From sequence record MW722821.1: DNA of 44,390 nucleotides. One strand, written 5' to 3'. A model generated the notes under the pieces. That model ran no database searches. It worked only from the letters and a program-made list of their open reading frames with translations, and was not told the origin of the DNA. How positions within the stretch are numbered: the first letter of the stretch is position 1; the number at the start of each line of letters is the position of its first letter. A program made the position numbers and the translations under genes. This document shows positions 1-44,390 of this stretch, piece after piece. Source of the DNA: Escherichia phage 590B.

Positions 1-544
1 CCTGACGGCGGGGACTGTCTATTACGCCTATGACCGCAGGAAAAACAGCAGCCGCGAAACAATAAAACCAGGCGAGACTCTGTATATCGGGCAGGACTTT
101 AACGTAGGCCACATGGCTAGTACAGTTTACGTGCAACGTGGCAAAGTCTGGCATGCAGTCGCCGAGTTGGTGGATATGTTCGATACGCCCGATGTGGTGA
201 GAGCCGTAACAGAGCGCTGGAAAAGTAAGGGCCACTATATCGTTATGTACCCCGACGCAAGCGGTAAAAACCGTAAAAGTAACAACGCCAGCACATCTGA
301 TATTGCCCAGTTACAGCAGGCCGGCTTCGAAGTGCGCGCTAAATCGACAAACCCACCGGTTAAAGACCGCGTAGCGGCGATGAATAAGGCGCTTGAATCT
401 GGTATGGTCATGATTAATGAGCAGGCTTGCCCGGTTACCGCACGATGCCTGGAGCAACAGGCTTACGACAAGAACGGCGAACCGGATAAATCAGGCGGTG
501 TGGACCACCAGAATGATGGAACCACATACCCTATCGCGTATGAA
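1..544. repeat. 544-bp terminal direct repeat (exact copy of 43847-44390)
   Basis: Base-by-base identity of window start and end, checked at both ends of the interval. Confidence 0.85.
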
Positions 545-595
545 ATGCCGATTCGCAAACCAGTTATTAACGTCCCGGTGACTTTCGCACTTTAA
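1..595 (+). CDS. terL: terminase large subunit, C-terminal portion (continuation of the ORF starting at 43170)
   Basis: Frame open from base 1 to stop at 593-595; bases 1-544 identical to 43847-44390 and in frame with the 43170 ORF, whose N-terminus carries a Walker A-like GFGTGKS. Confidence 0.7.
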   Translation, partial: LTAGTVYYAYDRRKNSSRETIKPGETLYIGQDFNVGHMASTVYVQRGKVWHAVAELVDMFDTPDVVRAVTERWKSKGHYIVMYPDASGKNRKSNNASTSDIAQLQQAGFEVRAKSTNPPVKDRVAAMNKALESGMVMINEQACPVTARCLEQQAYDKNGEPDKSGGVDHQNDGTTYPIAYEMPIRKPVINVPVTFAL

Positions 596-607
596 GAGGA
601 TTATTCA

Positions 608-2089
608 ATGTTAACTATGAACGGTCAGAATCAGGGTGTTAAGACAAAACACCGGGAATGGCTGCATCACTTCGATAAATGGCAGAAGGTACGCCACGCT
701 CTTGAAGGTGACCTTATCCGCTATCTGCGCAACGTCGGGAAGAACGAGCCTGACCAGACCTACGCAGCACAGCGACAGGAAGAATACGAGAACGGCGCTA
801 TCTGCTACAATTTCACCAAACGCACGCTGGCGGGGATGACGGGGTCAGTGATGCGCAAAGACCCTGAGCAGATTATCCCGCCTGAACTTGAGTACCTGTT
901 GCACAACGCTGACGGTTCAGGTGTCGGGCTGTGGCAGCACGCGCAGGATACGCTGATGGAGATTAACTCGATAGGCCGTGGCGGGTTGCTGGTGGACGCC
1001 CCGGAAACAGCCGCAGCAACGGCGGCAGAGCAGAACGCGGGATTATTAAACCCGGTAATCGCATTCTATACCGCGGAGAACATTATCAACTGGAGACTCA
1101 CCCGCATCGGTTCAGTGAACCGCGTGACGATGGTTGTATTGCGTGAGGCATGGGAATACTCGGAACCAGGCGCTGAGTTTGAAACAAAATTCGGCGAGCA
1201 ATACCGCGTCCTTGACCTGATTGACGGTCGCTACCGCCAGCGCATCTACCGCTTCGATGCCGAAGGTGGTGCACAGGATGAAGTAATCGAAATCTTCCCG
1301 GAACTCGGCGAACAGTTGCGCGGTAAAATCCCGTTCACGTTCATTGGCGCAAGCAACAACGACGCCACTATAGACGATGCGCCTTTACTGCCGTTAGCTG
1401 AGCTAAATATAGGACACTTCAGAAATTCGGCCGATGTGGAAGAGGCCAGCTTTATAGTAGGTCAACCGACACTGTTCATTGCCCCCGGCGAGAACATGAG
1501 CATGGAGCAGTGGAAAGAAGCCAACCCACACGGCATACGCATGGGGTCGCGTTCAGGCCACAACATCGGCTCCGGCGGAAATGCGTTTCTGGTTCAGGCG
1601 GCGGAAACTAACCTCGCCAAACAGAATATGCTGGATAAAGAGAATCAGGCCATCCAGATTGGCGCGCAGCTTATCACCCCGACGCAGCAAATCACCGCGG
1701 AATCGGCCCGCCTGCAACGCGGCGCCGACACGTCAGTCATGGCAACAATAGCACGTAATGTAAGCATGGCGTATACCGATGCGTTGCGCTGGGTTGCGGG
1801 TATGCTTGGGCTTAGTGAAGATACTGAGATTGAGTTCAAGCTGAATATGGAATTCTTCCTGCAACCTATGACAGCTCAGGACCGTGCTCAGTGGATGGCG
1901 GATATTAACGCTGGCCTGCTACCCGCCACCGCTTACTATGCTGCGTTGCGCAAGGCAGGTGTGACTGACTGGACAGATGAGGACATTCAGAACGCTATTG
2001 AAGACGCACCTCTGCCGTTGGGTTCTGTTGCTCAGGTAGCGGGAGAGATTCCGCAGTCGGCGCAGCAACAGGACACCACTCAGCAGTAA
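608..2089 (+). CDS. portal protein
   Basis: 493-aa ORF directly after terminase; ATG 608 preceded by AAGAGGA; size, position and acidic C-terminus typical of portals. Family recalled, not searched. Confidence 0.65.
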   Translation: MLTMNGQNQGVKTKHREWLHHFDKWQKVRHALEGDLIRYLRNVGKNEPDQTYAAQRQEEYENGAICYNFTKRTLAGMTGSVMRKDPEQIIPPELEYLLHNADGSGVGLWQHAQDTLMEINSIGRGGLLVDAPETAAATAAEQNAGLLNPVIAFYTAENIINWRLTRIGSVNRVTMVVLREAWEYSEPGAEFETKFGEQYRVLDLIDGRYRQRIYRFDAEGGAQDEVIEIFPELGEQLRGKIPFTFIGASNNDATIDDAPLLPLAELNIGHFRNSADVEEASFIVGQPTLFIAPGENMSMEQWKEANPHGIRMGSRSGHNIGSGGNAFLVQAAETNLAKQNMLDKENQAIQIGAQLITPTQQITAESARLQRGADTSVMATIARNVSMAYTDALRWVAGMLGLSEDTEIEFKLNMEFFLQPMTAQDRAQWMADINAGLLPATAYYAALRKAGVTDWTDEDIQNAIEDAPLPLGSVAQVAGEIPQSAQQQDTTQQ

Positions 2090-2099
2090 GTTCACCTAT

Positions 2100-2120
2100 A
2101 GCCCCGAAAGGGGCTTTCTT
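2100..2120 (+). terminator. weak hairpin terminator / attenuator
   Basis: AGCCCC-GAAA-GGGGCT followed by TTCTT, between portal and head morphogenesis genes. Confidence 0.3.
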
Positions 2121-2158
2121 ATAGTATGCTATTAACTTTAGCGCCACAGGGTTGATCT

Positions 2159-3202
2159 ATGAGCTTACTTACATCCCTCATCAGCCATCAGATATGGCTG
2201 CAACGCACCGCATCCGGTGAGGTGAAAGACCTCACACCGTTCATTCAGGAGATGCGGGATGAAATCAAACGGCAGGTGCTGTTATTCGGCGACGACGGGC
2301 GAAGCACTGCGCGGCTGAATAAACTGTTACGGGACCTTGAAGAAGCACTGACAGGGATTACGGGCGACTGGCAGACAAAGCTGACAGACGACCTTAAGGA
2401 ACTGGCGGCGTACGAGGCTGAGTGGAACGTAAAGACACTGACCGCCAACGTAGACGCGGAATTTGTTACACCTACCGCTGAACAGGTGTGGGCTGCTGCC
2501 GAGTTTCAGCCATTATCGTTGAGTGACAAGCCCGTTGATTTCACTAAGCTGATGGACGGCTGGGGTGAAACGGAAGTAGCACGTCTTGTAACCGGCGTTA
2601 AGATGGGCTTTGTACAAGGCCAGACAACACGGCAGATTGTTAAGAATGTCGTAGGCGCGGGCGGGCTGGCTGACATCTCAGAACGTAACGCAGCTACAGT
2701 AATACGCACCGCGCTGTCTCACGTATCCAACGAAGCCCGCAACGAGACATACCGCCAGAACGACGACATCATCGAGAAATATGAATGGGTGTCTACGCTG
2801 GATAGCCGTACCAGCGCTATTTGCAGGGCCAGAGACGGAATGACGTGGGAAATCGGTAAAGGGCCGACACCCCCAGCCCATCCGAATTGTCGGTCGTGCA
2901 CGGCTCCGGTAATCAGTTCAGAGTTCGACTTCCTCGATAAAGGCGCAAAACGGGCGGCTAAGGGCGCTGACGGCGGCACTCAGGTAAGCGCGGACACAAC
3001 ATATTACGAGTTCCTGAAACAACAACCAGCATGGTTTCAGGACCAGGCGCTCGGCCCGGTGCGAGGTAAGATTTTCCGTAACAGCGGTATATCGCCGGAA
3101 GAGTTTCGCGTAATATCTGTAGATGGTTTCGGGAATCCGCTCACGCTTAAGCAGATGGCGGAACTCGATAAACGTGTTGCTGATTATCTGAAAGGGGAAT
3201 AA
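2159..3202 (+). CDS. head morphogenesis / minor head protein (SPP1 gp7 / Mu F-like)
   Basis: 347-aa ORF immediately after portal, the usual place for this family; stop overlaps next start (TAATG). Confidence 0.5.
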   Translation: MSLLTSLISHQIWLQRTASGEVKDLTPFIQEMRDEIKRQVLLFGDDGRSTARLNKLLRDLEEALTGITGDWQTKLTDDLKELAAYEAEWNVKTLTANVDAEFVTPTAEQVWAAAEFQPLSLSDKPVDFTKLMDGWGETEVARLVTGVKMGFVQGQTTRQIVKNVVGAGGLADISERNAATVIRTALSHVSNEARNETYRQNDDIIEKYEWVSTLDSRTSAICRARDGMTWEIGKGPTPPAHPNCRSCTAPVISSEFDFLDKGAKRAAKGADGGTQVSADTTYYEFLKQQPAWFQDQALGPVRGKIFRNSGISPEEFRVISVDGFGNPLTLKQMAELDKRVADYLKGE

Positions 3203-3663
3203 TGATGGGCTTTTTCAAAGTAACTGACGTACCGTCTCGTCGCGTAGTCCAGTACGCCCGCGTGTCTGGCTCTGGCGAGAACGTGGTATTTATTGAGGAC
3301 GAAAGTGTACTCGGTACACCGGTAGATGATATGCCGTTTGCAGATAAAACCGGTATTGCGTTGCCCGCCGCCGGTATGCTTTATGAAATTCCGTATCTGG
3401 CGGACGCTGGCGACGTGTATTTCTCTGCGCAACCGCAGGACGCTGAACTGGCGGGCGGCAGCGCAACCATCACTGTCGAGGTTAAGGCAGGCAAAGCGCC
3501 GTATTCTCTGACCTGGTACAAAGACGGTAAGGAAGTGGTGAATGCGCCTGAGGAGGCTCTGTCTCTGACGGTTAATGCGGTCGGCGAATACTTCGTTAAA
3601 GTTACTGATGCCGATGGAGTAGAGGCGGTAAGCAAAGCGGCGAAGGTTACTAAGCCAGAATGA
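3202..3663 (+). CDS. hypothetical head-module protein with C-terminal Ig-like domain
   Basis: C-terminal segment PYSLTWYKDGKEV...GEYFVKVTD resembles Ig-like (I-set/Big-type) domains of phage decoration proteins; followed by a hairpin terminator. Confidence 0.5.
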   Translation: MMGFFKVTDVPSRRVVQYARVSGSGENVVFIEDESVLGTPVDDMPFADKTGIALPAAGMLYEIPYLADAGDVYFSAQPQDAELAGGSATITVEVKAGKAPYSLTWYKDGKEVVNAPEEALSLTVNAVGEYFVKVTDADGVEAVSKAAKVTKPE

Positions 3664-3666
3664 TAA

Positions 3667-3693
3667 AAGGCCCCATTATGGGGCCTTAGTTTT
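3667..3693. terminator. bidirectional rho-independent terminator
   Basis: 8-bp GC stem AGGCCCCA/TGGGGCCT with T-runs on both strands, between convergent genes. Confidence 0.6.
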
Positions 3694-3896
3694 CAACGGA
3701 ATCTTGTGTTTAAATCCTGCTCATGGACAACCCTCAGAACAGTGTCATAATCCCCGTATCTTCCAGGTTCAAATATATCTAATGCCTTGTAAGCAGACAT
3801 TGCGTCAGGGAAAACCTGCAGAACCTTTTTAACCCGGCACAAGTCACCGTCGAACTCTTCATCGAACTCTTGAACTACTTCGCAAATTGCATACAT
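3693..3896 (-). CDS. hypothetical small acidic protein (opposite-strand moron)
   Basis: 67-aa ORF with perfect SD (AGGAGGTG), own sigma70-like promoter at 3921-3952 and bidirectional terminator at 3667-3693. Confidence 0.6.
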   Translation of the reverse strand: MYAICEVVQEFDEEFDGDLCRVKKVLQVFPDAMSAYKALDIFEPGRYGDYDTVLRVVHEQDLNTRFR

Positions 3897-3920
3897 TTTT
3901 CACCTCCTGTTTAAGTTAAC

Positions 3921-3952
3921 TGAATAGTACCCTATTATATTGGGGTGTGCAA
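3921..3952 (-). promoter_or_regulatory. sigma70-type promoter (TTGCAC-N17-TACTAT), family A
   Basis: -35 at 3947-3952 and -10 at 3924-3929 read on minus strand; 32-bp element identical to 13403-13434; 28 nt upstream of gene 3693-3896. Confidence 0.6.
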
Positions 3953-4225
3953 ACTATTTATTTACGTATTCCAGTTATTCCTCCGAATTGTAAATGTTGG
4001 AATAAACTATTCGAATAGTTGACTTTTCACTAAAAATATGATAAGCTCCACCTGAGCTTGTGAAGTATGAACAAGCGACCGCGGCGCGGGCAGGTAACGG
4101 AGCGGGACGTAAGTCCTGAGTGTAGTTACGCTGACGCGTTCGGAAGGGCCATACCCTATTGCTTGTGTAAAAAGTAACTGGTTTACTGAGATTACGCCGT
4201 TTCTATGTTTAAATGATAAGGACTA

Positions 4226-4252
4226 GCGCCCCGCTTTATGGCGGGGCTTTAC
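4226..4252 (+). terminator. rho-independent terminator
   Basis: GCCCCGC-TTTATG-GCGGGGC then TTTACTT; 20 nt upstream of i-spanin start. Confidence 0.5.
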
Positions 4253-4271
4253 TTATCGAGAAAGGGGAAAC

Positions 4272-4658
4272 ATGAATCTTAAAGCAACTGTCGTAGCAGG
4301 AGCATGTTTCATCATCCTGGTTTACGCACACGGCATCTACCAGTATCGCAGCGGATGGAACGAAGGCCGGGCTAATCTCGTTTCGCAGCAACAGCAGAAA
4401 GCACAGGCTGAGTTAGCGAAGAAAACACAACGGCAGCAGCAGGATGAATCGAAGGCCGCCGCCGCTGACAACGAAGGCAAGACGAAATCAGAGGTGATTA
4501 CCCGTGAAGTCGTTAAGTACATTAAAACGCCTGGTCGCAGCGTGTGCACTTTTGACCCTGAGCGCGTGCAGCTCAAGTCCCGCGCCGTCGCCAACGCCAA
4601 TTCCATCTCCGGATACGACGATGATGCAGCCGCCGTGCAAGCTGGCGCCACCAAGTAG
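4272..4658 (+). CDS. i-spanin (Rz-like inner-membrane spanin)
   Basis: N-terminal transmembrane helix followed by Gln/Ala/Lys-rich coiled-coil; contains an overlapping +1-frame lipoprotein gene (classic Rz/Rz1 arrangement). Confidence 0.65.
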   Translation: MNLKATVVAGACFIILVYAHGIYQYRSGWNEGRANLVSQQQQKAQAELAKKTQRQQQDESKAAAADNEGKTKSEVITREVVKYIKTPGRSVCTFDPERVQLKSRAVANANSISGYDDDAAAVQAGATK

Positions 4659-4767
4659 TGACGCGGACGAGGATTTAGCTATCGACGTTCAGAACGCCGA
4701 ATGCGTACGGCAACTGAGACTGAAAGTGTTCATGTTGCAGGATTACGTGAGGAATATTCTGGAATAG
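4504..4767 (+). CDS. o-spanin (Rz1-like outer-membrane lipoprotein)
   Basis: GTG start with GAGGTG SD; signal peptide ending in lipobox LTLSAC; proline-rich mature region; +1 frame overlapping the i-spanin 3' half and extending past its stop. Confidence 0.65.
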   Translation: MKSLSTLKRLVAACALLTLSACSSSPAPSPTPIPSPDTTMMQPPCKLAPPSSDADEDLAIDVQNAECVRQLRLKVFMLQDYVRNILE

Positions 4768-4849
4768 TTGCCTTGCATGTTGGAATAATTTATTCTTGAC
4801 ATGTAAATCCGGGTGGCCCGGATTCCAACGTCCAGGGGACATACTGACT

Positions 4850-5551
4850 ATGAATCGTTTTTTACGTTATCCGTTCCAGGAAGAAGCTGGAGCAGAAGAT
4901 AAAGCTGGTGGCGGTGACGCTCCTAAAATGTTCACCGCTGAAGAAGTTCAGGCGCTGATTGAGAAAGAAGTTGCCGGGCTTAAGGCCAATCAGGAAGCAT
5001 TGCTGGCGGAGAAGAAAGAAGCCGCCCGTAAAGCAAAAGAGGCCGAAGAAGAACGGCAGCGTGCGCACCAGGAGGCGTTAAAGGCCGCCGGTAAGATGGA
5101 CGAGTTTGAAAAGACGATTCGTAGCCAGTATGACCCGGTGTTAGCCGAGAAAGATGGCCGCATCTCCAGAATGGCAGAGCGCATCCTCGGCAGCGAACGT
5201 AAAGCGGTGCTAGGCTCTTTCGCGGGTGACTTTATTACCCCGGAAGCAGTGGACATCCTTGCGCCGTTCGTTAAGACTGAGTTCGAAGGTGATGATGTGG
5301 TTACTAAGTTTGTCGGCGCAGACGGTAACGTAATCACGACTGACCCGGAACAGTTCCGCAAATACCTGCGCGAACACAAGGCGTTTTCGCATTTGATCAA
5401 AGCAAATGCAGCTTCCGGCGGCGGGGCTTCCGGTAGCAAAGGCGGCGGGGCCGCACCAGCGTTTAAAGACATGAGTGAAGCAGAGCGTTTAGCCCTGTAT
5501 AAATCGAACCCTGCCGAATTTGAACGGCAACTTAAAGCCCTGAGGAAATAA
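4850..5551 (+). CDS. scaffolding protein
   Basis: Ala/Glu/Lys-rich predicted coiled-coil protein immediately upstream of the major capsid gene; ATG 4850 chosen over the track's upstream alternative start. Confidence 0.55.
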   Translation: MNRFLRYPFQEEAGAEDKAGGGDAPKMFTAEEVQALIEKEVAGLKANQEALLAEKKEAARKAKEAEEERQRAHQEALKAAGKMDEFEKTIRSQYDPVLAEKDGRISRMAERILGSERKAVLGSFAGDFITPEAVDILAPFVKTEFEGDDVVTKFVGADGNVITTDPEQFRKYLREHKAFSHLIKANAASGGGASGSKGGGAAPAFKDMSEAERLALYKSNPAEFERQLKALRK

Positions 5552-5553
5552 TA

Positions 5554-6603
5554 ATGGCAATTACCACTATCGGCGATATCGTAACTGGCAACATCCCGGT
5601 CCTGGCGTCTTATATGACCGAGGACCCGGTAGAAAAAACCGCGTTCTTCCAGTCTGGTATTCTGACCCCGACCCCGTACGCTGCCGAGATTGCCCGCGGC
5701 CCGTCCAACGTCGCTAATATTCCTTTCTGGAAAGCGATTGATACCTCTATCGAGCCGAACTACTCGAACGACGTATACCAGGACATCGCCACCCCGCGTA
5801 ACGTGCAGACCGGCGAGATGATGGCGCGCGTTGCGTACCTGAACGAAGGTTTCGGTCAGGCGGATTTGACCGTTGAACTGACCAGCCAGAACCCGCTGCA
5901 ATCCGTAGCGTCACGTCTGGATAACTTCTGGCAGCGTCAGGCACAACGCCGTCTGATTGCTACCGCGCTCGGGCTGTACAATGACAACGTAGCCGCTACC
6001 GACGCATACCACGAGCAGAATGACATGGTAATCGACGTGTCTGCTACTCTGGGCTTCGATGCGGGCGCGTTCATCGACGCTACCCAGACTATGGGCGATG
6101 CTCTGATGGGCAACGGCGGTGAAGTGCTGGGGGCTATCGCGATGCATAGCTTCGTTTATGCGCAGGCACGTAAGCAGCAGCTTATCGACTTCATCCGTGA
6201 CGCGGACAACAACACCATGTTCGCCACCTACCAGGGCTACCGCGTGATTGTTGACGACAGCATGACCGTAGTCGGCACTGGCCCGACCCGTAAGTTCATC
6301 TCCATCATCTTCGGCAACGGCGCTATCGGTTACGGTGAAGGTTCTCCGTCCAACCCGCTGGAATACGAGCGCGAAGCGTCCCGCGGCAACGGCGGCGGCG
6401 TTGAAACCCTGTGGACCCGTAAGACCTGGTTGCTACATCCGTTTGGTTACAGCTTCACCAGTGCAGTAATCACTGGCAACGGCACCGAGACTACCCCGCG
6501 CTCTGCTTCCTGGCAGGACCTGGCGAACGCCTCCAACTGGAACCGTGTGGTTGACCGCAAGCACGTACCGATTGCCTTCCTGGTAACTGGTGTCGGTGCT
6601 TAA
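5554..6603 (+). CDS. major capsid protein
   Basis: 349-aa ORF after scaffold gene with GAGGAAA SD; size and position typical of an HK97-fold capsid protein; followed by a strong terminator. Confidence 0.65.
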   Translation: MAITTIGDIVTGNIPVLASYMTEDPVEKTAFFQSGILTPTPYAAEIARGPSNVANIPFWKAIDTSIEPNYSNDVYQDIATPRNVQTGEMMARVAYLNEGFGQADLTVELTSQNPLQSVASRLDNFWQRQAQRRLIATALGLYNDNVAATDAYHEQNDMVIDVSATLGFDAGAFIDATQTMGDALMGNGGEVLGAIAMHSFVYAQARKQQLIDFIRDADNNTMFATYQGYRVIVDDSMTVVGTGPTRKFISIIFGNGAIGYGEGSPSNPLEYEREASRGNGGGVETLWTRKTWLLHPFGYSFTSAVITGNGTETTPRSASWQDLANASNWNRVVDRKHVPIAFLVTGVGA

Positions 6604-6617
6604 GGTTAAGCTATAAT

Positions 6618-6645
6618 CGAGAGGGACTTCGGTCCCTCTTTTCAT
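6618..6645 (+). terminator. rho-independent terminator after major capsid gene
   Basis: GAGGGAC-TTCG-GTCCCTC followed by TTTTCATTT. Confidence 0.6.
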
Positions 6646-6662
6646 TTACTAAGAGGTAAATT

Positions 6663-6962
6663 ATGGCTAAGACCGGAAAAGGCTTGCCGCGCAGCCTTCA
6701 GAATGTCGACTTCGGCGACTTTGATATCCCAGTCACGCCTGCTACTACCAGCGTAGTTGGTGGGGTTAAAAAGTCAGCTACTGTAGCTGCTCCCACGGCC
6801 ATTACTGCCGCTGCCGGAGTTCAGGCCGCCGCAGACCCGACTAAGGTAGAGTTTAATGCGCTTGTAGCGGAGTACAACAAACTTCGAACCGATGTTACCG
6901 CGCTGCGCACTACCGTAGCAAATCTGTTAACCGCGCTTAAAAACGCAGGAACTGTAAGCTAA
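6663..6962 (+). CDS. hypothetical head-module protein
   Basis: 99-aa Ala/Thr-rich ORF with AAGAGG SD between capsid gene and an Ig-like protein gene. Confidence 0.45.
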   Translation: MAKTGKGLPRSLQNVDFGDFDIPVTPATTSVVGGVKKSATVAAPTAITAAAGVQAAADPTKVEFNALVAEYNKLRTDVTALRTTVANLLTALKNAGTVS

Positions 6963-6974
6963 AGGAGCTTAAAA

Positions 6975-7328
6975 ATGGTTGATGTAATTAAACGTCGCAT
7001 TACTGGCGTCTCTGACGACTCCCCGGCCGATGGTCAGGTAGAAATCGACATGGCAGATATCTCACCAGCATCTTTTTCTACCCCACTCAATGCCACCACC
7101 ACTGTTAGTACACCCGCCGCATTGACGCTTACCGTTGAGGCAACTGGCGGGATGGCCCCTTATTCCTACCAGTGGTTCAAGGATAACAACGCCATTGCAG
7201 GCGCTACCTCAGCTACGTACACCAAAGCCACCACTGTCGCGTCTGTCGATTCAGGCACGTATAAAGTGGTTGTTCACGATGCATATGGTAATATTATCTC
7301 CAGCAGCACTGTAGCAACTGTGTCTTAA
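6975..7328 (+). CDS. Ig-like domain protein (possible capsid decoration)
   Basis: Motif PYSYQWFKDNNAI...GTYKVVVHD parallels the Ig-like segment of the 3202-3663 product; AAAGGAG SD. Confidence 0.5.
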   Translation: MVDVIKRRITGVSDDSPADGQVEIDMADISPASFSTPLNATTTVSTPAALTLTVEATGGMAPYSYQWFKDNNAIAGATSATYTKATTVASVDSGTYKVVVHDAYGNIISSSTVATVS

Positions 7329-7364
7329 TACAACGGCCCTTCGGGGCCGTAATAAGGAAAGGTC

Positions 7365-7544
7365 ATGGCAGATAATTATGTAATCCGCGAAAAGTACACC
7401 CACGTTGATGTTGTTGACGGTCAGGTGATGCCTGTTCGCGGTGCGGTAGAAGCGGAAGAACTGGTTGCAACACAACCGGACAACGAAGAAGCGCACAACA
7501 ACGGTGGTGGTACTAAGCGACGTCGCCGTAAGTCAGAGGAATAA
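7365..7544 (+). CDS. hypothetical small protein with basic C-terminus
   Basis: 59-aa ORF below the ORF-track cutoff; ATG 7365 preceded by AAGGAAAGG; C-terminus GGGTKRRRRKSEE; stop 4 nt before next gene. Confidence 0.4.
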   Translation: MADNYVIREKYTHVDVVDGQVMPVRGAVEAEELVATQPDNEEAHNNGGGTKRRRRKSEE

Positions 7545-7547
7545 TTT

Positions 7548-8060
7548 ATGCCGCTAATCGTGGAAGATGGGTCGATAGTACCTAACGCTGACAGTTACGT
7601 TAGTCTGGCTGACGCCCGCGCGTTAGCGGCTAATTATGGCCTGGAGCTACCGGAAGACGATACTGCCACCGAAGTAGCCTTGCGCAACGGCGCTACTTAT
7701 GTCGGGCTTGCAGAACCGCAGATGTGCGGCCGCCGTGTGTCCGCCGAGCAGTCCCTGGCGTACCCACGTACGGGAACAACACTAAACGGCTTCACCGTAG
7801 CTGATAATGTTATCCCACCGCAGTTAATCCGGGCGCAGGTAATCGCCGCTGTTACGTATGGAGCGGGCACTGATGTTCGGGCTAACTCCGATGGACGTTC
7901 CGTGCAGACCGAGCGTGTAGAGGGTGCGGTAACAGTTACCTACTTCAACAACGGCAACAGCGGGGCCACAACCGCGATTACCGCCGCTGACGACGCCTTA
8001 CGCCCGTTACTGTGTGGTGGTCTTAACAACGGCTTCTCATTTAATGTGTACCGGGGTTAA
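7548..8060 (+). CDS. head-tail connector / adaptor protein (putative)
   Basis: 170-aa ORF at the head-tail junction of the module; assignment by synteny. Confidence 0.4.
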   Translation: MPLIVEDGSIVPNADSYVSLADARALAANYGLELPEDDTATEVALRNGATYVGLAEPQMCGRRVSAEQSLAYPRTGTTLNGFTVADNVIPPQLIRAQVIAAVTYGAGTDVRANSDGRSVQTERVEGAVTVTYFNNGNSGATTAITAADDALRPLLCGGLNNGFSFNVYRG

Positions 8061-8062
8061 AA

Positions 8063-8677
8063 ATGGCGAAGACTAAATCAGAGATGTTTACTCTTATCGG
8101 CGCAAACCTCCCCGATAACACTACCGGGCTTATTACCCCAGCAGCGTTGCGCGAGGTAATGACACAGATGGCTGACTCACCTATTTACGCCACTCCAGGT
8201 GTTAAAGAGGTTGAAGTTCTCCGTGCCGCGTCTACGGTAACCCAAGCGCCTACCGCGGTAGATACGGCATTGCAGTTAACTTTCGGTGCAGCTCAGGGTA
8301 GTGCATCCGACCCGGTAATGATTAATGCTGCGGGGCTGGTTACATTCAACACCGCCGGTAACTACGCCGTTCGCATCAAGCTACAGGCAGGCCGCACAGG
8401 CGCCAGCGGAACGTCTATCCTGCTATCACGTATTTTAGTAAACGGCGCTCAGTACGGCTCACCAGCCGCCACGAAACTGGTAAGCGCGGACACCACAATC
8501 CCGATTGAATCTCGCGTTGTTATTAACCCAACAGCAGGCCTGACGTTTGCCGTTCAGATTATGTGGGATAGCGCCGGAAGCAACTTCGGCGGCATATACC
8601 CGCAAGCGGCTACCGTAACCGCATGGGGTACAGCACCATCCGCGCTACTGGTTATCTCGAGACTGGAGGCCGCCTGA
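8063..8677 (+). CDS. hypothetical structural protein
   Basis: 204-aa ORF in the neck region, tightly packed with neighbours. Confidence 0.45.
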   Translation: MAKTKSEMFTLIGANLPDNTTGLITPAALREVMTQMADSPIYATPGVKEVEVLRAASTVTQAPTAVDTALQLTFGAAQGSASDPVMINAAGLVTFNTAGNYAVRIKLQAGRTGASGTSILLSRILVNGAQYGSPAATKLVSADTTIPIESRVVINPTAGLTFAVQIMWDSAGSNFGGIYPQAATVTAWGTAPSALLVISRLEAA

Positions 8678-9036
8678 TGAGCACAGCTTTCAGCAAACGT
8701 ATGCAAGGCGTGGGCACGCGCCTGCTAACCAAATTTGGTAGCACGGTATCTCTGATTCGCGCCGGCTCGAAAGTATGGGATGAAGTTCTCGGCGAGTACG
8801 TCTGGTCCGCGGATGAAGTGTTGCCGTTGAAGGCCGTTCCGGTTCCTGTTAATGCGGGTCTGGTGAACGGTACGACGATTCAGGCCGGTGACGTGATTGT
8901 TAAAGCCGATTGCAGTGTCGTTCCGAAGATGGAAGACAAAGTGAAATTCGGCGGCGAGCAATGGTCTGTCGTAGCCATTGAGAAGAAGATGGTTAACGAT
9001 GGTGTCGTGGCATACTTTATTCAGGTGAGAAAATGA
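8677..9036 (+). CDS. head closure / head-tail joining protein (putative)
   Basis: ATG 8677 overlaps upstream stop (TGATG); 119 aa; neck position. Confidence 0.4.
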   Translation: MSTAFSKRMQGVGTRLLTKFGSTVSLIRAGSKVWDEVLGEYVWSADEVLPLKAVPVPVNAGLVNGTTIQAGDVIVKADCSVVPKMEDKVKFGGEQWSVVAIEKKMVNDGVVAYFIQVRK

Positions 9037-9533
9037 GTTTTGCGCTTGACGTCTCTAAGTTCGTAGAAAAGGCGAAGAAGAACCCCGAGAAGGTGATGCG
9101 TCAGGTGTCTATCAAGCTGTTTTCCGCTATTATAAAGGCGAGTCCGGTAGATACCGGTCGCTTTCGTATGAACTGGATGGCGTCTGGCGGCATTCCTGCT
9201 TCTGGTACGAGTCGCGGTACCGACCCCAGCGGGGCGAACGCGATAAGCGCTATGGTTTCTACGGTGTCGGGTTTACCCGACTGGAGCGAGTTCACCCTGA
9301 CAAATAACCTGCCGTATGCGGAAGTTATAGAGTTCGGGGGATATGCAACTGGCTTCCACGGCCCTAAGCGCCCTTCTAACTTAGGCTCTAAATTTGTTGG
9401 CCCATTGAGGCCGAAAGCGCCCAGCAGAACAACCACAGACGGGTATTCCCTTCAGGCCCCGCAAGGTGTTGTCAGGGTTAACGTTCAGCGGTTCAATAAA
9501 CTGCTGGAAGAAGAAGCGAGGAAGTATAAATAA
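9033..9533 (+). CDS. HK97 gp10-like neck / tail-component protein
   Basis: Motif PVDTGRFRMNW resembles the conserved core of the HK97 gp10 family; ATGA overlap with upstream gene. Confidence 0.5.
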   Translation: MSFALDVSKFVEKAKKNPEKVMRQVSIKLFSAIIKASPVDTGRFRMNWMASGGIPASGTSRGTDPSGANAISAMVSTVSGLPDWSEFTLTNNLPYAEVIEFGGYATGFHGPKRPSNLGSKFVGPLRPKAPSRTTTDGYSLQAPQGVVRVNVQRFNKLLEEEARKYK

Positions 9534-9946
9534 TGGGCTACTTTGAGGACTTAACAAAAGCGTTTGATGTGCCGCTGGTAGCCTTCGGAACCACCAACGG
9601 CATCAAGGTAGCGCTTGAAAACATCGACGCGCCGACGTCAACAGATACGCCGTATCTGGCGAGTTACATGCTACTGGCAGATACCGAGCAGGCGGATTTG
9701 TTCTTCACTGAGCAACGCTCTGGTATTTATCAGGTAGACATTAACTACGCATCGTTGAAAGGTAGCGCGCCAATCAATAAAATGGCAGACTTACTTAACA
9801 CGGCGTTTAAAGCAGGTAAGTCATTTTCGCGTAACGACATCTGCGCCGAGGTTCAATCGGTTAGCCTGGGGCCGCTGATTGTAGAAAACGGATGGGCCAA
9901 ACGGCCATTGTCAATTAACTTTATAGCATTCACCAAGAGGCTGTGA
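9533..9946 (+). CDS. tail completion / terminator protein (putative)
   Basis: 137-aa ORF directly upstream of major tail protein; TAATG overlap; synteny only. Confidence 0.4.
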   Translation: MGYFEDLTKAFDVPLVAFGTTNGIKVALENIDAPTSTDTPYLASYMLLADTEQADLFFTEQRSGIYQVDINYASLKGSAPINKMADLLNTAFKAGKSFSRNDICAEVQSVSLGPLIVENGWAKRPLSINFIAFTKRL

Positions 9947-9948
9947 AT

Positions 9949-11115
9949 ATGGCTACAACTCCTTTTAAGGGCGCGAATACCGCGCAATTCTATGCGGCGG
10001 AAACTACCCCTGGCGTAACACCGACTAACCCGGTATGGTCGCCGTTGCGTAACACTGGCGGTGTTCCTGCCGTAACCCGCGATGCGCTGACTTCCAACGA
10101 ACTAGACGGCAGCCGTGAAACTACATCCATCCGAACCGGTAACAAACAGGTTAGCGGGGAGTACGCCATCGAACTTAGCTCTCGTAGCCAGGATGATTTC
10201 CTTGCGGGAGCGATGACTTCTACGTGGCAAGCTGGGGTAGAGATTACTGGCGCCGAAATTACGGTCGCCCCAGCAGGTAAAACATTCACCCGCGCTGCCG
10301 GTAGCTTCCTTACTGACGGTGTAGAAGTTGGCGACCTGATTGCGTTCACCGACTTAACCGGCGACAACGCAAAACCGTTTATCGTGACCGCGGTTTCCGC
10401 TCTGGTAGTTACGGGCGCAGGTATTCAGCACACGCTGACAGCAGAGACAGTAACCACTGACGCAAAAACTGGCGACAAGCTGGAAACCGGTAACGCGTGT
10501 AAGACGTTCTCCATCCTGACGTGGTTCAAGGGCCAGTGTGATAACCCGGACGCGTACATGCTGACCAAAGGTGTGGAAATCTCTGGCTTTACCGTAGAGC
10601 AGGCGGTTAACGCCATGGTCACCGGCAGCTTCCCGTTCATCGGCCTGAGTCAGGAGATTCTTACCGCGCCGCCGTCTGGCTCTGATTTCTCTCAGGTTAC
10701 GTTCACCGATGAGCCGTTCTCGTCGGTAGATGTGTCGGTGTTCGATGGCTCCACGCCGTTGCGTTGCGATACTCTCACCATCACCAACGACAACGGAGCT
10801 TCCGCGCAGTTCGAACTCGGTAACAGTAGCGTGGCGTTCGTCGAACGTGGACGCGCAGCTAACACATTCTCTATCTCTGGCAAGCTGTACGACATGGCGA
10901 TGATTCAGAAGTTTATCAACGAGCAGCAGGTAGAGATTAACTCTATTCTGGCGGGGGTAAACGGGGCTATGTCTTTCAGTTTGAAACGCGCAGAGCTTAC
11001 AGCAGTAACACCAGAGATTGGCGGACCCGAGTCAATCACTCAGTCCATTGAGGGGCAGGCCACCGGCAACCAGTACCAGTCGTCTATCGTAATTCAACGT
11101 ATCACCTACGCATAA
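9949..11115 (+). CDS. major tail protein
   Basis: 389-aa Thr/Gly/Ser-rich ORF; ATG 9949 with AAGAGG SD 8 nt upstream (track start 9943 is GTG); followed by strong terminator. Confidence 0.55.
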   Translation: MATTPFKGANTAQFYAAETTPGVTPTNPVWSPLRNTGGVPAVTRDALTSNELDGSRETTSIRTGNKQVSGEYAIELSSRSQDDFLAGAMTSTWQAGVEITGAEITVAPAGKTFTRAAGSFLTDGVEVGDLIAFTDLTGDNAKPFIVTAVSALVVTGAGIQHTLTAETVTTDAKTGDKLETGNACKTFSILTWFKGQCDNPDAYMLTKGVEISGFTVEQAVNAMVTGSFPFIGLSQEILTAPPSGSDFSQVTFTDEPFSSVDVSVFDGSTPLRCDTLTITNDNGASAQFELGNSSVAFVERGRAANTFSISGKLYDMAMIQKFINEQQVEINSILAGVNGAMSFSLKRAELTAVTPEIGGPESITQSIEGQATGNQYQSSIVIQRITYA

Positions 11116-11118
11116 AAC

Positions 11119-11147
11119 TAAGGCCCCTTTCGGGGCCTTTTTCTTAC
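11119..11147. terminator. rho-independent terminator (bidirectional) after major tail gene
   Basis: AAGGCCCC-TTTC-GGGGCCTT followed by TTTTTCTT; also closes the minus-strand cassette. Confidence 0.65.
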
Positions 11148-11374
11148 TCATCAATATTGCTTCGGTATTCCCGTAACTTCTCCAGACTTTCAATTGCTTC
11201 CGCTAAGTCGGTTCCGGTGTCCTTGTGTCCGCGCAAGCCCATGCACAATAGCTTCTTCAATGCGTGCTGTAGCGCCGGGTCGCGTATATCGAAGGCGCGG
11301 AGCACATCATAAACGTCTACTGTCATAGTGCTGCCATGAGTGTTTGTCATTGTGCGGTTGTATTTTGAAGTCAT
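11144..11374 (-). CDS. hypothetical protein (last gene of opposite-strand cassette)
   Basis: 76-aa ORF; ATG 11374 with GGGGAG SD; ends at the bidirectional terminator. Confidence 0.5.
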   Translation of the reverse strand: MTSKYNRTMTNTHGSTMTVDVYDVLRAFDIRDPALQHALKKLLCMGLRGHKDTGTDLAEAIESLEKLREYRSNIDE

Positions 11375-11387
11375 AAATCAATCTCCC

Positions 11388-11858
11388 CTACTCATGGTTT
11401 TCATGGAAACCGTATTTACTCTCAGCGGCTTTACGCGCGGCAACCGCTACATCAAAATCATCGTAAAGCCCTAAATGCACTTGTTTGTAGTTAACTTTTA
11501 TAAACGCGCGCCACTTACCCGCGGCTTTGTGGAAACTTACACCTGTAGCCCCGGATTTATTTATCTTTCTCATAGTTTTATTTTTACTGTTCCCTGTATT
11601 GTCGGTGGCGCGTAGATTTTCTATTCTATTGTCTAGCCTGTTATGGTTTATGTGGTCTATTTGAATTTTCCTGTCTAAGTCACATTTATTATAAAGACAC
11701 CATGCTATGCGGTGGACATACACTGTTTTGCCACCCATACCGCAGCACAGATAGCCTCTTACACCAACCGTACCAACCTCAGCACCAGTAGATATCCTGG
11801 TAACCTGCCCAGTATCAGGGCAGTATTTAAATTGTTTTGAAACATCAAGGTACTTCAT
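11388..11858 (-). CDS. HNH homing endonuclease with AP2-like DNA-binding domain
   Basis: HNH core YVHRIAWCLY...IDHINHNRLDNRIENL followed by an AP2-like segment GVSFHKAAGKWRAFIKV...LGLYDDFDVAVAARKAA. Confidence 0.7.
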   Translation of the reverse strand: MKYLDVSKQFKYCPDTGQVTRISTGAEVGTVGVRGYLCCGMGGKTVYVHRIAWCLYNKCDLDRKIQIDHINHNRLDNRIENLRATDNTGNSKNKTMRKINKSGATGVSFHKAAGKWRAFIKVNYKQVHLGLYDDFDVAVAARKAAESKYGFHENHE

Positions 11859-12985
11859 CTTAGCATCTCCGGTGAGATTGAAAGCCTACCTACTTCCCCG
11901 AACTCTGAACTATAGGTTATGACGTTAGCGGACCTCTTAGACATCCACCCACCGCGGGAAGCATATGCATCTTTCGCCGCGAGAGTGCGATGTTGTTCCA
12001 CTACCATATTCCTACTTTCTACAATCTTTTGATGGTGGAGATGACCGACGTGTGCATAACTGTACTCGCTTTCGCCAAATGCTTTTCTGAACTTAGCTAT
12101 CATAATGGGTTCGACCACCTCAAACCGGCATTTATGCCCGTGTGTAAAGAACAACGTCGTTTTGCCGTGCTGCACCATCTTGTAAACATCCGGCGACGTA
12201 TCGACGAACACACGAGGCTCGTTGTCGTATAGCGTACTGAACATCTCAGCTAACCAAATCATTCCGCTTTCGTCGTGGTTCCCTTGCACGATAAGCAAGC
12301 GAACAGTTTTATGCTTAACAAGGGCCATATCGACAACACGGCGGACCATACGAATCATGTAGCGAACCAGTTTCTGGTAGCGCGTGTCCGCATCGAGAAC
12401 ATGACCACTTGCCGGGGTAACGGCGTCCAGACTATCGAAGTGTGCAAGGTCGCCAAGCAGGTTAATAACTCCTGTTCCTGCATCCGGTGCTTTCTGAAAC
12501 GCCGCGTCGAACCACCGAGAGAACAGGTCTTCTGCAATCTTCATGTCCCAGTCGTCGCCGCTCTCATCGGCCCATGCCAGCATACCGAGATGGAAATCAG
12601 ATACCGTGTAAAGATTGAGTAGTTTATCGTCACGTTTGGCTCGTGCCGGTTTAACAGGCGCAACGGGCGTAATCTCTGACTTCATGCCCTCTATTACGGC
12701 TTTCATCAATTCAACCTGACGTTCGGCATCAGCGTCGGTCTTAACCCATTGCAACTTAGTGTTGCCGAACTCGTCCACCAGGGACGACGTTCCTTTAATC
12801 TTGTAACCGTCTGGTACAAGGTGACTAACGTCGCGCCCGTGGCCTACGCCTTTCTTAGCCAGCTTCGCTTTACGGATACGAATAACTCGGTCTGAGATGC
12901 CGTATTTACGGGCGATATCGATATTCTTCATCCCGGCGTTCAATTCTTCCTGTAACTGTTCGTCGGTTATTTTCTTCTGGGCCAT
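11855..12985 (-). CDS. calcineurin-like metallophosphoesterase (Mre11/SbcD-like motifs) with N-terminal HTH domain
   Basis: Motifs SDFHLG (DxH), GDLAHFD, GNHDE, THGH, GHLHH in canonical order; N-terminal DIARKYGISDRVIRIRKAKL resembles an HTH; GAGGAAG SD; ATGA overlap with HNH gene. Confidence 0.65.
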   Translation of the reverse strand: MAQKKITDEQLQEELNAGMKNIDIARKYGISDRVIRIRKAKLAKKGVGHGRDVSHLVPDGYKIKGTSSLVDEFGNTKLQWVKTDADAERQVELMKAVIEGMKSEITPVAPVKPARAKRDDKLLNLYTVSDFHLGMLAWADESGDDWDMKIAEDLFSRWFDAAFQKAPDAGTGVINLLGDLAHFDSLDAVTPASGHVLDADTRYQKLVRYMIRMVRRVVDMALVKHKTVRLLIVQGNHDESGMIWLAEMFSTLYDNEPRVFVDTSPDVYKMVQHGKTTLFFTHGHKCRFEVVEPIMIAKFRKAFGESEYSYAHVGHLHHQKIVESRNMVVEQHRTLAAKDAYASRGGWMSKRSANVITYSSEFGEVGRLSISPEMLR

Positions 12986-13050
12986 GCTTACTTCCTCGTG
13001 TTTAGGATTTGTCCTATTTAACCACAGTGGATTCCTTTAAATAAAGGCGA

Positions 13051-13377
13051 CTATTTACTTTCCGCGCCTATCGCCCACCCGGTCATTACCATTTGCAGAC
13101 GGGTGGCTGTCAGTAGGCTATAGAAAGCATCTCCGTTTTTCTCTACCGAACGTATCACTGTGTAGGTTACGGCCTGCGGGGGTAGGCCCGATTTACCAAC
13201 CTCCACGGCGGCCTCACACTCGCGAACTGTAGAGTCCTTGAACGCCTTTACAATAGTAGGGTCGGCTTTCTCGAGCACACCAGAAGTCATAAGAACGGAT
13301 TCACTAAATACCTGTTCACACGGGACCCCAAAAGTAGCAAAAGACATAAACCCCAGAGCTAATACTAGTTTACGCAT
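13051..13377 (-). CDS. hypothetical secreted protein (signal peptide, no lipobox)
   Basis: N-terminal MRKLVLALGFMSFATFG hydrophobic signal-like segment; GAGGAA SD; own promoter at 13403-13434. Confidence 0.55.
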   Translation of the reverse strand: MRKLVLALGFMSFATFGVPCEQVFSESVLMTSGVLEKADPTIVKAFKDSTVRECEAAVEVGKSGLPPQAVTYTVIRSVEKNGDAFYSLLTATRLQMVMTGWAIGAESK

Positions 13378-13402
13378 AATTATTTCCTCAGTAAGTTACA
13401 TG

Positions 13403-13434
13403 TGAATAGTACCCTATTATATTGGGGTGTGCAA
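13403..13434 (-). promoter_or_regulatory. sigma70-type promoter (TTGCAC-N17-TACTAT), family A
   Basis: Identical 32-bp element to 3921-3952; upstream of gene 13051-13377. Confidence 0.6.
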
Positions 13435-13541
13435 GTAGTGTGCTAGAATAATTTTGCGCCTAGTGTCGCACACGAAAAGCGGGTGGTTCCCGTCTGGCGC
13501 GTCAACCTTAACCAGTAACCTCTTAACCAAAGGATTAAAGA

Positions 13542-13958
13542 ATGAAACTTTCTGATTTCTATTTTGCCGACCGCCACGCCGCCGGTACTAAAATGCCTAT
13601 CCTTCTGCCCAGTGGTAAAGATTCCGGTGAATGGTTGCAGGTCATCGGCCCCGATTGTGACGCTGGTGTTCGTGCGGGCCGTGCCTACACAACGGCAATT
13701 CGACGCCTTACGGAAGAACTTGCGCCATTAGATAAAGAGTGCGAGGCGCTGAATAACTGGGCGCGCTATAATGATGAGAAGGGCTGGCGGGTGATGGACC
13801 TGAACAAGCAGCTTGCCGTGGAAATCGTCACCGGTTGGTCATTCGACGAACCATTCAGCAAAGAGGCGCTTGCTAACCTGTTCGACCAGTACAGTGGGTT
13901 GGCAGAGGCCGTAGTTAAGCATCACACCGATAGCCGTGAGAAACTCTCGGAAAAGTAA
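13542..13958 (+). CDS. tail assembly chaperone (gpG-like, putative)
   Basis: 138-aa acidic ORF immediately upstream of the tape measure gene; AAAGGA SD; synteny-based. Confidence 0.45.
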   Translation: MKLSDFYFADRHAAGTKMPILLPSGKDSGEWLQVIGPDCDAGVRAGRAYTTAIRRLTEELAPLDKECEALNNWARYNDEKGWRVMDLNKQLAVEIVTGWSFDEPFSKEALANLFDQYSGLAEAVVKHHTDSREKLSEK

Positions 13959-14320
13959 AAGCGCTGTATGAATTTGCGCAATGGTGCTTTGTCGACCGCC
14001 ACAAACGTAAGCAATTCGACGACATCGCGGCGGGCCACCAGGCGGCTTTGATTGCAATGGGCGTGATTAAAGAACCGCAGATGAAAGAAGCGACGGGGCC
14101 GGAATGCCCCGTTTCTCTTATCGACGTGTTCGAGAAATACCGTGCCATTAAATTCCTACAGCGCGAAACAGATGATACTATCGTTATAATCCCGCGCGAT
14201 GCGCTCAAATGGCAAGATTTGGTAGCGTTTCGTGATGTCGCCGGTTACGGCATAAGTTTGTTCGAAGCCGAGGTTATCATGGGCTTAGACGGAATATTTG
14301 AGGGCAGAGAAGATGGCTGA
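13940..14320 (+). CDS. putative -1 frameshift extension of tail assembly chaperone (gpGT-like)
   Basis: The -1 frame is open from 13940 and overlaps the last 19 nt of the upstream ORF across an A-rich stretch CGGAAAAGTAAAAG; ends 14320 inside the tape measure start region. Slippery site not canonical. Confidence 0.35.
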   Translation, partial: ETLGKVKALYEFAQWCFVDRHKRKQFDDIAAGHQAALIAMGVIKEPQMKEATGPECPVSLIDVFEKYRAIKFLQRETDDTIVIIPRDALKWQDLVAFRDVAGYGISLFEAEVIMGLDGIFEGREDG

Positions 14321-16625
14321 TACGGCTTCCCTAATTGCCAGAGTAAAAACAGAAGGCGCTGATGTAGCCGCTAAACAGCTTGACGCTATGGCGGCATCCG
14401 CAGACCGTGCGGACACATCCGTAAACAAACTAACGCCGGATGTTAATAAAGTAAACTCCGCTACGTCTAAAGCGGCTTCTGACGGTTTCGCTAAATTCCG
14501 TAACGCCGCCGGGCAGGTAGGCTTCCAGGTGCAGGACATGGTCGTCCAGTTGCAGTCCGGCACGTCTGCATTCGTAGCAATCGGGCAACAAGGCTCTCAG
14601 CTTGCGGGTGCTTTCGGCCCTGGTGGCGCGGTGCTTGGGGCCGTAATTGCTCTTGCGTCAGCAATCGGTGGTGTCCTGTATAAATCGCTAACCGAAGCAG
14701 AAGGCAGTTCAAAAGACCTCGAAGCCGCACAGAAACAGTTAAAAGATACTTTCCAACAAACGGCATCTGGCTCCCTCGAACTGACAGACGGCCTTATCCA
14801 GCTTACCCAAATCAGCAGAGAAGCGGCGGAGACTCAGCTCGCTTTGGCTAAGGCTAACGCTGACCTTATCGCACAGCAAACAGCTAAAGCTGTTCGTGAG
14901 GACGCGGAATCATGGGAAACATGGAAAGCCTCCACAGCATCAGCTATTAGCCAGTATGATGCGCTGGTGTCTAAGGGTGCAGATGTAGGCGACACATTAG
15001 AAAAACTCGGCGGCACTTACGAGGGTAACATCGTAGGCGTAAACATGCTGGCGCAGAATATCGCGGAGCTTAGCAGTAAGTTCGGGGTTAACCGCGACCA
15101 GGCGCTGGAGATGATAGCGGCGCAGAGTGCGTTTAACAAAGAACCAACCGCGGAGAATGCCCGCCGCATCGCCGATGTGTTTACCGACTGGCTGGGTAAC
15201 ACAAAACAGCTGAACCCGGAGCTTATCCGCCTGACCGACAATGCCAACAAGAACGCCACGGCACTGGAGAACGCGGAGAAGTCGGCAAACGCGGCGGCGG
15301 AGGCCCAAAAGAATCTCGGCCGTAACGTCAACTCAACCACGCAGAGATTCCAGGAACAGAACGACGCCATCGTCAAAAACCAGCAAATTGCCATCTTAAG
15401 CGACCGTGAGCGCATCCGGGCGCAAGCTGAACTCGATAAACAGGCGTTCGCTAAACGTGAAGCTGTCACCAAAGAACAGATAGCCGCGTATAATGCCGCT
15501 CGCGACACGGAAGCTCAGCAAGACATCGCCCGCATTGACAAGACCGAGAAAGAGAAGGCAGACCGCGAGGCTAAATCGAACGAGGAACGGCTGGCGGCAC
15601 AAGCCAAACGCGAAGAAATGGCGGCTGAACGACAGAAAAAAGCGGCGGAAGATTTCCTGGCTACTGTCGACCGCACAACCGGAGATGAGATTTCGCGCAT
15701 TACCGCTGCGGAAGAACAGAAACTGGCGAAACTGGAGGAGTTCAACCGCGCCGGAACGATAAGCCAGCAGCAGTATGAAAACGCCAAAACTCAAATTATG
15801 CTCACAGCCGAGCAGGCCAGACAGGAAGAACTGGATAAGAAAAGAAAAGAGCAGCAGGAAAAGCAGCAGAAAGGCGAGGACTTCATGGCACAGATTATGG
15901 GTCAGAACGCTACTGAGCTTGAGCTTCTCGACATCCAGGAACAGCAGAAACTGGAGGTAGCGGATAAGTACCGTGAGCGGGGGCTTATTAGTGAGAAGCA
16001 GTACCAGGCGGCGCTTAACGCCATCAATGAGCAGTATGCTACGAAGCGTGCCGACGCAACGGCAACCGCCTTCGGTAACATGGCTTCAAACATCGGTTCG
16101 GCTTTGGGCGAGGCTTCTGGCGCGTATAAGGCATTCGCTATCGTACAGGCCACTATCGCCACGTACACCGCGGCTATCGAGGCGTACAAGTCCACAGCGG
16201 CTATCCCCGTAGTTGGTCCGTTCCTGGCTCCTGTAGCTGCCGCCGCTGCCGTTGGGGCGGGTATGGCGCAGATTTCCGCTATCAGGTCCGCACGTGAACA
16301 GGGCGGACAGTTATCAGCCGGGCAGGCTTCCACCATCGCTGAACGTGGTAAACCAGAAGTTATCATGCCCGCTGGTGCGTCACGTGTACGCACCGCACAG
16401 CAGATGAAAGAAATTATGGGGCAAAACGGGTCTTCTTCCGGCCCATCTAATGTTACCATTGTAAATAATACATCGAGTCAGATTGGCAACGTATCCACTG
16501 AGCAAGATGATGAAGGCCGTCTGCGTATCATCATAGAAGAGCAAGTTGCTGCATCTTTGCAGAACAGCAACAGTAAGATTAGCAAGGCCCGCAAGGCCAC
16601 AAGAAACGCGCCGGGGTTTAAATAA
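14313..16625 (+). CDS. tail tape measure protein
   Basis: 770-aa Ala/Gln/Glu/Lys-rich coiled-coil protein with hydrophobic Gly/Ala-rich segment near the C-terminus, downstream of chaperone genes. Confidence 0.75.
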   Translation: MADTASLIARVKTEGADVAAKQLDAMAASADRADTSVNKLTPDVNKVNSATSKAASDGFAKFRNAAGQVGFQVQDMVVQLQSGTSAFVAIGQQGSQLAGAFGPGGAVLGAVIALASAIGGVLYKSLTEAEGSSKDLEAAQKQLKDTFQQTASGSLELTDGLIQLTQISREAAETQLALAKANADLIAQQTAKAVREDAESWETWKASTASAISQYDALVSKGADVGDTLEKLGGTYEGNIVGVNMLAQNIAELSSKFGVNRDQALEMIAAQSAFNKEPTAENARRIADVFTDWLGNTKQLNPELIRLTDNANKNATALENAEKSANAAAEAQKNLGRNVNSTTQRFQEQNDAIVKNQQIAILSDRERIRAQAELDKQAFAKREAVTKEQIAAYNAARDTEAQQDIARIDKTEKEKADREAKSNEERLAAQAKREEMAAERQKKAAEDFLATVDRTTGDEISRITAAEEQKLAKLEEFNRAGTISQQQYENAKTQIMLTAEQARQEELDKKRKEQQEKQQKGEDFMAQIMGQNATELELLDIQEQQKLEVADKYRERGLISEKQYQAALNAINEQYATKRADATATAFGNMASNIGSALGEASGAYKAFAIVQATIATYTAAIEAYKSTAAIPVVGPFLAPVAAAAAVGAGMAQISAIRSAREQGGQLSAGQASTIAERGKPEVIMPAGASRVRTAQQMKEIMGQNGSSSGPSNVTIVNNTSSQIGNVSTEQDDEGRLRIIIEEQVAASLQNSNSKISKARKATRNAPGFK

Positions 16626-18025
16626 TGAGCGACTTATATTTCCCACGTAGCCTTAAGCCGGTGGTATCGAAAGGCTACTCAATGACCAGACGCAACAACG
16701 TCTGGAGTGTAGATTTAGCCGGTGGCGGAGTGCGTCAAGGCCGTGACACGTATTATGATGTGTTCCCAATAAGCGTAACCCTGATTACATCTGCACTAGG
16801 GCGACAGGCGTTCCTGTCGTTCCTTGAGAAAGTGGACGGCGGCGCGTCAAGTTTCTGGATGGCGCATGACTTCGGCATGGGTATTGAAGATTATCAGGTA
16901 ACCATCACGTCCACCATCGCGGAGTCCACCGAAGACGGCATTAACTGGACGATTACTTTCACGGCAACCGCCGAGAAATCCCCGTTCCAGGACCTCGAGA
17001 ACCAGTGTCTTGTCAATAATCTGCCGGATTTGTATGGTTGCTATGGTGACGGGCTGGGGTGTTTCCTTAAAGCCTACGGAACCGCGCAATCAACGTTTCC
17101 ACGAATCTGGAGTAATGAAGGCCCTGCCGGATATCCGCCGATTAACCTTCTGGCGTCGACTCTTGATAGCCGCATTGTGTATGAAGGGCCGCAGGTTTAT
17201 TACATCAACCGCAACGGCAATCTTGTGCAGTCCGCCACTAATGAATGGCCTCTTACGTTTATTGACGGAACTGCAGTTGGGCGTGTGCCGCCGGAAAAGG
17301 CTGCTACCAATGTGGTAGAACATTCTAACAACTTACTATCTACATCATTTTCACGTGCCAGAACAACAACCACGGCGAGTTCTTTGGCGTTATTCCAAGA
17401 AACTTATGCTGCTAAATTAACCGCAACGTCGGTATCAGGTAACCATTATATAAACAAGGCAGAGGCCCCAGAACAAGAAACAAGATACTCTATTAGTGCT
17501 ATTATAAAAGCAGATGAGTACCAGTCGGCAGCGGTAGCCATCGGCAACCGAGCCGCTTTAGATAATTTCCAGTATGCCTATGTTGACTTAGCCTCCGGCT
17601 ATTTGATATCAGGCGACACCTCAAGGTCGTTCGTAAGCAATCTTGGTGGTGGGTGGTATCACGTTTCAATGTCAGCGGACACTAACGACTCCGGCGGATT
17701 GATTTATTCGCAGATAAACATGTTGTCTCCGTCTAACTCCCTCACCTTCACAGGGGATGATGTCAGTGGGTTCATTATAGCCCTAATCCAGATGGAGCCT
17801 TCAGAGTTTGCCTCCTCCCCGATAGTGACCGAGGAGTCACCGGTAACTCGTCCAACGGCATCGGCAAAAGTAGCAATGAACGGCGCGACAAGCATCGACA
17901 TTACCTATTCCGACGGCTCTGTGGTAAACGTTCTGGCGGCAGATGATTACGCAACCATCCCGCAGGCTGATTCCGCGTGGGGTAGCAAGTACATCACTCG
18001 TATTGATTTTAATGTGGACGGTTAA
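16625..18025 (+). CDS. minor tail protein (distal tail protein-like, putative)
   Basis: 466-aa ORF directly after tape measure (ATG overlaps its stop); position typical of distal tail protein. Confidence 0.45.
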   Translation: MSDLYFPRSLKPVVSKGYSMTRRNNVWSVDLAGGGVRQGRDTYYDVFPISVTLITSALGRQAFLSFLEKVDGGASSFWMAHDFGMGIEDYQVTITSTIAESTEDGINWTITFTATAEKSPFQDLENQCLVNNLPDLYGCYGDGLGCFLKAYGTAQSTFPRIWSNEGPAGYPPINLLASTLDSRIVYEGPQVYYINRNGNLVQSATNEWPLTFIDGTAVGRVPPEKAATNVVEHSNNLLSTSFSRARTTTTASSLALFQETYAAKLTATSVSGNHYINKAEAPEQETRYSISAIIKADEYQSAAVAIGNRAALDNFQYAYVDLASGYLISGDTSRSFVSNLGGGWYHVSMSADTNDSGGLIYSQINMLSPSNSLTFTGDDVSGFIIALIQMEPSEFASSPIVTEESPVTRPTASAKVAMNGATSIDITYSDGSVVNVLAADDYATIPQADSAWGSKYITRIDFNVDG

Positions 18026-18028
18026 TTT

Positions 18029-18544
18029 ATGAGCCAGGAATCTGTAGAAGCCGCCTATCGCCGTAAGCTGGCCTCAAATCCCGACGGCGAGATGGACTAC
18101 ATCACGTTGCAAATCAGCCACCCGTTGTTGTCAAAGACGTACTATCTTGTTCGTGGGCTACAGGAACTCACGGCAACACTGGAGACAGGCGAAATTATCA
18201 CGTTCGAGCCAACCCCGATGGAGGCGTCGGGGGCGGCTAACAACAGTGATATGGACCAGACGACTACGTTTACTTTACCGGATATTCTCAATCAACTTGA
18301 CGATGAGATGGATAAAATCCCTATGAGTAACACCGAGTTGCCGAAGTTCGTCTTCCGTCGTTACGTCAGCACAGACCTGTCTTATCCGGCTGACGGTCCT
18401 GTCATGTATGAGTTGCAGGCCATCAACCAGGAGAAGGGCGAGTTCTCCGCGGATGTTGGTACACCTATGCTGAACCAGCGAAGCACTGGTATACTGATGA
18501 CACCTAAAGAGATACCGTTATTACGCGGCCTGTTGACCACATGA
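18029..18544 (+). CDS. minor tail protein (putative)
   Basis: 171-aa ORF in the tail-tip gene block; synteny only. Confidence 0.4.
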   Translation: MSQESVEAAYRRKLASNPDGEMDYITLQISHPLLSKTYYLVRGLQELTATLETGEIITFEPTPMEASGAANNSDMDQTTTFTLPDILNQLDDEMDKIPMSNTELPKFVFRRYVSTDLSYPADGPVMYELQAINQEKGEFSADVGTPMLNQRSTGILMTPKEIPLLRGLLTT

Positions 18545-18906
18545 ATATTAACGACTACACGGGCATACCTTACGACTTTCGCAAGCGCAATTGCTGGCAT
18601 CACGTTCGCATTGTACGGGCCGATGCCGGGTTAGAAACCCCGGCGTTCGACGTTACAAGCCCAACGGCGATTAACGAAGCGTTCGACGAAGGCCATCGTG
18701 ACACGAAGGGGCTTACAAAAATTGATAAGCCTGAAAACTTCTGTGCGGTTCTTATGGGGTATCGCCGTGGCGGTCGTATCGTGTGGCACGCGGGAGTTTA
18801 CTTCGACGGGATGGTGAGTCATTGCGAGCTTGCGTCCCGTCAGGTACGGCTTGACAGGCTGGCGGATCTCAGAGACACGTACACGGAGATTGAATTTTGG
18901 CGATAA
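18541..18906 (+). CDS. tail assembly protein (putative; Cys-His pair of uncertain significance)
   Basis: 121-aa ORF with ATGA overlap upstream; contains NCWHHV and later His residues; NlpC/P60-like assignment not verified. Confidence 0.35.
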   Translation: MNINDYTGIPYDFRKRNCWHHVRIVRADAGLETPAFDVTSPTAINEAFDEGHRDTKGLTKIDKPENFCAVLMGYRRGGRIVWHAGVYFDGMVSHCELASRQVRLDRLADLRDTYTEIEFWR

Positions 18907-21464
18907 TCCTGCACTACACGCGAAACGCTGATGGCGCTTTCAACCGTACAAAACACGTCGGGATGCCGATGGAGTTTGTCGTTAACCGTATCCCGGACGG
19001 CGTTCCGGTACGCGTCTATCTTGGCGAGATTGGTGATGATACTGATGTTACAGACGACTTCGACGCGCTCAAAGACGAGGACGCCGTGTACCACATTATT
19101 GAGGGCGCTGGCGGCGGCATTGGCGACGCCATCGGGAGTGTATTCAGTTTCATCCTTAAGCCAATCGCCAAATTGTTCGGGCTAAACACAGCGGCTAACG
19201 CTAATTATTCCGCTACCAACAATCAGGCTACGTCGCCTAACAACAGTCTCACCGACCGCTCAAACAAGCCACGACCTTATGAGCGTTCCTATGATATCTG
19301 CGGGACAGTGCAGACCATCCCCAATGACCTGATGCAGACATATAAGGTGTTTAATGCCGCGGGTGCGCTTATTGAATATGCGTACTATGACGCCGGTCGA
19401 GGGTATCTGCATATTGAGGAAGACGGTGTAACTGAGGCAGATACCCGAATCAGCGAGATAACTGGCTCGTCGGTGACGGTGTATTCTCCTTACACTTCGC
19501 CGAATAACACCAGCACACCACAATTGCATATCGGCGACCCTATAGACCAGAAATTGTACGTTACATTTAAAAACGCCGATGTCGATGGCGCTGTTCTTCC
19601 CGCCCCTAATGATATCGCTATAGACGTGCAGGACTACACTGTCCAGCGGCAGGGAACAACCGGCGTTGTAGTAGGCGATGACGCTGGTTTCGATGAGTTT
19701 TTGGCGGTCGGGGACCTGGCATACTTCGATAACGTATATGCAGATACAACCCCAGGGTCTTTGGGTAATGAGGTTAACCTGGACGGGAGGTACACGGTTC
19801 TTTCGGTTAGTGAAACCACCCTTATTGTGGACGTCAGTACAAATCAATCAGTATGGAACCAGCTAGGGGCGTCTGTGTGGTTTATAGGTGAAGAGGGTAA
19901 CCATCTTATAGGCCCGGCGGACACTTACGCGGCTTCTCTCTCTGAATGGGCGTACATCACCCGCGGTACTGTCGACCGTGTTGTAGCCAATGTCGCCGCC
20001 AGCAACGGCATGTATAAATACAACGGCGACTATAACCGCGCTTCAGTGACAGTGGAACTGCAATACCAGATGGTTGATGAGCTGAAACAGCCTGTAGGTG
20101 ATATATTTACTGTACAAGGAACCGTAACAGGCCGGAACACGGATTACACAGGTATTACTCTTTACGGAAGTTTACCAACTGCTTCCAGATTCCGCGCCCG
20201 TATGCGTCGTGTTTCCGACACCGATAAAGATTTTGAAGGTACTGTTAGTGATGAGGTTACTTTCACTAATCTGTACGGGCAGTCTCTGGACACAACCCCA
20301 CACTACGGCAACAGAACCACCGTACACTGCGCTCGTAAACAAACGCCACGTGCCGCGGAGGTGTCAGAACCGGAACTACGCATGATAGCAACCGAGATGT
20401 GTTACAAATACTTAGGTAACGGCGTATTCGATACGGTAATGACACCGAACACTCAGGCCGTGCAGTCGCTAATCAGGCTGGCGCGTGACCCTGTGGTGGG
20501 TAATCTGGAACTGACAACGGCAAATATGGACAAGTTACTTGCCGTGCAGGAAGAAATTGAGTCGTATTTTGGCAGTGAATTAGCCGGGCAGTTCTGCTAC
20601 ACGTTCGACGACTACGACACCACGATGCAGGACATCGTTCAGACTATAGCGGAAGCCGTGTTCTGTACTGCGTACCGTAAAGGTGCGGATATTATGCTGC
20701 GATTCGACCGTCCGGTTGCTGGGCCTGAGATGGTGTTCACCCACCGCAGCAAAACTACTGGTACAGAGAAATGGACGCGCACGTTCAACGATTCGACAAC
20801 CTATGATAGCCTGTCGTTCTCATACATCGACCCGGATACTAACGTACAGGAAACGATTTATATCCCGGAAGAACTCGGAGCAAACACCGAGGAATATGAA
20901 TCGAAGGGCGTACGTAACTATCAGCAGGCATATTGGCTGGCGTGGCGTCGCTACCAGCGCAACGCGTTAAGTAAAGTTGTCGTAGAGTTCGAAGCTACCG
21001 AAGAGGGGGCACTCGCTACACCGGGCGGCGTAATCAGCGTGGTTAAAGGCTCACGCATCGCGCCGCAGGATGGTTATGTTGTTGCCGTTAACGGGCTTAC
21101 GCTTACGCTGTCTCAGCCAGTTACGTTTACCCCCGGAGACGACCACTCCATCATCCTCAAGAAGCGCGATGGCTCTGTGCAGAGTATCTCGGTTATCAAA
21201 GGAAGCCACGACCGCGAGGTGATTATGCTCTCCGCGCCGGAAGAAGCAATCTACACGGGGAATAGCGCGCTAAAAACTGAGTTTTCATTCGGCAACGAAG
21301 CAAGGCATAATGCTCAGAAGATAGTTGTTTCTTCAATCGACCCGGGCGACGACCGCACGGTCAAGATTACTGGCTACAACTATGACGACGGATTCTATAA
21401 ATACGACGGCGTCGCGCCATACGGCAGCGGTTTCTCCGATGGATTCAGCAATGGTTTTAATTAA
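18897..21464 (+). CDS. tail tip / central tail fiber protein (gpJ-like, putative)
   Basis: 855-aa ORF between tail assembly genes and the tailspike; start ambiguous (TTG 18897 overlapping upstream stop, or ATG 18963). Confidence 0.5.
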   Translation: MAIILHYTRNADGAFNRTKHVGMPMEFVVNRIPDGVPVRVYLGEIGDDTDVTDDFDALKDEDAVYHIIEGAGGGIGDAIGSVFSFILKPIAKLFGLNTAANANYSATNNQATSPNNSLTDRSNKPRPYERSYDICGTVQTIPNDLMQTYKVFNAAGALIEYAYYDAGRGYLHIEEDGVTEADTRISEITGSSVTVYSPYTSPNNTSTPQLHIGDPIDQKLYVTFKNADVDGAVLPAPNDIAIDVQDYTVQRQGTTGVVVGDDAGFDEFLAVGDLAYFDNVYADTTPGSLGNEVNLDGRYTVLSVSETTLIVDVSTNQSVWNQLGASVWFIGEEGNHLIGPADTYAASLSEWAYITRGTVDRVVANVAASNGMYKYNGDYNRASVTVELQYQMVDELKQPVGDIFTVQGTVTGRNTDYTGITLYGSLPTASRFRARMRRVSDTDKDFEGTVSDEVTFTNLYGQSLDTTPHYGNRTTVHCARKQTPRAAEVSEPELRMIATEMCYKYLGNGVFDTVMTPNTQAVQSLIRLARDPVVGNLELTTANMDKLLAVQEEIESYFGSELAGQFCYTFDDYDTTMQDIVQTIAEAVFCTAYRKGADIMLRFDRPVAGPEMVFTHRSKTTGTEKWTRTFNDSTTYDSLSFSYIDPDTNVQETIYIPEELGANTEEYESKGVRNYQQAYWLAWRRYQRNALSKVVVEFEATEEGALATPGGVISVVKGSRIAPQDGYVVAVNGLTLTLSQPVTFTPGDDHSIILKKRDGSVQSISVIKGSHDREVIMLSAPEEAIYTGNSALKTEFSFGNEARHNAQKIVVSSIDPGDDRTVKITGYNYDDGFYKYDGVAPYGSGFSDGFSNGFN

Positions 21465-21476
21465 AGAGGACTCTAT

Positions 21477-23657
21477 ATGTCAAGCGTATGCGGTGACGTT
21501 TTAAGCCTGGCGGATTTACAGACCGCCAAGAAGCACCAGATTTTTGAAGCTGAGGTTATTACTGGTAAATCCGGTGGTGTTGCTACTGGTGCTGATATTG
21601 ATTACGCAACAAATCAGGTTACAGGGCAGACGCAGAAGACACTCCCCGCCGTGTTGCGCGACGCCGGGTTCAGACCTGCGTCTTTCACATTCGAAACAGG
21701 TGGGACTTTGGGCGTTAACGACGCTGACCTGGCGGTGTTGTGGCCAGGGCCATCAGGCGACGGCAACTATTATGCATGGAAGGGTGCTCTGCCAAAAACC
21801 ATCCCGGCATCTTCAACCCCGGCGTCTACGGGCGGAGTAGGCCAGACCGCATGGGTTGCCGTTAGTGAAGCTGCATTGCGCCGTGATTTGGCCCTAAGCA
21901 CTGGCGCAGGGTTAGTTGGGACAACATCCGGCAGGACCGTACAGGCAGAGTTTGACTACCGCAAGACTCAAGCAGCAAAAACAGAGATAAACATACTTGA
22001 CTACCTTCCAGCTAACGTGATCGCAGCTCTAAACGATGTTAACGCGTCAAAAGCACTAGGAAGCGTAAGGACATACATTGAGCAGGCTTTAGCGGCAGCA
22101 ACTAGCGAGAATATCGGTACTGGGGTTACTTTACGTTTCCCGGCTGGGTTCTTTTGGCTTGATTCTACTCTTAACCTTCCAAAAAGGACGCGTATTGTTG
22201 GGGTCTACCCAGAAACATACTTTATGGCTCTCCCTGACTTTACTGGCACTAACGTAATTGCCGGTTCCACAGGACCCGCTATAGTCGCTATTGATAACAC
22301 AGGACAAGACCCGTTTTATATTGAAGGTTTCCAGATAAACGCAGATGGTTCCCAGCCGAATGTGGTTGGGCTGCACATTGGCGGCTGCCGTAATTCCGTC
22401 GTCCGTCGGATATCTGTATCTGGAACCTTCGATGCTGCTGTTGTTATCCACCCTAAAAACGCAACATCTGGAGACGTGGAGAACCTGGAATTAAGCCACG
22501 TATGGACATTAGGCGGTGGGCTTGTGCTCAGGACTAATACAGATATCGACCGTGGAAATTTAACAGGCCTGTCATTCCGGGATTGTATGTTTTTCAGCAC
22601 AATCGACAACAACCCTTCATGGGCGACATCTGGCAACCCTAGTATCAGGTTCTCCTGCCATGTAGACCGACAGATTTTTGCATGTACATTCGACCGTGTA
22701 GGATGGGCGAGTCGCGCAACATACGCCATCTATTCAGAAAGCCTAGCCGGAAATAGTGCATCTGATGTCAAGGGCTTCCGCGATATTCATTTTACAGATT
22801 TCCACGGAGAAGCCCACAATGCCGATGGGTCATTAACAGCGGACTGTACTTTTGCCCTTCTTGCGAATATGCGTAACAGTACATTTACTAATATCCAACG
22901 CTCCGGCGCTGTGACTCGCGGCGGCATTATCATGGATGGGTGCGAATACGTAACATTCAACTCAGTATCATTTGCGGACCCTAATATCACAACAGGAACA
23001 ACGACACCTTGTTGCGTATACCAGAACTCCACCAACAGATTTAATAGATTTATTAACTGTGACTTAACAGATGCAACCGGGAGCATGTTTGATTTAGCCG
23101 GTTGGACCGTGTCATCCAGTGTAATGTATTATTTTAAGGGTCTTTTTTGGGACGATAGTGGGACAAGTACCTGGGAGAGTGAACAAATGTCTTCAAAACC
23201 ATTTGTTCTTTTTAAAAGGTCTGCGCTTAACGCCAATAACGGTTCTGCTTACCCGCAGGAATCAGGCGTAACTATGGCTACTTCTGGTGATAATCTACAG
23301 GTTACCTTTGCACGAGACGTTACCACAAAAACATTCACAATACCAATCACAACTACAAACGCGGTTTTCAACAATCACGACCGCGTTTATGTTCTTTTCC
23401 GTCATCAATTTACCAGTTATGGGACAAATACTGTCGTAAAAATAGGACTAGGAACCTCATATGTGACTATATCACCACAGACCGGTATCGATTATTTTGC
23501 AGCCATCAGTCTTGCCAGAAGCCAGGCAACTAGTTTTAATATCCAAGTTACCTATAGCGGCGCATCTGCAGACTGCGGCATATTAATCAGAGATTTAGTA
23601 ATTTCTGACAGGATGCCGTGGGTGCCAAACTTCACCAAATCCTTACTTTGCGATTAA
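21477..23657 (+). CDS. tailspike / receptor-binding protein (putative depolymerase)
   Basis: 726-aa ORF with AAGAGGA SD; last gene of the structural arm, followed by terminator; Gly/Thr/Asn-rich repetitive C-terminal body; enzymatic specificity not determinable here. Confidence 0.55.
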   Translation: MSSVCGDVLSLADLQTAKKHQIFEAEVITGKSGGVATGADIDYATNQVTGQTQKTLPAVLRDAGFRPASFTFETGGTLGVNDADLAVLWPGPSGDGNYYAWKGALPKTIPASSTPASTGGVGQTAWVAVSEAALRRDLALSTGAGLVGTTSGRTVQAEFDYRKTQAAKTEINILDYLPANVIAALNDVNASKALGSVRTYIEQALAAATSENIGTGVTLRFPAGFFWLDSTLNLPKRTRIVGVYPETYFMALPDFTGTNVIAGSTGPAIVAIDNTGQDPFYIEGFQINADGSQPNVVGLHIGGCRNSVVRRISVSGTFDAAVVIHPKNATSGDVENLELSHVWTLGGGLVLRTNTDIDRGNLTGLSFRDCMFFSTIDNNPSWATSGNPSIRFSCHVDRQIFACTFDRVGWASRATYAIYSESLAGNSASDVKGFRDIHFTDFHGEAHNADGSLTADCTFALLANMRNSTFTNIQRSGAVTRGGIIMDGCEYVTFNSVSFADPNITTGTTTPCCVYQNSTNRFNRFINCDLTDATGSMFDLAGWTVSSSVMYYFKGLFWDDSGTSTWESEQMSSKPFVLFKRSALNANNGSAYPQESGVTMATSGDNLQVTFARDVTTKTFTIPITTTNAVFNNHDRVYVLFRHQFTSYGTNTVVKIGLGTSYVTISPQTGIDYFAAISLARSQATSFNIQVTYSGASADCGILIRDLVISDRMPWVPNFTKSLLCD

Positions 23658-23661
23658 AACT

Positions 23662-23686
23662 AAGGCCCCAAACGGGGCCTTTTCTC
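23662..23686. terminator. convergent terminator between the two genome arms
   Basis: AGGCCCC-AAAC-GGGGCCT then TTTTCTC; sits between the tailspike stop and the minus-strand arm. Confidence 0.6.
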
Positions 23687-23823
23687 TACTCTTCTGATAA
23701 CTTCTCCAGCACAAACGCCAGTTGCGCATTAGCGGCGTCTCTTTGCTGCCGTAGGCGTAGAACCTCCTCTTCGAGTTCCTTGATACGTTTTTGCAATGCT
23801 GGAATCGGGGCTATGATGTTCAT
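23686..23823 (-). CDS. hypothetical small coiled-coil protein
   Basis: 45-aa ORF below track cutoff; its ATG overlaps the helicase stop (ATGA); ends at the convergent terminator. Confidence 0.35.
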   Translation of the reverse strand: MNIIAPIPALQKRIKELEEEVLRLRQQRDAANAQLAFVLEKLSEE

Positions 23824-25244
23824 TTCTTACCTCGTCTCTTCATGTAGTTAAGCAACTCTTCCTGTACCGATTTCTTCTCGTCCGTACGCGCCGCAACAAC
23901 CTCATCCAGCGTGTCTTTAGCAACGATGTGATAGAGGAACACCGGGCGCTCGTGGCCCGCCTGTTTCTGACGGACCGGGCCTATACGCTCGACAACCTGC
24001 AAATAGTGCTCAAGGTTCCAGCCTTGTGAGATGAATGCCAGATGATGTCCGCCGTCTTGTAAATTCAAACCATGCCCGGCTGACGCAGGGTGTACGCATA
24101 AGATTTCTATTTCGCCGCGGTTCCACGCTTCCATCTGCTTATTACCCCCGGCACCTTTGGCAAAGGCCTGTGCTTGTGGGAATCGCTTAAGGATGCGCTC
24201 CAGTTCGTGCTTGAACTGATAGGCCACCAGTAACGGTGCCCCCTGTAACTCCTCAACAATGGACTCGAGCGCATCAAGTTTCGTGTCGTGCACTTTCTCC
24301 CATTCTTTGGTTGATTCGCCATCTGGCCCCGATACATACACGGCACCGGAGGCAATCTGTAGGCACTTCGACGTCTTCGCCGCAGCGTTAGCCGCTTCAA
24401 CTTCTCCGCTTTCCAGTTCCGCGAATAACTTCTCCTCCATATCGATGTACGCCTGACGTGCTTTCTTCGGCAGGTCGATTTCAACCGGCACAATAATCGG
24501 CGCTTCACACCCGAACCACTCGGCGGCGTCAATCGTGAGACTAATGTCCTTCATCTTCTGGTGAATTTCATTATCCGCACCCGGGCGTGCGTGGTATTCA
24601 CGGGCCATCGCAGATTTCCCTTTCTGTACCGAGTTAAACCAGCGGTCGGTGAATGCTGTGTACGATGACCCCAGGCGCTCGCCTGCGTCGATAAACCAGT
24701 TCTGCCCCCACAAGTCCTTGAGGCCGTTTGGTGACGGCGTGCCAGTCAGGTTAATGAAACGCTTAACTTTGCCAAATGCCACTTTACTAAGCGCCTTTGC
24801 CCTCTTGCTGCCGCCTGAACGGCTGCGGAATGACTTCAGTTTCGTGCTTTCATCGGCAACGATAACGGTAAAAGGCCAGTCGTCTTTGCCGTAGTAGTCA
24901 ATAAGCCACTCGATAACTTCGTAGTTCGTGCACACCACGTTAGCATCTGACTCCAGCGCCGCGATGCGGCGCTTCTCTGAACCGGTCGCGTCTACGACAC
25001 GCAGACATGGGAAATTCCACTTAGTTTGTTCCGCCGGCCATGTGCCGGACGCAACGCGCAACGGGGCGAGGATTAACACGCGGTCCTCTTCTGTAAGCTG
25101 CCCGTTGCGGAACAGTCGGTTTAATGTCCACAGTACGCTGCCAGTCTTCCCGGCGCCCATGCTCGCCCAAATATTACAGCGATGGTGCCGCAACATGAAC
25201 GAAGTCATTAGCTTCTGGTATTCGCGCCTTTGAAACTTACTCAT
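23820..25244 (-). CDS. SNF2-family (superfamily 2) helicase
   Basis: Motifs MGAGKTGS (Walker A), VIVADESTKLK (DExx), LTGTPSPNG, and SAGHGLNLQ (SNF2 motif V-like). Confidence 0.75.
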   Translation of the reverse strand: MSKFQRREYQKLMTSFMLRHHRCNIWASMGAGKTGSVLWTLNRLFRNGQLTEEDRVLILAPLRVASGTWPAEQTKWNFPCLRVVDATGSEKRRIAALESDANVVCTNYEVIEWLIDYYGKDDWPFTVIVADESTKLKSFRSRSGGSKRAKALSKVAFGKVKRFINLTGTPSPNGLKDLWGQNWFIDAGERLGSSYTAFTDRWFNSVQKGKSAMAREYHARPGADNEIHQKMKDISLTIDAAEWFGCEAPIIVPVEIDLPKKARQAYIDMEEKLFAELESGEVEAANAAAKTSKCLQIASGAVYVSGPDGESTKEWEKVHDTKLDALESIVEELQGAPLLVAYQFKHELERILKRFPQAQAFAKGAGGNKQMEAWNRGEIEILCVHPASAGHGLNLQDGGHHLAFISQGWNLEHYLQVVERIGPVRQKQAGHERPVFLYHIVAKDTLDEVVAARTDEKKSVQEELLNYMKRRGKK

Positions 25245-26031
25245 TTACGGCCCCCATGAACGCCTTTATAAATTCAGCGGCTACTTGCGGGACGATAGCA
25301 TTGCCGTAACCGCGCAATCGTCCCACTCTGGCGGGTACCCCATTAGCCAGCGGGAATGTGCTGGGTTCAACTGGCCTGAATTTTCCATCCCGGCATCCGA
25401 GCCAGTCAGCATCTGACCAGAACCCGTTAGGCGGATTGGCTGTGTCAGAGATGCCTCTGTTTGCAGATTGTGGCCCCCGTTCCTGCCCTGATGGCCTGCT
25501 CCCGCCGAGTTGTTCGCACACGGTGTTGGCCAGTTGCTGCGCTCCGAAGAACAATCGATTCCTTTTGTGCGGTGCGCCGACGCTACAAGCTGGGAGTACG
25601 GCAAACCCGACGGCGTAGTCTTCTCTTTCCAGGTGAGTTTGTAAATCGCACATCCACGATTTTGCAATTGCTGCCGCAACCTGCTCCCCAAAGATGACTG
25701 GAGGGTGGCACTCGCTGATGAGGTCGAGGAGCACAGGTGCGAGGTGTCTCTGGTCGAACTGTCCGAGTTGCTTTCCTGCCGTGCTAAACGGTTGGCAAGG
25801 CGGACTTCCCGTCCATATAGGCGTATCTTCAGAAACTCCCGCAAGTCTGAGCGCGAGAGGCCAGCCGCCGATACCCGCGAAAAAATGACACTGGGTGAAC
25901 CCGTCAAGGTCTTCTGGCTTAACTTCGGTAATGCTTCTTTCATCTACAACTCCAAAAGGTATGTGACCCTGTTTTATCAACTCACGCAGCCACGCGGCTG
26001 CGCCTTTATCCCATTCATTGTAATAGTTCAT
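25237..26031 (-). CDS. DNA (cytosine-5) methyltransferase, orphan
   Basis: Motif I FFAGIGGW, motif [11 protein letters not shown], QxRxR-like HKRNRLF, C-terminal GNAIVP; no adjacent restriction endonuclease gene. Confidence 0.75.
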
Positions 26032-26219
26032 TTCGCCACCAGCACCAGCTCTTTACGCCCGAACGCCGTAACGTTACCCGTTACATCTTCGATAACCAGT
26101 TTACCGTTCGACTCGACGAACACCGTATCAACGGCAACAGGACGACGGGTCTTAACGTTGAAAATCATGTCGCCTGGTACGATGTCACGTGCTGGCTTGC
26201 GGTCATATTCGTGTTTCAT
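26028..26219 (-). CDS. hypothetical protein
   Basis: 63-aa ORF; ATG 26219 with AAGGA SD downstream of promoter at 26254-26282; stop overlaps methyltransferase start (ATGA). Confidence 0.45.
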   Translation of the reverse strand: MKHEYDRKPARDIVPGDMIFNVKTRRPVAVDTVFVESNGKLVIEDVTGNVTAFGRKELVLVAK

Positions 26220-26538
26220 TTCTAAATTCCTTATATTGTTGGGGTATGTGCTTACTATAATAGTCTGCTATTAGGGTGTCAATCTGTTTTATCGAACCAA
26301 CGACAAAAACATTTGCGCCACGTTTACGTATACGCTCGTGTTCCCGTAGCTGGTGCGGGTCTGGCTTAGTGTTTTCGTCTTTCTTCACCTCGACGAACCA
26401 GACGATGCCGCCGGGTAGAATTACCAGCAGGTCGGGGGCGCCGGAACGTCCTTCGTAGGAAAGTTTACGAACGAGGCCACCAATGGCCTCGAATCGGTCT
26501 TTTGCGTATTTCTGTATTTTGCCCTCAGGCGTACTCAT
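26203..26538 (-). CDS. VRR-NUC domain nuclease
   Basis: PD-(D/E)XK-type core GAPDLLVILPGGIVWFVEVKKDEN; ATG 26538 with GAGGGGTG SD (track start 26574 is an alternative codon). Confidence 0.65.
   Translation of the reverse strand: MSTPEGKIQKYAKDRFEAIGGLVRKLSYEGRSGAPDLLVILPGGIVWFVEVKKDENTKPDPHQLREHERIRKRGANVFVVGSIKQIDTLIADYYSKHIPQQYKEFRNETRI
26254..26282 (-). promoter_or_regulatory. sigma70-type promoter (TTGACA-N17-TATAGT), family B
   Basis: -35 26277-26282, -10 26254-26259 (minus strand); lies in the 3' end of the VRR-NUC gene, upstream of ORF 26028-26219. Confidence 0.5.
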
Positions 26539-26619
26539 CCACACACCCCTCACGTTTCGTATGCGCAATACCACAGCGCGGACAGATCCGGCGGTCTTCT
26601 TCGTAGAACCAGTAAATTT

Positions 26620-26751
26620 TCATTCCAGCACCCACAGATAAATTGTTACTAACATACCTAATACGGCAACCATCATGCCGTATTGACCCTCGTGACAGTA
26701 GACACCGGCGGCGAATCCCGCCAGTACCGCAATAATCAGTTTACTTGGCAT
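26620..26751 (-). CDS. possible 43-aa membrane micro-protein
   Basis: Unlisted ORF (MPSKLIIAVLAGFAAG...LVTIYLWVLE) with a hydrophobic helix; ATG 8 nt before the polymerase stop and stop overlapping a further 32-aa Cys-containing ORF (ATGA). Speculative. Confidence 0.25.
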   Translation of the reverse strand: MPSKLIIAVLAGFAAGVYCHEGQYGMMVAVLGMLVTIYLWVLE

Positions 26752-28924
26752 ATCGCTTCATCTCCGCACCTTCAGCTACAAGAGGGAACCCCTCCGCCCA
26801 TTCCGGCAATTCGCACATCAACCGCTCAAGCTCTGCTACATTGTATTCCGGTGAATCTGGTGTCTCGCAGATAATCTCATCGTGTACGTGAAGTACAATC
26901 GGGTAGCCGTTTGCTTCTACGTTCAGCAGGGCATTAGCCAGCAAATCACGGCACAATGCCTGAGTGCAGTTTTCCACCAGTTTACCCGAGTAGGTGTACT
27001 GGAACCCCCACTGACGGGTTAGCTGATTTTCGCCCTGGTACTTGATGCGTACGTTAGTAGACACTTTTCCATCTTCGTCTGTTTCTTTCGACACGCTTAA
27101 CCCGACGCCCGGATAAGACATAACGCGACCCGACGGCAACGTCATGCGCAACCACCAGCCGGCGACTTTGTTGCCGTTGTTGTCTGTCTCTACGTTGCGC
27201 GAAAACTTAACCCCCCTAGGCCCCGCGGTGAACTCTTTACCTGGATTGCGGATAGCGGCCATAGCTGCGTCTTCAATATCTCGCCAGAAAGCTACTGTTT
27301 CAGGGTGTGACTCTCGCCACATACGCTTGATAGCGTCACAGGTACGCCACACTTTCTTATCAAGAATATACGATGGTCGGTCATCCTTCTCCCCGGGTCG
27401 CGGCGGTCGCTTGGCTTCCTGAATACGTGCCCATTCATAGCCGCGTGCAGTAGCCGCCCAGATGTGGTCCGGGAAAGTACCGTCCATTGTTTTTGACATA
27501 TCAACAAGGTCAAGTCCGAGGTTCTTAGCAAACTGAACGAAAGCGCCAACACCACCAGCGTAGCCGAGGCCAAGCTCGCAGGCTTTACCAATCTGGCGCA
27601 AGTCTTTGCGTTCCTTCTTAATGTAATCCGGCTCCATGCCGAACATCTTACCCGCGGTTACACAGTAAATGTCCAGCCCGGCGCGGAACGTATCTAGCGC
27701 GGTTTCTTCGCCTGCCAGCCACGCAAGCCCCCGACCTTCAACGTTAGAGTAATCGGCGACGACAAACTTTTTTCCGGCTTCCGGGATAATGCAGCTACGC
27801 ACCGTCGATGCCGTTAGCTTAGCGACATCGAAACGGCGATGCGCGCGGCCCTTAAGTAACGCTGAAATACCTTTATCCAGTTCATCATCGTGATAGTACC
27901 CACGCGCGAGGTTCTGCGGCTGAAATCCTTTACCGGCAAATCGTAATGTACGCTTGGCTCCGCCGTACTGAATGCAACCACGACGGCGGTCGTCCGACGA
28001 GCGCCCTAACAGCAGCGGGTTATATTTCGTTGACGCTGTGGACGCGGCCCCGAGGCGCATTTCGATAATCGTGCGTGCGTCGTCCGGTAAATCATCATCC
28101 GCCAACAGGTCGTTAAGCGTAGACTTCTGCGCGTTGTGGATGCGGTGCGCTGGTGCAAGTTCACGCAGAATCGGCAGGAAGTCTTTACCAGTAAGCGAGC
28201 CGCCGTATTTGCGCTGTGCTTCTTCCTGTAGCTGGGCCTTGTGTTTTTCCACGGCTTCAATCGCGGCTTCCGCCAGCGTCACATCAACCTTAAACCCACG
28301 GTCGTTAATCAACTGGTCCAGTTCCAGTACACGGTCTTCGAACTCGGAGTTACCCCAACGCGGCAGCTTATGGAAGACTTCACGCATCGCAGTGATGTCG
28401 CTCACGGCGTACCTGATGAACATCGCCCACTCGTCAGGGTGAGTTTCTGCGGTGTAGCGGCGGATTTTGTAGTTCTTCGGCGTCGGTTTAGAGAAACGCT
28501 TAATCAGAGCCTTGCCGCGTTTATCTTTCGCGTTGTCTGCAGACACGCCCAGCACTTCGCACAGCGCATCAAGAGAACCCGGCAGCGCGTGACGGAACGC
28601 CCAAATCATAGTATCAATGGTGTTACTTACCGGAATATCAAAGTCCCAGCAGTGTTTCATGATTAGGCGATCGAAAAGTCCACCGTTGTGCCACACCATC
28701 TTGATGCGGCTGTTGGGCTTAACAAGGCGGCGCAGTGCGCGGTGCAAATCCCCCGGCATGTCGCTGCCGTCGGTGCAATCCCATACCTGCACAGGCTCTT
28801 CGTCAAAAGCATAGGTACAGATAAGCACTTCGGTTGACGGGTGCTCAGCGTAAGCGTAGGAACCTACTTTCTTCAAATCGATGTCGCTGTAGGTTTCAAA
28901 GTCTAAGTAAAGCAATGTGTTCAT
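26741..28924 (-). CDS. DNA polymerase, family A, with N-terminal 3'-5' exonuclease domain
   Basis: Exo motif LYLDFETYSD near N-terminus; pol motifs including HVHDEIICE; ATG 28924 overlaps upstream stop (ATGA); track start 28936 is GTG. Confidence 0.8.
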   Translation of the reverse strand: MNTLLYLDFETYSDIDLKKVGSYAYAEHPSTEVLICTYAFDEEPVQVWDCTDGSDMPGDLHRALRRLVKPNSRIKMVWHNGGLFDRLIMKHCWDFDIPVSNTIDTMIWAFRHALPGSLDALCEVLGVSADNAKDKRGKALIKRFSKPTPKNYKIRRYTAETHPDEWAMFIRYAVSDITAMREVFHKLPRWGNSEFEDRVLELDQLINDRGFKVDVTLAEAAIEAVEKHKAQLQEEAQRKYGGSLTGKDFLPILRELAPAHRIHNAQKSTLNDLLADDDLPDDARTIIEMRLGAASTASTKYNPLLLGRSSDDRRRGCIQYGGAKRTLRFAGKGFQPQNLARGYYHDDELDKGISALLKGRAHRRFDVAKLTASTVRSCIIPEAGKKFVVADYSNVEGRGLAWLAGEETALDTFRAGLDIYCVTAGKMFGMEPDYIKKERKDLRQIGKACELGLGYAGGVGAFVQFAKNLGLDLVDMSKTMDGTFPDHIWAATARGYEWARIQEAKRPPRPGEKDDRPSYILDKKVWRTCDAIKRMWRESHPETVAFWRDIEDAAMAAIRNPGKEFTAGPRGVKFSRNVETDNNGNKVAGWWLRMTLPSGRVMSYPGVGLSVSKETDEDGKVSTNVRIKYQGENQLTRQWGFQYTYSGKLVENCTQALCRDLLANALLNVEANGYPIVLHVHDEIICETPDSPEYNVAELERLMCELPEWAEGFPLVAEGAEMKRYAK

Positions 28925-29199
28925 AGTCTGTACCACGTCTGATAGTCTGCTTCTGTGAGATGGTCGTCGCGATCTTGTTTCTTGTTTTTACCGCGTTCTA
29001 TGATTTCTGCCCAAGTCCGGTCTGGGTCTGTGTCTTCTATTAAATGTTTATGCTCCTCGCATGCATAGTGTTTATACCAGTCTCGTACACCGTAAGCTGG
29101 AGGGTATTTAGTCATCCAAATTGCTCTAACTTTTTTACCTTCTGCCTTACAAAATTTGCAGTATGTGATGCGTCTGTATCTCTTAAGTTCCGCTGCCAT
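28921..29199 (-). CDS. hypothetical Cys/His-rich protein (possible zinc-binding)
   Basis: 92-aa ORF with CKFCK and CEEHKH pairs; first gene after a minus-strand terminator. Confidence 0.45.
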   Translation of the reverse strand: MAAELKRYRRITYCKFCKAEGKKVRAIWMTKYPPAYGVRDWYKHYACEEHKHLIEDTDPDRTWAEIIERGKNKKQDRDDHLTEADYQTWYRL

Positions 29200-29213
29200 T
29201 ATTTTCGACCCTT

Positions 29214-29240
29214 AGTAAAAAGGCCCAATGAAGGGCCTTA
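29214..29240 (-). terminator. rho-independent terminator (minus strand)
   Basis: GGGCCT/AGGCCC hairpin with TTTTTAC on the minus strand, after SSB-like gene. Confidence 0.55.
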
Positions 29241-29258
29241 GTTAAACAGATTCAGATA

Positions 29259-29888
29259 TTAACCACGGCGACGACGTTCGCGGCGCGGTGCTTCATCTTC
29301 TTCGTCGTCTTCCAGGTCATCGACGCTTGCAGCTACTTTAGAACCACCGAACGCTTTACCTTCGCCTACGTATTTAATCGCCAGCAGGTTAACGCCGAGG
29401 ACTTTATATTTCTGGCTGAACCAGATTTCTACGCTTACGTTAGCAACGCAGCCGCTGTAAACCTGTTCACCTTCAATCTGTTCACCGTCTACATTGAAGT
29501 CCTGCTCTACCTGAGTCTCGCCTTTTTTAGAGGTTACAATCAGCGGTTGTTTCTGTGCCTTCGCTTTGAAGTAGAAGCCTTCCGGGAAGTCTTCAAACGG
29601 ATTGTCGCGCTCGGCAATGTCTTTAATCGCGCATTTATCCATGTGCTTACCTTCACCGTAGTTGGACTTCATCCATTTCTCGGCAGCGGCTGCGCCTAAC
29701 GCTTCTTCAACTACAGCGTAAACGGTGTCGTAGAGTGCATCGATTTGAGCATGGTCAGACGGCAGGATGATAGTCGCGCTGTACTGGCCTTTAGTGATTG
29801 AGCCATCATCGTTTTCACGGTCTTTTTCGCGTTCGAATACGTTAACCCAGGCAGTGTTTACTTTACGCAGATTTAATTTCAGTCCCAT
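29259..29888 (-). CDS. single-stranded DNA-binding protein-like (putative)
   Basis: 209-aa ORF with acidic C-terminal tail DDLEDDEEDEAP typical of phage SSBs; own promoter at 29947-29975 and terminator at 29214-29240. Confidence 0.5.
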   Translation of the reverse strand: MGLKLNLRKVNTAWVNVFEREKDRENDDGSITKGQYSATIILPSDHAQIDALYDTVYAVVEEALGAAAAEKWMKSNYGEGKHMDKCAIKDIAERDNPFEDFPEGFYFKAKAQKQPLIVTSKKGETQVEQDFNVDGEQIEGEQVYSGCVANVSVEIWFSQKYKVLGVNLLAIKYVGEGKAFGGSKVAASVDDLEDDEEDEAPRRERRRRG

Positions 29889-29946
29889 TTGATTTCTCGC
29901 TTTTCAGTTTCAGTTTACTCCGGGATCTGCCCGGCCAGTGATTAGA

Positions 29947-29975
29947 ACTATAATAGCTAACTATTCATGTGTCAA
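29947..29975 (-). promoter_or_regulatory. sigma70-type promoter (TTGACA-N17-TATAGT), family B
   Basis: -35 29970-29975, -10 29947-29952; upstream of SSB-like gene. Confidence 0.55.
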
Positions 29976-30164
29976 ATAAAATTTTGCAATAGGGATTATG
30001 TTCTCGAAATTAAGCATATTGGCCGGTTCGAACTCATCCTCTACAGGGTAGTATCGCATCATGGTACCGTTCAAGAACGTGAACGATTCCGAGTGTAGAT
30101 ACCCATCCCAGTGCCATACCATCAAAAAATCTTTATCAGTCGGCATTTCATTTACTTGAATCAT
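29961..30164 (-). CDS. hypothetical protein
   Basis: 67-aa ORF from ATG 30164 with strong SD GAGGAGGA; ATGA overlap with upstream nuclease gene. Confidence 0.5.
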   Translation of the reverse strand: MIQVNEMPTDKDFLMVWHWDGYLHSESFTFLNGTMMRYYPVEDEFEPANMLNFENIIPIAKFYLTHE

Positions 30165-31402
30165 TCTAAATCCTCCTCTGTAACTTGATTCCACTCAGGA
30201 CGTTTGTCGTCTGCCGTTGCGACACATGGTGCGCCTGGCTTACGGGTAATGAAGTCTTTCAGTTCTTCTTCCGGTATGACTTTAACAGCTTCGGTAGGTG
30301 ACATGAGCACTTCTTTAGTCAGCTTGTCGCCGTAGAGTTCTGTTACTTTCTCCGCGTCTTTCCATGCACGATTACCCGGGCGGCCTTCAACCAACTTGTA
30401 ACCAGGAACTTTCTTACCTGAATGCAACGCGGCCGCCATAGCTTTCTCAACCTTGTCGATGTGCTGGCGCAACAGCGGCAACTTCTCATACTCAGCTACG
30501 AGTTGCTCCGGCGTCAGTTCCAGCACAAAGTCGTCTTCCAGTTCTTCCGCCAGTACAGAATTAACCGTCTTTGTACGCGCAGCGCATTGTTCAGAGAACC
30601 GGCACCACTGACAACCATCTACCGATGGCTTGAAGTCCGACGCTTTCAGGTTCTTCTTGCCGCGGAAATACGCATCAAGCGCTAACAGCGCGCGTTTCTG
30701 TGCGAACTTAGCGAACAGTTCCAGTCCTTCAACCGAGATGTCCCACTCTGTCGCGCCCCCAGCGTAAGGCTGGAAGATGACAAGACGAACGGTTGTTATG
30801 TTATAACGTCTCTTGAGTCGACGATAAACACCGAGAGCGTAAAGCATAAGCTGCTTGTTTTCTTTCGCTTCGACGCGATGCCGCCCGGTTTTCATGTCGC
30901 CGATAATGAGCATGTGCTCGTCGGTGTTTGCCAGTTCCTGGACAGCAACGAGGTCAGCGGTTCCGAACGTCTCAACGCCTTCATACCCCGGATGCAATAC
31001 CTCAGTAAGATTGACACGCATTTCCAGCTTGGCGTAAGTCGCTACGTCTATAATCGCTTTGCAGTAGTCGGTGTACTTGCGCACCTGCTCAATCATGTCC
31101 GCCGTAATCAGTACAGCACCTTTCATCGGGCTGATTAGCGCCTTAATCTGGCCTTTACCCTCGTCCAGCACGTAAGCGCCAACTTCACGCTCTAACGGCA
31201 GTGCAGTTCCGCGGATATAGGCGTTGAGATGGACCTCCGCTATGGTGTGGCACGCTGTACCTGTAACGGCGGCTTTACCTGACGTGTTGGGAATATCTTT
31301 CTCACAGGCCAGCGATGCGGCGCAGCTTAGCCACTTTTTAGCCCCTGACGGCGACAGCAGGGCGTGCACATCGTTATTGCCGCCGCGTTCTTTTAAAATC
31401 AT
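30161..31402 (-). CDS. PD-(D/E)XK exonuclease, Cas4/RecB-like with Cys cluster
   Basis: C-terminal CQWCRFSEQC plus N-terminal Cys (Cas4-like Fe-S pattern); IIGDMKTG nuclease-core-like segment; ATG 31402 with GGGAGG SD. Confidence 0.7.
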   Translation of the reverse strand: MILKERGGNNDVHALLSPSGAKKWLSCAASLACEKDIPNTSGKAAVTGTACHTIAEVHLNAYIRGTALPLEREVGAYVLDEGKGQIKALISPMKGAVLITADMIEQVRKYTDYCKAIIDVATYAKLEMRVNLTEVLHPGYEGVETFGTADLVAVQELANTDEHMLIIGDMKTGRHRVEAKENKQLMLYALGVYRRLKRRYNITTVRLVIFQPYAGGATEWDISVEGLELFAKFAQKRALLALDAYFRGKKNLKASDFKPSVDGCQWCRFSEQCAARTKTVNSVLAEELEDDFVLELTPEQLVAEYEKLPLLRQHIDKVEKAMAAALHSGKKVPGYKLVEGRPGNRAWKDAEKVTELYGDKLTKEVLMSPTEAVKVIPEEELKDFITRKPGAPCVATADDKRPEWNQVTEEDLE

Positions 31403-31671
31403 ACCCTGACCTCCCACTGGTCAATTAAATGTCGTGTCTTGTGGTCACAATGCATCGCCCAGCTATACATCGACTCGAAGACATAAAAGTCACTTTTAAC
31501 GAATGTCGTGCGCTTAATCTGCGACAGGTGACGGCCTATATCTTTCGGCTTCGGTACTTTGCCGAGGTAGGCCATCTCTTCCATCTGGTGCGCGCCGGAC
31601 GGCGCACGCAACAGCCACAACGCCTCTGTGTTATCCCGTCGGTCAATACCTCGGTAGAGTTGGTAAATCAT
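31399..31671 (-). CDS. hypothetical protein
   Basis: 90-aa ORF; AGAGGG SD; ATGA overlap with nuclease start. Confidence 0.5.
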   Translation of the reverse strand: MIYQLYRGIDRRDNTEALWLLRAPSGAHQMEEMAYLGKVPKPKDIGRHLSQIKRTTFVKSDFYVFESMYSWAMHCDHKTRHLIDQWEVRV

Positions 31672-31714
31672 ATTACGACCCTCTGTTAAAGCGGCCCGGA
31701 GGCCGCCAGATAAA

Positions 31715-32215
31715 TTATTCTTCTTCGAAATACTTGTTCTTAATCGCCGTCAGGCGTTTCAGGTATTCAGCCAGGTCTTCGTCTTTAATCGCGGCAATCT
31801 TCATTTTCTTACCGGTGAACTCCTCCAGCAGTTCATCGGAATCGTCGCACGCAGCATCGCTAGGACCTTCGTTAATTGCATCGTCGATAGCCTGAATCTG
31901 GTCACGAAGAGACTGGTAATCGACCTCTTCTTTCTCTTCTTCTGGTTCTGGAGTCGGCTCCTCTACTTTAGCTTTACGCGGCTTGCGTTTCGGCTTCTCT
32001 TCTTCTGCTGGTTTAGCGTCAACGATGTCTTCACCTTCAACCGGGATTTCTTTTGTTGCTTCTTCAGCGCACTCAGCTACCGCTTCTTTGGTGTACGATA
32101 CCGTCTCTACTTCCAGCGGCGTGGCAACCTGAACAACTTGTTTCGCACTGTTCGCGGCAATCAGTTCGTGCGCAACTACGAAACGTTCCAGTAATACTAA
32201 GAATTTCTCTAACAT
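31715..32215 (-). CDS. hypothetical highly acidic protein (Glu/Asp-rich with central basic patch)
   Basis: 166 aa, GAGGAG SD, own promoter at 32247-32275; composition EEEKPKRKPRKAKVEEPTPEPEEEKEE. Confidence 0.6.
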   Translation of the reverse strand: MLEKFLVLLERFVVAHELIAANSAKQVVQVATPLEVETVSYTKEAVAECAEEATKEIPVEGEDIVDAKPAEEEKPKRKPRKAKVEEPTPEPEEEKEEVDYQSLRDQIQAIDDAINEGPSDAACDDSDELLEEFTGKKMKIAAIKDEDLAEYLKRLTAIKNKYFEEE

Positions 32216-32246
32216 TTGTTTCTCTCCTCTCGTTTGGTATGGGCTA

Positions 32247-32275
32247 ACTATAATAGCGAACTATTCACATGTCAA
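32247..32275 (-). promoter_or_regulatory. sigma70-type promoter (TTGACA-N17-TATAGT), family B
   Basis: -35 32270-32275, -10 32247-32252; 21 of 23 spacer/-10 positions shared with the 29947 promoter; upstream of acidic-protein gene. Confidence 0.55.
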
Positions 32276-32299
32276 TGGGCTTTTCTAAAATAATTAATA

Positions 32300-32308
32300 T
32301 GGTACTAT
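32300..32308 (+). promoter_or_regulatory. extended -10 element (TGgTACTAT) for the Cro-like gene
   Basis: TG at 32300-32301 and TACTAT at 32303-32308, 31 nt upstream of ATG 32340; no good -35. Confidence 0.4.
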
Positions 32309-32339
32309 TCACATATCAACTGACTAAGGAGTAATTGAC

Positions 32340-32555
32340 ATGCAACCATCTGAACTAGGCATCCGTGTAGAACAACGCCGCAAAGAACTCGGCATCTCCC
32401 AGCGCCGTTTGGCGGCCCTGACCGGCGTTTCCCAGGGCGCGATTAACCAACTGGCACTTGGAGTAACTCAGGACGTCCGCCCGGCAACGCTGTTCAAACT
32501 GGCGGAAGTTCTGGAAGTAGACGCCAAGTGGCTGGCGTTAGGTGAAGGGGCTTAA
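32340..32555 (+). CDS. HTH XRE-family (Cro/CI-like) transcriptional regulator
   Basis: 71 aa; ELGISQRRLAALTGVSQGAINQL is a canonical XRE helix-turn-helix; TAAGGAG SD; lone plus-strand gene in the minus arm; terminator overlaps stop. Confidence 0.7.
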   Translation: MQPSELGIRVEQRRKELGISQRRLAALTGVSQGAINQLALGVTQDVRPATLFKLAEVLEVDAKWLALGEGA

Positions 32556-32570
32556 AGCCCCTTTCTTTTT
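32545..32570 (+). terminator. rho-independent terminator overlapping Cro-like stop codon
   Basis: AAGGGGC-TTAAA-GCCCCTT followed by TCTTTTT. Confidence 0.6.
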
Positions 32571-32572
32571 AC

Positions 32573-34795
32573 CTATTCCAAATCCTCCTCTGTCACCACC
32601 AGCATCTCATTTGGTTCGTATAGTGTCTTCGGCCTTAATCTATCCCCTATTCTTTCGGGTATACGATATGTTCTAGGTACTACTTCGCCGTTAGCATCGC
32701 AACCAAGCATTAGTTCTCCATCTTTCAACATTTTATCAAGATGGGTGTTAGTCACAGAGAAGTCACCGGAACGAGCCACTATCTGCTGCTGAGTAAAACC
32801 GCGACCTGTGTCATCTGACTGTTGCAGGTCTTCCAGTGCCGAAAGTATTGACTCCTTCCTTACTTCATCCCTGCCGCGTTTAACTTCTTCCTTTACTTTT
32901 TGCTTACCTTCTTTCGTCAACCCTTCTTCCCGCTCTTTCTCCTCGTCAGTTTTGAACGGCTCGAAACCCCACGGCATCAACACAAGCGCCTTGTGTGGTT
33001 CAGGAAGGTCCAGGTTTACGATTGTGCCGTATTCTTCTGTGCCCCCCAGGAACTCAACCGCACGGTACTCTTTCGGCGGCGGAGCTTCGCGGAACTGCAC
33101 AGACTCCAGCACCATGCCAACCGTTTTCTGTTGAGGACCGTGCTTAAATTTCGAGTGGTATACGTTTATTTGACGGTCGGTTGCACGTTCGATTGTCAGT
33201 TCCACGTCAACACCCGCATACAGCGCCCCACTGCCGCGTGCTTTCTTTCCACCCTTCGGCGTATGGTGGACAACGCCTACTGCGGCTTTAGTTGCATCGC
33301 GTACTTCTTTCAGAATGGCGATAACTTTACCCATGCCGATTGCTGTTGATGAACTGTTCTCGTCGAACTTATCAATCGTCAGTGCCAGGGTCTGGTTAAG
33401 GGTGTCGAACGCAACCATGCCAATTGGCTCGTCGCCAGCAGTTTCGCGCATTAACTTAATCAGGCTTTTAAGTTTGCCGACTTCGCCCATATCGATGACG
33501 TGTACATAATCTTTACCTTCCCCGCCATATTTAGCCGCTAGTGCATCAATACGGGTGCGTGTAGCTGCGCCACCCTCACCATCAATATAGAAATGGTGGC
33601 AACGCTGGGTATCCGCCCCCGCAAACCTGTACCCGGCGGCGCTGAGGTACATCATCCCCAGCGTATAGAACGATTTGTACGTGCCAGATTCCCCGACGAT
33701 ATCCCAGATACAATCCGACGGCATGTACCCCTCAACGACGAAATCAGCCTTTACCGGCTCCGGTAACTCGTCCTCCTCTGAGTCCTCGTCGTCTTCCAGG
33801 TCGTCGAGGCTGCAAGTTACTGGGTCCTCGTTCTCTGTGCGGTGTAGTTCTTCAATCTCTTCTTCCGGTAAATCAGGCAGAGCCGCACGAATGCTGTTAA
33901 TGCTGATAGGTTGCTTATCTATGTTAAGCTCGTCGGGTAGGCCACACATACGCAGGGCCAAATGCTGCCTACGGTTAAGCTCGGTGCAAGCGCCGTTGTT
34001 TGTATGCTGGCAGACAAAGCGCACTTCTTTACCGTCGAGCATTATGCTGGTGGAGCCCTTGCCTGTATGCAGATGTTCGTTAGGGCATGGCACTTCGTAC
34101 CCGCGCCCGGAAGATAAAGCGTCAAGGCCAAGCTCGGCTTCGCAGAAGTGTGCTATATCCGCGTTAAGCCCATGCTCATCAGCGGCAAGTGTTTTAGCCT
34201 CACGCTTACGCAACCCCATCTCTTCGGCTTTCTTGATGTACCGCTCAGCACGGATAACACGCCCTTCTGTAACCGTTATCTTCGACTCTTTATGCGGCAG
34301 GTAGATAAGGCGGTTGCCGTCTTCTGTGCAGTGGTCGCGCAACGCTTCGTCTATTTCTAACTCTGCACAAATAGCACGTTGCACCATCCACGCGTCGTTA
34401 GAGTTAAACGGCGTGCGAGCTGGAACCAGAACGCGGAAAGCGTAATCTCCATTTTTACATGCGTGCTGATGCGATGCCGTTGTGTGCAGAATATTGAAGA
34501 ACGGCGCGTTCTTGAATTTGCGTGTCAGGTCGCGGTACTGAGTACGGTTGAGATGGTCGAAATCGAACTTAACCACACTGTCTTCCAGGATAGCGTTTTT
34601 ACGGCGACCACCAACAGGCGCAATAGCTTTCTGTTTAATCTTGGCAGCGTCGTACTCTTCCTTAGTCCATGACGGGTCCACGGATAAACGCTTCGATGTA
34701 TCGCAGACATACTCGACAAACTGCTCCAGCGGCATTTCACGCGCTACAGGGTTTTTATCGAATGTGTTACGCAGCGTTGCAAAAACAATATTCAT
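32573..34795 (-). CDS. DNA primase/helicase (PrimPol-like N-terminal domain plus RecA/AAA-like ATPase domain)
   Basis: 740 aa; N-terminal primase-polymerase-like region, Cys/His cluster CPNEHLHTGKG...CQHTNNGAC, Walker A-like GESGTYKS, Lys/Glu-rich C-terminal extension. Confidence 0.65.
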   Translation of the reverse strand: MNIVFATLRNTFDKNPVAREMPLEQFVEYVCDTSKRLSVDPSWTKEEYDAAKIKQKAIAPVGGRRKNAILEDSVVKFDFDHLNRTQYRDLTRKFKNAPFFNILHTTASHQHACKNGDYAFRVLVPARTPFNSNDAWMVQRAICAELEIDEALRDHCTEDGNRLIYLPHKESKITVTEGRVIRAERYIKKAEEMGLRKREAKTLAADEHGLNADIAHFCEAELGLDALSSGRGYEVPCPNEHLHTGKGSTSIMLDGKEVRFVCQHTNNGACTELNRRQHLALRMCGLPDELNIDKQPISINSIRAALPDLPEEEIEELHRTENEDPVTCSLDDLEDDEDSEEDELPEPVKADFVVEGYMPSDCIWDIVGESGTYKSFYTLGMMYLSAAGYRFAGADTQRCHHFYIDGEGGAATRTRIDALAAKYGGEGKDYVHVIDMGEVGKLKSLIKLMRETAGDEPIGMVAFDTLNQTLALTIDKFDENSSSTAIGMGKVIAILKEVRDATKAAVGVVHHTPKGGKKARGSGALYAGVDVELTIERATDRQINVYHSKFKHGPQQKTVGMVLESVQFREAPPPKEYRAVEFLGGTEEYGTIVNLDLPEPHKALVLMPWGFEPFKTDEEKEREEGLTKEGKQKVKEEVKRGRDEVRKESILSALEDLQQSDDTGRGFTQQQIVARSGDFSVTNTHLDKMLKDGELMLGCDANGEVVPRTYRIPERIGDRLRPKTLYEPNEMLVVTEEDLE

Positions 34796-34920
34796 TTCTT
34801 TTTCTCCGCACGTTCTAAGGCTTCCTGCATACGGCGCATTGCGCGGTTCATCTTTACCGGCGCGAAGAAATCGGCGCCGTGTTTCTGTCGGCGCAGCTGT
34901 GGAACTATTAACTTCGTCAT
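34792..34920 (-). CDS. possible 42-aa basic protein
   Basis: Unlisted ORF with AAGGA SD; stop overlaps primase ATG (ATGA). Confidence 0.3.
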   Translation of the reverse strand: MTKLIVPQLRRQKHGADFFAPVKMNRAMRRMQEALERAEKKK

Positions 34921-34989
34921 TGTATAATCCTTGTGCTTACTTTGATGATTTGTGCTTTGGCCCCGACGTTCTTGCGTTGGGGTTTCTTT

Positions 34990-35280
34990 TTACCGTTTAG
35001 CCAACCCTTCCAGCAAATTTTTATACTCTTCAAAATATTCCTCGACCAAATCATCGCCGAAATAGAAGTCGATATACTCGAGATTATCTCTTACGTTAAG
35101 CGATGCCGACATGGTGCTTAGTTGGCGTAAGCTAATTAGCTTCATTTCTGTTTCTACGCAGAAAGGCCGGTAGGTATCAAGATGGCAAGAGATATTGAAG
35201 CATAAAGCGAACTCTCCGGCCACGGAGTGAACCATATACACTTCGTTTTCTGCTTTATTGTGGAAAATTACGCCTTTCAT
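34990..35280 (-). CDS. hypothetical protein
   Basis: 96-aa ORF, AAGGAG SD, ATGA overlap with upstream regulator gene. Confidence 0.5.
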   Translation of the reverse strand: MKGVIFHNKAENEVYMVHSVAGEFALCFNISCHLDTYRPFCVETEMKLISLRQLSTMSASLNVRDNLEYIDFYFGDDLVEEYFEEYKNLLEGLAKR

Positions 35281-35459
35281 TTCACGTTCTCCTTAATCCA
35301 TGCTTCGACTTTATTACGGTCAAATGTTCCCGGTAAACGGCGGCCCATAACCTTAATACAGCAGTCAGGGAATTTGCCGCTGCGCAACCAGTTATTAATG
35401 GTCTGACGTGTCACCCCGATACGCTCGGCTACCTCATTCTGTGTCATGTAATGTTGCAT
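35277..35459 (-). CDS. AlpA/Xis-like helix-turn-helix DNA-binding protein
   Basis: 60 aa from ATG 35459; MTQNEVAERIGVTRQTINNWLRSGKFP matches the AlpA-type HTH pattern; first gene of the minus-strand early operon. Confidence 0.55.
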   Translation of the reverse strand: MQHYMTQNEVAERIGVTRQTINNWLRSGKFPDCCIKVMGRRLPGTFDRNKVEAWIKENVK

Positions 35460-35490
35460 TTTTATATCCCCTGTTTGTTTAGTGAAACCG

Positions 35491-35519
35491 AGTATAGGAT
35501 AGCGGGAATGTAAAAGCAA
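35491..35519 (-). promoter_or_regulatory. sigma70-type promoter (TTGCTT-N17-TATACT) for minus-strand early operon
   Basis: -35 35514-35519, -10 35491-35496 on minus strand; about 30 nt upstream of ATG 35459. Confidence 0.45.
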
Positions 35520-35556
35520 CCAATCCCTGCAATATTTAATCTTTACAAAAAAGTTA

Positions 35557-35586
35557 TTGAAAGTTCTTGACACATGTTTGTATAAT
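35557..35586 (+). promoter_or_regulatory. sigma70-type promoter (TTGAAA-N18-TATAAT), divergent from 35491-35519
   Basis: Consensus -10 TATAAT at 35581-35586; would start a plus-strand transcript across a 350-bp ORF-free leader. Confidence 0.45.
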
Positions 35587-35785
35587 GGTTTTGGGACTTG
35601 TATATATTACGGAGTTGACGAACCCTCCCCGAGGGATTCGTCAACCCCTCCCAGACAGCTGAGATGCTTGCCTTGTGGTTTAAGGATAAGTGTATCTAAA
35701 TCTCATTTAAAGAAGTAACCCGCTGAAATATCTACTGTTTCTTAATGTGCCGTAGATTCGCAACCGTAAAAATGTAACGATTATT

Positions 35786-35810
35786 GGGCAGGCTTAAGGC
35801 CTGCCCTTTA
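35786..35810 (+). terminator. hairpin terminator / attenuator in early leader
   Basis: GGGCAGGC-TTAA-GCCTGCCC followed by TTTA (short U-tract). Confidence 0.4.
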
Positions 35811-35878
35811 GTTACCAAGTAATAAGAATAAAGGCACAACCCTACCTGAAGAATCACAACGGCAACGTAACTAATATC

Positions 35879-35907
35879 TTGCACACCCCAACATAATAGG
35901 ATACTAT
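35879..35907 (+). promoter_or_regulatory. sigma70-type promoter (TTGCAC-N17-TACTAT), family A
   Basis: -35 35879-35884, 17-bp spacer, -10 35902-35907; 30/32 identical to the 3921 element; about 30 nt upstream of first early gene. Confidence 0.6.
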
Positions 35908-35935
35908 TCACTTATCGAAACGAGACGGAGGAGTG

Positions 35936-36133
35936 ATGGTTATGTTTAAGAAGGGTCAGTTAGTAAAAACTATATACGGTAGCTTAGGTATTATTGAAAA
36001 GAAATCGACAGTGTATCGAAGTTCTTATGTCGTTAGCTTACTAAGGGAGCACGGGTTAAGTTCCGCGGCGTATTACCAAGAGTATGAAATGAAGCTCATC
36101 GGCAACAATTTTAAATTCAAAGGGGCGAAGTGA
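35936..36133 (+). CDS. hypothetical early protein
   Basis: First ORF after promoter 35879-35907; GGAGGA SD at 35927-35932; start could be 35933 (GTG), 35936 or 35942 (ATG). Confidence 0.45.
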   Translation: MVMFKKGQLVKTIYGSLGIIEKKSTVYRSSYVVSLLREHGLSSAAYYQEYEMKLIGNNFKFKGAK

Positions 36134-36426
36134 TGGAAGAATTACCTCAATGCGAACGCCAGTTCATTAGCGGGTTTATTCCCGTAAATAATTTCAACAT
36201 TTCTGAATTGCTGGAACTAAGAGAAAATGGCGCTTTGTGGGTGTGTAACGCCAGAGACGTAACAAAGGCCAGGGTATGGAACTTTAGCATACTGCGTCGC
36301 CCTAATAAGTCAGGTGCAGGTGTGGTAACGATGGACTTGCTACAGCGTAAGGGCAAATTGTTTATGAGAACGGCATCGAATCATGATGCTCGTGCCGACG
36401 ACTCTGAGGGAGGTTGCCGTCAATGA
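36133..36426 (+). CDS. hypothetical early protein
   Basis: 97-aa ORF, start overlapping upstream stop. Confidence 0.45.
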   Translation: MEELPQCERQFISGFIPVNNFNISELLELRENGALWVCNARDVTKARVWNFSILRRPNKSGAGVVTMDLLQRKGKLFMRTASNHDARADDSEGGCRQ

Positions 36427-36620
36427 GAATTCGAATAACTGATGTCGATTATGTGCTGCCGCCAGGGTATGGCGACCATTCTTTGCGCCACTTTGGAGTT
36501 TCGGTAGGCGATGAGTTTGAGGTTACGTCCAGTAATGATTACGGATGTACAGTCGAACATTGCGGAGAGGAACTGTACGTGCGTAGACGTGAATGTGAGG
36601 TTCTGGGGGCTAAGTTATGA
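36423..36620 (+). CDS. hypothetical early protein
   Basis: 65-aa ORF; ATGA overlap; GAGGGAGG upstream. Confidence 0.45.
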   Translation: MRIRITDVDYVLPPGYGDHSLRHFGVSVGDEFEVTSSNDYGCTVEHCGEELYVRRRECEVLGAKL

Positions 36621-36772
36621 GAGAAGCATTCGAACGGTGGGCCGTCGTCGAGGGTCTGCCGGTTAACAAGGGTTCGAAGAAAGAGTACCTGAACGTTAAG
36701 ACGCGTCTCGCATGGCGGGCGTGGAAAGCTGGTGTGCAATCCTTGATTGAAAGAGGTGTGAGGTATGGGTGA
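36617..36772 (+). CDS. hypothetical small protein
   Basis: 51-aa unlisted ORF; ATGA overlap upstream and 8-nt overlap downstream. Confidence 0.4.
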   Translation: MREAFERWAVVEGLPVNKGSKKEYLNVKTRLAWRAWKAGVQSLIERGVRYG

Positions 36773-36965
36773 GTGGATTAAGTGTAGTGAGATGCTGCCG
36801 GGTAATGGGTGTACGGATAAAGAGTTCCTGGTGTATGAAACGTTAAATAACGCAGTTCAACACGATTATTACATCGTTCCTGATGACGGGAGAAAGCCTT
36901 TCTGGAATCACTACGATAAGTACGTGACGCACTGGATGCCGTTACCCGAGCCGCCAGAAGTGTGA
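36765..36965 (+). CDS. DUF551-like protein
   Basis: C-terminal HWMPLPEPP resembles the W-x-P-x-P-x-PP signature of DUF551; AAGAGGTG SD; followed by terminator 36997-37035. Confidence 0.5.
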   Translation: MGEWIKCSEMLPGNGCTDKEFLVYETLNNAVQHDYYIVPDDGRKPFWNHYDKYVTHWMPLPEPPEV

Positions 36966-36996
36966 TGTTCAATAGTTTGGGATTTTACTGAGTGAC

Positions 36997-37035
36997 TTAC
37001 GCTGCTACACAGCAGCGTATCATTTTTCTCATTTT
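36997..37035 (+). terminator. rho-independent terminator after first early operon
   Basis: TACGCTGCT-ACACA-GCAGCGTA followed by TCATTTTTCTCATTTTT. Confidence 0.6.
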
Positions 37036-37112
37036 TGTTCTATTTCACCAAACGCAACAATCGAAGCGACTATTGCAGGAGATGCAACAATACAAACACC
37101 AATAAAATTTAC

Positions 37113-37141
37113 TTGCACACTAAGATAGAATAGGCTACTAT
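37113..37141 (+). promoter_or_regulatory. sigma70-type promoter (TTGCAC-N17-TACTAT), family A
   Basis: -35 37113-37118, -10 37136-37141; 32 nt upstream of ORF 37173. Confidence 0.55.
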
Positions 37142-37172
37142 TCATTTACACAAACTAGAGGAGAGACAGAGG

Positions 37173-37301
37173 ATGAAAGATTATAGCGAAGTGACTTTAG
37201 GCGAGTTGCAGGACGAGTATGAAGATATGCTCTACCCGTTCATCTGCGACGGAGATTACAACGGCGTCTATAACGGAGTGGGTGAAGAATATGAATACTA
37301 A
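37173..37301 (+). CDS. hypothetical 42-aa acidic protein
   Basis: Unlisted ORF 32 nt downstream of promoter 37113-37141 with GAGGAGAGA SD. Confidence 0.4.
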   Translation: MKDYSEVTLGELQDEYEDMLYPFICDGDYNGVYNGVGEEYEY

Positions 37302-37479
37302 AAACGAGCATTTGATTAAAGTTACCCCGGTATGGTCGGCGTGGGTTATCACCCCCGACGGAAAGCACGTACCGAAATTTGTGTTCACTGATGAGAAAGT
37401 TGCGCGTGAGTGGCTTCGTGCAGGCAAGAAAGGTGAACGCGGCGTCATGAAGGTTGGGTTAGTAGGAGACGTAGTATGA
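37291..37479 (+). CDS. hypothetical protein
   Basis: 62-aa ORF from ATG 37291 overlapping upstream ORF end. Confidence 0.45.
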   Translation: MNTKNEHLIKVTPVWSAWVITPDGKHVPKFVFTDEKVAREWLRAGKKGERGVMKVGLVGDVV

Positions 37480-37853
37480 GTAACAAAAACGAAGTATTCG
37501 AGTACCTGATTGACCAACTACGGCAGCAGGTAAATAAGAAAGATGTCACATCTTTCAATGTGTCTGTGCGGATATCCGACCTTGATGAGGTCAAGCAGGT
37601 AATTCACAACCTACAGCAGCATATCGCCGGTAAGGATGACGAAATACGGGCGCTGAAAGACAGTTTACGGCAGCAGGTAAATAACAGCCAGATGCACCTG
37701 GCGGCATCAGAAACGTTTTACTCGATGGAGGCGTGCCCGTCAGCGGCACGCGCCGCTGAGAACGCGCACTTTCTGTTTCAGGGTGACAAGCCCAACGATT
37801 CAGAGGTACGCGCTATCTGCTCACCTAAGCGACTTGGAAAACAGGAGAAATAA
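37476..37853 (+). CDS. hypothetical coiled-coil protein with internal repeat
   Basis: 125 aa; in-frame 18-bp exact direct repeat (37520-37537 and 37667-37684) encoding LRQQVN. Confidence 0.5.
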   Translation: MSNKNEVFEYLIDQLRQQVNKKDVTSFNVSVRISDLDEVKQVIHNLQQHIAGKDDEIRALKDSLRQQVNNSQMHLAASETFYSMEACPSAARAAENAHFLFQGDKPNDSEVRAICSPKRLGKQEK

Positions 37854-37854
37854 C

Positions 37855-38058
37855 ATGGTACAGAGATATTCTAAGTATGGGTCCGACAACCATTTCATTG
37901 ACCGCCACGGGAAGTGGGTTAAGTTTGAGGACTACCAGAATCTTGACCTAAAGCTGTTGGAAGTTGAAGCCGAGTTACAGAAATACAAGGACCAGTTCCT
38001 GGATTACGTCGAGTGCGCGAACTGTGGGTCAGTTACACATGTGGGAGGGGTGGAGTAA
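37855..38058 (+). CDS. hypothetical protein, MVQRY paralog 1
   Basis: 67 aa; N-terminus MVQRY and C-terminus ELQKYKDQ...YVECANCGSVTHVGGVE shared with next gene. Confidence 0.5.
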   Translation: MVQRYSKYGSDNHFIDRHGKWVKFEDYQNLDLKLLEVEAELQKYKDQFLDYVECANCGSVTHVGGVE

Positions 38059-38062
38059 TGGT
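37969..38062 (+). repeat. 94-bp direct repeat, copy 1 (3' end of MVQRY paralog 1)
   Basis: About 88% identical to 38238-38331, including the overlapping stop/start GGAGTAATGG vs GGAGTGATGG. Confidence 0.7.
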
Positions 38063-38327
38063 ACAGAGATATGAGGTAAAAGCGTGGGGCCTGCCAGAGC
38101 CTGAGATGGCTGAGTACGCATACGGCGATTATGTAGAGTACGACAGCTATAAGGAACTGGACGACTATTACCAGGAACGTCTAGCCGACGCCGACAAGGA
38201 AATAGAAGGGCTTGTGTCGAGACTGGCAGAAGTAAACGCCGAGCTACAGAAATACAAAGACCAGTACCCTGATTACGTCGAGTGCGCGAACTGCAGGTCA
38301 GTTACACATGTGGAGGGGGTGGAGTGA
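38058..38327 (+). CDS. hypothetical protein, MVQRY paralog 2
   Basis: 89 aa; same N- and C-terminal blocks as paralog 1; TAATG overlap. Confidence 0.5.
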   Translation: MVQRYEVKAWGLPEPEMAEYAYGDYVEYDSYKELDDYYQERLADADKEIEGLVSRLAEVNAELQKYKDQYPDYVECANCRSVTHVEGVE

Positions 38328-38331
38328 TGGT
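38238..38331 (+). repeat. 94-bp direct repeat, copy 2 (3' end of MVQRY paralog 2)
   Basis: See copy 1. Confidence 0.7.
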
Positions 38332-38578
38332 TATACGCTACGATTTAACAGAAGACTGCGCGAGTGGCGTGGTAGATATAACGCCTGTTCCGGACTCTCA
38401 TGAAGGGCGTTATGTAAGTTACGAAGACTACGCGAAACTCGAAGCCGAACTCAACGATATACTCGATATGTTAGTTAAGCTGGACAACGACCTGGGTTAC
38501 GGCGTAATACCGGACGAATATGCATACGATAGAGTAGGTGAGATTCTGGAGAAGTATCGCAATGAGCCTTGCAACTGA
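38327..38578 (+). CDS. hypothetical protein, MVIRY paralog 3 (diverged)
   Basis: 83 aa; starts MVIRY and shares Y-x-x-YEDY...AEL core with paralogs 1-2 but has a different C-terminus. Confidence 0.45.
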   Translation: MVIRYDLTEDCASGVVDITPVPDSHEGRYVSYEDYAKLEAELNDILDMLVKLDNDLGYGVIPDEYAYDRVGEILEKYRNEPCN

Positions 38579-38855
38579 CATCCTGAAACGAAGCGGCCTT
38601 GCGCCGCTGTCACCGAGAGCGAAGACACGTATACACAAGCGTCGCCGTAACGTGCTGTACCCAGAGATACAAGAACGGCGTAAAGCTATCCGCGCCTGTG
38701 GATTCCAGAACGGAAAGGCCGTGAATCTCGGTGAGTTTAAAACAAAGGAACGCGCAGCTATCGCGAACCGGCTATTTAATTACTGGAAATCGCTGGGGTA
38801 CGATGATATTCCGACGAAACCACAGAGACGACAATACATCTGGAGACATAAATGA
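38562..38855 (+). CDS. hypothetical basic protein
   Basis: 97-aa ORF from ATG 38562 overlapping the end of paralog 3. Confidence 0.45.
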   Translation: MSLATDILKRSGLAPLSPRAKTRIHKRRRNVLYPEIQERRKAIRACGFQNGKAVNLGEFKTKERAAIANRLFNYWKSLGYDDIPTKPQRRQYIWRHK

Positions 38856-39292
38856 CTACTATCGCGTTTGACGGAAAGACAATGGCCTGTGATACCCGTG
38901 TTGTGTGCGGGAGTAACTGTTACAACACAGACACAAAGATATACGAGAACGAATTTGTTGTTATTGGGGCGGCTGGCGATGCAGGGGTTGGTATCCTTTT
39001 AGTGGAGGACGATAGTATTTTAGTGCCTAAGCACTACGATTTTGATTTCTCTGCCTTGGTGTGGGTTAAAGACATCGAAACGTTGTGTAGGGTGGAGTTC
39101 TATAAATCTTGGGATTGTGCTCTTAGTTTGGTTATTCAGATTGCGGACAGCTTTTCCGCCGTTGGTTCAGGCGCCCCTTATGCCCTAGCGGCTATGGAAT
39201 GTGGGTATTCGGCGCAAGGTGGTGTAGCAGTTGCATCGAAGTTCGACCCTGACACCGGCGGCAAGATTATTACCAAACAACTATTAGGATAA
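38852..39292 (+). CDS. HslV-like N-terminal nucleophile (proteasome beta-type) peptidase homolog
   Basis: N-terminus MTTIAFDG matches HslV MTTIVSV (Thr nucleophile after Met removal); VIGAAGDAG and AVGSGAPYALAAM parallel HslV AGFAGGTADAF and AIGSGGPYAQAAA; 146 aa; comparison from memory of E. coli HslV. Confidence 0.55.
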   Translation: MTTIAFDGKTMACDTRVVCGSNCYNTDTKIYENEFVVIGAAGDAGVGILLVEDDSILVPKHYDFDFSALVWVKDIETLCRVEFYKSWDCALSLVIQIADSFSAVGSGAPYALAAMECGYSAQGGVAVASKFDPDTGGKIITKQLLG

Positions 39293-39351
39293 TTCCTAAC
39301 CGTGCTATCCTCCAGTTACTGCATACTTAATACGCACCTGGAGGATTCATC

Positions 39352-39660
39352 TTGGATAAATTTACTGAAACAGTGACTGGGTGGCTTCTGGCAGCCGCAC
39401 TAGCTGGTGGGGTAATCGGACTACGACAACATAAGTCCGCTATTTCCGGCCCTATCGACGGATTCTGCTTTATTGCAACTGGCTTCACTTGCGCCGTATT
39501 TGGCGCGCCTCTCGCCGCTCAATGGTTCGGTATTACCGGAGAGCGCGAGATAGCTGGCCTCGGATTCATCATCGCAATTCTCTGGATGCCCATCTATTCC
39601 CGTCTCTCCGGTATCGTCGCCGGAGAATACATCGCACGTCGAGGAGGCACAGATGAATGA
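39352..39660 (+). CDS. holin (putative)
   Basis: 102-aa protein with about three hydrophobic helices directly upstream of the endolysin; TTG start 6 nt after GGAGGA. Confidence 0.5.
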   Translation: MDKFTETVTGWLLAAALAGGVIGLRQHKSAISGPIDGFCFIATGFTCAVFGAPLAAQWFGITGEREIAGLGFIIAILWMPIYSRLSGIVAGEYIARRGGTDE

Positions 39661-39925
39661 ATTATTCTGGTTCGGCGGTATGCTGGCAATCGGAGGCACA
39701 TCGCTGTTTAATGTATATCACCCCAGCGTGGATGACGGGCTATTCGGGCGTGTGCTCTATATCCTGACTGCTATTGTCTGCGCCGCCGGATGTATTCACC
39801 TGTTGCAGGGCAGCATGTCACCAACGCTGCCTGAGACGTTAATTACATTAGTTGCGCTGCGTCAGATTCGCCAGGCGTGGCTGTCGTACGGAGGACATAA
39901 GCGTGTCTCGAAACATTTCAGATAA
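39653..39925 (+). CDS. second membrane protein of lysis cassette (holin/antiholin-like)
   Basis: 90 aa with two hydrophobic helices; GAGGAGG SD; overlaps holin stop and endolysin start. Confidence 0.45.
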   Translation: MNELFWFGGMLAIGGTSLFNVYHPSVDDGLFGRVLYILTAIVCAAGCIHLLQGSMSPTLPETLITLVALRQIRQAWLSYGGHKRVSKHFR

Positions 39926-40391
39926 TGGGTTGCATTTCACTGCCGCGTTCGAGGGGTTCCGCGGAACTGCGTATCGCGCTACGCCAAATGAGAAGTACCT
40001 GACTATTGGGTACGGTCATTATGGGCCAGACGTAACGCCAGGCAAGACCATCACCCCGGGACAAGGCCTCCTGTTACTGAATCGTGATATGGCTAAGGCC
40101 GTAGCTGCGGTTGACGCAGCGGCACACCATTCATTGACACAGGCACAGTTCGATGCAGTGTGCGACCTGGTATACAACGCAGGTGCTGGTGTGATTGCTG
40201 CTACTACCGGCACGGGTAAGGCACTGCGTTCTGGTGATATTGCAACGCTGCGGGCTAAGCTGACACTGTTCATCAACCAGAACGGCAGACCGTTACTTGG
40301 TCTGCGCCGCCGTACTGCCGGTCGTCTGGCGCTGTTCGACGGTAAACCGTGGCAAGAGGCAGAGGCTATCGGGCGCGCGGTGAAAGGTTGA
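39903..40391 (+). CDS. endolysin, lysozyme-like (GH24-type)
   Basis: FEGFRGTAYR...LTIGYGH matches the lysozyme/lambda R-type N-terminal signature; GTG start at 39903 with GGAGGA 7 nt upstream (no in-frame ATG near N-terminus). Confidence 0.65.
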   Translation: MSRNISDNGLHFTAAFEGFRGTAYRATPNEKYLTIGYGHYGPDVTPGKTITPGQGLLLLNRDMAKAVAAVDAAAHHSLTQAQFDAVCDLVYNAGAGVIAATTGTGKALRSGDIATLRAKLTLFINQNGRPLLGLRRRTAGRLALFDGKPWQEAEAIGRAVKG

Positions 40392-40456
40392 CACCTGAGA
40401 CTAATCCGACGATACTTAAATCACCTCCTGTTCCATACCTCTGCTCTCCAGTTTTA

Positions 40457-40488
40457 TCCCGGCCCTGACCCAGCCGGGATTTTTTTTA
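40457..40488 (+). terminator. rho-independent terminator after endolysin
   Basis: TCCCGGC-loop-GCCGGGA followed by a 9-T run. Confidence 0.7.
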
Positions 40489-40509
40489 TCTATTTTCTAC
40501 GATGACTAG

Positions 40510-40538
40510 TTGACTATTACCGTAGACCCTATTATATT
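40510..40538 (+). promoter_or_regulatory. sigma70-type promoter (TTGACT-N17-TATATT)
   Basis: Immediately after terminator 40457-40488 and 37 nt upstream of ORF 40575. Confidence 0.5.
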
Positions 40539-40574
40539 TACTCCATCGACAACGAGAACGGGGTAGAGAGAGAA

Positions 40575-40763
40575 ATGATGACTAAGATTAAGCATACCGA
40601 TAACTGGGGCGATTTCATGGAGATAGAGAAGTGCCGGGACGGGACATTACTTATAACTTGTACAGACGGAGATAGCGACGAATCGGTTAGTGTTAACGTG
40701 AGTATGGATGATTTTATGATTATTGTTGGGCAAGTGGCGTCTTTTTACGGAGATGATAAATGA
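40575..40763 (+). CDS. hypothetical protein
   Basis: 62-aa ORF, first gene after promoter 40510-40538. Confidence 0.45.
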   Translation: MMTKIKHTDNWGDFMEIEKCRDGTLLITCTDGDSDESVSVNVSMDDFMIIVGQVASFYGDDK

Positions 40764-40909
40764 AAATCACAGATACCGAAGCATTCAAAGACGCACAACT
40801 GATGGCGCGTATCGCCGTTAGTAACCTGAGCCGCAATATCCCTGCGGATGCGTTCTGGTTCGCTGCTATGCAGACACTGAAAGCAGCTTATGCAGGAGAG
40901 AAGAAATGA
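40760..40909 (+). CDS. hypothetical small protein
   Basis: 49-aa unlisted ORF with ATGA overlaps at both ends. Confidence 0.4.
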   Translation: MKITDTEAFKDAQLMARIAVSNLSRNIPADAFWFAAMQTLKAAYAGEKK

Positions 40910-41103
40910 AAGTTAAAGCCGCTAAAATTCTCTGGTTAGCCGCCCTTGACTATGTCACAGAGGGTAAAGTGTATGATGTATACAACCAGACAGCTACTGG
41001 TTTCGGTTATATAGACTCCGACGACGACTGCCATATTTTCATAGACTTTGGTAACGATGACGGTGATGGTTTCCACGGCGTTAAATGGGAGGTTGTAGAA
41101 TGA
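40906..41103 (+). CDS. hypothetical protein
   Basis: 65-aa ORF; ATGA-coupled. Confidence 0.45.
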   Translation: MKVKAAKILWLAALDYVTEGKVYDVYNQTATGFGYIDSDDDCHIFIDFGNDDGDGFHGVKWEVVE

Positions 41104-41261
41104 GCGAACAAGGTCAAGTAAGCCAACCATTACGAGTAGGCCGTAAGGTGAGTCACACCCCGTTCCCGACACGCGAGGAACTGATGAAACGTAACAGTTT
41201 CCCTGGGCCGGACAAGAACAAGTATCTCAACCGCATGTGGGGAGAGCGTAAAAATGACTGA
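41100..41261 (+). CDS. hypothetical small protein
   Basis: 53-aa unlisted ORF; ATGA overlap upstream. Confidence 0.4.
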   Translation: MSEQGQVSQPLRVGRKVSHTPFPTREELMKRNSFPGPDKNKYLNRMWGERKND

Positions 41262-41439
41262 CCGTGAATATGAAAAGATGATGGTAGAGGCCGTTAACGG
41301 CGGCGTAGACATTAGCCACGTGATGTGCGTCCTGAATAATAAAATCGCGGTAGCCGAGCAAATGGTGGAGTCGCTTTATGAGACGCGCCGCGAACTGATT
41401 AACCGCTTCAACCTGAACAAAGGTGACACCAATGCCTAA
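41254..41439 (+). CDS. hypothetical protein
   Basis: 61-aa ORF overlapping neighbours. Confidence 0.45.
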   Translation: MTDREYEKMMVEAVNGGVDISHVMCVLNNKIAVAEQMVESLYETRRELINRFNLNKGDTNA

Positions 41440-41731
41440 AATCACAATTGCATCGCTCGAGCGCCGTATTATGGTGCTTGAGTCGGAGAAACAGACGTTA
41501 GGCGGGCAACTGTCAATTAACGGTGAGTTTCAACTGGAGGCGTATAAAGAACTTCTAGAGGCGTTTAAAGAGCTACAAGCCATCGCGTCTGACATAGAAA
41601 ATATGATTGGATTGTTGCAATCCGGGGAGTGGGCCGAACACTGCACTAAATCGGCGTTAGGAAAACGGCTTGAGACGGAGATTACTGACATGCTGAGTTG
41701 TCTTGTTGAGGCGCCAGATGAGCGCGCCTGA
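41432..41731 (+). CDS. hypothetical coiled-coil protein
   Basis: 99 aa from ATG 41432. Confidence 0.45.
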   Translation: MPKITIASLERRIMVLESEKQTLGGQLSINGEFQLEAYKELLEAFKELQAIASDIENMIGLLQSGEWAEHCTKSALGKRLETEITDMLSCLVEAPDERA

Positions 41732-41987
41732 GCCGGTAGTTATCGATGGCGTCCTGTGGAAACCTTACTCGGTTAACCACGTCGACGCCGATGGGAAGAA
41801 GTTCAGTTTCTAAATTTTTGCGATTAGCCGCGAGCACGCTGCGTGTGTAGTAGACGATATACGAGAAACGGCGTGGCTTGGCGATGAGATAGTGGGGTGA
41901 GAGCATGAGTCTTGAGGTTGTTATAAGTCTGGTTGGTCTTAGTTACTTCATTGGGCTATTGGTCGGTTTTCTGTGGGGTAGATACTA

Positions 41988-42158
41988 ATGTTCAGCGACA
42001 TCAACGCAGCAATCGAAGAAGCAATCTGGCGCCGTTACAACGGCGAGCAACAGCGTCACTTCTGCCTGGTGCAACGTGGTAACATGGTCGCCGTGGTGCA
42101 GGACCGCGATAACAAATATCCGAATGCGATGTGGACAACGAGGAATTTCTTAGGATGA
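41988..42158 (+). CDS. possible 56-aa protein
   Basis: Unlisted ORF filling the gap before the next gene; weak SD. Confidence 0.3.
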   Translation: MFSDINAAIEEAIWRRYNGEQQRHFCLVQRGNMVAVVQDRDNKYPNAMWTTRNFLG

Positions 42159-42391
42159 TTACCAGCATTCCTAACCTGATTAAAGAATTTGGTACGATGG
42201 CGGAGACATGCCGACAAACCGGTATCAACGAAATGACGATTGCTAAGTACAGTAAAGACGTTGATTGTGAGCGCCACGTAATTTATAACAATCGTCTGAT
42301 GACGCACGTTAAGACTAGCCCGGTGTTATTCACGCGCCGTGGTATCACTAAAACTGAGCAACGTATTGCTAAAGAGGAGAGTGGAGAATGA
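42155..42391 (+). CDS. hypothetical small protein with HTH-like segment
   Basis: 78 aa; AETCRQTGINEMTIAKYSK resembles a helix-turn-helix; ATG overlaps upstream stop. Confidence 0.4.
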   Translation: MITSIPNLIKEFGTMAETCRQTGINEMTIAKYSKDVDCERHVIYNNRLMTHVKTSPVLFTRRGITKTEQRIAKEESGE

Positions 42392-42543
42392 AAAAGTTAA
42401 CTATCTACTGGAAAACAGGGGCTACGTCAGAACTCGATGTTTTCAGCGTAACGCAGTGTGAAAAGTTCTGGTATGCCGAAACATTCAACGGTGAAGTGAG
42501 AATACCAATCGCACTGGTAGACGGCGGCGATATAACAGAATAA
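42388..42543 (+). CDS. hypothetical small protein
   Basis: 51-aa unlisted ORF with AGAGGAGAG SD; followed by terminator 42553-42577. Confidence 0.4.
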   Translation: MKKLTIYWKTGATSELDVFSVTQCEKFWYAETFNGEVRIPIALVDGGDITE

Positions 42544-42552
42544 CCAACCCAC

Positions 42553-42577
42553 AAGCCCTCTACGGAGGGCTTTTCTG
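42553..42577 (+). terminator. rho-independent terminator upstream of terminase genes
   Basis: AGCCCTC-TACG-GAGGGC followed by TTTTCT. Confidence 0.6.
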
Positions 42578-42670
42578 TACATCCCGCCCAATCCCCTTAT
42601 ATAATCCATTTAGACGCGTAGGGCGCGTCTGGTGCGCTCTGATGGTCAGACGCATATGCAAGGGGATTCT

Positions 42671-43180
42671 ATGAAGCTGAAACTTAAGCAGCCATCGCCA
42701 GAGGTGGTACAAGCTGCACATGAAGAAGCTGTTAGCGCAAACCGTCGCCGTAAACGACCGCGCGGTAAACAGAGCCTTTATCAATCATCCCGTAATTCTG
42801 CGGCATTGTGGGACCCGGACTACTGTGACGCGTTAATCGAGTTCTTCGACCGCACGTCGTGGGAGCTTGTGCCAACGTCTAAGGGTGACGAACGCCCGCT
42901 GATTCAGGATAAACCACCGTCACTGGCCCGCTTCGCCTTACACATCGGAGTCACTATCCCGATTATTAAGCTTTGGCTGCGTGAGATTCCCGCATTTGCA
43001 GAAGCCTGGGAGACAGCACAGGCGCTGGAAGAGGCATACTTCACTGAAACGGGGGCCGCGGGCATCTCTGCTACGTTTGCTGCCGCGAAACTGGGCCTGA
43101 ATAAAACAGTTGTCGCCGAAGAAGTACGCGACGAGCCAATCAGCGAAGTAACAATTAAGGTGGTGTCCGGTGAACGTTAA
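42671..43180 (+). CDS. terS: terminase small subunit
   Basis: 169 aa directly upstream of terL; AAGGGG SD; basic N-terminus and predicted DNA-binding helix region. Confidence 0.55.
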   Translation: MKLKLKQPSPEVVQAAHEEAVSANRRRKRPRGKQSLYQSSRNSAALWDPDYCDALIEFFDRTSWELVPTSKGDERPLIQDKPPSLARFALHIGVTIPIIKLWLREIPAFAEAWETAQALEEAYFTETGAAGISATFAAAKLGLNKTVVAEEVRDEPISEVTIKVVSGER

Positions 43181-44390
43181 TATCACGGCAACGGAGCCGC
43201 AAGGCGCGTTTCTCGGTATGCATTGCAAGTTTCCGGCATTCGTAGCTGGCTTCGGTACGGGTAAATCCGAAGTTATGTGCAACTCTGCACTACTCGACAG
43301 CATGGAAGGTGGTAGCGATTCTATCATCGCCATGTATGAGCCGACTTATGACCTGGTGCGCCTCATCCTTGCACCGCGTATGGAAGAAAAGCTCACCGAC
43401 TGGGGTATCCGGTACAAATACAACAAGTCTGACAACATAATCTATACGTCTTCCGGACAATTTGGGGATTTTGTTCTGCGTACACTTGATAATCCAGCAC
43501 GAATCGTTGGCTACGAATCGTTTCGTGCGAAAATCGACGAGTTGGACACCCTTAACATGGAGCACGCCGAGCACGCGTGGAACAAAGTCATCGCCCGTAA
43601 CCGCCAGTTGCCGCGGACATATAAACCTATTACACCGAAACCTGCTAATACCGTTTCCGTGTTCACTACCCCGGAAGGATTCCGTTTCGTACATGACCGC
43701 TGGGTAGTCAAAAAGAATCCAGGCTACGAGATGATTCAGGCGTCCACCCTGTCTAACCCGTTCCTGCCAGAAGATTATGTGCAGTCGTTACGCGACACAT
43801 ACCCAGGTCAGTTGATTGACGCCTACATCAACGGCGAGTTCGTCAACCTGACGGCGGGGACTGTCTATTACGCCTATGACCGCAGGAAAAACAGCAGCCG
43901 CGAAACAATAAAACCAGGCGAGACTCTGTATATCGGGCAGGACTTTAACGTAGGCCACATGGCTAGTACAGTTTACGTGCAACGTGGCAAAGTCTGGCAT
44001 GCAGTCGCCGAGTTGGTGGATATGTTCGATACGCCCGATGTGGTGAGAGCCGTAACAGAGCGCTGGAAAAGTAAGGGCCACTATATCGTTATGTACCCCG
44101 ACGCAAGCGGTAAAAACCGTAAAAGTAACAACGCCAGCACATCTGATATTGCCCAGTTACAGCAGGCCGGCTTCGAAGTGCGCGCTAAATCGACAAACCC
44201 ACCGGTTAAAGACCGCGTAGCGGCGATGAATAAGGCGCTTGAATCTGGTATGGTCATGATTAATGAGCAGGCTTGCCCGGTTACCGCACGATGCCTGGAG
44301 CAACAGGCTTACGACAAGAACGGCGAACCGGATAAATCAGGCGGTGTGGACCACCAGAATGATGGAACCACATACCCTATCGCGTATGAA
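43170..44390 (+). CDS. terL: terminase large subunit (3' end truncated by window; continues as 1-595)
   Basis: GTG 43170 with AAGGTGG SD, overlapping terS stop; Walker A-like GFGTGKS; reading frame runs to window end. Confidence 0.7.
   Translation, partial: MNVNITATEPQGAFLGMHCKFPAFVAGFGTGKSEVMCNSALLDSMEGGSDSIIAMYEPTYDLVRLILAPRMEEKLTDWGIRYKYNKSDNIIYTSSGQFGDFVLRTLDNPARIVGYESFRAKIDELDTLNMEHAEHAWNKVIARNRQLPRTYKPITPKPANTVSVFTTPEGFRFVHDRWVVKKNPGYEMIQASTLSNPFLPEDYVQSLRDTYPGQLIDAYINGEFVNLTAGTVYYAYDRRKNSSRETIKPGETLYIGQDFNVGHMASTVYVQRGKVWHAVAELVDMFDTPDVVRAVTERWKSKGHYIVMYPDASGKNRKSNNASTSDIAQLQQAGFEVRAKSTNPPVKDRVAAMNKALESGMVMINEQACPVTARCLEQQAYDKNGEPDKSGGVDHQNDGTTYPIAYE
43847..44390. repeat. 544-bp terminal direct repeat (exact copy of 1-544)
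   Basis: See partner repeat. Confidence 0.85.

Follow-up and report, generated by a model that had tools for sequence, protein, structure and literature searches.

Two-fold symmetric operators that overlap the core elements of phage promoters are known from the 434 system, in which Cro and cI bind 14-bp sites of 5-N4-5 layout clustered in OR and OL as two tripartite sets, and the related P22 c2 and Cro proteins use 18-bp operators. Three other systems are relevant for comparison. In the lytic phage phi29, the small protein p4, which is not of the HTH_3 type, shuts off early host-polymerase promoters from long inverted repeats mostly located upstream of them, and works with p6 and activates the late promoter. 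In the temperate L5-type mycobacteriophages, many copies of a repressor site (stoperators, asymmetric and 13 bp long) are found genome-wide outside any immunity region, inside transcription units and oriented with transcription. T4-type PeSL cassettes place near-identical promoters and terminators around small variable ORFs, and the differences between close relatives begin and end there (PMC2839356, PMC4122927).

The window analyzed here, i.e., the whole 44,390-nt stretch from Escherichia phage 590B, is a complete end-redundant genome (∼43.8 kb) of a Kagunavirus (Guernseyvirinae, E. coli siphophage), a group that the literature describes as lytic. Its resemblance to 434 comprises an HTH_3 protein of 71 aa, the length of 434 Cro, two-fold symmetric sites with half-sites of 5 bp (7 bp extended) around four variable central bases, putative operators overlapping core promoter elements, and a regulator gene beside its own operators. 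Unlike in 434, neither a cI partner nor an integrase or further lysogeny gene has turned up among the families listed for this genome, the putative operators extend over ∼10 promoters genome-wide instead of two tripartite clusters, the half-site is AATAG rather than ACAAG, and binding is a prediction. A small phage DNA-binding protein at host-polymerase promoters and early shut-off in a lytic phage would be shared with phi29 p4, whereas no sign of activation is seen here. The genome-wide spread recalls stoperators, but the present sites are symmetric and lie within promoters. The likeness to PeSL is limited in that PeSL is one composite stem-loop-plus-early-promoter motif without an operator, whereas here the parts lie at opposite ORF ends, the slots are few, and recombination at the cassette is deduced only from the junction positions.

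Promoter elements and their common palindrome

The original prediction of two conserved promoter families has been reproduced at every position (Table 1). The 32-mer TGAATAGTACCCTATTATATTGGGGTGTGCAA is identical at two sites and recurs as a 30/32 copy at 35879, on the minus strand relative to the 32-mer, and no shuffle matched either observation; the related copy at 37113 reads TTGCAC-N17-TACTAT-TCA, and the three family B sites read TTGACA-N17-TATAGT. Each family B site agrees with the consensus at 11/12 positions, and together they represent three of the four best promoter-like matches in 20-40 kb (all four 11/12). For family A, the agreement is 7/12 here, compared to 10/12 in the phage Jersey ortholog (TTGACA-N17-TACTAT), and with such hexamers its promoter strength is unproven. 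A third class combines TTGACT-N17 with an extended -10. A co-oriented ORF has been found within ∼60 bp downstream of every perfect site, often with a terminator just before the element, a placement that supports the predicted assignment to sigma70. The elements look like promoters of the host RNA polymerase, and their activity is presumed from sequence.

The word GAATAGT, claimed to recur in every site, is replaced by TAATAGC / ACTATTA at 26254-26282, and its count in the genome is marginal (10 found, 4.41 ± 2.08 expected, 10 reached in 2/100 shuffles). The word test has therefore been replaced by a count of the palindrome AATAG-N4-CTATT, which occurs at 12 sites with at most one mismatch (seven perfect and five one-mismatch sites in the whole genome), against 1.18 ± 1.0 expected and with 0/100 shuffles reaching 12. 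In this genome, as in Jersey, it is the commonest perfect 5-mer dyad, and it can be extended to TGAATAG-N4-CTATTAT or CTATTCA. Ten of the 12 sites occupy promoter positions, over the -10 in family A, in the spacer in family B and over the -35 in the third class. Since the palindrome starts 16, 13 or 10 nt past the -35 start, or covers the -35, and is found in both orientations, sigma70 contacts cannot account for it. A shared regulator site, as first suggested, is still the best explanation; the site itself, however, is a two-fold symmetric sequence of 14-18 bp overlapping core promoter elements, as in operators of HTH_3 repressors, and not the GAATAGT word. Families A and B represent a single set of putative operators, which differ between the two families in register and show reversed asymmetry with respect to the hexamers. 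The predicted start points are downstream of every site, so that the signal presumably acts in DNA and not in RNA.

Table 1. Coordinates of promoter elements, putative operators and candidate regulator genes in the window.
Feature	Coordinates	Strand	Description
Moron cassette	3662..3966	-	terminator 3667-3687, 67-aa ORF 3693-3896, then 5'UTR and promoter
Family A promoter, putative operator	3921..3952	-	TTGCAC 3952-3947, 17-bp spacer, TACTAT
Palindrome AATAG-GGTA-CTATT	3923-3936		covers -10 of the 3921..3952 promoter, upstream of moron ORF
Third-class site, one-mismatch putative operator AATAG-TTGA-CTTTT	4014-4027 within 4014..4047	+	over -35 TTGACT 4019-4024; extended -10 TGaTAAGCT 4039-4047; kept in relatives L003-L007
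Family A promoter, putative operator	13403..13434	-	same 32-mer as 3921; heads leftward unit 13377 to 11144
Family B promoter	26254..26282	-	putative operator AATAG-CAGA-CTATT in 17-bp spacer; upstream of unit 26219 to 23820 (methylase and SNF2 helicase genes)
Family B promoter	29947..29975	-	putative operator AATAG-TTAG-CTATT; 17-bp spacer; upstream of ssDNA-binding gene and DNA polymerase operon
Family B promoter	32247..32275	-	putative operator AATAG-TTCG-CTATT; 17-bp spacer; upstream of exonuclease operon 32215 to 29961
One-mismatch putative operator AATAT-GGTA-CTATT	32296-32309 within 32290..32319	+	over extended -10 TGgTACTAT 32300-32308; Jersey ortholog of promoter TTGCGT-N17-TACTAT
HTH_3 (XRE/Cro-type) protein, 71 aa, proposed operator-binding repressor	32340..32555	+	profile and structure-relative matches
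HTH_17 (excisionase/MerR-like) protein, alternative binder candidate	35277..35573	-	profile match
Family A promoter	35879..35910	+	putative operator AATAG-GATA-CTATT; heads rightward small-ORF operon from 35933
Family A promoter	37113..37145	+	GAATAG-GCTA-CTATTC, most symmetric site; terminator 36998-37019 before, ORFs from 37173 after
Third-class site, one-mismatch putative operator ACTAG-TTGA-CTATT	40505..40538	+	over -35 TTGACT 40510-40515; 17-bp spacer, -10 TATATT 40533-40538; T-run terminator before, ORFs from 40575 after; promoter annotated at the orthologous place in Jersey

The sites at 32296-32309, 4014-4027 and 40505-40518 had been absent from the first description. Two further one-mismatch sites have been treated as chance or weak matches, one at 34622 inside the helicase-primase gene and one at 2120 that recurs in the close relative L007 only. 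An outward-facing palindrome, AACTATTCGAATAGTT at 4004-4019, overlaps the left half of the putative operator at 4014; its geometry disagrees with that of the proposed operators, which counts against the model. The leader motif CGAAACGAGA and the -35-flank motif TTGCACACCCCAA have been discarded as separate signals, as neither is enriched in the window.

Palindrome enrichment has also been observed in seven relatives, comprising Kagunavirus, Jerseyvirus and a Serratia phage. Among 18 distinct family B sequences, conservation is confined to the -35, both half-sites and the -10, with variable central N4 and left flank, and across three genera, again, nothing but the hexamers and half-sites is fixed, with four variable bases in the center. 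One may ask whether any regulator is needed, as cassette copying or gene conversion could spread such elements and the symmetry could arise incidentally from -10-like hexamers on the two strands of bidirectional promoters (TACTAT on one strand; TATTAT, TATATT or TATAAT on the other). Copying is indeed clear from the identical 32-mers, the common 5'UTRs and terminators and the junctions at the cassette edge, the right half-site adjoins the -10 or overlaps it in all classes, and at 13403 the plus strand carries a family-B-like promoter towards the tail genes, GTTACA (13395)-N17-TATATT (13423), because of which the operator there may act in both directions. However, sigma70 reads no bases in the spacer, which contains the left half-site AATAG; this half-site is nevertheless invariant across the three genera, in contrast to the neighboring N4 and flank, although copying alone would keep N4 equally. 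Both halves are moreover retained through register shifts of 3 and 6 bp, and a credible opposite-strand -35 is missing at most sites, so that an origin by copying without a regulator is rather improbable.

Candidate binding proteins

The palindrome is most likely bound, as gene content and site layout suggest, by the small Cro-like repressor of the phage itself, the product of 32340-32555. This ORF matches HTH_3 (PF01381, E = 3.9e-13), and among proteins of solved structure it is closest to 434 Cro (E = 8.5e-6) and to the 434 repressor (E = 1.1e-5). The gene adjoins two palindrome sites, one of which covers its own putative -10, and 32290..32319 is putatively the promoter of this gene and subject to autoregulation. 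The helix-turn-helix segment is invariant among Kagunavirus homologs that differ elsewhere by up to 23%, and a large protein search has returned Kagunavirus-type sequences only (77-97% identity). In the 67 ORFs, considering the best 25 of 36 families listed (all with E < 2e-7 included), HTH_3 is present in a single copy, HTH_3 and HTH_17 are the only recognizable DNA-binding regulators, and neither RNA polymerase, integrase nor peptidase S24 has been found. A lambdoid immunity region, with a divergent cI bearing a cleavage domain and lysogeny genes, is likewise not represented among these listed families.

Several observations leave room for a real operator with another binder, which could be the HTH_17 protein, an unrecognized small early protein, or a host factor common to E. 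coli, Salmonella and Serratia. HTH_17 is the sole other regulator in the families listed above, the motif occurs in phages with hosts from three genera, and the recognition helix of HTH_3 differs between genera (SQGAINQ in Kagunavirus, SQSLITH in Jerseyvirus) with an unchanged core half-site, which counts against the HTH_3 model. So does the distant relative vB_STM-ZS, in which AATAG-N4-CTATT is absent and three perfect copies of a promoter-embedded, non-symmetric variant, ATTAG-N4-GTATT, are found despite a retained HTH_3 homolog; the Serratia phage Otaku has kept the AATAG-N4-CTATT site, and a covariation of regulator and site in these two distant relatives would be suggestive only. Against another binder, the symmetric 5-N4-5 layout and the 71-aa 434-Cro-like protein match each other, and two sites flank the HTH_3 gene and not the HTH_17 gene. 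MerR-type activation from the spacer has been rejected, as the spacers of families A and B measure 17 bp and not the over-long 19-20 bp of MerR-type spacer binders. We know of no enterobacterial factor with an AATAG-N4-CTATT site; the TrpR operator, ACTAG-N4-CTAGT, is the nearest known to us and differs at a critical C from every perfect site. A search of 5,426 complete E. coli genomes for the 32-mer gave no copy, and 159 phage records contain it at 350 places; the organism names of these records belong to this phage group and its Escherichia, Salmonella and related hosts. With this absence and the TrpR mismatch, a host factor has been rejected. On the whole, a binder other than the HTH_3 protein is unlikely.

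In the literature searched, the only work on promoters or operators of these genera consists of two genome papers that list the motif from a PHIRE search, one of which, on the relative fBC-Eco01, calls it a phage-polymerase promoter (PMC9825357). PHIRE reports repeated words only, the motif sits within canonical -35/-10 frames, no RNA polymerase family is among those listed for the 67 ORFs, and all ORFs >400 aa have been assigned other functions (portal, tail, tailspike, DNA polymerase, helicase or exonuclease). A promoter of a phage-encoded RNA polymerase has thus been rejected on gene content and has virtually no likelihood. As an operator, the palindrome seems not to have been described earlier.

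Promoter and terminator cassettes

Both 32-mers had been predicted to drive an opposite-strand moron, which holds for one of them. The gene 3693-3896 is a genuine moron, assembled with a common promoter and a common terminator, and the suggested copying of promoter cassettes is real: the 3662-3966 unit is missing from the relatives L007, L006 and L002, and in L003-L005 a different ORF lies between the same promoter and terminator. The promoter at 13434, in contrast, heads a unit of four leftward ORFs, whose exonuclease gene is kept in 6/6 relatives compared and of which only the first gene (13051-13377) and an HNH-like ORF (11388-11858) have been replaced in several relatives. A junction of differences between relatives falls at 13402, the cassette edge, and members of the terminator family are located at 3664, 11113, 23655 and 29216. 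As in PeSL-type cassettes, a conserved promoter and terminator frame variable ORFs and bound the differences between relatives. At 36998-37145 and ∼40470-40538 a terminator precedes a promoter, whereas the moron has them at opposite ORF ends.

A proposed transcription switch and its implications

We consider it somewhat better than an even chance that the elements are sigma70 promoters with operators for a 434-Cro-like phage repressor, which would shut off early, replication and moron transcription; we infer both the binder and its repressive effect. A dimeric phage protein would occupy the operators and block RNA polymerase. The HTH_3 protein would be expressed from its own promoter with a weaker operator and, as it accumulates, would lower the early operons (35879, 37113), the three replication operons (26282, 29975, 32275) and the moron and exonuclease units (3952, 13434), while the imperfect sites over the -35 (4014, 40505) would respond more weakly. 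Promoter with 5'UTR and the common terminator would also be standard parts, with different accessory ORFs exchanged between them from one relative to another. The predicted co-expression of morons with early genes is no more than a reasonable inference. The one RNA-seq paper on a Kagunavirus (K1B4), coarse and not 5'-resolved, assigns an HTH gene to the early class and a gene for 'specific DNA binding' to the middle class; the HTH gene after the helicase gene, reported among four early genes, would favor another binder, although these classes are too coarse for a certain mapping to the HTH_3 and HTH_17 candidates.

Because putative operators mark practically all early, replication and accessory promoters, one repressor could silence the whole genome and establish an unintegrated immune carrier state in supposedly strictly lytic phages. 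We hold this to be very improbable; if true, it would match the contested report of immune 'lysogens' for the Jerseyvirus SGP-C (PMC8790156).

In kind, the repeated 32-bp element would be ordinary phage repressor-operator regulation. Kagunaviruses and Jerseyviruses have been widely proposed for E. coli and Salmonella therapy and biocontrol, and their transcription programme has been little explored. A defined operator with a named candidate repressor offers a directly testable model of the early-to-late switch, and the operator reading corrects the published statement on a phage-polymerase promoter. The standard-parts reading would explain why accessory genes carry the same promoter and terminator, and such shared parts bear on whether and when newly acquired genes get expressed.

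Repeated promoters and their palindromic core

The repetition of promoter elements in the window is real and lies far beyond chance. The two copies of the 32-bp element (3921-3952 and 13403-13434) are identical, an opposite-strand copy at 35879-35910 agrees with them in 30 of 32 positions, and no shuffled sequence has contained any match. At the coordinates given in the original prediction, these sites and that at 37113-37145 show TTGCAC, 17 bp, TACTAT and TCA when read toward their downstream ORFs (family A), and the three family B sites are composed of TTGACA, 17 bp and TATAGT, all on the minus strand. Each family B site agrees with 11 of 12 consensus positions, and the three are found among the four best promoter-like matches (all 11/12) between 20 and 40 kb; family A is a weak consensus match in this window. 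Regarding the shared core, the existence of a common element in all sites has held up, but the core is the palindrome AATAG-N4-CTATT and not GAATAGT, which had been claimed for every site and is missing from 26254-26282, where TAATAGC and ACTATTA are found instead. The word count of GAATAGT, proposed as a test, has turned out marginal (10 found, 4.4 expected, matched by 2 of 100 shuffles).

Seven perfect and five one-mismatch copies of the palindrome (Table) amount to 12 sites with at most one mismatch versus 1.18 expected, the maximum in 100 shuffles being 4. When all perfect 5-mer dyads with gaps of 0-9 are counted without bias, it ranks first, above the terminator stems, in the window as well as in phage Jersey. 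The palindrome is usually flanked by TG on one side and AT on the other, giving TGAATAG-N4-CTATTAT, and as the orientation of this 18-mer in family A is opposite to that in family B, the two families represent one site mounted two ways. In family A the palindrome starts 16 nt past the first -35 base, so that its right half makes the -10 element (TA+CTAT), and in family B it starts at 10 nt, within the spacer and abutting TATAGT. The promoter of Jersey that is orthologous to the one at 13434 shows a third register of 13 nt, with TATTAT as -10. In a third class (4014, 40505), the -35 element TTGACT lies inside a one-mismatch palindrome, and the mismatch is kept at the orthologous site in the majority of relatives examined (5/5 for 4014, the four Kagunaviruses for 40505). 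All sites are located upstream of their predicted start points, from which we infer that the signal acts in the DNA and not in the transcript.

Palindromic sites and two-way terminators in the window
Feature	Position	Context
Perfect palindrome	3923	
Perfect palindrome	13405	
Perfect palindrome	26259	
Perfect palindrome	29952	
Perfect palindrome	32252	
Perfect palindrome	35895	
Perfect palindrome	37129	
One-mismatch palindrome	2120	
One-mismatch palindrome	4014	
One-mismatch palindrome	32296-32309	over extended -10 TGgTACTAT, just 5' of ORF 32340-32555
One-mismatch palindrome	34622	
One-mismatch palindrome	40505	
Two-way terminator	3664-3691	
Two-way terminator	11113-11152	
Two-way terminator	23655-23694	
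Two-way terminator	29216-29243	

Two further sequences adjoin these sites. At 4004-4019, a perfect 16-bp palindrome, AACTATTCGAATAGTT, with its half-sites turned outward (CTATT-CG-AATAG), overlaps the left half of the 4014 site; it has been kept in Kagunaviruses and in one Jerseyvirus, and its geometry does not fit that of the putative operator. The leader AAGCACATACCCCAACAATATAAGGA (26225-26253, minus strand), which follows the 26282 promoter of family B on its 3' side, resembles a decayed family A promoter when compared with TTGCACACCCCAACATAATAGGA at 35879, which suggests that cassettes may have been stacked in the past.

Cassette exchange and candidate RNAs

The window matches Escherichia phages of Kagunavirus (Guernseyvirinae; Bas70-76, NTEC3 and KMB35 among them) with 93-97% identity over most of the length, and Salmonella Jerseyviruses are more distant matches. 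Bases 1-300 are identical to 43847-44146, and the window is thus a complete genome of ~43.8 kb (about 43,846 bp) with redundant ends. The ORFs on the minus strand at 43788-44257, which overlap the frame of the terminase small subunit, are probably not genes; a direct repeat of 103 nt in the early small-ORF region (37960-38062 vs 38229-38331, 87%) suggests tandem duplication of an early gene.

The unit 3662-3966, made up of a terminator, a 67-aa ORF and a 5'UTR with promoter, is absent from one Kagunavirus and two Jerseyviruses, the flanks of which join within ~40 bp, and in three other Kagunaviruses this promoter and terminator enclose another ORF. The moron predicted at the 3921 promoter is a true one, built from standard parts. 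The 13434 promoter does not drive a lone moron; it stands at the head of a leftward unit of four ORFs that stops at a two-way terminator (11120-11139). The exonuclease gene of this unit is kept in 6/6 relatives compared, the promoter-proximal gene 13051-13377 has been replaced in 3/6, the break falling precisely at the cassette, and the HNH-like ORF (11388-11858) is variable as well. The 32-mer is found 350 times in 159 phage records, 70 of these with at least 99% identity, all carrying names of Escherichia, Salmonella, Kagunavirus, Raoultella, Shigella or Klebsiella phages; among 5,426 complete E. coli genomes it has no copy. Promoter and terminator act as exchangeable parts, in a pattern reminiscent of the PeSL cassettes known from T4-type phages. 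The near-identical two-way terminators, AAGGCCCC-N4-GGGGCCTT (also given as TAAAACTAAGGCCCC-N4-GGGGCCTTTT), are reused at module borders and are common to the moron cassettes of relatives.

Between a promoter at 4019-4047 and a terminator at 4228-4247 (plus strand), a candidate structured small RNA of ~180 nt has been observed. This unit (4019-4247) shares 95.5% identity with 5725-5966 of the Jerseyvirus L006, compared with ~85% for the flanking genes, is absent from Jersey, and has a 79% paralog upstream of the early promoter in the relatives L004 and L005. Two compensatory pairs support the long stem of the consensus fold, a different apical hairpin takes the place of the original in the paralog (GGAC-GUAA-GUCC vs GUGCC-AUUA-GGCAC), the minimum-free-energy z-score is -2.2, and no Rfam match has been found. 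The region 35557-35806 (plus strand) may be a further small RNA, since it lies at the location of the paralog in L004 and L005; it shows a near-consensus promoter without operator (TTGAAA-N18-TATAAT, 11/12), a hairpin (TTGACGAATCCCTC..GAGGGTTCGTCAA) with a 13-14 bp stem at ~35600-35650, a strong terminator at 35786-35806, and no convincing ORF. The 5'UTR of the ssDNA-binding gene (29259-29888) contains a hairpin GGCCGGGCAG..CCCGGAG (~29905-29935, minus strand), which is kept from Kagunavirus to Salmonella phage vB_STM-ZS and, in Serratia phage Otaku, has its stem sequence swapped with pairing retained; the ssDNA-binding protein may use this hairpin as a translational operator.

Conservation of the site and its candidate repressor

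An equal enrichment of the palindrome is seen in two Jerseyviruses and five Kagunaviruses, one of the latter represented by a partial locus; each has 4-8 perfect copies versus ~0.05 expected. The palindrome is also found at two orthologous promoters of Otaku. When the ssDNA-binding gene promoters of seven phages are aligned, the sequence 5' of the -35 is unalignable, TTGACA, the -10 and the two half-sites are prominent, and the central four bases and left flank are variable; the 18 distinct family B sequences, when pooled, behave likewise. A less likely rival reading, copied cassettes with two-way -10 elements and no regulator, would explain the repeats, but the left half-site in the spacer is constant while the neighbouring N4 and flank vary. 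As sigma70 reads no bases in the spacer, a separate symmetric DNA-binding protein is the simplest explanation for its conservation. Operator selection and whole-cassette copying are thus both at work.

Using PHIRE, 'tgAATAGTa-ccTATTat-T' of fBC-Eco01 has been assigned to promoters of a phage-encoded RNA polymerase (PMC9825357) and 'TAATAGTACCCTATTATGTT' of SGP-C has been called a conserved regulatory element (PMC8790156), neither paper mentioning symmetry, placement within sigma70 promoters, or a binding protein; a literature search has found no operator or footprint studies on these phage genera. The polymerase assignment is refuted by gene content, since no RNA polymerase family has been found in a Pfam scan of 67 ORFs (best 25 of 36 families). 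Among these listed families, the DNA-binding regulators are one HTH_3 and one HTH_17 only. Coarse RNA-seq of one Kagunavirus has placed an HTH gene among four early genes (PMC12645636).

For the 71-aa HTH_3 protein (32340-32555), the annotations in relatives read transcriptional regulator, repressor or Cro. Among proteins of solved structure, those most closely related to it are 434 Cro (71 aa) and the DNA-binding domain of the 434 repressor. Operators of 434 are 14 bp long with a 5-N4-5 layout, the same as in AATAG-N4-CTATT, and the 434 recognition helix opens with a glutamine reading the outermost adenine, with which a glutamine of the HTH_3 protein aligns. The HTH_3 gene is the sole rightward gene of the leftward replication block, and the intergenic region before it holds two of the sites: that of the divergent family B promoter and, weaker, that of the gene's own putative promoter. 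The arrangement in Jersey is identical, the own-promoter site being weaker still. Kagunavirus homologs with identities as low as 77% show no change in the helix-turn-helix segment. Between Kagunavirus and Jerseyvirus, the recognition helix is different but the core site is not, which would fit a less likely alternative, another binder of the same operator, e.g., the HTH_17 protein (35277-35573), and the case for the HTH_3 protein as candidate binder is circumstantial. In vB_STM-ZS (L009/L010), a distant Guernseyvirinae phage, AATAG-N4-CTATT is absent, three perfect copies of the non-symmetric ATTAG-N4-GTATT (3134, 7371, 33131) occupy promoter positions, and the HTH_3 gene lies within the helicase operon, not opposed to it.

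The best reading of the sequence is that the repeated elements are sigma70 promoters into which operators have been built. A phage repressor, probably the 71-aa Cro-like protein, would bind these operators and switch off early, replication and accessory genes in a coordinated manner.

Follow-up and report, generated by a model that had tools for sequence, protein, structure and literature searches.

What do some 200 bases with no evident gene do ahead of the spanin genes of Escherichia phage 590B (MW722821.1), and why does a 19-bp motif lie beside them and again ahead of the scaffold and capsid genes? The window, i.e. the whole stretch of 44,390 nucleotides that was analysed, comes from a Kagunavirus of the Guernseyvirinae. 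Members of this group (Kagunavirus, Jerseyvirus) are among the commonest E. coli and Salmonella phage isolates, with uses in phage therapy, food safety and as synthetic-biology chassis, and have a transcription programme that is still essentially unmapped; the one transcriptome paper on Guernseyvirinae gives no intergenic or non-coding expression. As detailed below, the seemingly empty bases after the first motif copy (site 1) very probably encode a structured, functional RNA, and both motif copies belong to promoter regions (Table 1).

Table 1. Features of the locus, with positions counted along the window.
Feature	Position	Strand	Description
Variable 'moron' ORF, 67 aa	3693-3896	-	Cassette-swap slot left of the locus; context only
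PHIRE-type promoter/operator	3914-3940	+	GTTAAC-N16-TATATT, with palindrome AATAG-N4-CTATT in the spacer
Two direct (T)TATTCC half-sites	3967-3981	.	Reverse complement of GGAATA; upstream part of the site-1 operator block
Motif copy 1	3994-4012	+	Holds GGAATA and the inverted repeat GAATA-AAC-TATTC
Perfect 16-bp palindrome AACTATTCGAATAGTT	4005-4020	.	Right half GAATAGT (4013-4019) shares 1 nt with the -35
P_RNA (predicted)	4019-4047	+	-35 TTGACT 4019-4024, 17-bp spacer, extended -10 TG 4039-4040, -10 TAAGCT 4042-4047
RNA core	4054-4161	+	5' hairpin H1, long interrupted stem-loop H2, near-invariant tail
H1 hairpin	4056-4076	+	GCUUGU/ACAAGC
H2 long interrupted stem-loop	4079-4143	+	P2, P2b, P3, internal loop, P4
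36-aa ORF	4067-4177	+	Annotated in relatives; not a gene
A+U-rich 3' module	4162-4227	+	Conserved GUUUCUAU; small hairpin AGUAA-CUGGU-UUACU
3' hairpin	4228-4254 (stem-loop 4228-4247)	+	GCCCCGC(U)-loop-(G)GCGGGGC, then UUUACUU
Spanin genes	4272-4767	+	i-spanin 4272-4658, embedded/overlapping o-spanin ending at about 4767; genes directly served by the leader
Two direct GGAATA repeats	4751-4768	+	10 bp apart (4751, 4761); the second is part of GAATAGT 4762-4768
P_scaf (predicted)	4768-4796	+	-35 TTGCCT 4768-4773, 17-bp spacer, -10 TATTCT 4791-4796
Hairpin AUCCGGG-UGG-CCCGGAU	4807-4823	+	Scaffold mRNA 5' UTR, conserved

Repeated motif and GAATA half-sites

A total of two exact copies of the motif ATGTTGGAATAAnnTATTC were found on the + strand of the window (3994-4012 and 4777-4795), compared with 0.04 expected from shuffles; the sequence-only reading had reported this duplication correctly, with coordinates that were one base off. 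No further copy with up to three mismatches was detected in the window scan, and the exact 19-mer had no match in 185,579 species genomes. The search of related phages proposed earlier located both copies at the equivalent positions, site 1 and site 2, while in Salmonella-type genomes only GTGGAATAATTTATTCTTG was left of the motif at site 2, where TTGACA was changed to TTGTTA. Moreover, the palindromes described around the first copy were present, namely GAATA-AAC-TATTC (4000-4012) and the perfect 16-mer, and TTGAC followed each copy as stated, being TTGACT six bases past copy 1 and TTGACA (4796-4801) adjoining copy 2.

The 19-mer is one register of a wider repeat of GAATA half-sites. In the window, GAATA-N(0-3)-TATTC occurred at site 1 and site 2 only, and GGAATA formed two triplet clusters, one at each site, whose direct repeats were helically phased (10 and 21 bp apart). 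The heptamer GAATAGT appeared ten times, always in PHIRE promoters or at sites 1 and 2; it marked all seven PHIRE promoters of the genome, and at both P_RNA and P_scaf it had the same geometry, sharing the first base of the -35. Furthermore, the two half-sites furthest upstream at site 1 were found in every copy of the main locus, including that of SETP7, and were lacking in the paralogs described below. Such repeated half-sites are what would be expected for a DNA-binding regulator, in line with what had been proposed, and the GAATA boxes are probably protein-binding operators. The alternative that the repeat has no specific binding protein, being an A+T-rich UP-like element or a by-product of promoter duplication, would fit the A+T-richness of both sites and their position just upstream of or inside promoters; however, the inverted repeats are precise, the direct repeats are phased, GAATAGT is confined to promoters and SETP7 retains GAATA-N3-TATTC though the bases around it differ, which makes this explanation quite improbable.

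The GAATAGT half-site is common to these sites and to the PHIRE-derived repeat tgAATAGTa-ccTATTat-T of Kagunavirus fBC-Eco01, whose copies were called 'phage RNA polymerase promoters' (PMC9825357). Seven copies of the PHIRE repeat were present in the window, one of them 55 bp left of motif copy 1, whereas sites 1 and 2 had a layout of their own, with GAATA-N3-TATTC plus a GAATAGT abutting the -35. By their sequence, the PHIRE copies look like sigma-70 promoters whose spacer contains a palindromic operator (TTGACA-N17-TATAGT), not like phage-polymerase promoters, and no phage RNA polymerase gene was annotated in the Bas74 annotation. The PHIRE copy listed in Table 1, whose reverse complement places a TATAAT some 35 nt ahead of the moron's ATG, is part of the moron cassette, because the PHIRE motif was absent where relatives had no moron. 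The moron slot held a DnaN-like gene, a Dam methylase or no gene in relatives, and past it homology to the window restarted at 3894, 3921 or 3967.

Dual-function phage switch proteins, such as lambda CI at PR/PRM and phi29 p4, repress early promoters and activate others from differently placed sites. The GAATA half-sites would allow a similar scheme, as they lie within the spacer at seven promoters, a repressing geometry, and, at P_RNA and P_scaf, immediately before the -35, in a class-II-like position (-41 to -35). Domain scans yielded two candidate regulators, an XRE HTH protein (32340-32555) and an HTH_17 protein (35277-35459), and a NinH-like protein (42155-42391) is a further candidate.

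Promoters at the two sites

P_RNA is predicted to be a sigma-70 promoter, with hexamers 17 bp apart at a conserved position and a start at about 4054. Its good -35 and extended -10 make it look strong, although it was missed by a simple consensus promoter scan, since its -10 matches at only three of six positions. In SETP7 the spacing was preserved (TAGACT-N17-TACGCT), and paralog homology began exactly at the -35 of P_RNA, TGnTAAGCT being retained in all paralog types. The TTGAC noted after each motif copy is the true -35 at site 1, but at site 2 TTGACA is not the conserved -35. There, the motif does not lie upstream of the promoter but inside it, copy 2 forming the spacer and the -10 of P_scaf. 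The pattern TTGCC(T/C)-N17-TAT(T/A)(C/T)T was kept in Kagunavirus, Jerseyvirus-type phages, St162 and Serratia Otaku, while TTGACA was not. As for the broader proposal of late-gene regulatory sites, both sites are promoter-associated DNA upstream of late gene groups, in agreement with it.

The palindrome ATCCGGG-TGG-CCCGGAT described after copy 2 was also confirmed. Four different outer pairs were found across relatives, all of them still pairing, and an A-to-G change gave a U-G that pairs on the + strand only. Its proposed role as an attenuator finds no backing, as no U tract follows the hairpin, and the scaffold mRNA is predicted to begin about 4 nt from it. On its 3' side, the conserved GUCCAGGGGACAUAyUGACUAUG contains the Shine-Dalgarno sequence (SD) and the start codon at 4850.

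A structured RNA at the head of the spanin genes

The predicted leader RNA downstream of P_RNA is about 200 nt long and comprises a 108-nt core, an A+U-rich 3' module and a G+C-rich hairpin (4228-4247). In H2, the stems are P2 (CCG/CGG), P2b (GGCGCG/CGCGUU), P3 (CAG+GUAAC/GUUAC+CUG) and P4 (GGGAC-GUAA-GUCC), with an internal loop that varies little between types (GGAGC / UGAGUGUA in type A, that of the window), and the tail after H2 is the near-invariant UUCGGAAGGGCC...CUAUUG. The copy in the window scored 137.9 bits with the covariance model. In a diverse set (n = 16), 97.8% of the pair cells were standard and compensatory changes occurred in 16 of 29 pairs, values that none of 500 shuffles reached and for which slid controls gave 32-43%; among 26 distinct sequences, 98.9% of the cells were paired and 7 pairs were compensatory, all these counts coming from model-fitted alignments, which are biased toward structure. 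Five diverged versions, each folded alone, gave the same architecture, and invariant G-U pairs in the core set its strand as +. A plain MAFFT alignment put the indels out of register, so that RNAalifold did not pick up the covarying stems from it; single-sequence folds and model-based alignment were used instead. The 3' module had 97-98.5% identity to Salmonella-type loci. Lastly, the hairpin with a T-rich tail reported before the i-spanin ATG (4272) was present at 4228-4247, its stem having 8 pairs, 7 of them G-C, with compensatory changes in locus L003 and in SETP7 (GCCCGGC/GCCGGGC).

The description of this stretch as an untranslated leader proved apt in that it ends in a conserved hairpin before the spanins, but it is not a mere spacer, having a structured RNA with strong covariation, its own promoter and paralogs. 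No credible ORF had been seen in it, which agrees with the finding that a 36-aa frame annotated in relatives is not conserved among orthologs. Bas74, fEg-Eco19 and other records list this ORF as a hypothetical protein, and most type-A copies have it intact, as would be expected if it encoded a protein under protein-level conservation. However, only 9 codons of it were left in loci L039, L042 and L055 and only 17 in L035, 12 type-B copies had no ATG for it, its frame changed in types C and D, and for SETP7 the annotated ORF had another start position. No SD preceded the frame, and the substitutions across it were compensatory in the stems. Going by these patterns, the protein reading can be regarded as effectively refuted.

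Known RNAs were searched for as well. Rfam 15 gave no match at gathering thresholds over the whole window, and permissive settings over 3850-4900 gave chance-level matches only (E > 1), none of them on the + strand across 4054-4250. ARAGORN found no tRNA or tmRNA in the window or in five related loci; the 'tRNA-Ser' annotated in two Salmonella phages covers the end of the upstream gene on the opposite strand and is unrelated. The leader RNA had no match in E. coli genomes. A phi29-like packaging RNA, considered on account of the location in the head gene cluster, was set aside, as a second copy of the RNA exists in the early region and the terminase is of the normal kind. The leader RNA thus appears, on comparative grounds, to be a new, previously undescribed RNA family heading the spanin mRNA.

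Distribution and paralogs

The RNA was found at the spanin locus in about 449 of the 493 records matching the scaffold gene (E. coli and Salmonella phages), with 180 of type A and 269 of the SETP7 type, and at this locus it was present in nearly all Kagunavirus and Jerseyvirus genomes. SETP7 itself carried a diverged ortholog at the same locus (42.9 bits). The broader model R2 was negative in St162, Serratia Otaku and Serratia Eta, whose slot held other non-coding sequence with only partial resemblance by eye. Of the 80 loci (L061-L140) that a metagenome scan returned, two were real, both Guernseyvirinae-like, the G+C-rich pattern being too loose, and the IMG/VR loci L053 and L059 were discarded as chance matches. 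The identity of the promoter, RNA and hairpin was 91-98.5% where that of the spanins, site 2 and scaffold was 74-83%; locus L038 was a chimera of two RNA types, and type A may be nearly identical across genera through recent exchange of cassettes and not through constraint.

In about 50 genomes, a second, diverged copy with the same promoter headed the long early-right operon, at the divergent switch point between leftward and rightward operons, and all copies of the RNA lay at the 5' end of long + strand units. The model search found no hidden second copy in the window, whose paralog slot contained a non-homologous promoter-RNA-terminator cassette instead; that position therefore does not require this specific fold. 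The paralog cassettes ended in a terminal hairpin of their own, after which a separate PHIRE-type promoter served the operon downstream, and because of these two features they look like self-contained RNA genes, an observation that speaks against a cis-acting leader and favours a trans role.

The second copy at the operon switch point, together with a T7-like replication module (helicase-primase, Pol A, gp2.5-like SSB and exonuclease) and the A+U-rich 3' module after the promoter, would also be compatible with a transcription-activated replication origin or a primer RNA, as at T7 or T4 origins. Nevertheless, the one-strand covariation and invariant G-U pairs indicate a fold at the RNA level, which an origin does not need, iterons are lacking and the phage of the window has no second copy, so that such an origin is very improbable.

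Possible roles of the leader RNA

No promoter fits between the 3' hairpin and the spanin SD in the genomes examined, as the gap is about 15 nt, and the leader RNA seems to be the only visible transcription route into the spanin genes. The 3' hairpin must be leaky, since the spanins have no other visible promoter; with a tail of UUUACUU in the window (a weak U tract) and UUAGCGU in SETP7 (a poor one), it is possibly a weak terminator, an attenuator or the 3' end of the RNA. Further + strand terminators lie downstream inside the unit, e.g. at 6619-6640 and 11120-11139.

The features above amount to a composite control locus for late genes that has two promoters of the sigma-70 type, and its action through a cis-acting RNA leader and a GAATA regulator is tentatively proposed as a plausible account. 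P_RNA would transcribe the structured RNA of about 200 nt into the spanin genes, and the RNA would work as a cis leader, affecting the transcription complex that makes it or the transcript to which it belongs and setting how much transcription passes the 3' hairpin and the downstream terminators. This could occur by leader-RNA-mediated antitermination similar to that of HK022 put, or by attenuation, and a phage DNA-binding protein recognising the GAATA boxes would time both promoters. A cis-acting role in elongation or termination, taken by itself, is a possibility that we hold with some reserve. By eye, no conserved antiterminator pairing was seen in which the core would engage the 5' arm of the 3' hairpin.

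Alternatively, the RNA may be free-standing, stable and trans-acting, either as a base-pairing sRNA or as a decoy or sponge that captures a protein of the host or of the phage, in which case a strong constitutive promoter would make it early, it would end at the 3' hairpin and the spanins would be served by leakage past a weak terminator. This would suit the modular promoter-RNA-hairpin cassette, the paralog homology starting at the -35, the hairpin and separate promoter that close the paralogs, the cassette swapping at the early-right slot, the 5'-terminal and 3' hairpins typical of stable RNAs and the single fold kept by several sequence types. Against it, the spanins lack another visible promoter in every genome examined, an end like that of a classical Hfq-type sRNA is unlikely given the poor U tail, and the E. 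coli genomes gave no match pointing to a host target or mimic. Complementarity of the 3' module to phage translation-initiation regions did not exceed that of shuffles either, in a weak test with unreliable-looking duplexfold output. Weighing these points, a trans-acting RNA is rather unlikely as such, and the cis leader controlling read-through into the spanin and late genes is the reading we infer to be preferable, the trans-acting RNA being nearly as likely.

Implications for Guernseyvirinae genomes

In hundreds of GenBank records, a structured RNA with strong covariation replaces a mis-annotated 'hypothetical protein'. Moreover, two conserved late promoters and a genome-wide putative GAATA-box regulon are defined together with candidate regulators, the published 'phage-polymerase promoters' are reinterpreted as probable host sigma-70 promoters with operators, and a covariance model and exact coordinates for mutagenesis are provided. 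Should RNA polymerase be its target, the RNA would be only the second RNA-only system of processive antitermination known from phages; should it act in trans, it would be a new, abundant phage RNA. In either case, inserting a payload here or deleting the 'ORF' could unexpectedly affect lysis and late-gene expression.

Comparison with lambda and HK022

The late leader of lambda consists of PR', the 194-nt 6S RNA and tR', which is read through by the Q protein. The order at the present locus resembles it, with a promoter (4019-4047), the leader and hairpin (4054-4254), the spanins (4272 onward), then scaffold and capsid, and both have a protein-binding DNA element linked to the promoter, a candidate one in this case. 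A late switch of the lambda type, in which P_RNA constitutively makes a short, terminated leader, a phage protein at the GAATA site loads onto RNA polymerase and carries it past the end of the leader into the spanin and structural genes, and the RNA fold is incidental, would account for the strong promoter, the leader of about 200 nt, the hairpin with a T-rich tail, the spanins and head genes that follow and the putative binding site adjoining the promoter; in addition, Serratia phage Eta has a whole holin-endolysin-spanin cassette at this position. However, unlike in lambda, the fold of the leader locus is under strong selection, as its covariation indicates, and is hardly incidental, and the candidate binding site lies upstream of and overlaps the -35 instead of falling between -35 and -10. 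Neither a Q- nor an N-type antiterminator was found in a Pharokka-style annotation of Bas74, and ten candidate ORFs gave no Pfam or PHROG match to an antiterminator; the paralog copies lack the GAATA site and the U tract is weak. A lambda-type switch is consequently improbable.

The put RNAs bind the zinc-binding domain of the RNA polymerase beta' subunit and curb pausing and termination in cis without protein factors. In HK022, putL and putR are RNA-only elements that bring about processive antitermination in cis (PMC9378689). A search of the complete HK022 genome with model R1, filters off, found no similarity to putL or putR, i.e. no match near PL or PR; a weak match at PR' (16.5 bits) involved an H1-like hairpin alone and was dismissed as chance. 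The leader also differs from put in size (a core of about 105 nt vs. about 70 nt) and in architecture, with a short 5' hairpin, one long interrupted stem and an added 3' module and hairpin. On the other hand, the leader, with H1 and H2 directly after its predicted promoter, would like put be a promoter-proximal nascent stem-loop RNA of enterobacterial phages that use the host RNA polymerase, and neither has an evident dedicated antiterminator protein; two related copies heading long terminator-containing operons, as in put, would be present in about 50 relatives, the window having one. A second, independently evolved put-like class in virulent siphoviruses (Guernseyvirinae) is unlikely; in such a class, the nascent RNA would bind the host RNA polymerase and render it terminator-resistant without a phage protein at the heads of two long rightward units, a GAATA-box regulator timing the late copy.

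A structured RNA family in the spanin leader

The leader of about 200 nt ahead of the spanin genes, taken in the sequence-only reading to be untranslated, was found to contain a structured RNA, with common folds obtained independently and compensatory changes. To begin with, identity over the block 3985-4275 reached 95% or more in 178 of 180 phage records, Salmonella phages included. Two of these genomes matched the window at 91-98.5% identity over promoter, RNA and hairpin, while the spanins, site 2 (the motif copy ahead of the scaffold-capsid genes) and the scaffold gene reached just 74-83%. Moreover, several relatives carried elsewhere in the genome a second copy (paralog) of window 4019-4161, 78-87% identical, and these copies together with further variants defined RNA types A (that of the window, which has a single copy) to D. 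Independent folding of five diverged versions gave the same architecture of two hairpins, H1 and H2, the internal loop of H2 varying little in sequence between types (GGAGC / UGAGUGUA in type A), and a covariance model from type A alone picked up every type among the loci searched. In alignments fitted to the model, for which the unbiased support is the five independent folds, 98.9% of pair cells were standard among 26 distinct sequences (31-43% with partners slid) and seven pairs showed compensatory double changes. In a set of 16 chosen for diversity, SETP7 (Jerseyvirus) among them, 16 of 29 pairs were compensatory and none of 500 shuffles matched any measure. Furthermore, two invariant G-U pairs in stem P2b fixed the RNA to the plus strand. 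The leader thus represents a structured RNA family that is new and well supported, its general kind being a known one (phage promoter-proximal regulatory RNA); neither a known RNA family nor a tRNA was matched (Rfam, ARAGORN), and no description was found in the literature searched.

At the same locus, SETP7 presented a strongly diverged ortholog (42.9 bits) with the same junctions and different H1, P3 and P4. Of the 493 records matching the scaffold gene, ~449 had one or other of these forms, 180 being of type A and 269 of the SETP7 type. No RNA homolog was detectable in St162 or in Serratia phages Otaku and Eta, and the patterns used gave no true matches beyond Guernseyvirinae-like contigs in IMG/VR, metagenomes, E. 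coli genomes or species genomes. One main-locus copy (locus L038, 2220-2328; IMG/VR contig 3300045988_039442) combined type A flanks with the P2b-P4 segment of paralog type C, which points to recombination or gene conversion having joined parts of both RNA copies of one genome.

The absence of a credible ORF was borne out, as the annotated 36-aa ORF was broken or startless in many copies. It was rejected as a gene, having 9-17 codons in four main-locus orthologs, no ATG in twelve copies and a shifted frame in others, and a small protein as the product is scarcely credible. Separately, window 4144-4170 has an SD-like GGAAGGG 8 nt ahead of an invariant UUG (4159), from which mini-ORFs of differing length open (3 codons in type A, 10 in type B, 6 in SETP7). 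No peptide is conserved among them, and this could be a coincidence or a leader mini-ORF.

Promoters and transcript ends at the two sites

The TTGAC at site 1, ahead of the spanin genes, proved to be a real -35 on comparative grounds: homology among diverged paralogs starts exactly there, TGnTAAGCT is kept, and SETP7 has the same spacing (TAGACT-N17-TACGCT). A simple consensus scan did not flag this promoter. Downstream, the A+U-rich module following the RNA core conserves GUUUCUAU, and the stem of the 3′ hairpin covaries (GCCCUGC/GCAGGGC in the related locus L003, GCCCGGC/GCCGGGC in SETP7), with a weak U tract (UUUACUU in the window, UUAGCGU in SETP7). Since no promoter fits in the ~15 nt between this hairpin and the spanin ribosome-binding site, spanin expression must be read-through in every genome examined. 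The main-locus RNA is a true 5′ leader.

At site 2, the proposed TTGACA (4796-4801) was unconserved (TTGTTA in Salmonella-type genomes), the promoter having been misplaced. The conserved one is TTGCC(T/C)-N17-TAT(T/A)(C/T)T, found in Kagunavirus, Jerseyvirus-type genomes, St162 and Otaku, so that motif copy 2 supplies the scaffold promoter with its spacer and -10. The RNA is predicted to begin ~4 nt from the palindrome 4807-4823, which precedes an invariant ribosome-binding region. The palindrome keeps its pairing in relatives through four different outer pairs, and a tolerated A-to-G change gives U-G, a pairing on the plus strand only. We read it as a 5′-UTR element of the scaffold-capsid mRNA, perhaps a stabilising one; because it is without a U tract, it is not an attenuator. 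Overall, the idea of late-gene regulatory sites stood in part: the late promoters do have such sites, with a leader and a hairpin after them, while the structured RNA had been missed and the site 2 promoter misplaced.

GAATA half-sites and candidate regulators

The 19-bp motif ATGTTGGAATAAnnTATTC occurred exactly at 3994-4012 and 4777-4795, one base off the earlier coordinates, with no other match in the window at up to three mismatches (0.04 expected). The palindromes, the TTGAC hexamers, the hairpin 4228-4247 and the palindrome 4807-4823 were all present as described, and both motif copies were conserved in relatives. In particular, every main-locus copy conserves site 1 from (T)TATTCC-AG-TTATTCC (3967-3981) up to the -35, with either a moron cassette (the variable gene to the left) or the terminator alone beside it; the site 2 motif is conserved in all Kagunavirus loci, Salmonella-type loci keeping GTGGAATAATTTATTCTTG only. 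Repeated half-sites form a larger system here, of which the 19-mer represents one register. GAATA-N(0-3)-TATTC is confined to the two sites within 44 kb, and GGAATA, with 29 copies genome-wide (18 ± 4 expected), forms triplet clusters exactly there (3967/3976/3999 and 4751/4761/4782, the latter spaced by 10 and 21 bp). All ten exact GAATAGT heptamers of the window fall within PHIRE promoters or sites 1 and 2, overlapping the first T of the -35 at both sites (cGAATAGTTGACT, 4013-4024; gGAATAGTTGCCT, 4762-4773). It was also observed that AGGAATATTCT (4750-4760) resembles the enterobacterial RcsAB box, TaAGaatatTCctA; this may merely reflect the GAATA half-sites, and is possibly of interest as these phages target capsule or O-antigen.

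The PHIRE repeat (tgAATAGTa-ccTATTat-T), present in seven copies in a related phage, was proposed to represent phage-polymerase promoters (PMC9825357). Seven copies were likewise found in the window, with a host sigma-70-type layout (e.g. TTGACA-N17-TATAGT) and an AATAG-N4-CTATT palindrome in the spacer; they thus read as sigma-70-type promoters rather than as phage-polymerase ones. The Bas74 annotation, that of a well-annotated relative, has no phage-own RNA polymerase gene. As the reverse complement offers a (C/T)ATAAT -10, some copies may be bidirectional. GAATAGT being shared by PHIRE promoters and sites 1 and 2, a single regulon seems to place the half-site in two kinds of position, within promoter spacers (a repressing geometry) and just upstream of the -35 (~-41 to -35, a class-II-like geometry). 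Among the candidate GAATA-binding proteins, the XRE/Cro-type protein is a natural candidate for the GAATAG operators, its gene lying on the opposite strand amid leftward replication genes and adjoining two PHIRE promoters.

Positions of the leader, promoter and regulator features in the window
Feature	Position	Strand	Basis or detail
Site 1 promoter	TTGACT 4019-4024, 17-bp spacer, TG 4039-4040, TAAGCT 4042-4047	+	Comparative
H1, 5′ hairpin of RNA core		+	Independent folds
H2, long stem-loop (P2, P2b, P3, internal loop, P4)		+	Independent folds
A+U-rich 3′ module	4162-4227	+	Directly after core
3′ hairpin	4228-4247	+	After 3′ module
Site 2 scaffold promoter	-35 4768-4773, -10 4791-4796	+	Conservation in four lineages
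PHIRE copies	3921-3940, 13403-13422	+	Match to published repeat
PHIRE copies	29948-29967, 32248-32267, 32292-32311, 35891-35910, 37125-37144	-	Match to published repeat
Candidate regulator, XRE/Cro-type HTH	32340-32555	+	PF01381, E = 4e-13
Candidate regulator, HTH_17 protein	35277-35459		
Candidate regulator, NinH-like	42155-42391		Sub-threshold match

Genome context and mode of action

The window was 100% identical to Escherichia phage NTEC3 (Kagunavirus, subfamily Guernseyvirinae). According to the Bas74 annotation, a single long rightward (+) transcription direction runs from small early genes at ~36.8 kb through holin, endolysin, terminase, portal, head morphogenesis and a Hoc-like gene, followed by a bidirectional terminator, a variable minus-strand moron slot, the studied locus and the spanin, scaffold, capsid and tail genes; replication genes are oriented leftward.

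Several observations concern the variable parts of this layout. The moron slot (3688-3965) is a cassette-swap region between the bidirectional terminator 3667-3687 and the operator block. The window has a 67-aa ORF there; relatives have either a DnaN-like protein or a Dam methylase, or else nothing, and their homology to the window resumes at one of three alternative junctions (3894, 3921 or 3967); in some relatives an HNH endonuclease is inserted downstream, adjoining the spanin genes. The tail operon contains an inserted minus-strand block (11120-13423; exonuclease and others) with a bidirectional terminator (11120-11139) at one end and, at the other, a plus-strand PHIRE promoter (13395-13423) restarting rightward transcription, the same terminate-and-restart logic as at the studied locus. 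In Salmonella phage horsemountain (NC_073171.1 10725-10802; locus L182, 338-415), an annotated minus-strand 'tRNA-Ser' overlaps the Hoc-like gene end and terminator; ARAGORN found no tRNA in the equivalent SETP7 locus, and the annotation is probably an artefact.

As a cis-acting leader, the RNA would control transcription elongation or termination, a tentative reading that we rank first. Every copy directly follows a strong-looking promoter and heads a long plus-strand unit, and internal plus-strand terminators are present downstream. No Q- or N-type protein was found in the Bas74 annotation or among the candidate ORFs scanned. A lambda-type module, with antitermination by a protein and the leader passive, is improbable; an origin or primer RNA is more improbable still. 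Ranked second, and nearly as likely, is a free-standing stable RNA acting in trans, to which two features point: each paralog cassette ends in a hairpin of its own, after which comes a separate PHIRE-type promoter, and the window's paralog slot is filled by a different, non-homologous promoter-RNA-terminator cassette. A search for antisense targets among phage start regions, a weak test, found none.

That second non-coding cassette (35523-35850), exactly in the slot of the relatives' paralog of the 4054-4161 RNA, comprises a promoter-like TTGAAA-N18-TATAAT, a long hairpin (~35614-35645) and a terminator (GGGCAGGC-UUAA-GCCUGCCC then UUU), with a fold z-score of -4.6. It was found at full length in ~20 phage records and as its 3′ third in 334, and its 3′ part has GUUUCUuAaUGUGCCGUAG in common with the paralogs' 3′ module.

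Regarding known systems, the leader RNA, for which control in cis is the preferred reading, showed no similarity to HK022 put; the likeness to HK022 putL/putR, which counts for that reading, lies in the two-copy RNA arrangement, here in ~50 relatives (PMC9378689).

Follow-up and report, generated by a model that had tools for sequence, protein, structure and literature searches.

The tail-module cassette of Escherichia phage 590B is a modular patchwork around a widespread HTH-metallophosphoesterase gene

Morons of lambdoid phages and other siphophages are autonomous units that lie between late genes with a promoter and terminator of their own. Free-standing HNH endonuclease genes of phages are mobile by homing, with co-conversion of flanking markers (PMC2790892, PMC2988022). 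Escherichia phage 590B is a Kagunavirus-like phage, and its sequence record (MW722821.1) supplied the window of this study, by which we mean the whole analysed stretch of 44,390 nt. A 2.3-kb unit of four minus-strand open reading frames lies in the tail module of this phage. Its neighbours are, on one side, the tail tube gene at 9943-11115 (Phage_tube_2, E 7e-36) and, on the other, two tail assembly chaperone genes at 13542-13958 and 14048-14320; a strong terminator at 11120-11139 and a conserved divergent promoter region at about 13416-13449 bound it. The original prediction described this unit as a four-gene moron operon and placed its reading frames exactly. We conclude that the cassette is real but is a modular patchwork and not one purpose-built operon. 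Its features, and those directly beside it, are as follows.

11120-11139, both strands: bidirectional intrinsic terminator, AAGGCCCC-TTTC-GGGGCCTT, common to the tube gene (plus) and the cassette (minus)
11144-11374, minus strand: p76, 76 aa, a stand-alone phage domain of ~65 aa (phrog_2452, E 2e-36)
11388-11858, minus strand: putative free-standing HNH(-AP2) homing endonuclease gene, 156 aa, exactly at the MPE/p76 junction
11855-12985, minus strand: HTH-metallophosphoesterase (MPE), 376 aa, with the HTH at aa 8-44 (12854-12964) and the core at aa 119-376 (11858-12631)
11855-12151, minus strand: putative co-conversion tract, ~297 nt at the 3' end of the MPE gene, acquired together with the homing endonuclease
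13051-13377, minus strand: sp108, predicted exported protein, 108 aa, in slot A, the first position of the cassette, whose occupant is exchangeable
13416-13421, minus strand: probable cassette -10 (TATAAT), from sequence and conservation across related loci
13441-13449, plus strand: extended -10 (TGcTAGAAT, conserved as TGnTAGAAT) of the divergent restart promoter of the chaperone/tape-measure operon
13453-13517, plus strand: structured RNA element, int-alpA-like (Rfam RF02996 match), an outer stem around two hairpins

The four genes appear to form an independent opposite-strand transcription unit within the tail module, as had been proposed, with a terminator of their own and a probable promoter in a conserved block. 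The terminator, also correctly called bidirectional, has an 8-bp stem with a dG of -15.4 (plus) and -19.6 (minus) kcal/mol (z -4.7 and -4.9), and of 34 related loci 33 have it 3' of the tube gene, the loop lying in either orientation. An identical stem stands at the window's two other convergent junctions; because each of the genome's three convergent junctions thus has this hairpin, the cassette looks integrated into the transcription plan of the phage. The claim of a consensus promoter went too far: the TATAAT at 13421-13416 is perfect but the -35 (AGCACA) is poor, and promoter-like matches in the region were not above chance (4 found, 3.2 expected). Support for a cassette promoter comes instead from conservation across related loci, where the -10 reads TATAAT in 21 and CATAAT in a further 6 (27/34 together), and the block is conserved whichever slot-A allele is present. 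Transcription is expected to start at about 13409, giving a 32-nt leader with a predicted GAGGA Shine-Dalgarno sequence at 13385-13389. On the other strand, TGnTAGAAT was found in 34/34 related loci, and divergent promoters are annotated at the equivalent position in the record of phage Eta. One of the ATGA overlaps that had been read as translational coupling exists, joining the MPE stop to the HNH start (11855-11858); the remaining junctions are gapped, with 13 nt between HNH and p76 and 65 nt between sp108 and MPE.

The structured RNA lies at the start of the chaperone/tape-measure transcript, outside the cassette, for which it is context only. The RF02996 (int-alpA) match spanned the full model length at 30.3 bits, below the gathering score of 35.8. 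Covariation among 13 distinct sequences (RNAalifold) supported a three-stem structure, with double compensatory changes in 9 of its 14 predicted pairs.

The tube/chaperone junction proved to be a variable slot, empty or filled by a single small gene in relatives whose tube protein is 67-81% identical; the whole cassette was missing from 24 such loci and from phage Eta. Variable presence at this site had been expected of a moron, and this held for the flanking slots and for the distant relatives without a cassette. It did not hold for MPE, which was fixed there in 33/33 tube-anchored Kagunavirus-like loci and in all sampled GenBank relatives (Kagunavirus and Jerseyvirus). We regard MPE as a core gene of the lineage, not a sporadic one.

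The first gene of the cassette, by comparison with MPE, is swappable. Across the 33 related loci, slot A held an Imm_superinfect protein in 23 (E 1e-13 in EC3-1, 2e-15 in S101) and sp108 in 9. A classical n/h/c signal (MRK followed by a 14-residue hydrophobic core) was recognised in sp108 by a hydropathy heuristic, with no other transmembrane or hydrophobic segment, in agreement with its earlier description as a signal-peptide protein; it has two cysteines, Cys20 and Cys54. Only 98 phage records contain it, and its sole family match is phrog_14165, a family with no assigned function. Searches of Pfam, NCBIfam and PADLOC gave no match, and no homology to the characterised exclusion proteins Imm, Sp, Cor and Llp was detected. 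Homologues of 36-38% identity are the sole occupants of the slot in MPE-less phages, and the slot gene of phage Eta gave a marginal match (E 0.02). Since a T4-Imm-family gene alternates with sp108 in the same slot, the earlier suggestion that sp108 is a candidate superinfection-exclusion factor is reasonable.

The HNH-AP2 call was borne out by HNH_3 (E 5e-10), a sub-threshold AP2 match, phrog_99 (E 1e-55) and the PADLOC "homing endonuclease" model. The gene is absent from Bas71, where the ATGA junction of MPE and p76 is intact, and also from K1H and Jersey; the 590B type occurred in 0/33 IMG/VR Kagunavirus loci, and other HNH genes occupy the same junction in NBSal007 and three further loci (L019, L026, L032). 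Its product was 99.4% identical in Salmonella Jerseyviruses, and 38 records shared at least 95% amino acid identity, with almost none otherwise above 60%. When 590B was compared with Salmonella phage S101, the HNH gene was 98-99% identical at the nucleotide level and the adjoining tract, measured over the last 303 nt of the MPE gene (nt 826-1128), 97.4% (100% at the amino acid level), against 75.8% for the upstream part of MPE (nt 1-825) and 55-70% for the structural genes; in p76, identity was back at genus level. Endonuclease-free Bas71, K1H and Jersey were 72-74% identical in the tract, and endonuclease-free alleles of both genera share one residue set while endonuclease-linked alleles share another. 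Judged from these sequence patterns, the HNH gene is probably a selfish element that moves by homing, with its own evolutionary history and no functional role in the operon, and it appears to have moved recently between Salmonella and E. coli phages.

A calcineurin-like fold and its motifs had been predicted for the 376-aa protein, and both were recovered. The superfamily motifs DxH, GDxx(D/H), GNH(D/E), H and GHxH correspond to D130/H132, G178-D179/H182, G235-N236-H237, H282 and G314-H315/H317, all invariant among 79 sequences with identity down to ~28%, and the confidently modelled beta-sandwich was nearest to SbcD/Mre11. In profile searches, Metallophos_2 (25.3 bits, cut-off 27) and Metallophos (19.4 bits, cut-off 21.5) were both sub-threshold. 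The protein belongs, by its sequence, to a divergent calcineurin-like subfamily captured by phrog_704, with a core of the small Metallophos_2/MJ0936/YfcE type, and motifs and model together predict a catalytically complete, active-type enzyme. Homologues were found in 2,038 phage records (1,957 near full length), at other genomic positions. No SbcC/Rad50-like gene lies adjacent to MPE or among the large open reading frames of the window, as had been noted before, and no Rad50/SbcC-type SMC ATPase lies beside the MPE homologues of T1, Era103 or a Vibrio phage. The model places a three-helix HTH at the N terminus, followed by a beta-hairpin/helix linker (aa 61-104). This HTH is weakly similar to LuxR/GerE/FixJ and to a "late transcriptional activator", and lambda-type Ser/Thr phosphatases belong to the same superfamily as the core; both observations would suit a primarily regulatory MPE, a transcription factor or lambda-PPase-like protein phosphatase that reprograms host or phage expression, which we consider highly improbable.

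The genes next to MPE homologues suggested a different role. In four lineages, an SP6-like podovirus among them, a PNK/phosphatase gene directly follows MPE, usually accompanied by a gene for a P-loop protein and in two lineages by a DNA ligase gene. The order MPE, PNK (HAD_PNKP, E 7e-20), P-loop was present in 16 of 33 related loci; a DNA ligase gene comes next in podovirus Era103 and in two siphovirus contigs (L110, L111), and MPE and PNK are neighbours in two others (L109, L112). The MPE of Era103 stands directly after T7-type exonuclease and endonuclease genes. Sister phages carry a HAD 3'-phosphatase and P-loop kinase pair in place of p76, whereas 590B itself has no PNK/P-loop pair; the order MPE, HNH, p76 was seen again in a T1-like contig (L139). 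T1 itself has its MPE and PNK genes ~35 kb from each other, and in many marine loci none of the reference-set neighbours was found beside MPE. The adjacency of MPE, PNK and P-loop genes could in part reflect a shared insertion hotspot. Because the PNK/P-loop/ligase neighbourhood recurs, nucleic-acid end processing is favoured over signal degradation, and the evidence points to DNA or nucleotide end-processing as the function of MPE.

End processing might also be directed at RNA. Bacterial Pnkp carries a calcineurin-type phosphoesterase domain, and by analogy with this domain and with T4 Pnkp/Rnl1, MPE could serve as a 2',3'-cyclic phosphodiesterase/3'-phosphatase and work with a kinase to mend tRNA or mRNA that host anticodon nucleases or other defence RNases have cut. 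The modules of MPE, HAD phosphatase and P-loop kinase, with or without ligase, in several lineages would fit such RNA repair, as would the small type of the MPE core. We nevertheless hold it very improbable, given that the linked ligase is annotated as, and similar to, the ATP-dependent DNA ligases of SP6-like phages, that the window has no RNA ligase and 590B no PNK/P-loop pair, and that the HTH suggests binding of double-stranded DNA.

These neighbourhoods also bear on the view that all four genes work together as a moron operon, for counter-defence or for competition between phages. MPE would then be a DNA-targeting nuclease against rivals, or a phosphodiesterase degrading cyclic nucleotides or oligonucleotides that act as host immune signals, and the HNH and secreted proteins would cooperate in exclusion. 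The autonomy of the unit, with its terminator and conserved promoter block, the variable filling of the slot in more distant relatives and the alternation of an Imm-type exclusion gene in slot A would all be expected of such an operon, and the class-III cNMP phosphodiesterase Rv0805 was among the top structural matches of MPE. The DNA-binding HTH predicted for MPE nevertheless fits a small-molecule substrate poorly, and the recurrent partners of the enzyme are PNK, P-loop and ligase proteins. Anti-defence genes are typically sporadic, whereas MPE is fixed in its subfamily and also occurs at unrelated positions in ~2,000 phages; no defence-related match, from PADLOC or otherwise, was found, and the HNH gene has a separate, selfish history. 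A single coherent four-gene operon acquired as a moron is not supported, and we judge this explanation distinctly unlikely.

The last gene, p76, may be functionally tied to MPE. In endonuclease-free relatives its start overlaps the MPE stop (ATGA), suggesting that the two are translationally coupled where no endonuclease intervenes. The modelled protein (AF2 pLDDT 91.6) is a beta-hairpin with three helices. Its family is abundant (773 phage records; 3,585 clusters at 50% identity), and elsewhere the domain stands by itself or is attached to either end of proteins without annotation. Family members are also fused to a DNA ligase and to a "phosphodiesterase", which adds to the case for end processing. 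Outside its own family, the nearest folds (Foldseek, BFVD) were DUF3310, SaV-like and gp1.7-type nucleotide kinases (TM 0.63-0.71, E 7e-3 to 5e-2), a weak but consistent resemblance, and p76 shares with DUF3310, SaV-like proteins and the T7 gp1.7 C-terminal domain a similar small fold and a comparable arrangement of conserved basic residues. Neither p76 nor 40 homologues matched Pfam PF11753 (DUF3310), profile alignment of p76 with T7 gp1.7 gave an hhalign probability of 0.4%, and T7 gp1.7 itself matched PF11753 at 4.5e-23. On the models, p76 is at most a distant sister family of DUF3310, and the link is structural only.

In T7, gp3 and gp6 are complemented by the nucleotide kinase gp1.7, which carries DUF3310. 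A parallel nucleotide salvage pathway would have MPE aid host DNA breakdown as a nuclease while p76, or a P-loop kinase with a HAD phosphatase, makes the products usable. Such a pathway draws on the relation of the p76 fold to DUF3310/gp1.7-type "nucleotide kinase" models, on the nuclease-like fold of MPE and on the position of the Era103 gene. It is unlikely in our estimation: p76 has just 76 aa and no sequence-profile similarity to gp1.7, the HAD protein specifically matches the PNKP polynucleotide phosphatase model, and 590B has a PD-(D/E)XK nuclease of its own.

The explanation that we prefer, and consider fairly probable, is a composite accessory unit of three layers: an end-processing core of MPE and p76, a homing HNH gene and an exchangeable anti-superinfection first gene. 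It builds on the anatomy, conservation, motifs, folds, mosaic identity and neighbourhoods that we observed, and the biochemical activities and timing of expression are what we infer. The terminator would end tail-tube transcription, and the back-to-back promoters would then restart the chaperone/tape-measure operon and drive the cassette. The lineage-fixed core, an HTH-tethered MPE of minimal Mre11/SbcD-like fold together with p76, would serve phage DNA metabolism during infection as a nuclease or an end processor, its substrates being phosphodiester or phosphate ends, either in DNA or in DNA-derived nucleotides. The HNH gene would spread in mixed infections, where its product cuts genomes that lack the endonuclease and recombinational repair then copies the gene in; it would have carried along ~300 nt of the MPE 3' end and, recently, crossed the boundary between the genera of Salmonella and E. 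coli phages. The first gene, sp108 or a T4-Imm-type membrane protein, would most likely act at the envelope against superinfecting phages. A broader reading, which we regard as doubtful, would make MPE and an interchangeable partner a widespread end-healing counter-defence module, the partner being either p76 with its DUF3310/gp1.7-like fold or the pair of HAD phosphatase and P-loop kinase, to which a ligase is added in some cases. This module would repair ends of phage DNA, or of host or phage RNA, on which defence nucleases have left 3'-phosphate or cyclic-phosphate termini, its alleles being shuffled by homing endonucleases between phages of different host genera.

The phrog_704 HTH-phosphoesterase is among the more widespread phage enzymes with no assigned function, its ~2,000 sequenced carriers including T1, BASEL model phages and the Jersey-like Salmonella phages that serve in biocontrol, and the linkage to kinase, phosphatase and ligase genes gives it a concrete biochemical hypothesis. 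The HNH gene provides an unusually clean natural record of probable homing across host genera, with its co-conversion tract mapped; through homing events of this kind, functional segments of genes would pass from one candidate therapeutic phage to another. A further lesson of the locus is how a tail operon can be split and restarted, with a standard bidirectional terminator, a pair of divergent promoters and a leader RNA that is structured. The slot accommodates inserts from almost nothing (a tube-to-chaperone gap of ~94 bp) up to ~2.9 kb and should therefore be useful for engineering small (41-44 kb) phages.

Compared with known systems, the cassette resembles lambdoid and siphophage morons in its autonomy, its own terminator and probable promoter, its position between late genes and a slot that in more distant relatives, Serratia phage Eta for one, is empty or has other contents. 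It differs from them in being multi-gene and modular; its central gene is fixed in two genera and widespread beyond them, and 590B is a virulent-type phage, so that lysogenic conversion does not apply. Unlike Mre11/SbcD proteins (T4 gp47, T5 D13, E. coli SbcD), MPE has no capping domain, its model ending at residue 376, where the core stops; the alignment to SbcD/Mre11 covers only 187-189 residues, the N terminus carries an HTH and beta-hairpin module instead, and sequence similarity to the solved structures is negligible (profile E ~0.4). The relatives' combination of MPE, HAD_PNKP and P-loop proteins, with or without ligase, offers a set of activities like that of the T4 and bacterial Pnkp end-healing systems, but as separate proteins, not a single polypeptide, and with no RNA ligase. 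T4 Imm-type proteins share the slot and, by prediction, envelope targeting with sp108; Imm is a small membrane protein, whereas sp108, with its two cysteines and a signal of the cleavable type, would be exported in soluble form, and has no sequence similarity to Imm. Like T4 mobE and other free-standing HNH homing endonuclease genes of phages (PMC2790892, PMC2988022), the 590B gene is intergenic, next to a conserved gene, sporadic, near-identical across divergent genomes and flanked by apparent one-sided co-conversion; here the transfer spans two genera with Salmonella and Escherichia hosts, and the gene putatively targeted for cleavage is the phrog_704 phosphoesterase.

The four minus-strand ORFs were confirmed at exactly the proposed positions: the tail tube gene (Phage_tube_2, E 7e-36) flanks them on one side and two chaperone ORFs on the other. 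This small siphophage genome has three arms:

About 0.1-23.7 kb, plus strand: structural arm
Minus strand: replication arm (SNF2 helicase, C5-methylase, PolA, Enc34-type SSB, DUF2800/PD-(D/E)XK nuclease and primase-helicase)
Plus strand: right arm, which includes a lysozyme gene

The cassette itself comprises:

13051-13377, minus strand: sp108, an exported 108-aa protein
11855-12985, minus strand: MPE, a 376-aa HTH-metallophosphoesterase
11388-11858, minus strand: HNH, a homing endonuclease gene (HEG)
11144-11374, minus strand: p76, a 76-aa protein

The observation that prompted the analysis was thus confirmed, and its interpretation was partly supported. Of the proposed ATGA overlaps only one was found, at the MPE stop and HNH start; 13 and 65 nt separate the genes at the other two junctions, where each has its own Shine-Dalgarno sequence. 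Escherichia phages SCS92 and NTEC3 are ~94% identical to the region at the nucleotide level, and nearly all of the 393 phage records matching the region belong to Kagunavirus or Jerseyvirus (subfamily Guernseyvirinae).

In annotated relatives the phosphoesterase is a fixed anchor and three slots are exchangeable. Phage Bas71 is without HNH, its 76-aa gene overlapping the MPE stop; in K1H a HAD-type polynucleotide phosphatase (HAD_PNKP, E 7e-20; PNK) and a P-loop protein replace HNH and p76; in EC3-1 and S101 a T4-Imm-family protein (Imm_superinfect, E 1e-13 and 2e-15) replaces the 108-aa protein; and Jerseyviruses carry an extra Rha/ANT-type gene ahead of the terminator. To avoid bias, a survey of IMG/VR was anchored on the tail tube gene. 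MPE lay between the tube and chaperone genes in all 33 complete loci whose tube protein was at least 88% identical. The first cassette position in these loci was occupied by Imm (23), sp108 (9) or no detected gene (1), and the positions after MPE by PNK plus the P-loop gene (16), p76 alone (12) or p76 with some HNH gene (5). At 67-81% tube identity (24 loci) the cassette was absent, leaving a tube-to-chaperone gap of 94-880 bp or a single gene, namely an sp108 relative (36-38% identical), Imm or ANT. Serratia phage Eta had no MPE anywhere in its genome. The junction is therefore a genuine accessory slot, as the original prediction held, given the 24 loci without the cassette, but MPE is fixed across two genera.

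Many Salmonella Jerseyviruses encode the HNH protein at 99.4% identity, and 38 records matched it at 95% identity or more with almost none at 60-95%. Nucleotide identity to Salmonella phage S101 was determined region by region.

Nucleotide identity between the window and Salmonella phage S101
Chaperone and tube genes: 55-70%
MPE nt 1-825: 76%
MPE nt 826-1128: 97.4% (100% at the amino acid level)
HNH: 98-99%
p76: 81%

In Bas71 and K1H, HEG-less phages from the same genus as the window, MPE nt 1-825 were 89-91% identical and the last ~300 nt 72-74%, and p76 was 94% identical to that of Bas71. At the MPE C-terminus, HEG-linked alleles of the two genera had the same set of residues, and HEG-free alleles had a different set in common. 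Judged by this one-sided co-conversion signature, HNH is a homing endonuclease, and the signature implies a predicted cleavage site within the MPE 3' region. Other HNH genes occupy the same MPE/p76 junction in phage NBSal007 and in contigs L019, L026 and L032, and HNH genes 33-35% identical follow MPE in T1 and a Vibrio phage. The idea that an NBSal007-like second HNH type had carried a near-identical MPE allele between genera was rejected, L019 and NBSal007 being ~77% identical. Two Kagunavirus-like contigs (L021, L025) had another HNH gene (~43% identity to that of the window) inserted after p76, ahead of the terminator, and not between MPE and p76, so that HEGs have entered the cassette at two points or more.

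MPE belongs to phrog_704 (E 7e-166), and tblastn found homologues in 2,038 phage records, near full length in 1,957, including Guernseyvirinae, Dhillonvirus, Drexlerviridae (among them T1 gp16) and Vibrio, Roseobacter and Campylobacter phages. Outside Guernseyvirinae the gene was not in the tail module, lying between replication/dam genes and lysis genes in T1 and Hanrivervirus and after the lysis genes in Dhillonvirus. The proposed calcineurin/Mre11-like phosphoesterase with an HTH was borne out: in 79 aligned homologues (down to about 28% identity) all residues of the five calcineurin/Mre11 motifs were invariant, as were W80 and K82 of the linker, and the AlphaFold model (pLDDT 83, pTM 0.71) placed a three-helix HTH at the N-terminus, then a beta-hairpin with a helix, then the MPE core. 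The modelled fold is certain and MPE is very probably an active enzyme, though the fold as modelled does not by itself give the substrate. Direct search of the PDB with the MPE sequence found nothing, and a profile search gave marginal HTH and SbcD matches only; PADLOC and NCBIfam had no informative match for MPE, p76 or sp108. No functional study of the family was found in literature on Guernseyvirinae/Drexlerviridae, T1 gp16, SECphi or calcineurin-like anti-defence, and the BASEL paper covers Kagunavirus phenotypes but not the cassette locus.

Gene neighbourhoods provided a clue to function. The order MPE, PNK-phosphatase, P-loop gene occurs in half of Kagunavirus loci; in the SP6-like podovirus Era103 the same triad lies between T7-type exonuclease/endonuclease VII genes and an ATP-dependent DNA ligase; a ligase sharing 45-46% identity with that of Era103 also comes after the triad in siphovirus contigs L110 and L111. 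MPE is followed by PNK in L109 and L112, and by HNH and p76 in the T1-like contig L139. We infer a probable role of MPE in nucleic-acid or nucleotide phosphate-end processing mainly because the MPE-PNK-P-loop(-ligase) linkage recurs; against this, the genes are far apart in T1, and many marine loci have none of the screened reference-set neighbours. In L139, two partial matches to MPE (47% and 43% identity) lie side by side (L139:2749-3875), immediately upstream of the intact MPE gene; they may be a duplicate that has been disrupted, or a second copy that has diverged.

The p76 protein is a very common domain of ~65 aa (3,585 clusters at 50% identity) with the consensus KY.R.I...G...VDVYDVL.AF.V..PALQHAIKKLLC.GLRGHKD...DL.EA; it stands alone or is fused to one or the other end of proteins that have no Pfam domains. 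Because p76 matched longer PHROG families at their C-terminal ends, it was considered whether p76 is what a truncation left of the P-loop 'ATP-binding' gene of K1H; this was rejected, there being no BLASTP alignment and the domain being a free-standing module. Pfam searches with p76, ten fused homologues and 40 family members, together with PDB profile searches, found nothing real, and immunoglobulin light-chain matches were spurious. T7 gp1.7 carries DUF3310, and p76 seemed to resemble that part of gp1.7, but hhalign failed to align the p76 family with gp1.7. The only lead on identity came from a fold search with the confident p76 model (pLDDT 91.6; beta-hairpin plus three helices) against viral models, in which DUF3310, SaV-like and 'nucleotide kinase' proteins stood directly below p76's own family (TM 0.63-0.71). 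Annotations within p76's own family include a DNA ligase fusion and a phosphodiesterase. Since the sequence tests failed and the fold search matched, we place p76 outside DUF3310, as a predicted distant relative by fold.

The predicted signal-peptide protein was recovered in sp108, which has a typical signal sequence (MRK and a 14-residue hydrophobic core), two cysteines and no further membrane segment. It occurs in only 98 phage records, and searches found no informative homology; a match to the gene in the same position in phage Eta was rejected as marginal (E 0.02). Because sp108 alternates with Imm-family genes, and distant relatives are the sole occupant of the slot in phages without MPE, it is functionally independent of MPE. 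A superinfection exclusion factor is plausible, by position only.

A hairpin at 11120-11139, AAGGCCCC-TTTC-GGGGCCTT, scored as an intrinsic terminator on both strands (dG -15.4 and -19.6 kcal/mol, z about -4.8), in agreement with the predicted bidirectional terminator. Its palindromic stem occurs three times in the window against none expected by chance, each copy marking convergence of plus- and minus-strand transcription:

3667-3687: after the head-morphogenesis gene
11120-11139: after the tube gene
23662-23681: after the tailspike gene

In relatives the loop is TTTC or GAAA, that is, in either orientation. The consensus promoter proposed for the cassette did not hold up: a perfect TATAAT (13421-13416) has a poor -35, and promoter-like sites in the region did not exceed shuffled expectation. 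The TATAAT-containing block is kept whichever gene comes after, with TATAAT or CATAAT in 27 of 34 related loci. The top-scoring site of the scan, TTCACA-16-AATAAT (13406-13379), was rejected as the cassette promoter because its -10 falls between the Shine-Dalgarno sequence and the start codon. On the opposite strand, 22 bases from TATAAT, an extended -10 (TGnTAGAAT) was present in all 34 loci, which we read as a putative restart promoter for the chaperone/tape-measure operon. Phage Eta, which has the structural module in common, is annotated likewise: the terminator is bidirectional, a single gene lies on the minus strand, and the promoters diverge. A 17-nt motif annotated there as a three-copy repeat (L080 33375-33391, AAACAAATAAGTTGCAA) aligns with a TTGCAA(G/C)TA.T.TG.T block conserved between the divergent promoters of Kagunavirus and Jerseyvirus (window ~13427-13443), and the two may represent a candidate binding site for a common regulator.

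The chaperone/tape-measure transcript is predicted to start with a structured RNA:

13453-13517, plus strand: conserved structured RNA at the predicted 5' end

This matched Rfam int-alpA over its full length at 30.3 bits, under the 35.8 threshold. Its two hairpins inside an outer stem show double compensatory changes in 9 of 14 pairs (Kagunavirus, Jerseyvirus and more distant relatives), and its single-sequence fold z-score is an unremarkable -0.74. It was absent from phage Eta and L044-type loci. The RNA may serve the tail operon as a leader, in antitermination, processing or the control of translation.

The structural arm is interrupted a second time, at 3693-4271:

3693-3896, minus strand: 67-aa ORF with no Pfam hit, ending at the 3667-3687 hairpin
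4228-4247, plus strand: terminator-like hairpin just ahead of the spanin-like genes
4272-4658: spanin-like genes, with an embedded lipoprotein ORF at 4504-4767

Beyond the 67-aa ORF is a low-GC stretch of ~375 bp with no ORF of 45 aa or more. An Rfam search found nothing above gathering thresholds; this could be a small RNA or regulatory region. The lysis genes look split, with Rz/Rz1-like spanin ORFs (4272-4767) in the structural arm and a Phage_lysozyme endolysin (39852-40391) ~35 kb off in the right arm.

Many GenBank genomes already carry annotations of the locus, and its parts are of known kinds. What is new is that it breaks down into three components, namely an enzyme core that stays fixed, a selfish endonuclease whose cross-genus co-conversion tract was mapped, and an envelope gene open to exchange, together with the recurrent MPE-PNK-P-loop(-ligase) linkage and the predicted DUF3310-like fold of p76. 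As had been predicted, the genome has no Rad50/SbcC-like gene, and MPE has no capping domain, so that MPE is not a canonical Mre11/SbcD. Homing with one-sided co-conversion has been described for free-standing T4 endonucleases (PMC2790892, PMC2988022), and the window's HNH bears the same signature.

Follow-up and report, generated by a model that had tools for sequence, protein, structure and literature searches.

A 16-bp palindrome, (T/G)AATAG-N4-CTATT(C/A), is the conserved unit of the intergenic region at 32216-32339 in Escherichia phage 590B, where it occurs twice, and it recurs in promoter-like sequences around the genome. The palindromes are probably operators bound by a dimer of the 71-aa XRE protein whose gene borders the region. 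This reading starts from features that are directly observed, namely the sites, their symmetry, their pattern of conservation, their overlap with promoter-like hexamers and the family of the protein. Throughout, the window denotes the whole stretch of DNA analysed, 44,390 nucleotides of sequence record MW722821.1. An initial annotation of the window had proposed that 17-bp direct repeats overlapping divergent promoters act as operators in this region. Operator-like sites do lie over the divergent promoters, but what is conserved is a 16-bp inverted repeat instead of the 17-bp direct repeat. New here are the corrected boundaries of the element, a scope wider than that of the initial annotation and the correction of a published label for the same sequence family.

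The window represents a Kagunavirus (Guernseyvirinae), a lytic siphophage. The 3 kb around the control region are 94-97 % identical to Escherichia Kagunavirus phages such as vB_Ec_DUEC01 and the BASEL phages Bas70-76, and 80-90 % identical to several hundred Salmonella Jerseyvirus records. The gene order of the window is that of the annotated relative Bas72, whose 82 annotated genes include no integrase, CI-type repressor or RNA polymerase; S24 repressor, CI and integrase were found neither in annotated Bas72 nor in Jersey. The large ORFs of the window are all structural or replication genes.

Two palindromes in a divergent control region

The gene of an acidic 166-aa protein (31715-32215, minus strand; phrog_3127), the first of a leftward unit, faces the gene of the 71-aa XRE/HTH_3 protein (32340-32555, plus strand; ribosome-binding site AGGAG at 32328-32332) across the intergenic region. 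A terminator-like hairpin (32544-32565, plus strand) lies between the converging XRE and helicase-primase genes, which makes the XRE gene a one-gene unit. The same two genes are co-directional in Cornellvirus (loci L042 and L043, compared with window 32340-34795); inversion of the primase gene in Kagunavirus and Jerseyvirus makes the two converge at the shared terminator. In several relatives the acidic-protein gene is replaced by unrelated genes, and the control region persists as far as the ribosome-binding site, which is the breakpoint of the swap when window 32170-32230 is compared with loci L001, L005, L009, L010, L026 and L037. Judged from these alignments, the control region is a conserved joint in a mosaic genome.

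The two 17-mers of the initial annotation, AACTATTCACATGTCAA at 32259-32275 and TACTATTCACATATCAA at 32303-32319, are indeed identical at 15 of 17 positions with starts 44 bp apart, and the promoter elements assigned to them are present. The first lies on the -35 of a leftward sigma-70-type promoter (32247-32275, minus strand; TTGACA at 32275-32270, 17-bp spacer, TATAGT at 32252-32247; 11/12 match), which should drive the acidic-protein, exonuclease and replication-gene cluster from a predicted start near 32240. The second lies on the extended -10 TGgTACTAT (32300-32308, plus strand) of the likely promoter of the XRE gene, called Cro-like in that annotation, 31 nt upstream of the ATG; its TACTAT is invariant in relatives, and transcription from it is predicted to start near 32315. 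The Jersey orthologue of this promoter reads TTGCGT-17-TACTAT, and an alternative promoter for the XRE gene is TTCACA (32264-69)-16-TAAAAT (32286-91), a 10/12 match.

The direct repeat is longer than first described, extending over 25 nt (32251-32275 and 32295-32319) with 84 % identity (21/25). Read on the minus strand, every copy of it is a promoter-like module, e.g. TTGACA-TGT-GAATAGTTCGCTAT-TATAGT (-35, 17-bp spacer, -10). The second copy of this duplicated promoter/operator module (32290-32319, minus strand; TTGATA ... TAATTA/AATTAT, 9/12) may be a weak tandem leftward promoter, or a relic that now provides the -10 and leader of the XRE gene.

Each copy of the long repeat begins with a palindrome. 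The putative operator O1, TAATAGCGAACTATTC (32251-32266), is a perfect palindromic site with an exact core match, and covers the spacer and first 2 nt of the leftward -10, at about -26 to -11. O2, TAATATGGTACTATTC (32295-32310; 20.0 bits by weight matrix), matches 11/12 of the consensus; its right half is the -10 TACTAT of the XRE gene promoter, and the site lies at about -20 to -5. Only the ACTATTC of TAATAG-N4-CTATTC falls within each 17-mer.

We aligned the intergenic region from 39 related IMG/VR loci, which yielded 36 distinct Kagunavirus-type sequences. Not one of the 36 carries a variant in the half-sites of O1 (32251-56 and 32261-66) or O2 (32295-300 and 32305-310). The centre of O1 is variable (32257 in 5, 32258 in 11 and 32260 in 2 of the 36 sequences), and the sole variable position of O2 is its centre, 32302. 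Between O1 and the -35 hexamer, inside the first 17-mer, lies a linker (32267-32269) with more variation than any other part of the intergenic region: position 32268 varies in 12/36, 32269 in 19/36, and 16/36 have an inserted base, a 1-nt indel. The -35 hexamer TGTCAA (32270-75) is again invariant. Because the half-sites and the -35 hexamer are invariant among the 36 relatives and the linker varies in both sequence and length, the first 17-mer is, on this comparison, a composite in which an operator half and a -35 hexamer flank a free linker, and not one recognition unit. A near-palindrome within it, TTCACATGTCAA, was rejected as an element, as it crosses the variable linker.

These data bear on the idea that the 17-bp direct repeat (ACTATTCACAT[G/A]TCAA) is itself the operator, bound by tandem monomers or by a head-to-tail dimer. 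The agreement of the copies (15/17, or 21/25 across 25 nt) and the good conservation of the right part of the second copy, CACATATCAA, would fit such an arrangement. However, no stretch of the region is more variable than the CAC-AT part of the first copy, whose length also changes, TGTCAA serves the leftward promoter as its -35 hexamer, and the other genomic copies have the palindrome, not the CACATGTCAA part, in common. We consider a direct-repeat operator highly improbable. One observation counts against the palindromic operator as well: the left half of O2 is degenerate in Jersey (TATTAC), where O2 may be mostly a -10 element.

Distribution of the palindrome over predicted promoters

The third similar site named in the initial annotation, ACTATTCATGTGTCAA at 29960-29975, is found there within the SSB promoter, whose -35 TTGACA lies at 29975-29970. 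The whole-genome motif scan suggested in that annotation, run with the 16-mer at ≤3 mismatches, gave 5 matches against 0.32 expected, a number reached in 0 of 100 shuffles. The palindrome GAATAG-N4-CTATTA at ≤2 mismatches gave 22 strand-matches (2.6 expected; shuffle maximum 6), and the window and Bas72 each hold 7 exact copies of the 10-base core AATAG-N4-CTATT. With a relaxed consensus 14 sites were found in the window, compared to 1.07 in shuffles, and 11 of the 14 are intergenic. Weight-matrix and relaxed-consensus scans agree on 11 intergenic sites, starting at 2119, 3922, 4013, 13404, 26258, 29951, 32251, 32295, 35894, 37128 and 40504. The two matches in coding sequence (21260 and 31133) are about the chance expectation, and a further match at 29940 overlaps site 29951. 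This weaker palindrome-like sequence, GATTAGAACTATAATA (29940-29955), starts 11 bp from the SSB-promoter operator, overlaps the -10 and has a counterpart in Jersey (L041:32918); it may be an additional site that overlaps the first, or may arise simply from the -10 sequence. An all-against-all comparison of 18-mers in the style of PHIRE returned mostly coding-sequence noise and one useful seed, L043:33279.

Every site but 2119 overlaps promoter-like hexamers, and three registers occur, in which the site is centred at about -18.5, -12.5 or -33.5; the promoters are consensus-level predictions, and their orientations and starts are predicted as well. Class A comprises three sites (26258, 29951 and 32251), all in leftward promoters ahead of replication/recombination genes, with TTGACA-17-TATAGT (11/12) and the site at about -26 to -11. 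Besides O1, these are the candidate operator of the SSB-gene promoter (29951-29966; TTGACA 29975-29970, 17 bp, TATAGT 29952-29947) and that of a promoter upstream of the methyltransferase/helicase cluster (26258-26273; TTGACA 26282-26277, 17 bp, TATAGT 26259-26254).

In class B the right half-site supplies the -10 TACTAT, which puts the site at about -20 to -5. O2 (32295, plus strand) belongs here with four sites in predicted TTGCAC-17-TACTAT promoters, two of them leftward (3922-3937, upstream of a 67-aa gene at 3693-3896; 13404-13419, upstream of a gene starting at 13377) and two rightward (35894-35909, with its -10 at 35902-35907, upstream of a small-gene cluster from 35933; 37128-37143, with its -10 at 37136-37141, upstream of genes from 37219). 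The -35 TTGCAC is thus found in 4/5 of the class, the XRE promoter having the extended -10 TGgTACTAT instead. Possible weak promoters in the opposite direction are GTTACA-17-TATATT at site 13404, rightward towards tail genes, and TCGATA-17-TATGTT at site 35894, leftward. Three class B promoters (3938-3953, 13420-13435 and 35878-35893) share a near-identical block past the operator, CTTGCACACCCCAA(T/C)A. This block exceeds what a -35 hexamer needs; it may have been copied recently from one site to another, or may include an additional recognition element.

Class C holds two weaker sites, both at 15.2 bits and both centred on the -35 of a rightward promoter, the -35 TTGACT being made of the site-centre TTGA plus CT. 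The first, GAATAGTTGACTTTTC (4013-4028; TTGACT 4019-4024, 17 bp, TG-TAAGCT 4042-4047), lies ahead of the spanin and head genes and is conserved in phage EC3-1; the second, GACTAGTTGACTATTA (40504-40519; TTGACT 40510-40515, 17 bp, TATATT 40533-40538), has a Jersey orthologue at L041:42337. A perfect 16-bp palindrome, AACTATTCGAATAGTT, overlaps the first of these at 4005-4020; it consists of operator half-sites abutting in the opposite, outward-facing order and is also conserved in EC3-1 (L044, ~32453). The remaining possible site, TTATAGTATGCTATTA (2119-2134), between the portal and head-morphogenesis genes, scores 16.8 bits, a value close to the 95th percentile of the maxima from shuffled sequence, and no clear overlapping promoter was found for it.

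A symmetric site that shifts against the hexamers in three registers, yet always lies on DNA contacted by the polymerase, is what one expects of a repressor operator and not of a promoter element. In related phages the same sequence family has been given the opposite role. PHIRE analysis of fBC-Eco01 listed seven copies, PP1-PP7, with the consensus tgAATAGTa-ccTATTat-T under the label "phage RNAP promoter" (PMC9825357); O2 is orthologous to PP5. Seven PHIRE promoters of the same sequence family were listed for vB_EcoS-Golestan (PMC7203180). The 'promoter' features of GenBank OM272052.1 and Supplementary Table S2 (PMC9825357) likewise label the palindrome family phage-RNA-polymerase promoters. 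This label is a misattribution, because these phages encode no RNA polymerase. Neither the fBC-Eco01 nor the Golestan paper describes the palindromic symmetry of the motif, its three registers or a link to the XRE protein.

A broader version of the promoter interpretation would make the motif a phage-specific element for a phage-encoded or modified polymerase, or for a specificity factor, and not a repressor site. It is PHIRE's dominant repeated 20-mer, it stands ahead of transcription units, and class B promoters have the long conserved block TTGCACACCCCAAyATAATAGG-TACTATTC. We nevertheless find this very unlikely. No RNA polymerase is present among the annotated genes of the close relative Bas72, the motif is two-fold symmetric with a variable centre, and it takes three different offsets from ordinary sigma-70 hexamers, with no fixed distance. 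Moreover, three of the top four sigma-70 matches in the window already contain the palindrome, so that a special factor is unneeded.

Candidate binding proteins

The best candidate binder is the 71-aa XRE protein, as the initial annotation had suggested: it is a 434-Cro homologue, and its distant homologues adjoin the same half-site family. The protein carries Pfam HTH_3 (Cro/C1-type; 3.9e-13, residues 11-65) and falls in PHROG transcriptional repressor and regulator families. Its best solved relatives over residues 6-68 are 434 Cro (1zug; E 8.5e-6) and the DNA-binding domain of the 434 repressor (1.1e-5). A single-sequence structure model (pLDDT 81) matches 434 Cro (2cro) with TM 0.63/0.68 and 39 % identity, and also matches HipB, C-proteins, SinR and P22 C2, all of them, like 434 Cro, dimers on palindromic sites. 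The two-fold symmetry of the sites, their conserved arms and variable centre, and the spacing of about 10 bp between half-site centres fit a dimeric HTH site. The 434 OR/OL operators have the same geometry as the core of the palindrome, with a 14-bp core and an uncontacted, variable centre.

The distant homologues are CI-like (XRE + S24) repressors of unrelated temperate phages, with 40-43 % identity in the HTH, and were found in five uncultivated temperate phages (loci L096, L097, L099, L100 and L102). At these loci, two clusters account for every A[AT]TAG-N4-CTA[AT]T site within 8-14 kb. The first, of 2-3 sites, occupies the gap between the cI-like gene and a cro-like gene that diverges from it, and the second, of 2 sites, lies 0.7-2.4 kb away. 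By their arrangement these would be operators in the lambdoid OR/OL pattern, and such clusters beside CI-like homologues tie the half-site family to this HTH clade. An XRE homologue with 38 % identity in an unrelated viral contig (L038:3850-4000) has a different upstream repeat, GATATCTGT, in at least 3 copies, which is presumably its own operator set.

A second candidate is encoded by the phage itself, the 60-aa HTH_17 (excisionase/MerR-like) protein found by domain search at 35277-35459 on the minus strand. As an early product it could be the one that binds the palindromes as operators, with the XRE protein acting elsewhere. The HTH_17 protein is conserved at ≥80 % identity between Kagunavirus and Jerseyvirus, the genera that have the exact AATAG-N4-CTATT in common, compared to only 48 % for the XRE protein. 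The Cornellvirus genomes SP-031 and SE1 lack both this protein and any exact site. By position and size HTH_17 is the product of gene 008, which the K1B4 time course places in an early class of four genes, and the site at 35894 lies in its own upstream region. Our phyletic comparison first favoured HTH_17, and was reversed once the Cornellvirus motif was re-registered to the same 16-bp frame. Cornellvirus repeats share the frame TA(A/T)TA(G/Y)-N4-(C/R)TA(A/T)TA at orthologous promoters, with position +/-6 changed, and each genome holds 8 sites of this variant where shuffles yield about 1 (about 7-fold). Since Cornellvirus genomes keep the XRE gene and have no HTH_17 gene, the site family persists without HTH_17. 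Outside Kagunavirus and Jerseyvirus only one HTH_17 homologue was found, with 36 % identity and without sites, which leaves no independent association to draw on, and it is XRE homologues that the half-site family accompanies in unrelated phages. In EC3-1 the recognition helix of HTH_17 also differs (70 % identity) while the sites stay unchanged. We hold HTH_17 to be an unlikely binder.

A host DNA-binding protein could in principle recognise the palindromes. AT-rich palindromes in promoters are typical of the sites of many enterobacterial regulators, and the attribution to a phage protein is itself sequence-based. However, Jerseyvirus and Cornellvirus both infect Salmonella and yet differ in their half-site variants, and the motif family follows the phage protein family into unrelated hosts. 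The palindrome is not known to match the consensus of a host regulator, and we give this explanation almost no credence.

Two points count against repression by the XRE protein. The recognition helix reads SQGAINQ in Kagunavirus and SQSLITH in Jerseyvirus, though both use AATAG half-sites, and the Jersey helix resembles that of Cornellvirus, TQSAISH, whose sites differ; we found no consistent residue-to-base match between recognition helix and half-site changes across the three genera. Furthermore, a lytic phage has no obvious reason to let one protein repress nearly all of its promoters. On the supporting side, in the time-course transcriptome of the Kagunavirus vB_Eco_K1B4, gene 004, the XRE gene, peaks in the middle class together with the replication genes. 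The literature that we found on these sites and proteins consists of the PHIRE lists and this one low-resolution time course, with no binding or promoter experiments.

A proposed repression circuit and its relatives

Taking the XRE protein as the binder, region 32216-32339 would be a divergent control region made of two copies of one module, with the palindrome as functional core. Host polymerase would transcribe leftward from the strong class A promoter and rightward from the XRE promoter. Rising levels of the Cro-like protein would then fill the perfect O1 and shut the leftward acidic-protein/recombination/replication unit, since O1 covers the spacer and -10 of the class A promoter and its occupation should keep host RNA polymerase out. 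At higher levels the protein would also occupy O2, weaker by one mismatch, and limit its own synthesis; negative autoregulation is expected because O2 contains the -10 of the regulator's own promoter. The same operator in the core of about nine further promoters would let the same protein damp these as well, as a genome-wide repressor of host-polymerase promoters. The binding, the choice of binding protein, the repressive sign and the transcription starts in this scheme we infer from sequence.

The closest known system is phage 434, whose Cro and repressor (ACAA-N6-TTGT; 14-bp OR/OL sites) are the best solved relatives, 434 Cro having the same length and a matching fold. As in 434, there is a 14-bp core with conserved outer half-sites and a variable centre, and the sites lie over divergent promoters, one of which is the regulator's own. 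Unlike in 434, the half-site is AATAG and not ACAA, two sites stand 44 bp apart in place of three adjacent ones, and about 11 dispersed sites replace the two clusters; a CI partner, an integrase and a lysogeny module are missing here. The comparison with a lambda-type OR/OL system of three sites, drawn in the initial annotation, does not extend to this phage: about 11 promoters genome-wide carry the site, and the close relative has no CI or integrase. Nor is the lambdoid CI/Cro switch reproduced, as an acidic protein and not CI faces the XRE gene and the sites are not in two clusters.

The temperate CI-like loci have the same half-site family and spacing (TATTAG-N4-CTAATA, CAATAG-N4-CTAAT). 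Unlike the 71-aa protein, their proteins carry a LexA-like cleavage domain, and their putative operators, suggested by arrangement, form two lambda-like clusters. The C proteins of restriction-modification systems (C.AhdI, C.Esp1396I) are, like the 71-aa protein, small XRE dimers of similar fold. C proteins bind paired palindromic sites over their own promoter and autoregulate. In contrast to the present case, they serve one operon and act as activator and repressor in turn, whereas the palindrome sites described here call for no activation.

More broadly, and tentatively, we suggest that the Guernseyvirinae, a subfamily of strictly lytic phages much used in phage therapy and biocontrol, may have put nearly all host-polymerase promoters under one orphan Cro-like repressor, a self-limiting governor derived from a temperate ancestor. 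If so, graded strength among about 11 operators in three registers could time early, middle and late expression, and a repressed carrier state or superinfection immunity would be possible. An HTH dimer that blocks promoters is a textbook, ordinary type of switch; its use here would be unusually wide. Kagunavirus and Jerseyvirus phages are common chassis for therapy, biocontrol and synthetic biology, and their transcription programme is essentially undescribed. Control of about 11 promoters by the 71-aa protein through one 16-bp site would give them a simple, testable regulation map and would provide a compact repressor/operator pair for engineering. The published annotation of these sites as promoters of a non-existent phage polymerase is corrected as well.

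The window also contains an operator-free promoter close to consensus, TTGAAA-18-TATAAT (35557-35586, plus strand; 11/12), followed about 200 nt downstream by a strong terminator-like hairpin (35786-35806, plus strand). Promoter and hairpin lie on the strand opposite to small ORFs that are read leftward upstream of the HTH_17 gene, and may produce a short non-coding or antisense transcript.

Follow-up and report, generated by a model that had tools for sequence, protein, structure and literature searches.

The genome of Escherichia phage 590B (MW722821.1), analysed over its whole length of 44,390 nt (hereafter the window), is that of a Kagunavirus (Guernseyvirinae) and contains a single divergent control region, from which an HTH/replication arm runs leftward and an arm with the small-gene, lysis and structural genes runs rightward. 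About 470 non-coding bp are kept at this region of a compact 44-kb virulent phage, and they include the leader described here. The gene for an HTH_17 protein is the first of the leftward arm, whose own leader measures only ~25 nt, and a small gene opens the rightward arm (Table 1). Further downstream, the rightward arm repeats a pattern of promoter, genes, terminator and next P2-type promoter (terminator 36998, promoter 37127), into which the stretch from P1 to T_A fits as a first, gene-less unit. Both the lowest G+C content of the genome (0.41) and the minimum of the cumulative GC skew are located at the control region. All sequence features listed in an earlier note on this DNA were found again at their coordinates, including the back-to-back promoters (35491-35519, minus, and 35557-35586, plus), the second promoter (35879-35907) and a terminator-like hairpin (35786-35810).

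Table 1. Features of the divergent control region of phage 590B and its flanking genes (positions in the window).
Feature	Position	Strand	Description and evidence
HTH_17 (excisionase/AlpA-like) DNA-binding protein gene	35277..35459	-	60 aa; Pfam HTH_17 E = 1.6e-8; PHROG 66
P_L	35491..35519	-	TTGCTT(35519-14)-17 nt-TATACT(35496-91); 8/12 consensus positions; under scanner cut-off
P1	35557..35586	+	TTGAAA(35557-62)-18 nt-TATAAT(35581-86); 11/12 consensus positions
5' rod-like hairpin	35614..35645	+	14-bp stem, one bulged A, CCC loop; GG/CC extension to 35611..35648
Second, weaker hairpin	35664..35693	+	GCUUGCCUU / AAGGAUAAGU; -9.1 kcal/mol, z = -2.7
Widely shared 3' cassette ('core')	35723..35848	+	334 phage records, 86-100% identity
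T_A, intrinsic-terminator-like hairpin	35786..35813	+	stem 35786-94 with 35798-806, then tail UUUAGUU; scanner
C-rich, G-poor untranslated stretch just 3' of T_A	35835..35912	+	C/G ratio 2.78
Pre-P2 motif	35851..35876	+	GAATCACAACGGCAACGTAACTAATA; sequence reading and alignment A2; paralogue of the cassette central motif
P2	35879..35908	+	TTGCAC(35879-84)-17 nt-TACTAT(35902-07); repeated phage motif
First gene of the rightward arm	35939..36133	+	64 aa; PHROG 12538; function unassigned

With hexamers near TTGACA and TATAAT and a spacer within 16-18 nt, P1 is classified from its sequence as a putative sigma70-type promoter. It is the best promoter-like site found by a promoter scan within 34.5-37 kb, and its counterpart in phage fBC-Eco01 is annotated as 'host promoter3'. 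The number of promoter-like sites in this interval (4 observed versus 4.0 expected from shuffles) equals the shuffle expectation and is therefore no evidence by itself. Across 8 relatives, a single column of ~60 varies in P1, compared with ~17% variable columns in the flanks. Transcription is predicted to start near G35593, and a -10-like TATATT occupies positions +11 to +16 of the predicted transcript. In relatives with a type b or type c module, the -10 of P1 is weak (TAAGGT, TAAGTT or TAAGCT) and the scanner missed this promoter. The -10 of P_L is unchanged in 17 diverse relatives, and its equivalent TTGATT-17-TATACT was picked up by the scanner in the relatives L004 and L003. The P2 motif has 6 matches in the window (≤3 mismatches) versus 0 expected, and four copies (3920, 13402, 35893 and 37127) stand ~30 nt upstream of an RBS and ATG. 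It corresponds to the PHIRE 'phage promoter' of fBC-Eco01, and a palindrome, AATAG-N4-CTATT (35895-35908), overlies its -10; P2 is thus probably a phage-specific promoter. The pre-P2 motif is retained in every Kagunavirus module type.

Between the predicted start and the first rightward gene (35593-35932, plus strand), no ORF exceeds 16 codons (the longest begins with TTG) and those with an ATG start reach at most 11, in agreement with the proposed ~350-bp ORF-free plus transcript. A conserved small ORF, named earlier as the finding that would speak against an RNA, was looked for in the leader and none was found, and 1-nt indels are present within the conserved 3' cassette. BASEL records annotate minus-strand ORFs in this region; close relatives have other sequence in place of the segments concerned, and some deposited gene annotations in the control region are probably false calls. 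The window contains no tRNA or tmRNA and no Rfam match at the gathering threshold; 9 relatives gave no Rfam match at E ≤ 1, and the best sub-threshold match of the region at E ≤ 10 was Hrs12, with 22.6 bits versus a threshold of 70. No host homologue was detected in 5,426 E. coli genomes. An 18-mer of the cassette had 15 matches in 596 Gb of bacterial genomes, in unrelated taxa and with ~17 expected by chance, and a 14-nt pattern searched in viral contigs was discarded as too short, returning mostly unrelated contigs.

Folding of the leader, which had been suggested as a check, was performed on the 220-nt stretch 35593-35812 and gave -69.8 kcal/mol versus -50.9 +/- 4.0 for shuffles (z = -4.7). 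The 5' hairpin contributes an energy of -23.8 kcal/mol (z = -5.25), and none of 200 shuffles folds as well. It lies where it had first been placed, at ~20 nt from the predicted start instead of the ~30 nt originally given. Its stem is invariant in close relatives, with the sole change in the loop, and the plus and minus strands fold equally well. The changes observed in relatives at the second hairpin (CC to UU and G to A) still pair, as G.U or A-U. In 8 close relatives, P1 and the leader RNA are ~3x less variable than the neighbouring sequence, and a single pairing cell of the leader is broken, at a TA-repeat indel. A further small hairpin (35730-35/35752-57) was not counted, being too weak (-4.2 kcal/mol, z = -1.1) despite GU/AU/GC variation at one pair.

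The 3' part of the leader consists of a 108-bp cassette common to >300 Escherichia and Salmonella phages, with a mean column identity of 91% (alignment A3). It contains a TGCCGTAG box (35748-55), the motif GATTCGCAACCGTAAAAATGTAACGATTA (35755-83), the terminator hairpin and an A-rich tail, AAGAATAAAGGCAC. Conservation runs ~30 nt past the terminator and includes unpaired bases, a pattern that DNA-level protein sites or recent horizontal spread would explain no less well than a role as RNA. The cassette is not universal: it is missing from some Jerseyviruses and replaced in many Kagunaviruses. In particular, phages L043-45 lack it, the Jerseyviruses among them together with the pre-P2 motif, and it is replaced in module types c and d. 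In Jerseyviruses without the cassette, no U-tailed hairpin of the terminator type precedes the genes, and P1 would give a plain long 5' UTR there. The records templet and celemicas start inside the cassette, and a physical genome end or pac site at this point was considered and rejected, since templet is a circular permutation and 2 of 334 records starting within the 108-bp element, versus ~0.9 expected, is chance level.

The T_A stem comprises 9 pairs, 7 of them G-C, closed by a 3-nt loop, and folds better on the plus (-21.9 kcal/mol) than on the minus strand (-17.7 kcal/mol), with a T tail on the plus strand only. The hairpin previously described as terminator-like is present as described and shows one compensatory pair: 99.5% of stem cells pair, C-G is replaced by U-A at one pair in 5 of 22 sequences, and stems slid as controls pair in 28-58% of cells. 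T_A is annotated as a terminator in fBC-Eco01. Its tail passes the scanner rule (≥5 T in 8 bases) with just 3 contiguous U, and owing to this short U tract termination is probably leaky. The number of terminator-like sites in the control region is not above shuffle expectation. The C/G ratio of the untranslated stretch that follows T_A is at the 99.5th percentile among 78-nt windows of the genome, and this stretch could be a candidate Rho loading (rut-like) site on read-through RNA.

Comparison with 48 relatives established directly that the ~400-bp leader is mosaic in sequence and constant in architecture. A sigma70-type promoter points rightward into ORF-free sequence, a long GC-rich hairpin and a terminator-like one come next, P2 closes the series, and this layout and length recur in all six sequence clusters. 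Module swapping is extreme, with 100% identical HTH genes standing beside unrelated leaders and with hairpin sequences wholly different between module types. The window-type 5' module with the 14-bp hairpin was found in just 20 GenBank phages and is near-invariant; with only these 20 near-identical copies, an analysis of covariation within it was impossible, and the window hairpin accordingly shows none. Covariation across related phages, also proposed as a check, was found instead in the hairpins at equivalent positions, besides the one T_A pair: compensatory changes affect 4 of 17 pairs in type c and 4 of 13 pairs in type b. Type-c hairpins are rods of 23-27 pairs with 3-6 G.U pairs, and their plus strand folds 8-11 kcal/mol better. 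The compensatory changes and the G.U-dependent plus-strand bias are direct evidence that points to RNA-level selection on the equivalent hairpins of other module types. Lack of conservation of the hairpins had been named as grounds for abandoning the proposal; the layout and the equivalent hairpins proved conserved, and the window's own hairpin is uninformative in this respect, being near-invariant. Given that it shows no covariation and folds equally well on both strands, the RNA-level argument for the window rests on analogy with these equivalents.

The same comparison bears on two explanations that do not involve a functional RNA. The leader might have no dedicated function and represent a recombination-scarred spacer of duplicated promoter-upstream units, carrying a fortuitous promoter and hairpins. 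The cassette indeed looks as if the sequence upstream of P2 had been duplicated in tandem: the motif at its centre is a paralogue of the pre-P2 motif, and its 3' end is the sequence found just before the P2 -35 in Jerseyviruses. Promoter-like and terminator-like sites occur at shuffle level. We give little credence to this explanation, against which stand the survival of the architecture and length in six unrelated sequence versions, the compensatory changes in the hairpins, the nearly invariant P1 and the retention of so much non-coding DNA in so compact a virulent genome. Very unlikely, in our estimate, is a mainly DNA-level element, either a set of regulator or helicase-primase sites or a (transcription-activated) replication origin, with hairpins that would be incidental or act in single-stranded DNA. 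The region adjoins the replication genes, coincides with the extremes of G+C content and GC skew, carries repeated motifs (GTAWCTGA and the pair GATTCGCAACCG / GAATCACAACGG) that are suggestive only, and is conserved at unpaired positions and beyond the terminator. The skew minimum, however, is confounded with the coding-strand switch, hairpin type is independent of the type of the helicase-primase N-terminal domain, and the strand bias and compensatory changes of the equivalent hairpins point to RNA. The absence or replacement of the cassette in many relatives implies that it is dispensable and not an essential origin. The earlier suggestion that the region may contain the origin of replication thus received no specific support, the skew minimum coinciding with the strand switch and the cassette being missing or replaced in relatives.

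The reading we prefer, with a probability of about 0.5, is that the leader is a self-contained early transcription unit giving a structured ~220-nt RNA, or an attenuated leader; in this case the RNA would be a further, so far uncharacterised, case of a type of regulatory leader well known from phages. Among the readings available, the original proposal, an RNA of ~220 nt without coding function or else an attenuated leader, is the best one and is upheld in part: its elements are present, the layout recurs, and covariation supports the equivalent hairpins and one pair of the T_A stem. Host RNA polymerase would start at the near-consensus P1, at ~35593, and produce an untranslated structured RNA with the 14-bp hairpin ~20 nt from its 5' end. 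After ~215-220 nt it would meet the GC-rich T_A with its short U tract, where a fraction of the transcripts would stop to give the ~220-nt non-coding RNA, and the remaining transcripts would continue past T_A, across untranslated C-rich sequence, in the direction of P2 and the small gene that opens the arm. The unit from P1 to T_A would in this way stand ahead of the separately regulated, phage-specific P2. Termination at T_A, its degree of leakiness and a role of the hairpin in stability, processing or elongation control are steps that we infer.

Known phage leaders offer several partial parallels. The lambda pR'-6S RNA-tR' unit (StxS in Stx phages) combines a strong unregulated sigma70 promoter, a ~200-nt untranslated RNA and an intrinsic terminator before a long operon that includes the lysis and structural genes, and its terminated leader can be a stable RNA. 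The 590B leader, as read from its sequence, would likewise present a strong promoter, an untranslated RNA and a terminator before a long operon; it differs in having no sequence similarity to the lambda unit and in the presence of P2 between terminator and genes. The annotation of Bas71, a close relative with a 99.7% identical leader, names no antiterminator of the Q type for any of its 82 genes. RNase III hairpins in early untranslated leaders (T7 R0.3, lambda N leader) are long and irregular, with conserved shape and not sequence. The 590B-type hairpins share the conserved shape and the position in an untranslated early leader, and the type-c rods reach the length given above, versus ~16 pairs in the window stem and ~20 bp of irregular dsRNA in an RNase III site. 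Finally, lambda oop RNA, which is antisense to cII, is also a small self-contained ORF-less unit in a phage control region; unlike oop, the 590B leader has no antisense or trans target that could be found among the phage translation-initiation regions.

This last comparison touches on an unlikely alternative, namely a stand-alone early small RNA that would act in trans, with RNAs or proteins of the host or the phage as its targets, and would serve to take over the host or to divert a defence system as a decoy. Its specificity would then reside in the interchangeable 5' heads (hairpins) and 3' cassettes. The promoter-to-terminator unit is complete in itself and gene-free, structure has been selected in relatives through compensatory changes, the unpaired bases 5' of the terminator are very strongly conserved in Escherichia and Salmonella phages, and the extreme module swapping is typical of accessory or counter-defence loci. 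On the other side, the best duplex among 80 phage translation-initiation regions (-48.5 kcal/mol) was no better than with shuffled RNA (-48.3 +/- 3.0 kcal/mol) in a crude RNAduplex test without accessibility, conservation extends beyond the terminator, and no Rfam relative was found. The short U tail, in place of an Hfq-type long one, and the lack of a phage target above shuffles set the leader apart from Hfq-dependent trans-acting sRNAs.

A processive antitermination site is in our view rather improbable. At such a site the hairpin region, either by itself (as in HK022 put) or together with a phage protein and the Nus factors (as in lambda nut), would modify polymerase starting from P1, which would then ignore T_A, Rho sites and the terminators inside the 30-kb rightward arm. 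Such a site would suit a phage without its own RNA polymerase, in which one long arm holds early, lysis and structural genes and contains internal terminators (36998, 2100, 4228 and 6619). A strong early promoter is followed by a hairpin of conserved shape and then by a terminator, a rut-like C-rich stretch follows T_A, and a boxA-like string, AUCUCAUUUAAAG, lies at 35700-12, with related strings in types d (GUCUAUUUAAAU) and b (GCUCUAUUC). Lambda and P22 nut sites consist of boxA and boxB, the latter a 5-bp stem with a GNRA-like pentaloop. The 590B leader resembles them in a hairpin that is variable in sequence and constant in shape, near a U/C-rich boxA-like string and C-rich stretches and before terminators, but order and spacing differ. 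The nearest string to the boxA consensus (GCUCUUUA) lies 52 nt 3' of the hairpin and matches only with an indel, so that the motif was judged unconvincing, and the 14-bp rod with its CCC triloop is unlike a boxB-type pentaloop. No N-like, Arg-rich protein co-varying with the hairpin was found nearby: in a search of flanks reaching as far as 3 kb past the helicase-primase gene, no neighbouring protein tracked the variant of the hairpin, the adjusted Rand index peaking at 0.4, and phages that differ in hairpin type share an identical Arg-rich ORF of 42 aa. Hairpin sequences unlike each other between module types are, moreover, hard to square with recognition by one conserved polymerase surface. 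Antitermination of the put kind needs no protein factor to read through downstream terminators and is sensitive to mutations in the beta' zinc-binding domain. The put RNA of HK022 is ~70 nt long, with two adjacent long stem-loops, and occurs in both arms with a conserved sequence (PMC9378689). The 590B leader is similar in placing a structured RNA directly after an early sigma70 promoter and before terminators, with a -10-like initial-transcribed element, and departs from the put architecture in its single 38-nt rod with a weak hairpin 15 nt away, its restriction to one arm, with no counterpart leftward, and its sequence variation between types.

Taken across the subfamily, these observations allow the tentative and, in our estimate, unlikely idea that Guernseyvirinae carry an undescribed family of early, modular structured RNAs made by host polymerase, with at least four kinds of hairpin 'head' and three of terminator cassette, acting as an effector RNA or as a put-like antiterminator. 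If this were true, the effector version could be, for example, an RNA decoy against host defence or a takeover target, the antiterminator version would be factor-independent (put-like) in a virulent, non-lambdoid siphophage, and the rapid module swapping would suggest an arms race. An antiterminator or trans-acting effector would add an RNA-based regulator to virulent siphophages without a known one. To our knowledge, the control of gene expression in Kagunaviruses and Jerseyviruses has not been studied so far. Both groups are common isolates in work on phage therapy and food safety, the BASEL reference collection includes seven Kagunaviruses (Bas70-76), and their control region, which appears to hold a mosaic non-coding unit of conserved architecture, offers a concrete and cheap experimental target. 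The one transcriptome from a phage with the same leader module as the window, that of K1B4 (corresponding region OQ696342.1, positions 19218-19652, complement), is gene-level, and a homologue of the HTH gene is among the 4 'early' genes listed there (PMC12645636); the early timing of this divergent gene was counted in favour of an early transcription unit.

The window spans the complete genome of a Kagunavirus of Escherichia (subfamily Guernseyvirinae) in circularly permuted form. Its positions 1-300 and 43847-44146 are 100% identical, which gives a genome of 43,846 bp read approximately 544 bp beyond its own start. The region under study shares 95-98% identity with the BASEL phages Bas70-76, fBC-Eco01, K1B4 and others, and in the annotated close relative Bas71 the two oppositely read arms of the genome diverge here and nowhere else. 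According to the Bas71 annotation, with which Pfam and PHROG scans are consistent, the leftward arm encodes a small HTH_17 DNA-binding protein, helicase-primase, exonuclease, SSB and DNA polymerase, and the rightward arm some 14 very small genes without known function, followed by those for holins and endolysin and finally by the terminase, portal, head and tail genes.

Features of the control region and related sites in the window
Feature	Position	Strand	Sequence or remark
Leftward promoter	35519-35491	-	TTGCTT-17-TATACT; 8/12 consensus positions
P1, rightward promoter	35557-35586	+	TTGAAA-18-TATAAT; 11/12 consensus positions
5' part of leader	35587-35722
Predicted RNA	35593-35812	+	220 nt
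TA-repeat	35599-35608
5' hairpin	35614-35645		14-bp stem, one bulged A; -23.8 kcal/mol, z = -5.25
Second, weaker hairpin	35664-35693
3' part of leader	35723-35830
T_A, terminator-like hairpin	35786-35806	+	tail TTTAGTT
C-rich, G-poor stretch	35835-35912		C/G 2.78
Pre-P2 motif	35851-35876		GAATCACAACGGCAACGTAACTAATA
P2, second promoter	35879-35907	+	TTGCAC-17-TACTAT
P2-type copies	3920-3952, 13402-13434	-	each ~30 nt ahead of RBS + ATG
P2-type copies	35879-35911, 37113-37145	+	each ~30 nt ahead of RBS + ATG
Terminator before P2-type promoter	36998, 37127		example from the rightward arm
Related palindromic sites	26257, 29950, 32250	-	read as promoters with consensus -35
P2-type copy in replication arm	32294-32312	+	followed by AGGAG and ATG ~32340
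Possible tiny gene or antisense unit	32246-32345	+	between genes 31715-32215 and 32573-34795
42-aa Arg/Lys-rich ORF	34792-34920	-	MTKLIVPQLRRQKHG...; PHROG 23061
BASEL leader ORFs	35543-35644, 35732-35911	-	probably false calls

The back-to-back promoters, the long hairpin, the terminator-like hairpin and the second rightward promoter that the earlier note had placed in the leader (the ~400-bp divergent control region) are all present. The leftward promoter is weaker than P1, and its -10 is invariant in 17 diverse relatives. By number alone, sites resembling promoters or terminators are no commoner here than chance would give, so the case depends on their quality and conservation. In fBC-Eco01, P1, the terminator and P2 already bear annotations that come solely from prediction programs: host promoter3, terminator and phage promoter6. 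P2 is one copy of a repeated phage-specific motif (6 window matches, 0 expected), identical to the PHIRE consensus reported for fBC-Eco01 and bearing a palindrome, AATAG-N4-CTATT, over its -10; a regulator encoded by the phage, perhaps the HTH_17 protein, probably uses this palindrome as its operator. The rightward arm repeats the order P2-type promoter, few genes, terminator, into which P1-to-T_A fits as a first, gene-less unit. The three related sites, read as minus-strand promoters, carry the same palindrome in their spacer, and one of them lies back to back with a plus-strand P2-type copy within the leftward replication arm, an arrangement that may mark an antisense unit or a very small gene on the plus strand.

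Between 35593 and 35932 the longest ORF on the plus strand has 11 codons with an ATG start and 16 codons with a TTG start. The predicted RNA has a folding energy of -69.8 kcal/mol, whereas its shuffled versions give -50.9 +/- 4.0. Among the eight sequences sharing the window's 5' module, P1 and both arms of the 5' hairpin are invariant and the single hairpin change falls in the loop; in the second hairpin three changes preserve pairing (C-G to U.G twice, G.U to A-U), and a TA-repeat indel breaks the only pairing cell that is lost. Adjoining sequence is approximately three times as variable as P1 and the RNA. A non-functional spacer appears very unlikely.

BLAST of the leader against 50,697 phage records divided it into two parts: the 5' part, with the 14-bp hairpin, occurs in only 20 records, all Kagunaviruses (96-100% identity), and the 3' part, with the terminator hairpin, in 334 (86-100% identity), 266 of them from Salmonella phages. 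A comparison set of 47 IMG/VR loci (helicase-primase query), 26 metagenome loci (conserved 19-mer) and several GenBank records yielded 48-54 distinct intergenic versions in six sequence clusters, and 100% identical HTH genes can accompany wholly different leaders. All six clusters are similar in length, at 380-425 bp (or 520 bp in those Jerseyviruses that have an additional unit), and share one element order: leftward promoter, rightward promoter, long GC-rich irregular hairpin 20-50 nt past the predicted start, middle segment, TGCCGTAR box, terminator-like hairpin and P2. The terminator-like hairpin is T_A, T_B (GGGGTGGGC/GCCCACCC nested in AGAGTAC/GTACTCT, then UUUAAAG) or T_C (GGTGCC-TTCG-GGCACC, then a T-rich tail). 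The rightward promoter of module type d (one of the alternative leader sequences) is near-consensus like that of the window (TTGACA-16-TAAAAT, 11/12); in types b and c it combines a perfect or near-perfect -35 with a weak -10 (TAAGGT, TAAGTT or TAAGCT) and is not called by the promoter scanner, so that this share of the common architecture was read by eye. The 42-aa ORF of unknown function directly upstream of the helicase-primase gene accompanies a single type of helicase N-terminal domain and stays identical between phages whose leader hairpins are of different types.

Hairpins at the equivalent position in other module types all fold into rods (-14 to -35 kcal/mol). Among their pairs RNAalifold detected compensatory double changes: 4 of 17 in type c, where one pair is seen as U-A, A-U and C-G, and 4 of 13 in type b. 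The rods of type c include 3-6 G.U pairs, and their plus strand folds more stably than its complement by 8-11 kcal/mol, which favours an RNA of the plus strand over an operator in double-stranded DNA. The window's own hairpin has Watson-Crick pairs only and folds equally on both strands; that it acts as RNA we infer from positional analogy with these types. The earlier proposal of a ~220-nt non-coding RNA or attenuated leader is thus favoured by the elements, the fold and the covariation of equivalent hairpins; against it stands the lack of covariation in the window's own module, where eight sequences vary too little for a test.

In the 3' cassette, the widely shared segment around T_A, 99.5% of the cells in the terminator stem are paired across 22 distinct sequences (slid controls, 28-58%), with one C-G pair replaced by U-A in 5 of the 22. 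Conservation extends beyond the stem, the unpaired upstream bases and ~30 nt past the hairpin being almost invariant, and an RNA function accounts for part of it no better than constraint on the DNA itself or recent horizontal spread would. Since its central motif GATTCGCAACCGTAAAAATGTAACGATTA is paralogous to the pre-P2 motif and its 3' end AAGAATAAAGGCAC equals the sequence directly before the P2 -35 in Jerseyviruses, the cassette looks like a tandem duplicate of the promoter-upstream unit, with a hairpin acquired or kept, an origin that can account for part of the conservation outside the stem. Some Jerseyviruses (L043-45) lack the cassette, and many Kagunaviruses have T_B or T_C in its place. 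Phages can thus do without it, which rules it out as an essential origin or packaging site. The earlier suggestion of a replication origin here gains no specific backing, and a DNA-level element or origin is, in our estimate, highly improbable. Two GenBank records start inside the cassette, the chance level for arbitrary circular permutation, and a genome end there was rejected.

The leader matched no Rfam family, is neither tRNA nor tmRNA, has no host homologue that we could find and contains no conserved ORF. The minus-strand 'hypothetical proteins' of BASEL records (Bas71_0054/0055, Bas76_0055/0056, Bas73_0055) are probably spurious, because 1-nt indels in relatives break their frames and close relatives have other sequence in place of the whole segments. 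No neighbouring protein co-varying with the hairpin variant was found. Trans action is among the possible roles of the hairpin, and the start regions of phage mRNAs pair with the leader RNA no better than with shuffled RNA; a trans-acting small RNA is, in our estimate, unlikely. The closest functional analogue known to us is lambda pR'-6S RNA-tR' with its Stx-phage form StxS, in which a strong promoter yields a ~200-nt terminated untranslated RNA ahead of a long operon. The leader would likewise combine a strong promoter and a terminated untranslated RNA before a long operon, but it shows no homology, no Q-like gene is annotated in the close relative Bas71, and an additional promoter comes after the terminator. 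In the early leaders of T7 and lambda, irregular RNase III hairpins likewise keep their shape while varying in sequence; for such a role the window stem, at ~16 pairs, is short. With lambda nut and HK022 put (PMC9378689) the leader has position and logic in common, but the defining sequence and structural features of either, when looked for, were not found in it, and an antitermination site seems quite unlikely. Judged from sequence, the leader appears to be an RNA locus not described before, which adds a member to a familiar class rather than a new category.

The reading we favour, with a probability of about one half, is a unit, transcribed early, that yields a terminated leader or a non-coding RNA. 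Host RNA polymerase would initiate at P1 immediately on infection, as suggested by the 'early' class of the divergent HTH gene in K1B4, which carries the same module, and would produce an untranslated structured RNA. Part of this transcription would end at T_A, whose short U tract (UUUAGUU) leads us to expect partial termination, releasing the ~220-nt RNA; the remainder would proceed towards the first genes, also served by P2, whose palindrome may be an operator. Besides trans action, the hairpin could serve stabilisation or RNase III processing, or nut- or put-like elongation control. The stretch immediately after T_A is the most C-rich, G-poor of the leader (99.5th percentile of the genome) and could load Rho onto untranslated read-through RNA.

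The TA-repeat, 2 nt longer in Bas72, places a -10-like TATATT at +11 to +16 of the predicted P1 transcript, which could be a sigma-dependent promoter-proximal pause site. A C-rich, G-poor (CTCA)n microsatellite lies just before T_C in relatives (L014-L018, L028, L192, L200) and is expanded in L018. Finally, the type-d inner hairpin GCCCCGC-CCUAAA-GCGGGGC-GCUAAAC (L035, L189, L199, L205) resembles the E. coli/Salmonella type I-E CRISPR repeat, CCCCGC-GCCA-GCGGGG-AUAAACCG; the likeness, lost in the variants of L192 and L200, raises the idea of an RNA anti-CRISPR.

Follow-up and report, generated by a model that had tools for sequence, protein, structure and literature searches.

Three neighbouring genes of Escherichia phage 590B encode small acidic proteins of one mosaic family and were probably brought together by recombination between related phages

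The three small genes g1, g2 and g3 of Escherichia phage 590B encode members of a single family of phage proteins, which are small, acidic and built as a combinatorial mosaic. These proteins follow a common plan, which consists of an MV(Q)RY start, a variable beta-hairpin, a conserved core (G-x-[YW]-V-x-Y-E-D-Y-x-x-L-E) that opens a long helix, and a C-terminal module. Judged from sequence comparisons, the array appears to be a recombinational juxtaposition of pre-existing alleles from different phages, with no recent local duplication. This explanation as a whole, i.e., a mosaic family and an array that arose via inter-phage recombination, is the best one available, and we regard it as probable.

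The window, i.e., the whole stretch of DNA that was analysed, comprises 44,390 nucleotides (record MW722821.1). In it, g1, g2 and g3 are located head to tail as open reading frames on the plus strand, with ATG codons at 37855, 38058 and 38327. The starts of g2 and g3 overlap the preceding stop codon by one base (TAATG and TGATG), and the final 17 nt of g3 overlap the next gene. All three lie within a rightward operon of small genes, which starts at a divergent region and continues into the lysis genes. A sigma-70-like site with an 11/12 match is found at the head of this operon (35557-35586); in the promoter and terminator scan, the count of sites was no higher than in shuffled sequence. The phage is a Kagunavirus (Guernseyvirinae), and its region 37476-38860 shows 99.5% identity to Escherichia phage NTEC3 / vB_EcoS_SCS92. 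Matches to parts of this region were obtained in 247 phage records, and orthologues of g1 with 97-98.5% identity occur in NTEC3, Bas72, Bas73 and Bas74. The individual features are as follows.

37476..37853, plus strand: coiled-coil gene to the left of the slot; its 3' part, …ETFYSMEAC…KRLGKQEK, forms the conserved border
37843..37848, plus strand: Shine-Dalgarno-like AGGAGA 5' of g1, read from the sequence
37855..38058, plus strand: g1, 67 aa, N-terminus MVQRY; N type SKYGSDNHFIDRHGK and the short form of module A
37909..37944, plus strand: core motif of g1, G19-L30 (GKWVKFEDYQNL), the conserved join of N module and C module according to protein alignments and DNA conservation of the core
37960..38062, plus strand: repeat copy 1, module A of g1 (A39-E67, from 37969), TAA and the ATGGT of g2
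38058..38327, plus strand: g2, 89 aa, N-terminus MVQRY; N type EVKAWGLPEPEMAEYAYGD, an extra coiled-coil segment and the long form of module A
38124..38159, plus strand: core motif of g2, G23-L34 (GDYVEYDSYKEL), with a homology breakpoint inside (~38139-38144) according to the blastn patchwork
38229..38331, plus strand: repeat copy 2, module A of g2 (A61-E89, from 38238), TGA and the ATGGT of g3
38327..38578, plus strand: g3, 83 aa, N-terminus MVIRY; N type DLTEDCASGVVDITPVPDSHEGR and C-terminal module C (LDMLVKLDNDLGYGVIPDEYAYDRVGEILEKYRN)
38405..38440, plus strand: core motif of g3, G27-L38 (GRYVSYEDYAKL), according to alignments, the N-domain HMM and DNA conservation
38562..38855, plus strand: gene to the right of the slot, 'MSLATDILK' (phrog_9632), which is conserved and is referred to as the anchor gene

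A preliminary description of the region had pointed out 94-bp direct repeats that include the stop/start overlap. These are a true DNA repeat: 37969-38062 and 38238-38331 agree in 84 of 94 positions (89%), and the similarity extends to 37960-38062 and 38229-38331, with 90 of 103 positions identical. The repeat codes for AELQKYKDQ(F/Y)(L/P)DYVECANC(G/R)SVTHV(G/E)GVE, followed by the stop codon and the next ATGGT. In other words, the "direct repeat" is the C-terminal module A (AELQKYKDQFPDYVECANCGSVTHVEGVE) together with the gene junction and the conserved start of the next gene. The start region of the first array gene is conserved over 28 loci. In 14 out of 14 non-first family genes of related loci, the 30 nt 5' of the ATG are the near-invariant end of module A, …CATGTGGAAGGGGTGGAGTGATGGTACAGAGATAT. 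Its final codons, GTG GAG GGG GTG GAG, provide GGAG/GGAGG runs 5-14 nt before the next ATG, and the end of module A probably doubles as the ribosome-binding site for the downstream gene.

The number of family genes at this place varies among related phages. We fetched 63 IMG/VR loci via the downstream anchor (MSLATDILK, phrog_9632), plus the GenBank loci Bas73 and SHAK7858, and counted the family genes in the slot, which is bounded by the …ETFYSMEAC…KRLGKQEK gene on the left and by the anchor on the right; the count of one locus (L036) was set by hand. Among 30 Kagunavirus-like loci, the slot holds no family gene in 5, one in 14 and two in 11 cases. In 23 more distant Guernseyvirinae loci it is empty in 18 and holds one gene in 5, and none of them has two. 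Three family genes were found only in 590B and NTEC3 among the loci compared, such that the copy-number variation to be looked for according to the preliminary description exists as 0, 1 or 2 genes, with 3 restricted to this lineage. The six BASEL isolates (Bas70-75) carry one or two family genes in different combinations. Ten of the 11 two-gene arrays consist of an A-type gene followed by a non-A type gene.

That the three genes are paralogs, as proposed earlier, is borne out by sequence searches. For g1 and g2, the BLASTP comparison is clear (E=2e-19); for g3 it is marginal, with E=0.02 vs g2 and 0.44 vs g1. An HMM of the N domain was trained on 26 family members, with the N types of g1-g3 excluded from training. 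Applied to 800 six-frame ORF segments of the whole window, it detects g2 (1.3e-14), g3 (2.7e-11) and g1 (8.7e-9), and no other segment among the 800 scores below E=1.3. Since g3 is found by a model built without the N types of the three genes, it is a true relative of g1 and g2 despite its marginal pairwise score. All three are also found by phrog_29624, which matches g1 in full length (profile positions 1-60, E=1.8e-22), g2 in the module-A part (positions 26-60, E=5.9e-18) and g3 in the core part only (positions 15-39, E=3.2e-5). Common to g1-g3 are MV(Q/I)RY and the core G-x-[YW]-V-x-[YF]-[ED]-[DS]-Y-x-x-L, with 13-22 variable residues between the two; in relatives the variable stretch reaches up to approximately 23 residues, and the core begins 18-28 residues in. 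The similarity is thus not limited to the few residues at the gene junctions. Searches of g1-g3 against Pfam, NCBIfam and PDB sequence profiles, as well as a fold search, returned nothing above threshold.

Protein searches covering 5.8 billion proteins resulted in 365 clusters that match g2 and 107 that match g3, most of them on contigs of ~41-46 kb. None of these clusters has a Pfam domain, and any name given is "hypothetical". We split 262 members at the core; their N halves fall into approximately 29 discrete types and their C-terminal modules into at least 15. 21 of the 29 N types are paired with more than one C type, in a module matrix that is skewed to the query types of g2 and g3. These pairings clearly point to free recombination of N and C halves at the core. 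The N type of g3 (DLTED…PVPDSHEGR) is combined with more than 10 C modules, including A, the B modules (…PCSKVTEEMAREILGI), its own module C and at least seven others, and the C module of g3 is joined to 21 N types. The N type of g1 occurs also with the long A form (P0105), and that of g2 is mostly found with a B module (L016, L018-L020, L023, L030, Bas71, Bas72).

The N domain reaches beyond this set of proteins. A wider HMMER search of 1.84 billion representatives with a 36-position N-domain profile led to 533 clusters (50% identity level) at E<=1e-3, a few of which are long repetitive matches that look like chance hits to YD-type repeats. In the remaining proteins, of 45-260 aa, the domain is nearly always located at residues 1-45 and is followed by varied C-terminal halves. 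Its partners include lambdoid "ea"-region modules (phrog_492/614/368, HK97 gp37, P22-like EaE), a DUF551-like end in P0345, and an EEAWTVW…IIAYRVV domain (phrog_9174). Two N domains per chain are present in P0225, P0226, P0239 and P0302. A second tandem pair with overlapping stop/start was observed in an unrelated 38-kb phage contig (L067, 6001-6399 and 6399-6578). No Pfam domain and no assigned function were found for the distant N-domain proteins, and ten of them that were checked by cluster look-up gave no names.

AlphaFold2 was applied to monomers only, in the case of g2 with a 32-sequence alignment as input. The g2 model (pLDDT 82) predicts strands at residues 5-9 and 16-19, a helix of 42 residues (28-69) and a hairpin at 73-75/82-84, with the CxxC of module A at the turn of this C-terminal beta-hairpin. 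For g3, the same N-terminal order of hairpin and helix is predicted at low confidence (pLDDT 60). The proteins are strongly acidic, with a net charge of -13 for both g2 and g3 and a median pI of 4.24 in the family.

Codon differences in module A are 901 synonymous vs 449 non-synonymous, and the hairpin has a pN/pS of 0.22 within one N type. Module A and, inside a single N type, the hairpin are under purifying selection; they are maintained alleles and neither decay nor hypermutate. Hypervariation by a diversity-generating, DGR-like mutagenic mechanism was rejected as the origin of the hairpins, since the types are discrete, with differing lengths of 18-28 residues before the core, and are under purifying selection as given above.

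Module A ends with the motif C-X2-C-X4-H-X4-E directly before the stop codon, so the terminal Glu is the carboxyl end. This spacing raises the idea of a zinc knuckle through which A-type proteins would bind nucleic acid and, e.g., regulate the downstream lysis genes. The spacing is that of the CCHC knuckle with the terminal Glu replacing the last Cys, the predicted CxxC lies in the turn of a beta-hairpin, and zinc fingers (NUP153 ZnF3 and HOIL-1L) as well as Zn_ribbon/treble-clef Pfam families (E 0.05-0.2) came up below significance. Moreover, a genuine Cys/His zinc-ribbon gene upstream in L006 ends with the module segment CxxCG…HVEGVE (CDNCGSVTHVEGVE). However, the CCHC knuckle is made of four ligands in one chain (C-X2-C-X4-H-X4-C); module A lacks the fourth Cys and offers only Cys-Cys-His per chain, and it gave no match to Pfam zf-CCHC. 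Several members (L030_1, L041_1, P0051, P0006, P0008, P0027) have Arg or Tyr in place of the His, and the strong acidity (pI ~4.2) speaks against nucleic-acid binding. With three ligands per chain, a His that is not invariant and an acidic protein, a classical nucleic-acid-binding knuckle is unlikely. Two further points speak against the idea: members without module A, such as g3, occupy the same slot, and many phages with an empty slot retain the lysis genes.

For the same two reasons, three ligands per chain and the exchange of the His, metal binding by module A is in general a weak idea. A metal shared between two chains is possible by analogy: as in the Rad50 zinc hook, a CxxC that terminates a long coiled coil could bridge two chains through one metal ion. 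The Rad50 match in NCBIfam itself (11 bits vs a cutoff of 1000) was dismissed as coiled-coil noise, as were matches to Phage_scaffold and Prefoldin.

The array might also consist of ORFs with little or no function of their own, i.e., recombination-prone filler between conserved genes. The empty slots in 5 of 30 Kagunavirus-like and 18 of 23 more distant loci would fit this idea, and so would the lack of any member with an assigned function and the NTEC3 record, in which no CDS is annotated at the position of g2. Against it stand the purifying selection seen in module A and inside a single hairpin type, intact ORFs and conserved start regions over hundreds of clusters, the confident g2 model, and an N domain that has been kept N-terminal in more than 500 diverged clusters. 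We consider filler very unlikely.

The origin of the array can be followed in module A. In a comparison of 25 copies from related loci over 95 nt, g1 and g2 differ in 11 positions, against a median of 8 over all pairs; 86% of the pairs show fewer differences than these two. The closest copy to g1 is that of L010 (3 differences) and the closest to g2 that of L004 (5 differences), so g1 and g2 are not mutual closest relatives and were rejected as a young paralogue pair. Two A modules per genome occur only in 590B and NTEC3 among the fetched loci; the same holds for the g1 matches listed (60 of 100 records), except for one 164-kb record with matches in three places.

A blastn comparison of 37700-38700 with the related loci shows a patchwork. 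The segment 37701-38144 is collinear with L020 (93.9%); this collinearity covers g1, continues for 87 nt into g2 and breaks off in the core of g2, at codons 28-29. From there on, the similarity shifts to A-long genes in first position, whose 3' half corresponds to 38139-38331 (84.5% in L023 and 85.8% in L039, and also in L012 and L007). Finally, 38238-38629 is collinear with L041 (90.1%), from module A through the complete g3 into the beginning of the anchor gene. In phages whose flanks are 98.6-100% identical to those of 590B, g1 and g2 are found singly: Bas73 carries g1 only (98.6% DNA identity; anchor 100%), and L004 carries g2 followed by the anchor gene (g2 99.3% DNA identity; anchor 100%). 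Bas74 also has g1 only.

That recombination between family members takes place is proven by chimeras. Module A is fused into a B gene in L037_1 (an A/B fusion) and into the anchor gene in P0084, a D module has the HVEGVE end in L019_1, module C is combined with ECANCGSITHVEGVE in P0150, and in L006 the zinc-ribbon gene mentioned above carries the module end. Together with the breakpoints and the copy-number variation among relatives, they support the recombinational expansion and contraction that had been proposed for the repeats in the preliminary description.

The proposal of a recent duplication and diversification, made at the same time, did not hold: a tandem duplication in this genome with subsequent fast divergence of the middles would explain that the three genes are contiguous and co-oriented, that g1 and g2 have the 103-nt repeat including the gene junction in common, and that both begin with the identical 15 nt ATGGTACAGAGATAT, but it is highly improbable given module A copies that are further apart than the median pair and have closer relatives elsewhere, near-identical phages that hold g1 or g2 singly, a g2 whose 5' half is the usual second-position allele (L016, L018-L020, L023, L030, Bas71, Bas72) and whose 3' half is the usual first-position allele, and hairpins of g1 and g2 that are unalignable.

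It is the excess divergence of the copies, their nearest relatives in other phages and the single occurrence of g1 and g2 in near-identical phages that support the juxtaposition of pre-existing alleles. According to this reading, the three-gene array was built by recombination in which related phages paired through homologous sequence, namely the core and module A, but out of register. One parent would have contributed g1 together with a second-position gene as in L020 or Bas72 ([g1][EVKAW/B]); in the other, a g3-type gene would have stood behind an A-long gene in first position, and a crossover at the core would yield [g1][EVKAW/A-long][g3]. An out-of-register crossover in the core is the simplest history we can infer. 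The same type of recombination gives rise to arrays of zero, one, two or three genes and to the fused chimeras in relatives.

How do these genes compare with known systems? The family, which includes phrog_29624, has been catalogued before, and the published genomes of NTEC3 and SCS92 carry the same array. The 60-position phrog_29624 profile matches the architecture of g1, the short A-type, end to end; it does not contain the shared N domain and the alternative C-terminal modules, and no function is attached to it. Variable islands of accessory genes between conserved anchor genes are known from anti-CRISPR and anti-defence loci and from the hyperplastic regions of T4. The case described here is similar in that a fixed slot holds 0-3 small, acidic, dispensable genes which differ between near-identical phages. 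Unlike in those islands, the variation is also intragenic, by module swapping at a conserved core. No match of g1-g3 to a known anti-defence family was found.

With regard to architecture, the closest characterised analogue is Ea22 of phage lambda, a tetrameric, early and non-essential protein in which a short N-terminal domain is linked by a coiled coil to a C-terminal domain that varies (PMC10834534, PMC7093339). The lambdoid ea proteins (EaE/EaA, ead/Ea22-like, HK97 gp37), which are early and non-essential as a group, resemble the present family in architecture and in their high sequence diversity. A connection exists via P0264, P0220 and P0221, in which the N domain is followed by C-terminal halves homologous to HK97 gp37, the HK633 ead/Ea22-like neighbour and P22-like EaE, and a DUF551-like gene is located nearby both in ea regions and in the Kagunavirus setting. 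The N-domain HMM found nothing in the ea regions of HK633 and SE10, however, and NCBIfam gave no match of g1-g3 to ead/Ea22-like or EaE. Membership of g1-g3 in these families is hence not supported, and the link is an indirect one via the partner domains of other N-domain proteins. Differences are obvious as well: Ea22 has 182 aa and comes from temperate phages, whereas the g1-g3 family has 60-95 aa and occurs in Kagunavirus isolates described as lytic, where a pro-lysogenic role such as that of Ea22 has no obvious meaning.

As to the function, we tentatively suggest that the proteins may be dispensable coiled-coil oligomers that bind host proteins, in counter-defence or host takeover, via the hairpin and the C-terminal module. 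Several alleles per genome would then broaden the range of targets. The host-range or anti-defence role hinted at in the preliminary description is a guess; an accessory role in host interaction would fit the dispensability, small size, acidity and allelic diversity of the family. Many relatives have no family gene at all, and the contribution of the family may therefore be small. A more far-reaching and doubtful reading is that the N domain, which is absent from Pfam but occurs in over 500 clusters (50% identity), is an undescribed, widespread variable-hairpin targeting domain of phages. Each hairpin allele would recognise a different host protein, e.g., a component of a defence system, the arrays would act in counter-defence as cassettes with several specificities, put together through crossovers in the core linker, and a shared metal ion in module A would clamp two chains together.

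A more specific candidate, restriction alleviation of the Lar type (PF14354; phrog_3592), was rejected. The scores of g1 (13 bits, E=0.13) and P0032 (14.5 bits) stay below the gathering cutoff of 28.6, g3 reaches E=0.078 vs phrog_3592, and Kagunavirus phages are highly sensitive to restriction-modification systems according to the BASEL study (PMC11990801). The same study reports that Bas74-76 are inhibited by cryptic prophages of K-12 and ascribes the effect to O-antigen glycosylation (PMC11990801). We compared this with the content of the arrays: Bas74 and Bas75 have one family gene and Bas70-72 have two, but the uninhibited Bas73 also has one, and the comparison was not counted as evidence. 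The text of a paper on the time-course transcriptome of a Kagunavirus (PMC12645636) contains nothing that could be mapped to g1-g3.

From a biological point of view, the finding is ordinary phage accessory-gene mosaicism in a variable slot. Its most useful by-products are the shuffling of modules below the level of the gene and the unannotated N-terminal domain, which is common to many enterobacterial phage proteins. The array gives a base-pair view of how small accessory genes are rebuilt, with the 12-codon core and the boundary of module and start site as crossover points, and of how arrays grow, shrink and fuse between otherwise near-identical phages. If the proteins are binders of host proteins, the natural allele series, including that of Bas70-75, would be a ready resource for finding their targets.

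Module A, the C-terminal module that g1 and g2 of the three-gene array share and that is encoded by the direct repeat, closes with the codons CAT GTG GRR GGG GTG GAG (38035-38057 and 38304-38326 of the window). These codons contain GGAG/GGAGG runs located 5-14 nt before the next ATG, a spacing from which the module end seems to be dual-purpose, coding for a conserved C-terminus and providing a putative ribosome-binding site for the following gene. In this most conserved module, the window differs from phage NTEC3 by two private amino-acid changes:

38001: g1 P49L, codon 49
38289-38291: g2 G78R, codon 78, turning the near-invariant CxxCG into CxxCR

Both could reflect relaxed constraint where two genes carrying module A coexist, two changes being too few for a test. 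The NTEC3 orthologue of g2 (OK539620.1, locus L001, 2843-3112, 89 aa) has an intact ORF; the record holds no CDS at this place, while both adjoining genes are annotated.

The upstream flank of the array was compared between the window and NTEC3:

Window 37476-37853, + strand: upstream-flank gene, a single 125-aa fusion with its joint at QQVNNSQ|MHLAASETFY
L001 1501-2638: NTEC3 counterpart, three ORFs

One of the three NTEC3 ORFs is a coiled-coil gene (155 aa), another encodes an HNH homing endonuclease (157 aa), and the remaining one is the 67-aa MTSILFIWVLSAGQ… gene. Missing from the fusion in the window are the endonuclease, the downstream gene's hydrophobic N-terminus and the zinc-ribbon end that most relatives have.

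On the other side of the slot lies the anchor gene (38562-38855, 97 aa, phrog_9632), whose protein weakly matches part of an HNH-endonuclease PHROG (E=0.082). The matched residues 37-68 overlap the stretch NLGEFKTKERAAIANRLF, a segment at residues 53-70 that resembles AP2-type DNA-binding sequence, and the anchor protein might be a DNA-binding regulator beside the variable slot. A further gene of the window separates the anchor gene from the holins:

38852-39292: HslV-like peptidase gene (phrog_1040, E=1.2e-33)

This gene was also found in NTEC3 and Bas73; it is missing from Bas70, Bas71, Bas72, Bas74, Bas75 and SHAK7858, where a holin directly follows the anchor gene.

The SHAK7858 record (OR594183.1, phage vB_EcoM_SHAK7858) is labelled Autographiviridae/Kayfunavirus in GenBank, a taxonomic assignment that is probably mistaken, as the record runs collinear with genomes of Kagunavirus in the region discussed here. 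As to the window itself, positions 1-544 are repeated exactly (544/544) at 43847-44390. The molecule is thus either terminally redundant or was assembled as a circle whose ends overlap, and the unit genome comprises 43,846 bp.

N-domain genes in tandem also occur in an unrelated 38-kb metagenomic phage contig (L067) with a Mu-type portal:

L067 6001-6399 and 6399-6578: tandem pair of N-domain genes with stop/start overlap

The tandem arrangement of this family is thus not confined to the Guernseyvirinae. Some distant relatives (P0225, P0226, P0239 and P0302) carry two N-domain copies in one polypeptide, as if two tandem genes had been fused.

A small gene lies approximately 0.9 kb upstream of the array:

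36765-36965: DUF551-like small gene, product MGEWIKCSEMLP…HWMPLPEPPEV

In HK633 and Salmonella phage SE10, DUF551 genes adjoin EaE and ead/Ea22-like genes, and in the window the DUF551-like gene is located near the array. Judged by these shared neighbours, the g1-g3 region looks like a counterpart of the lambdoid 'ea' region.
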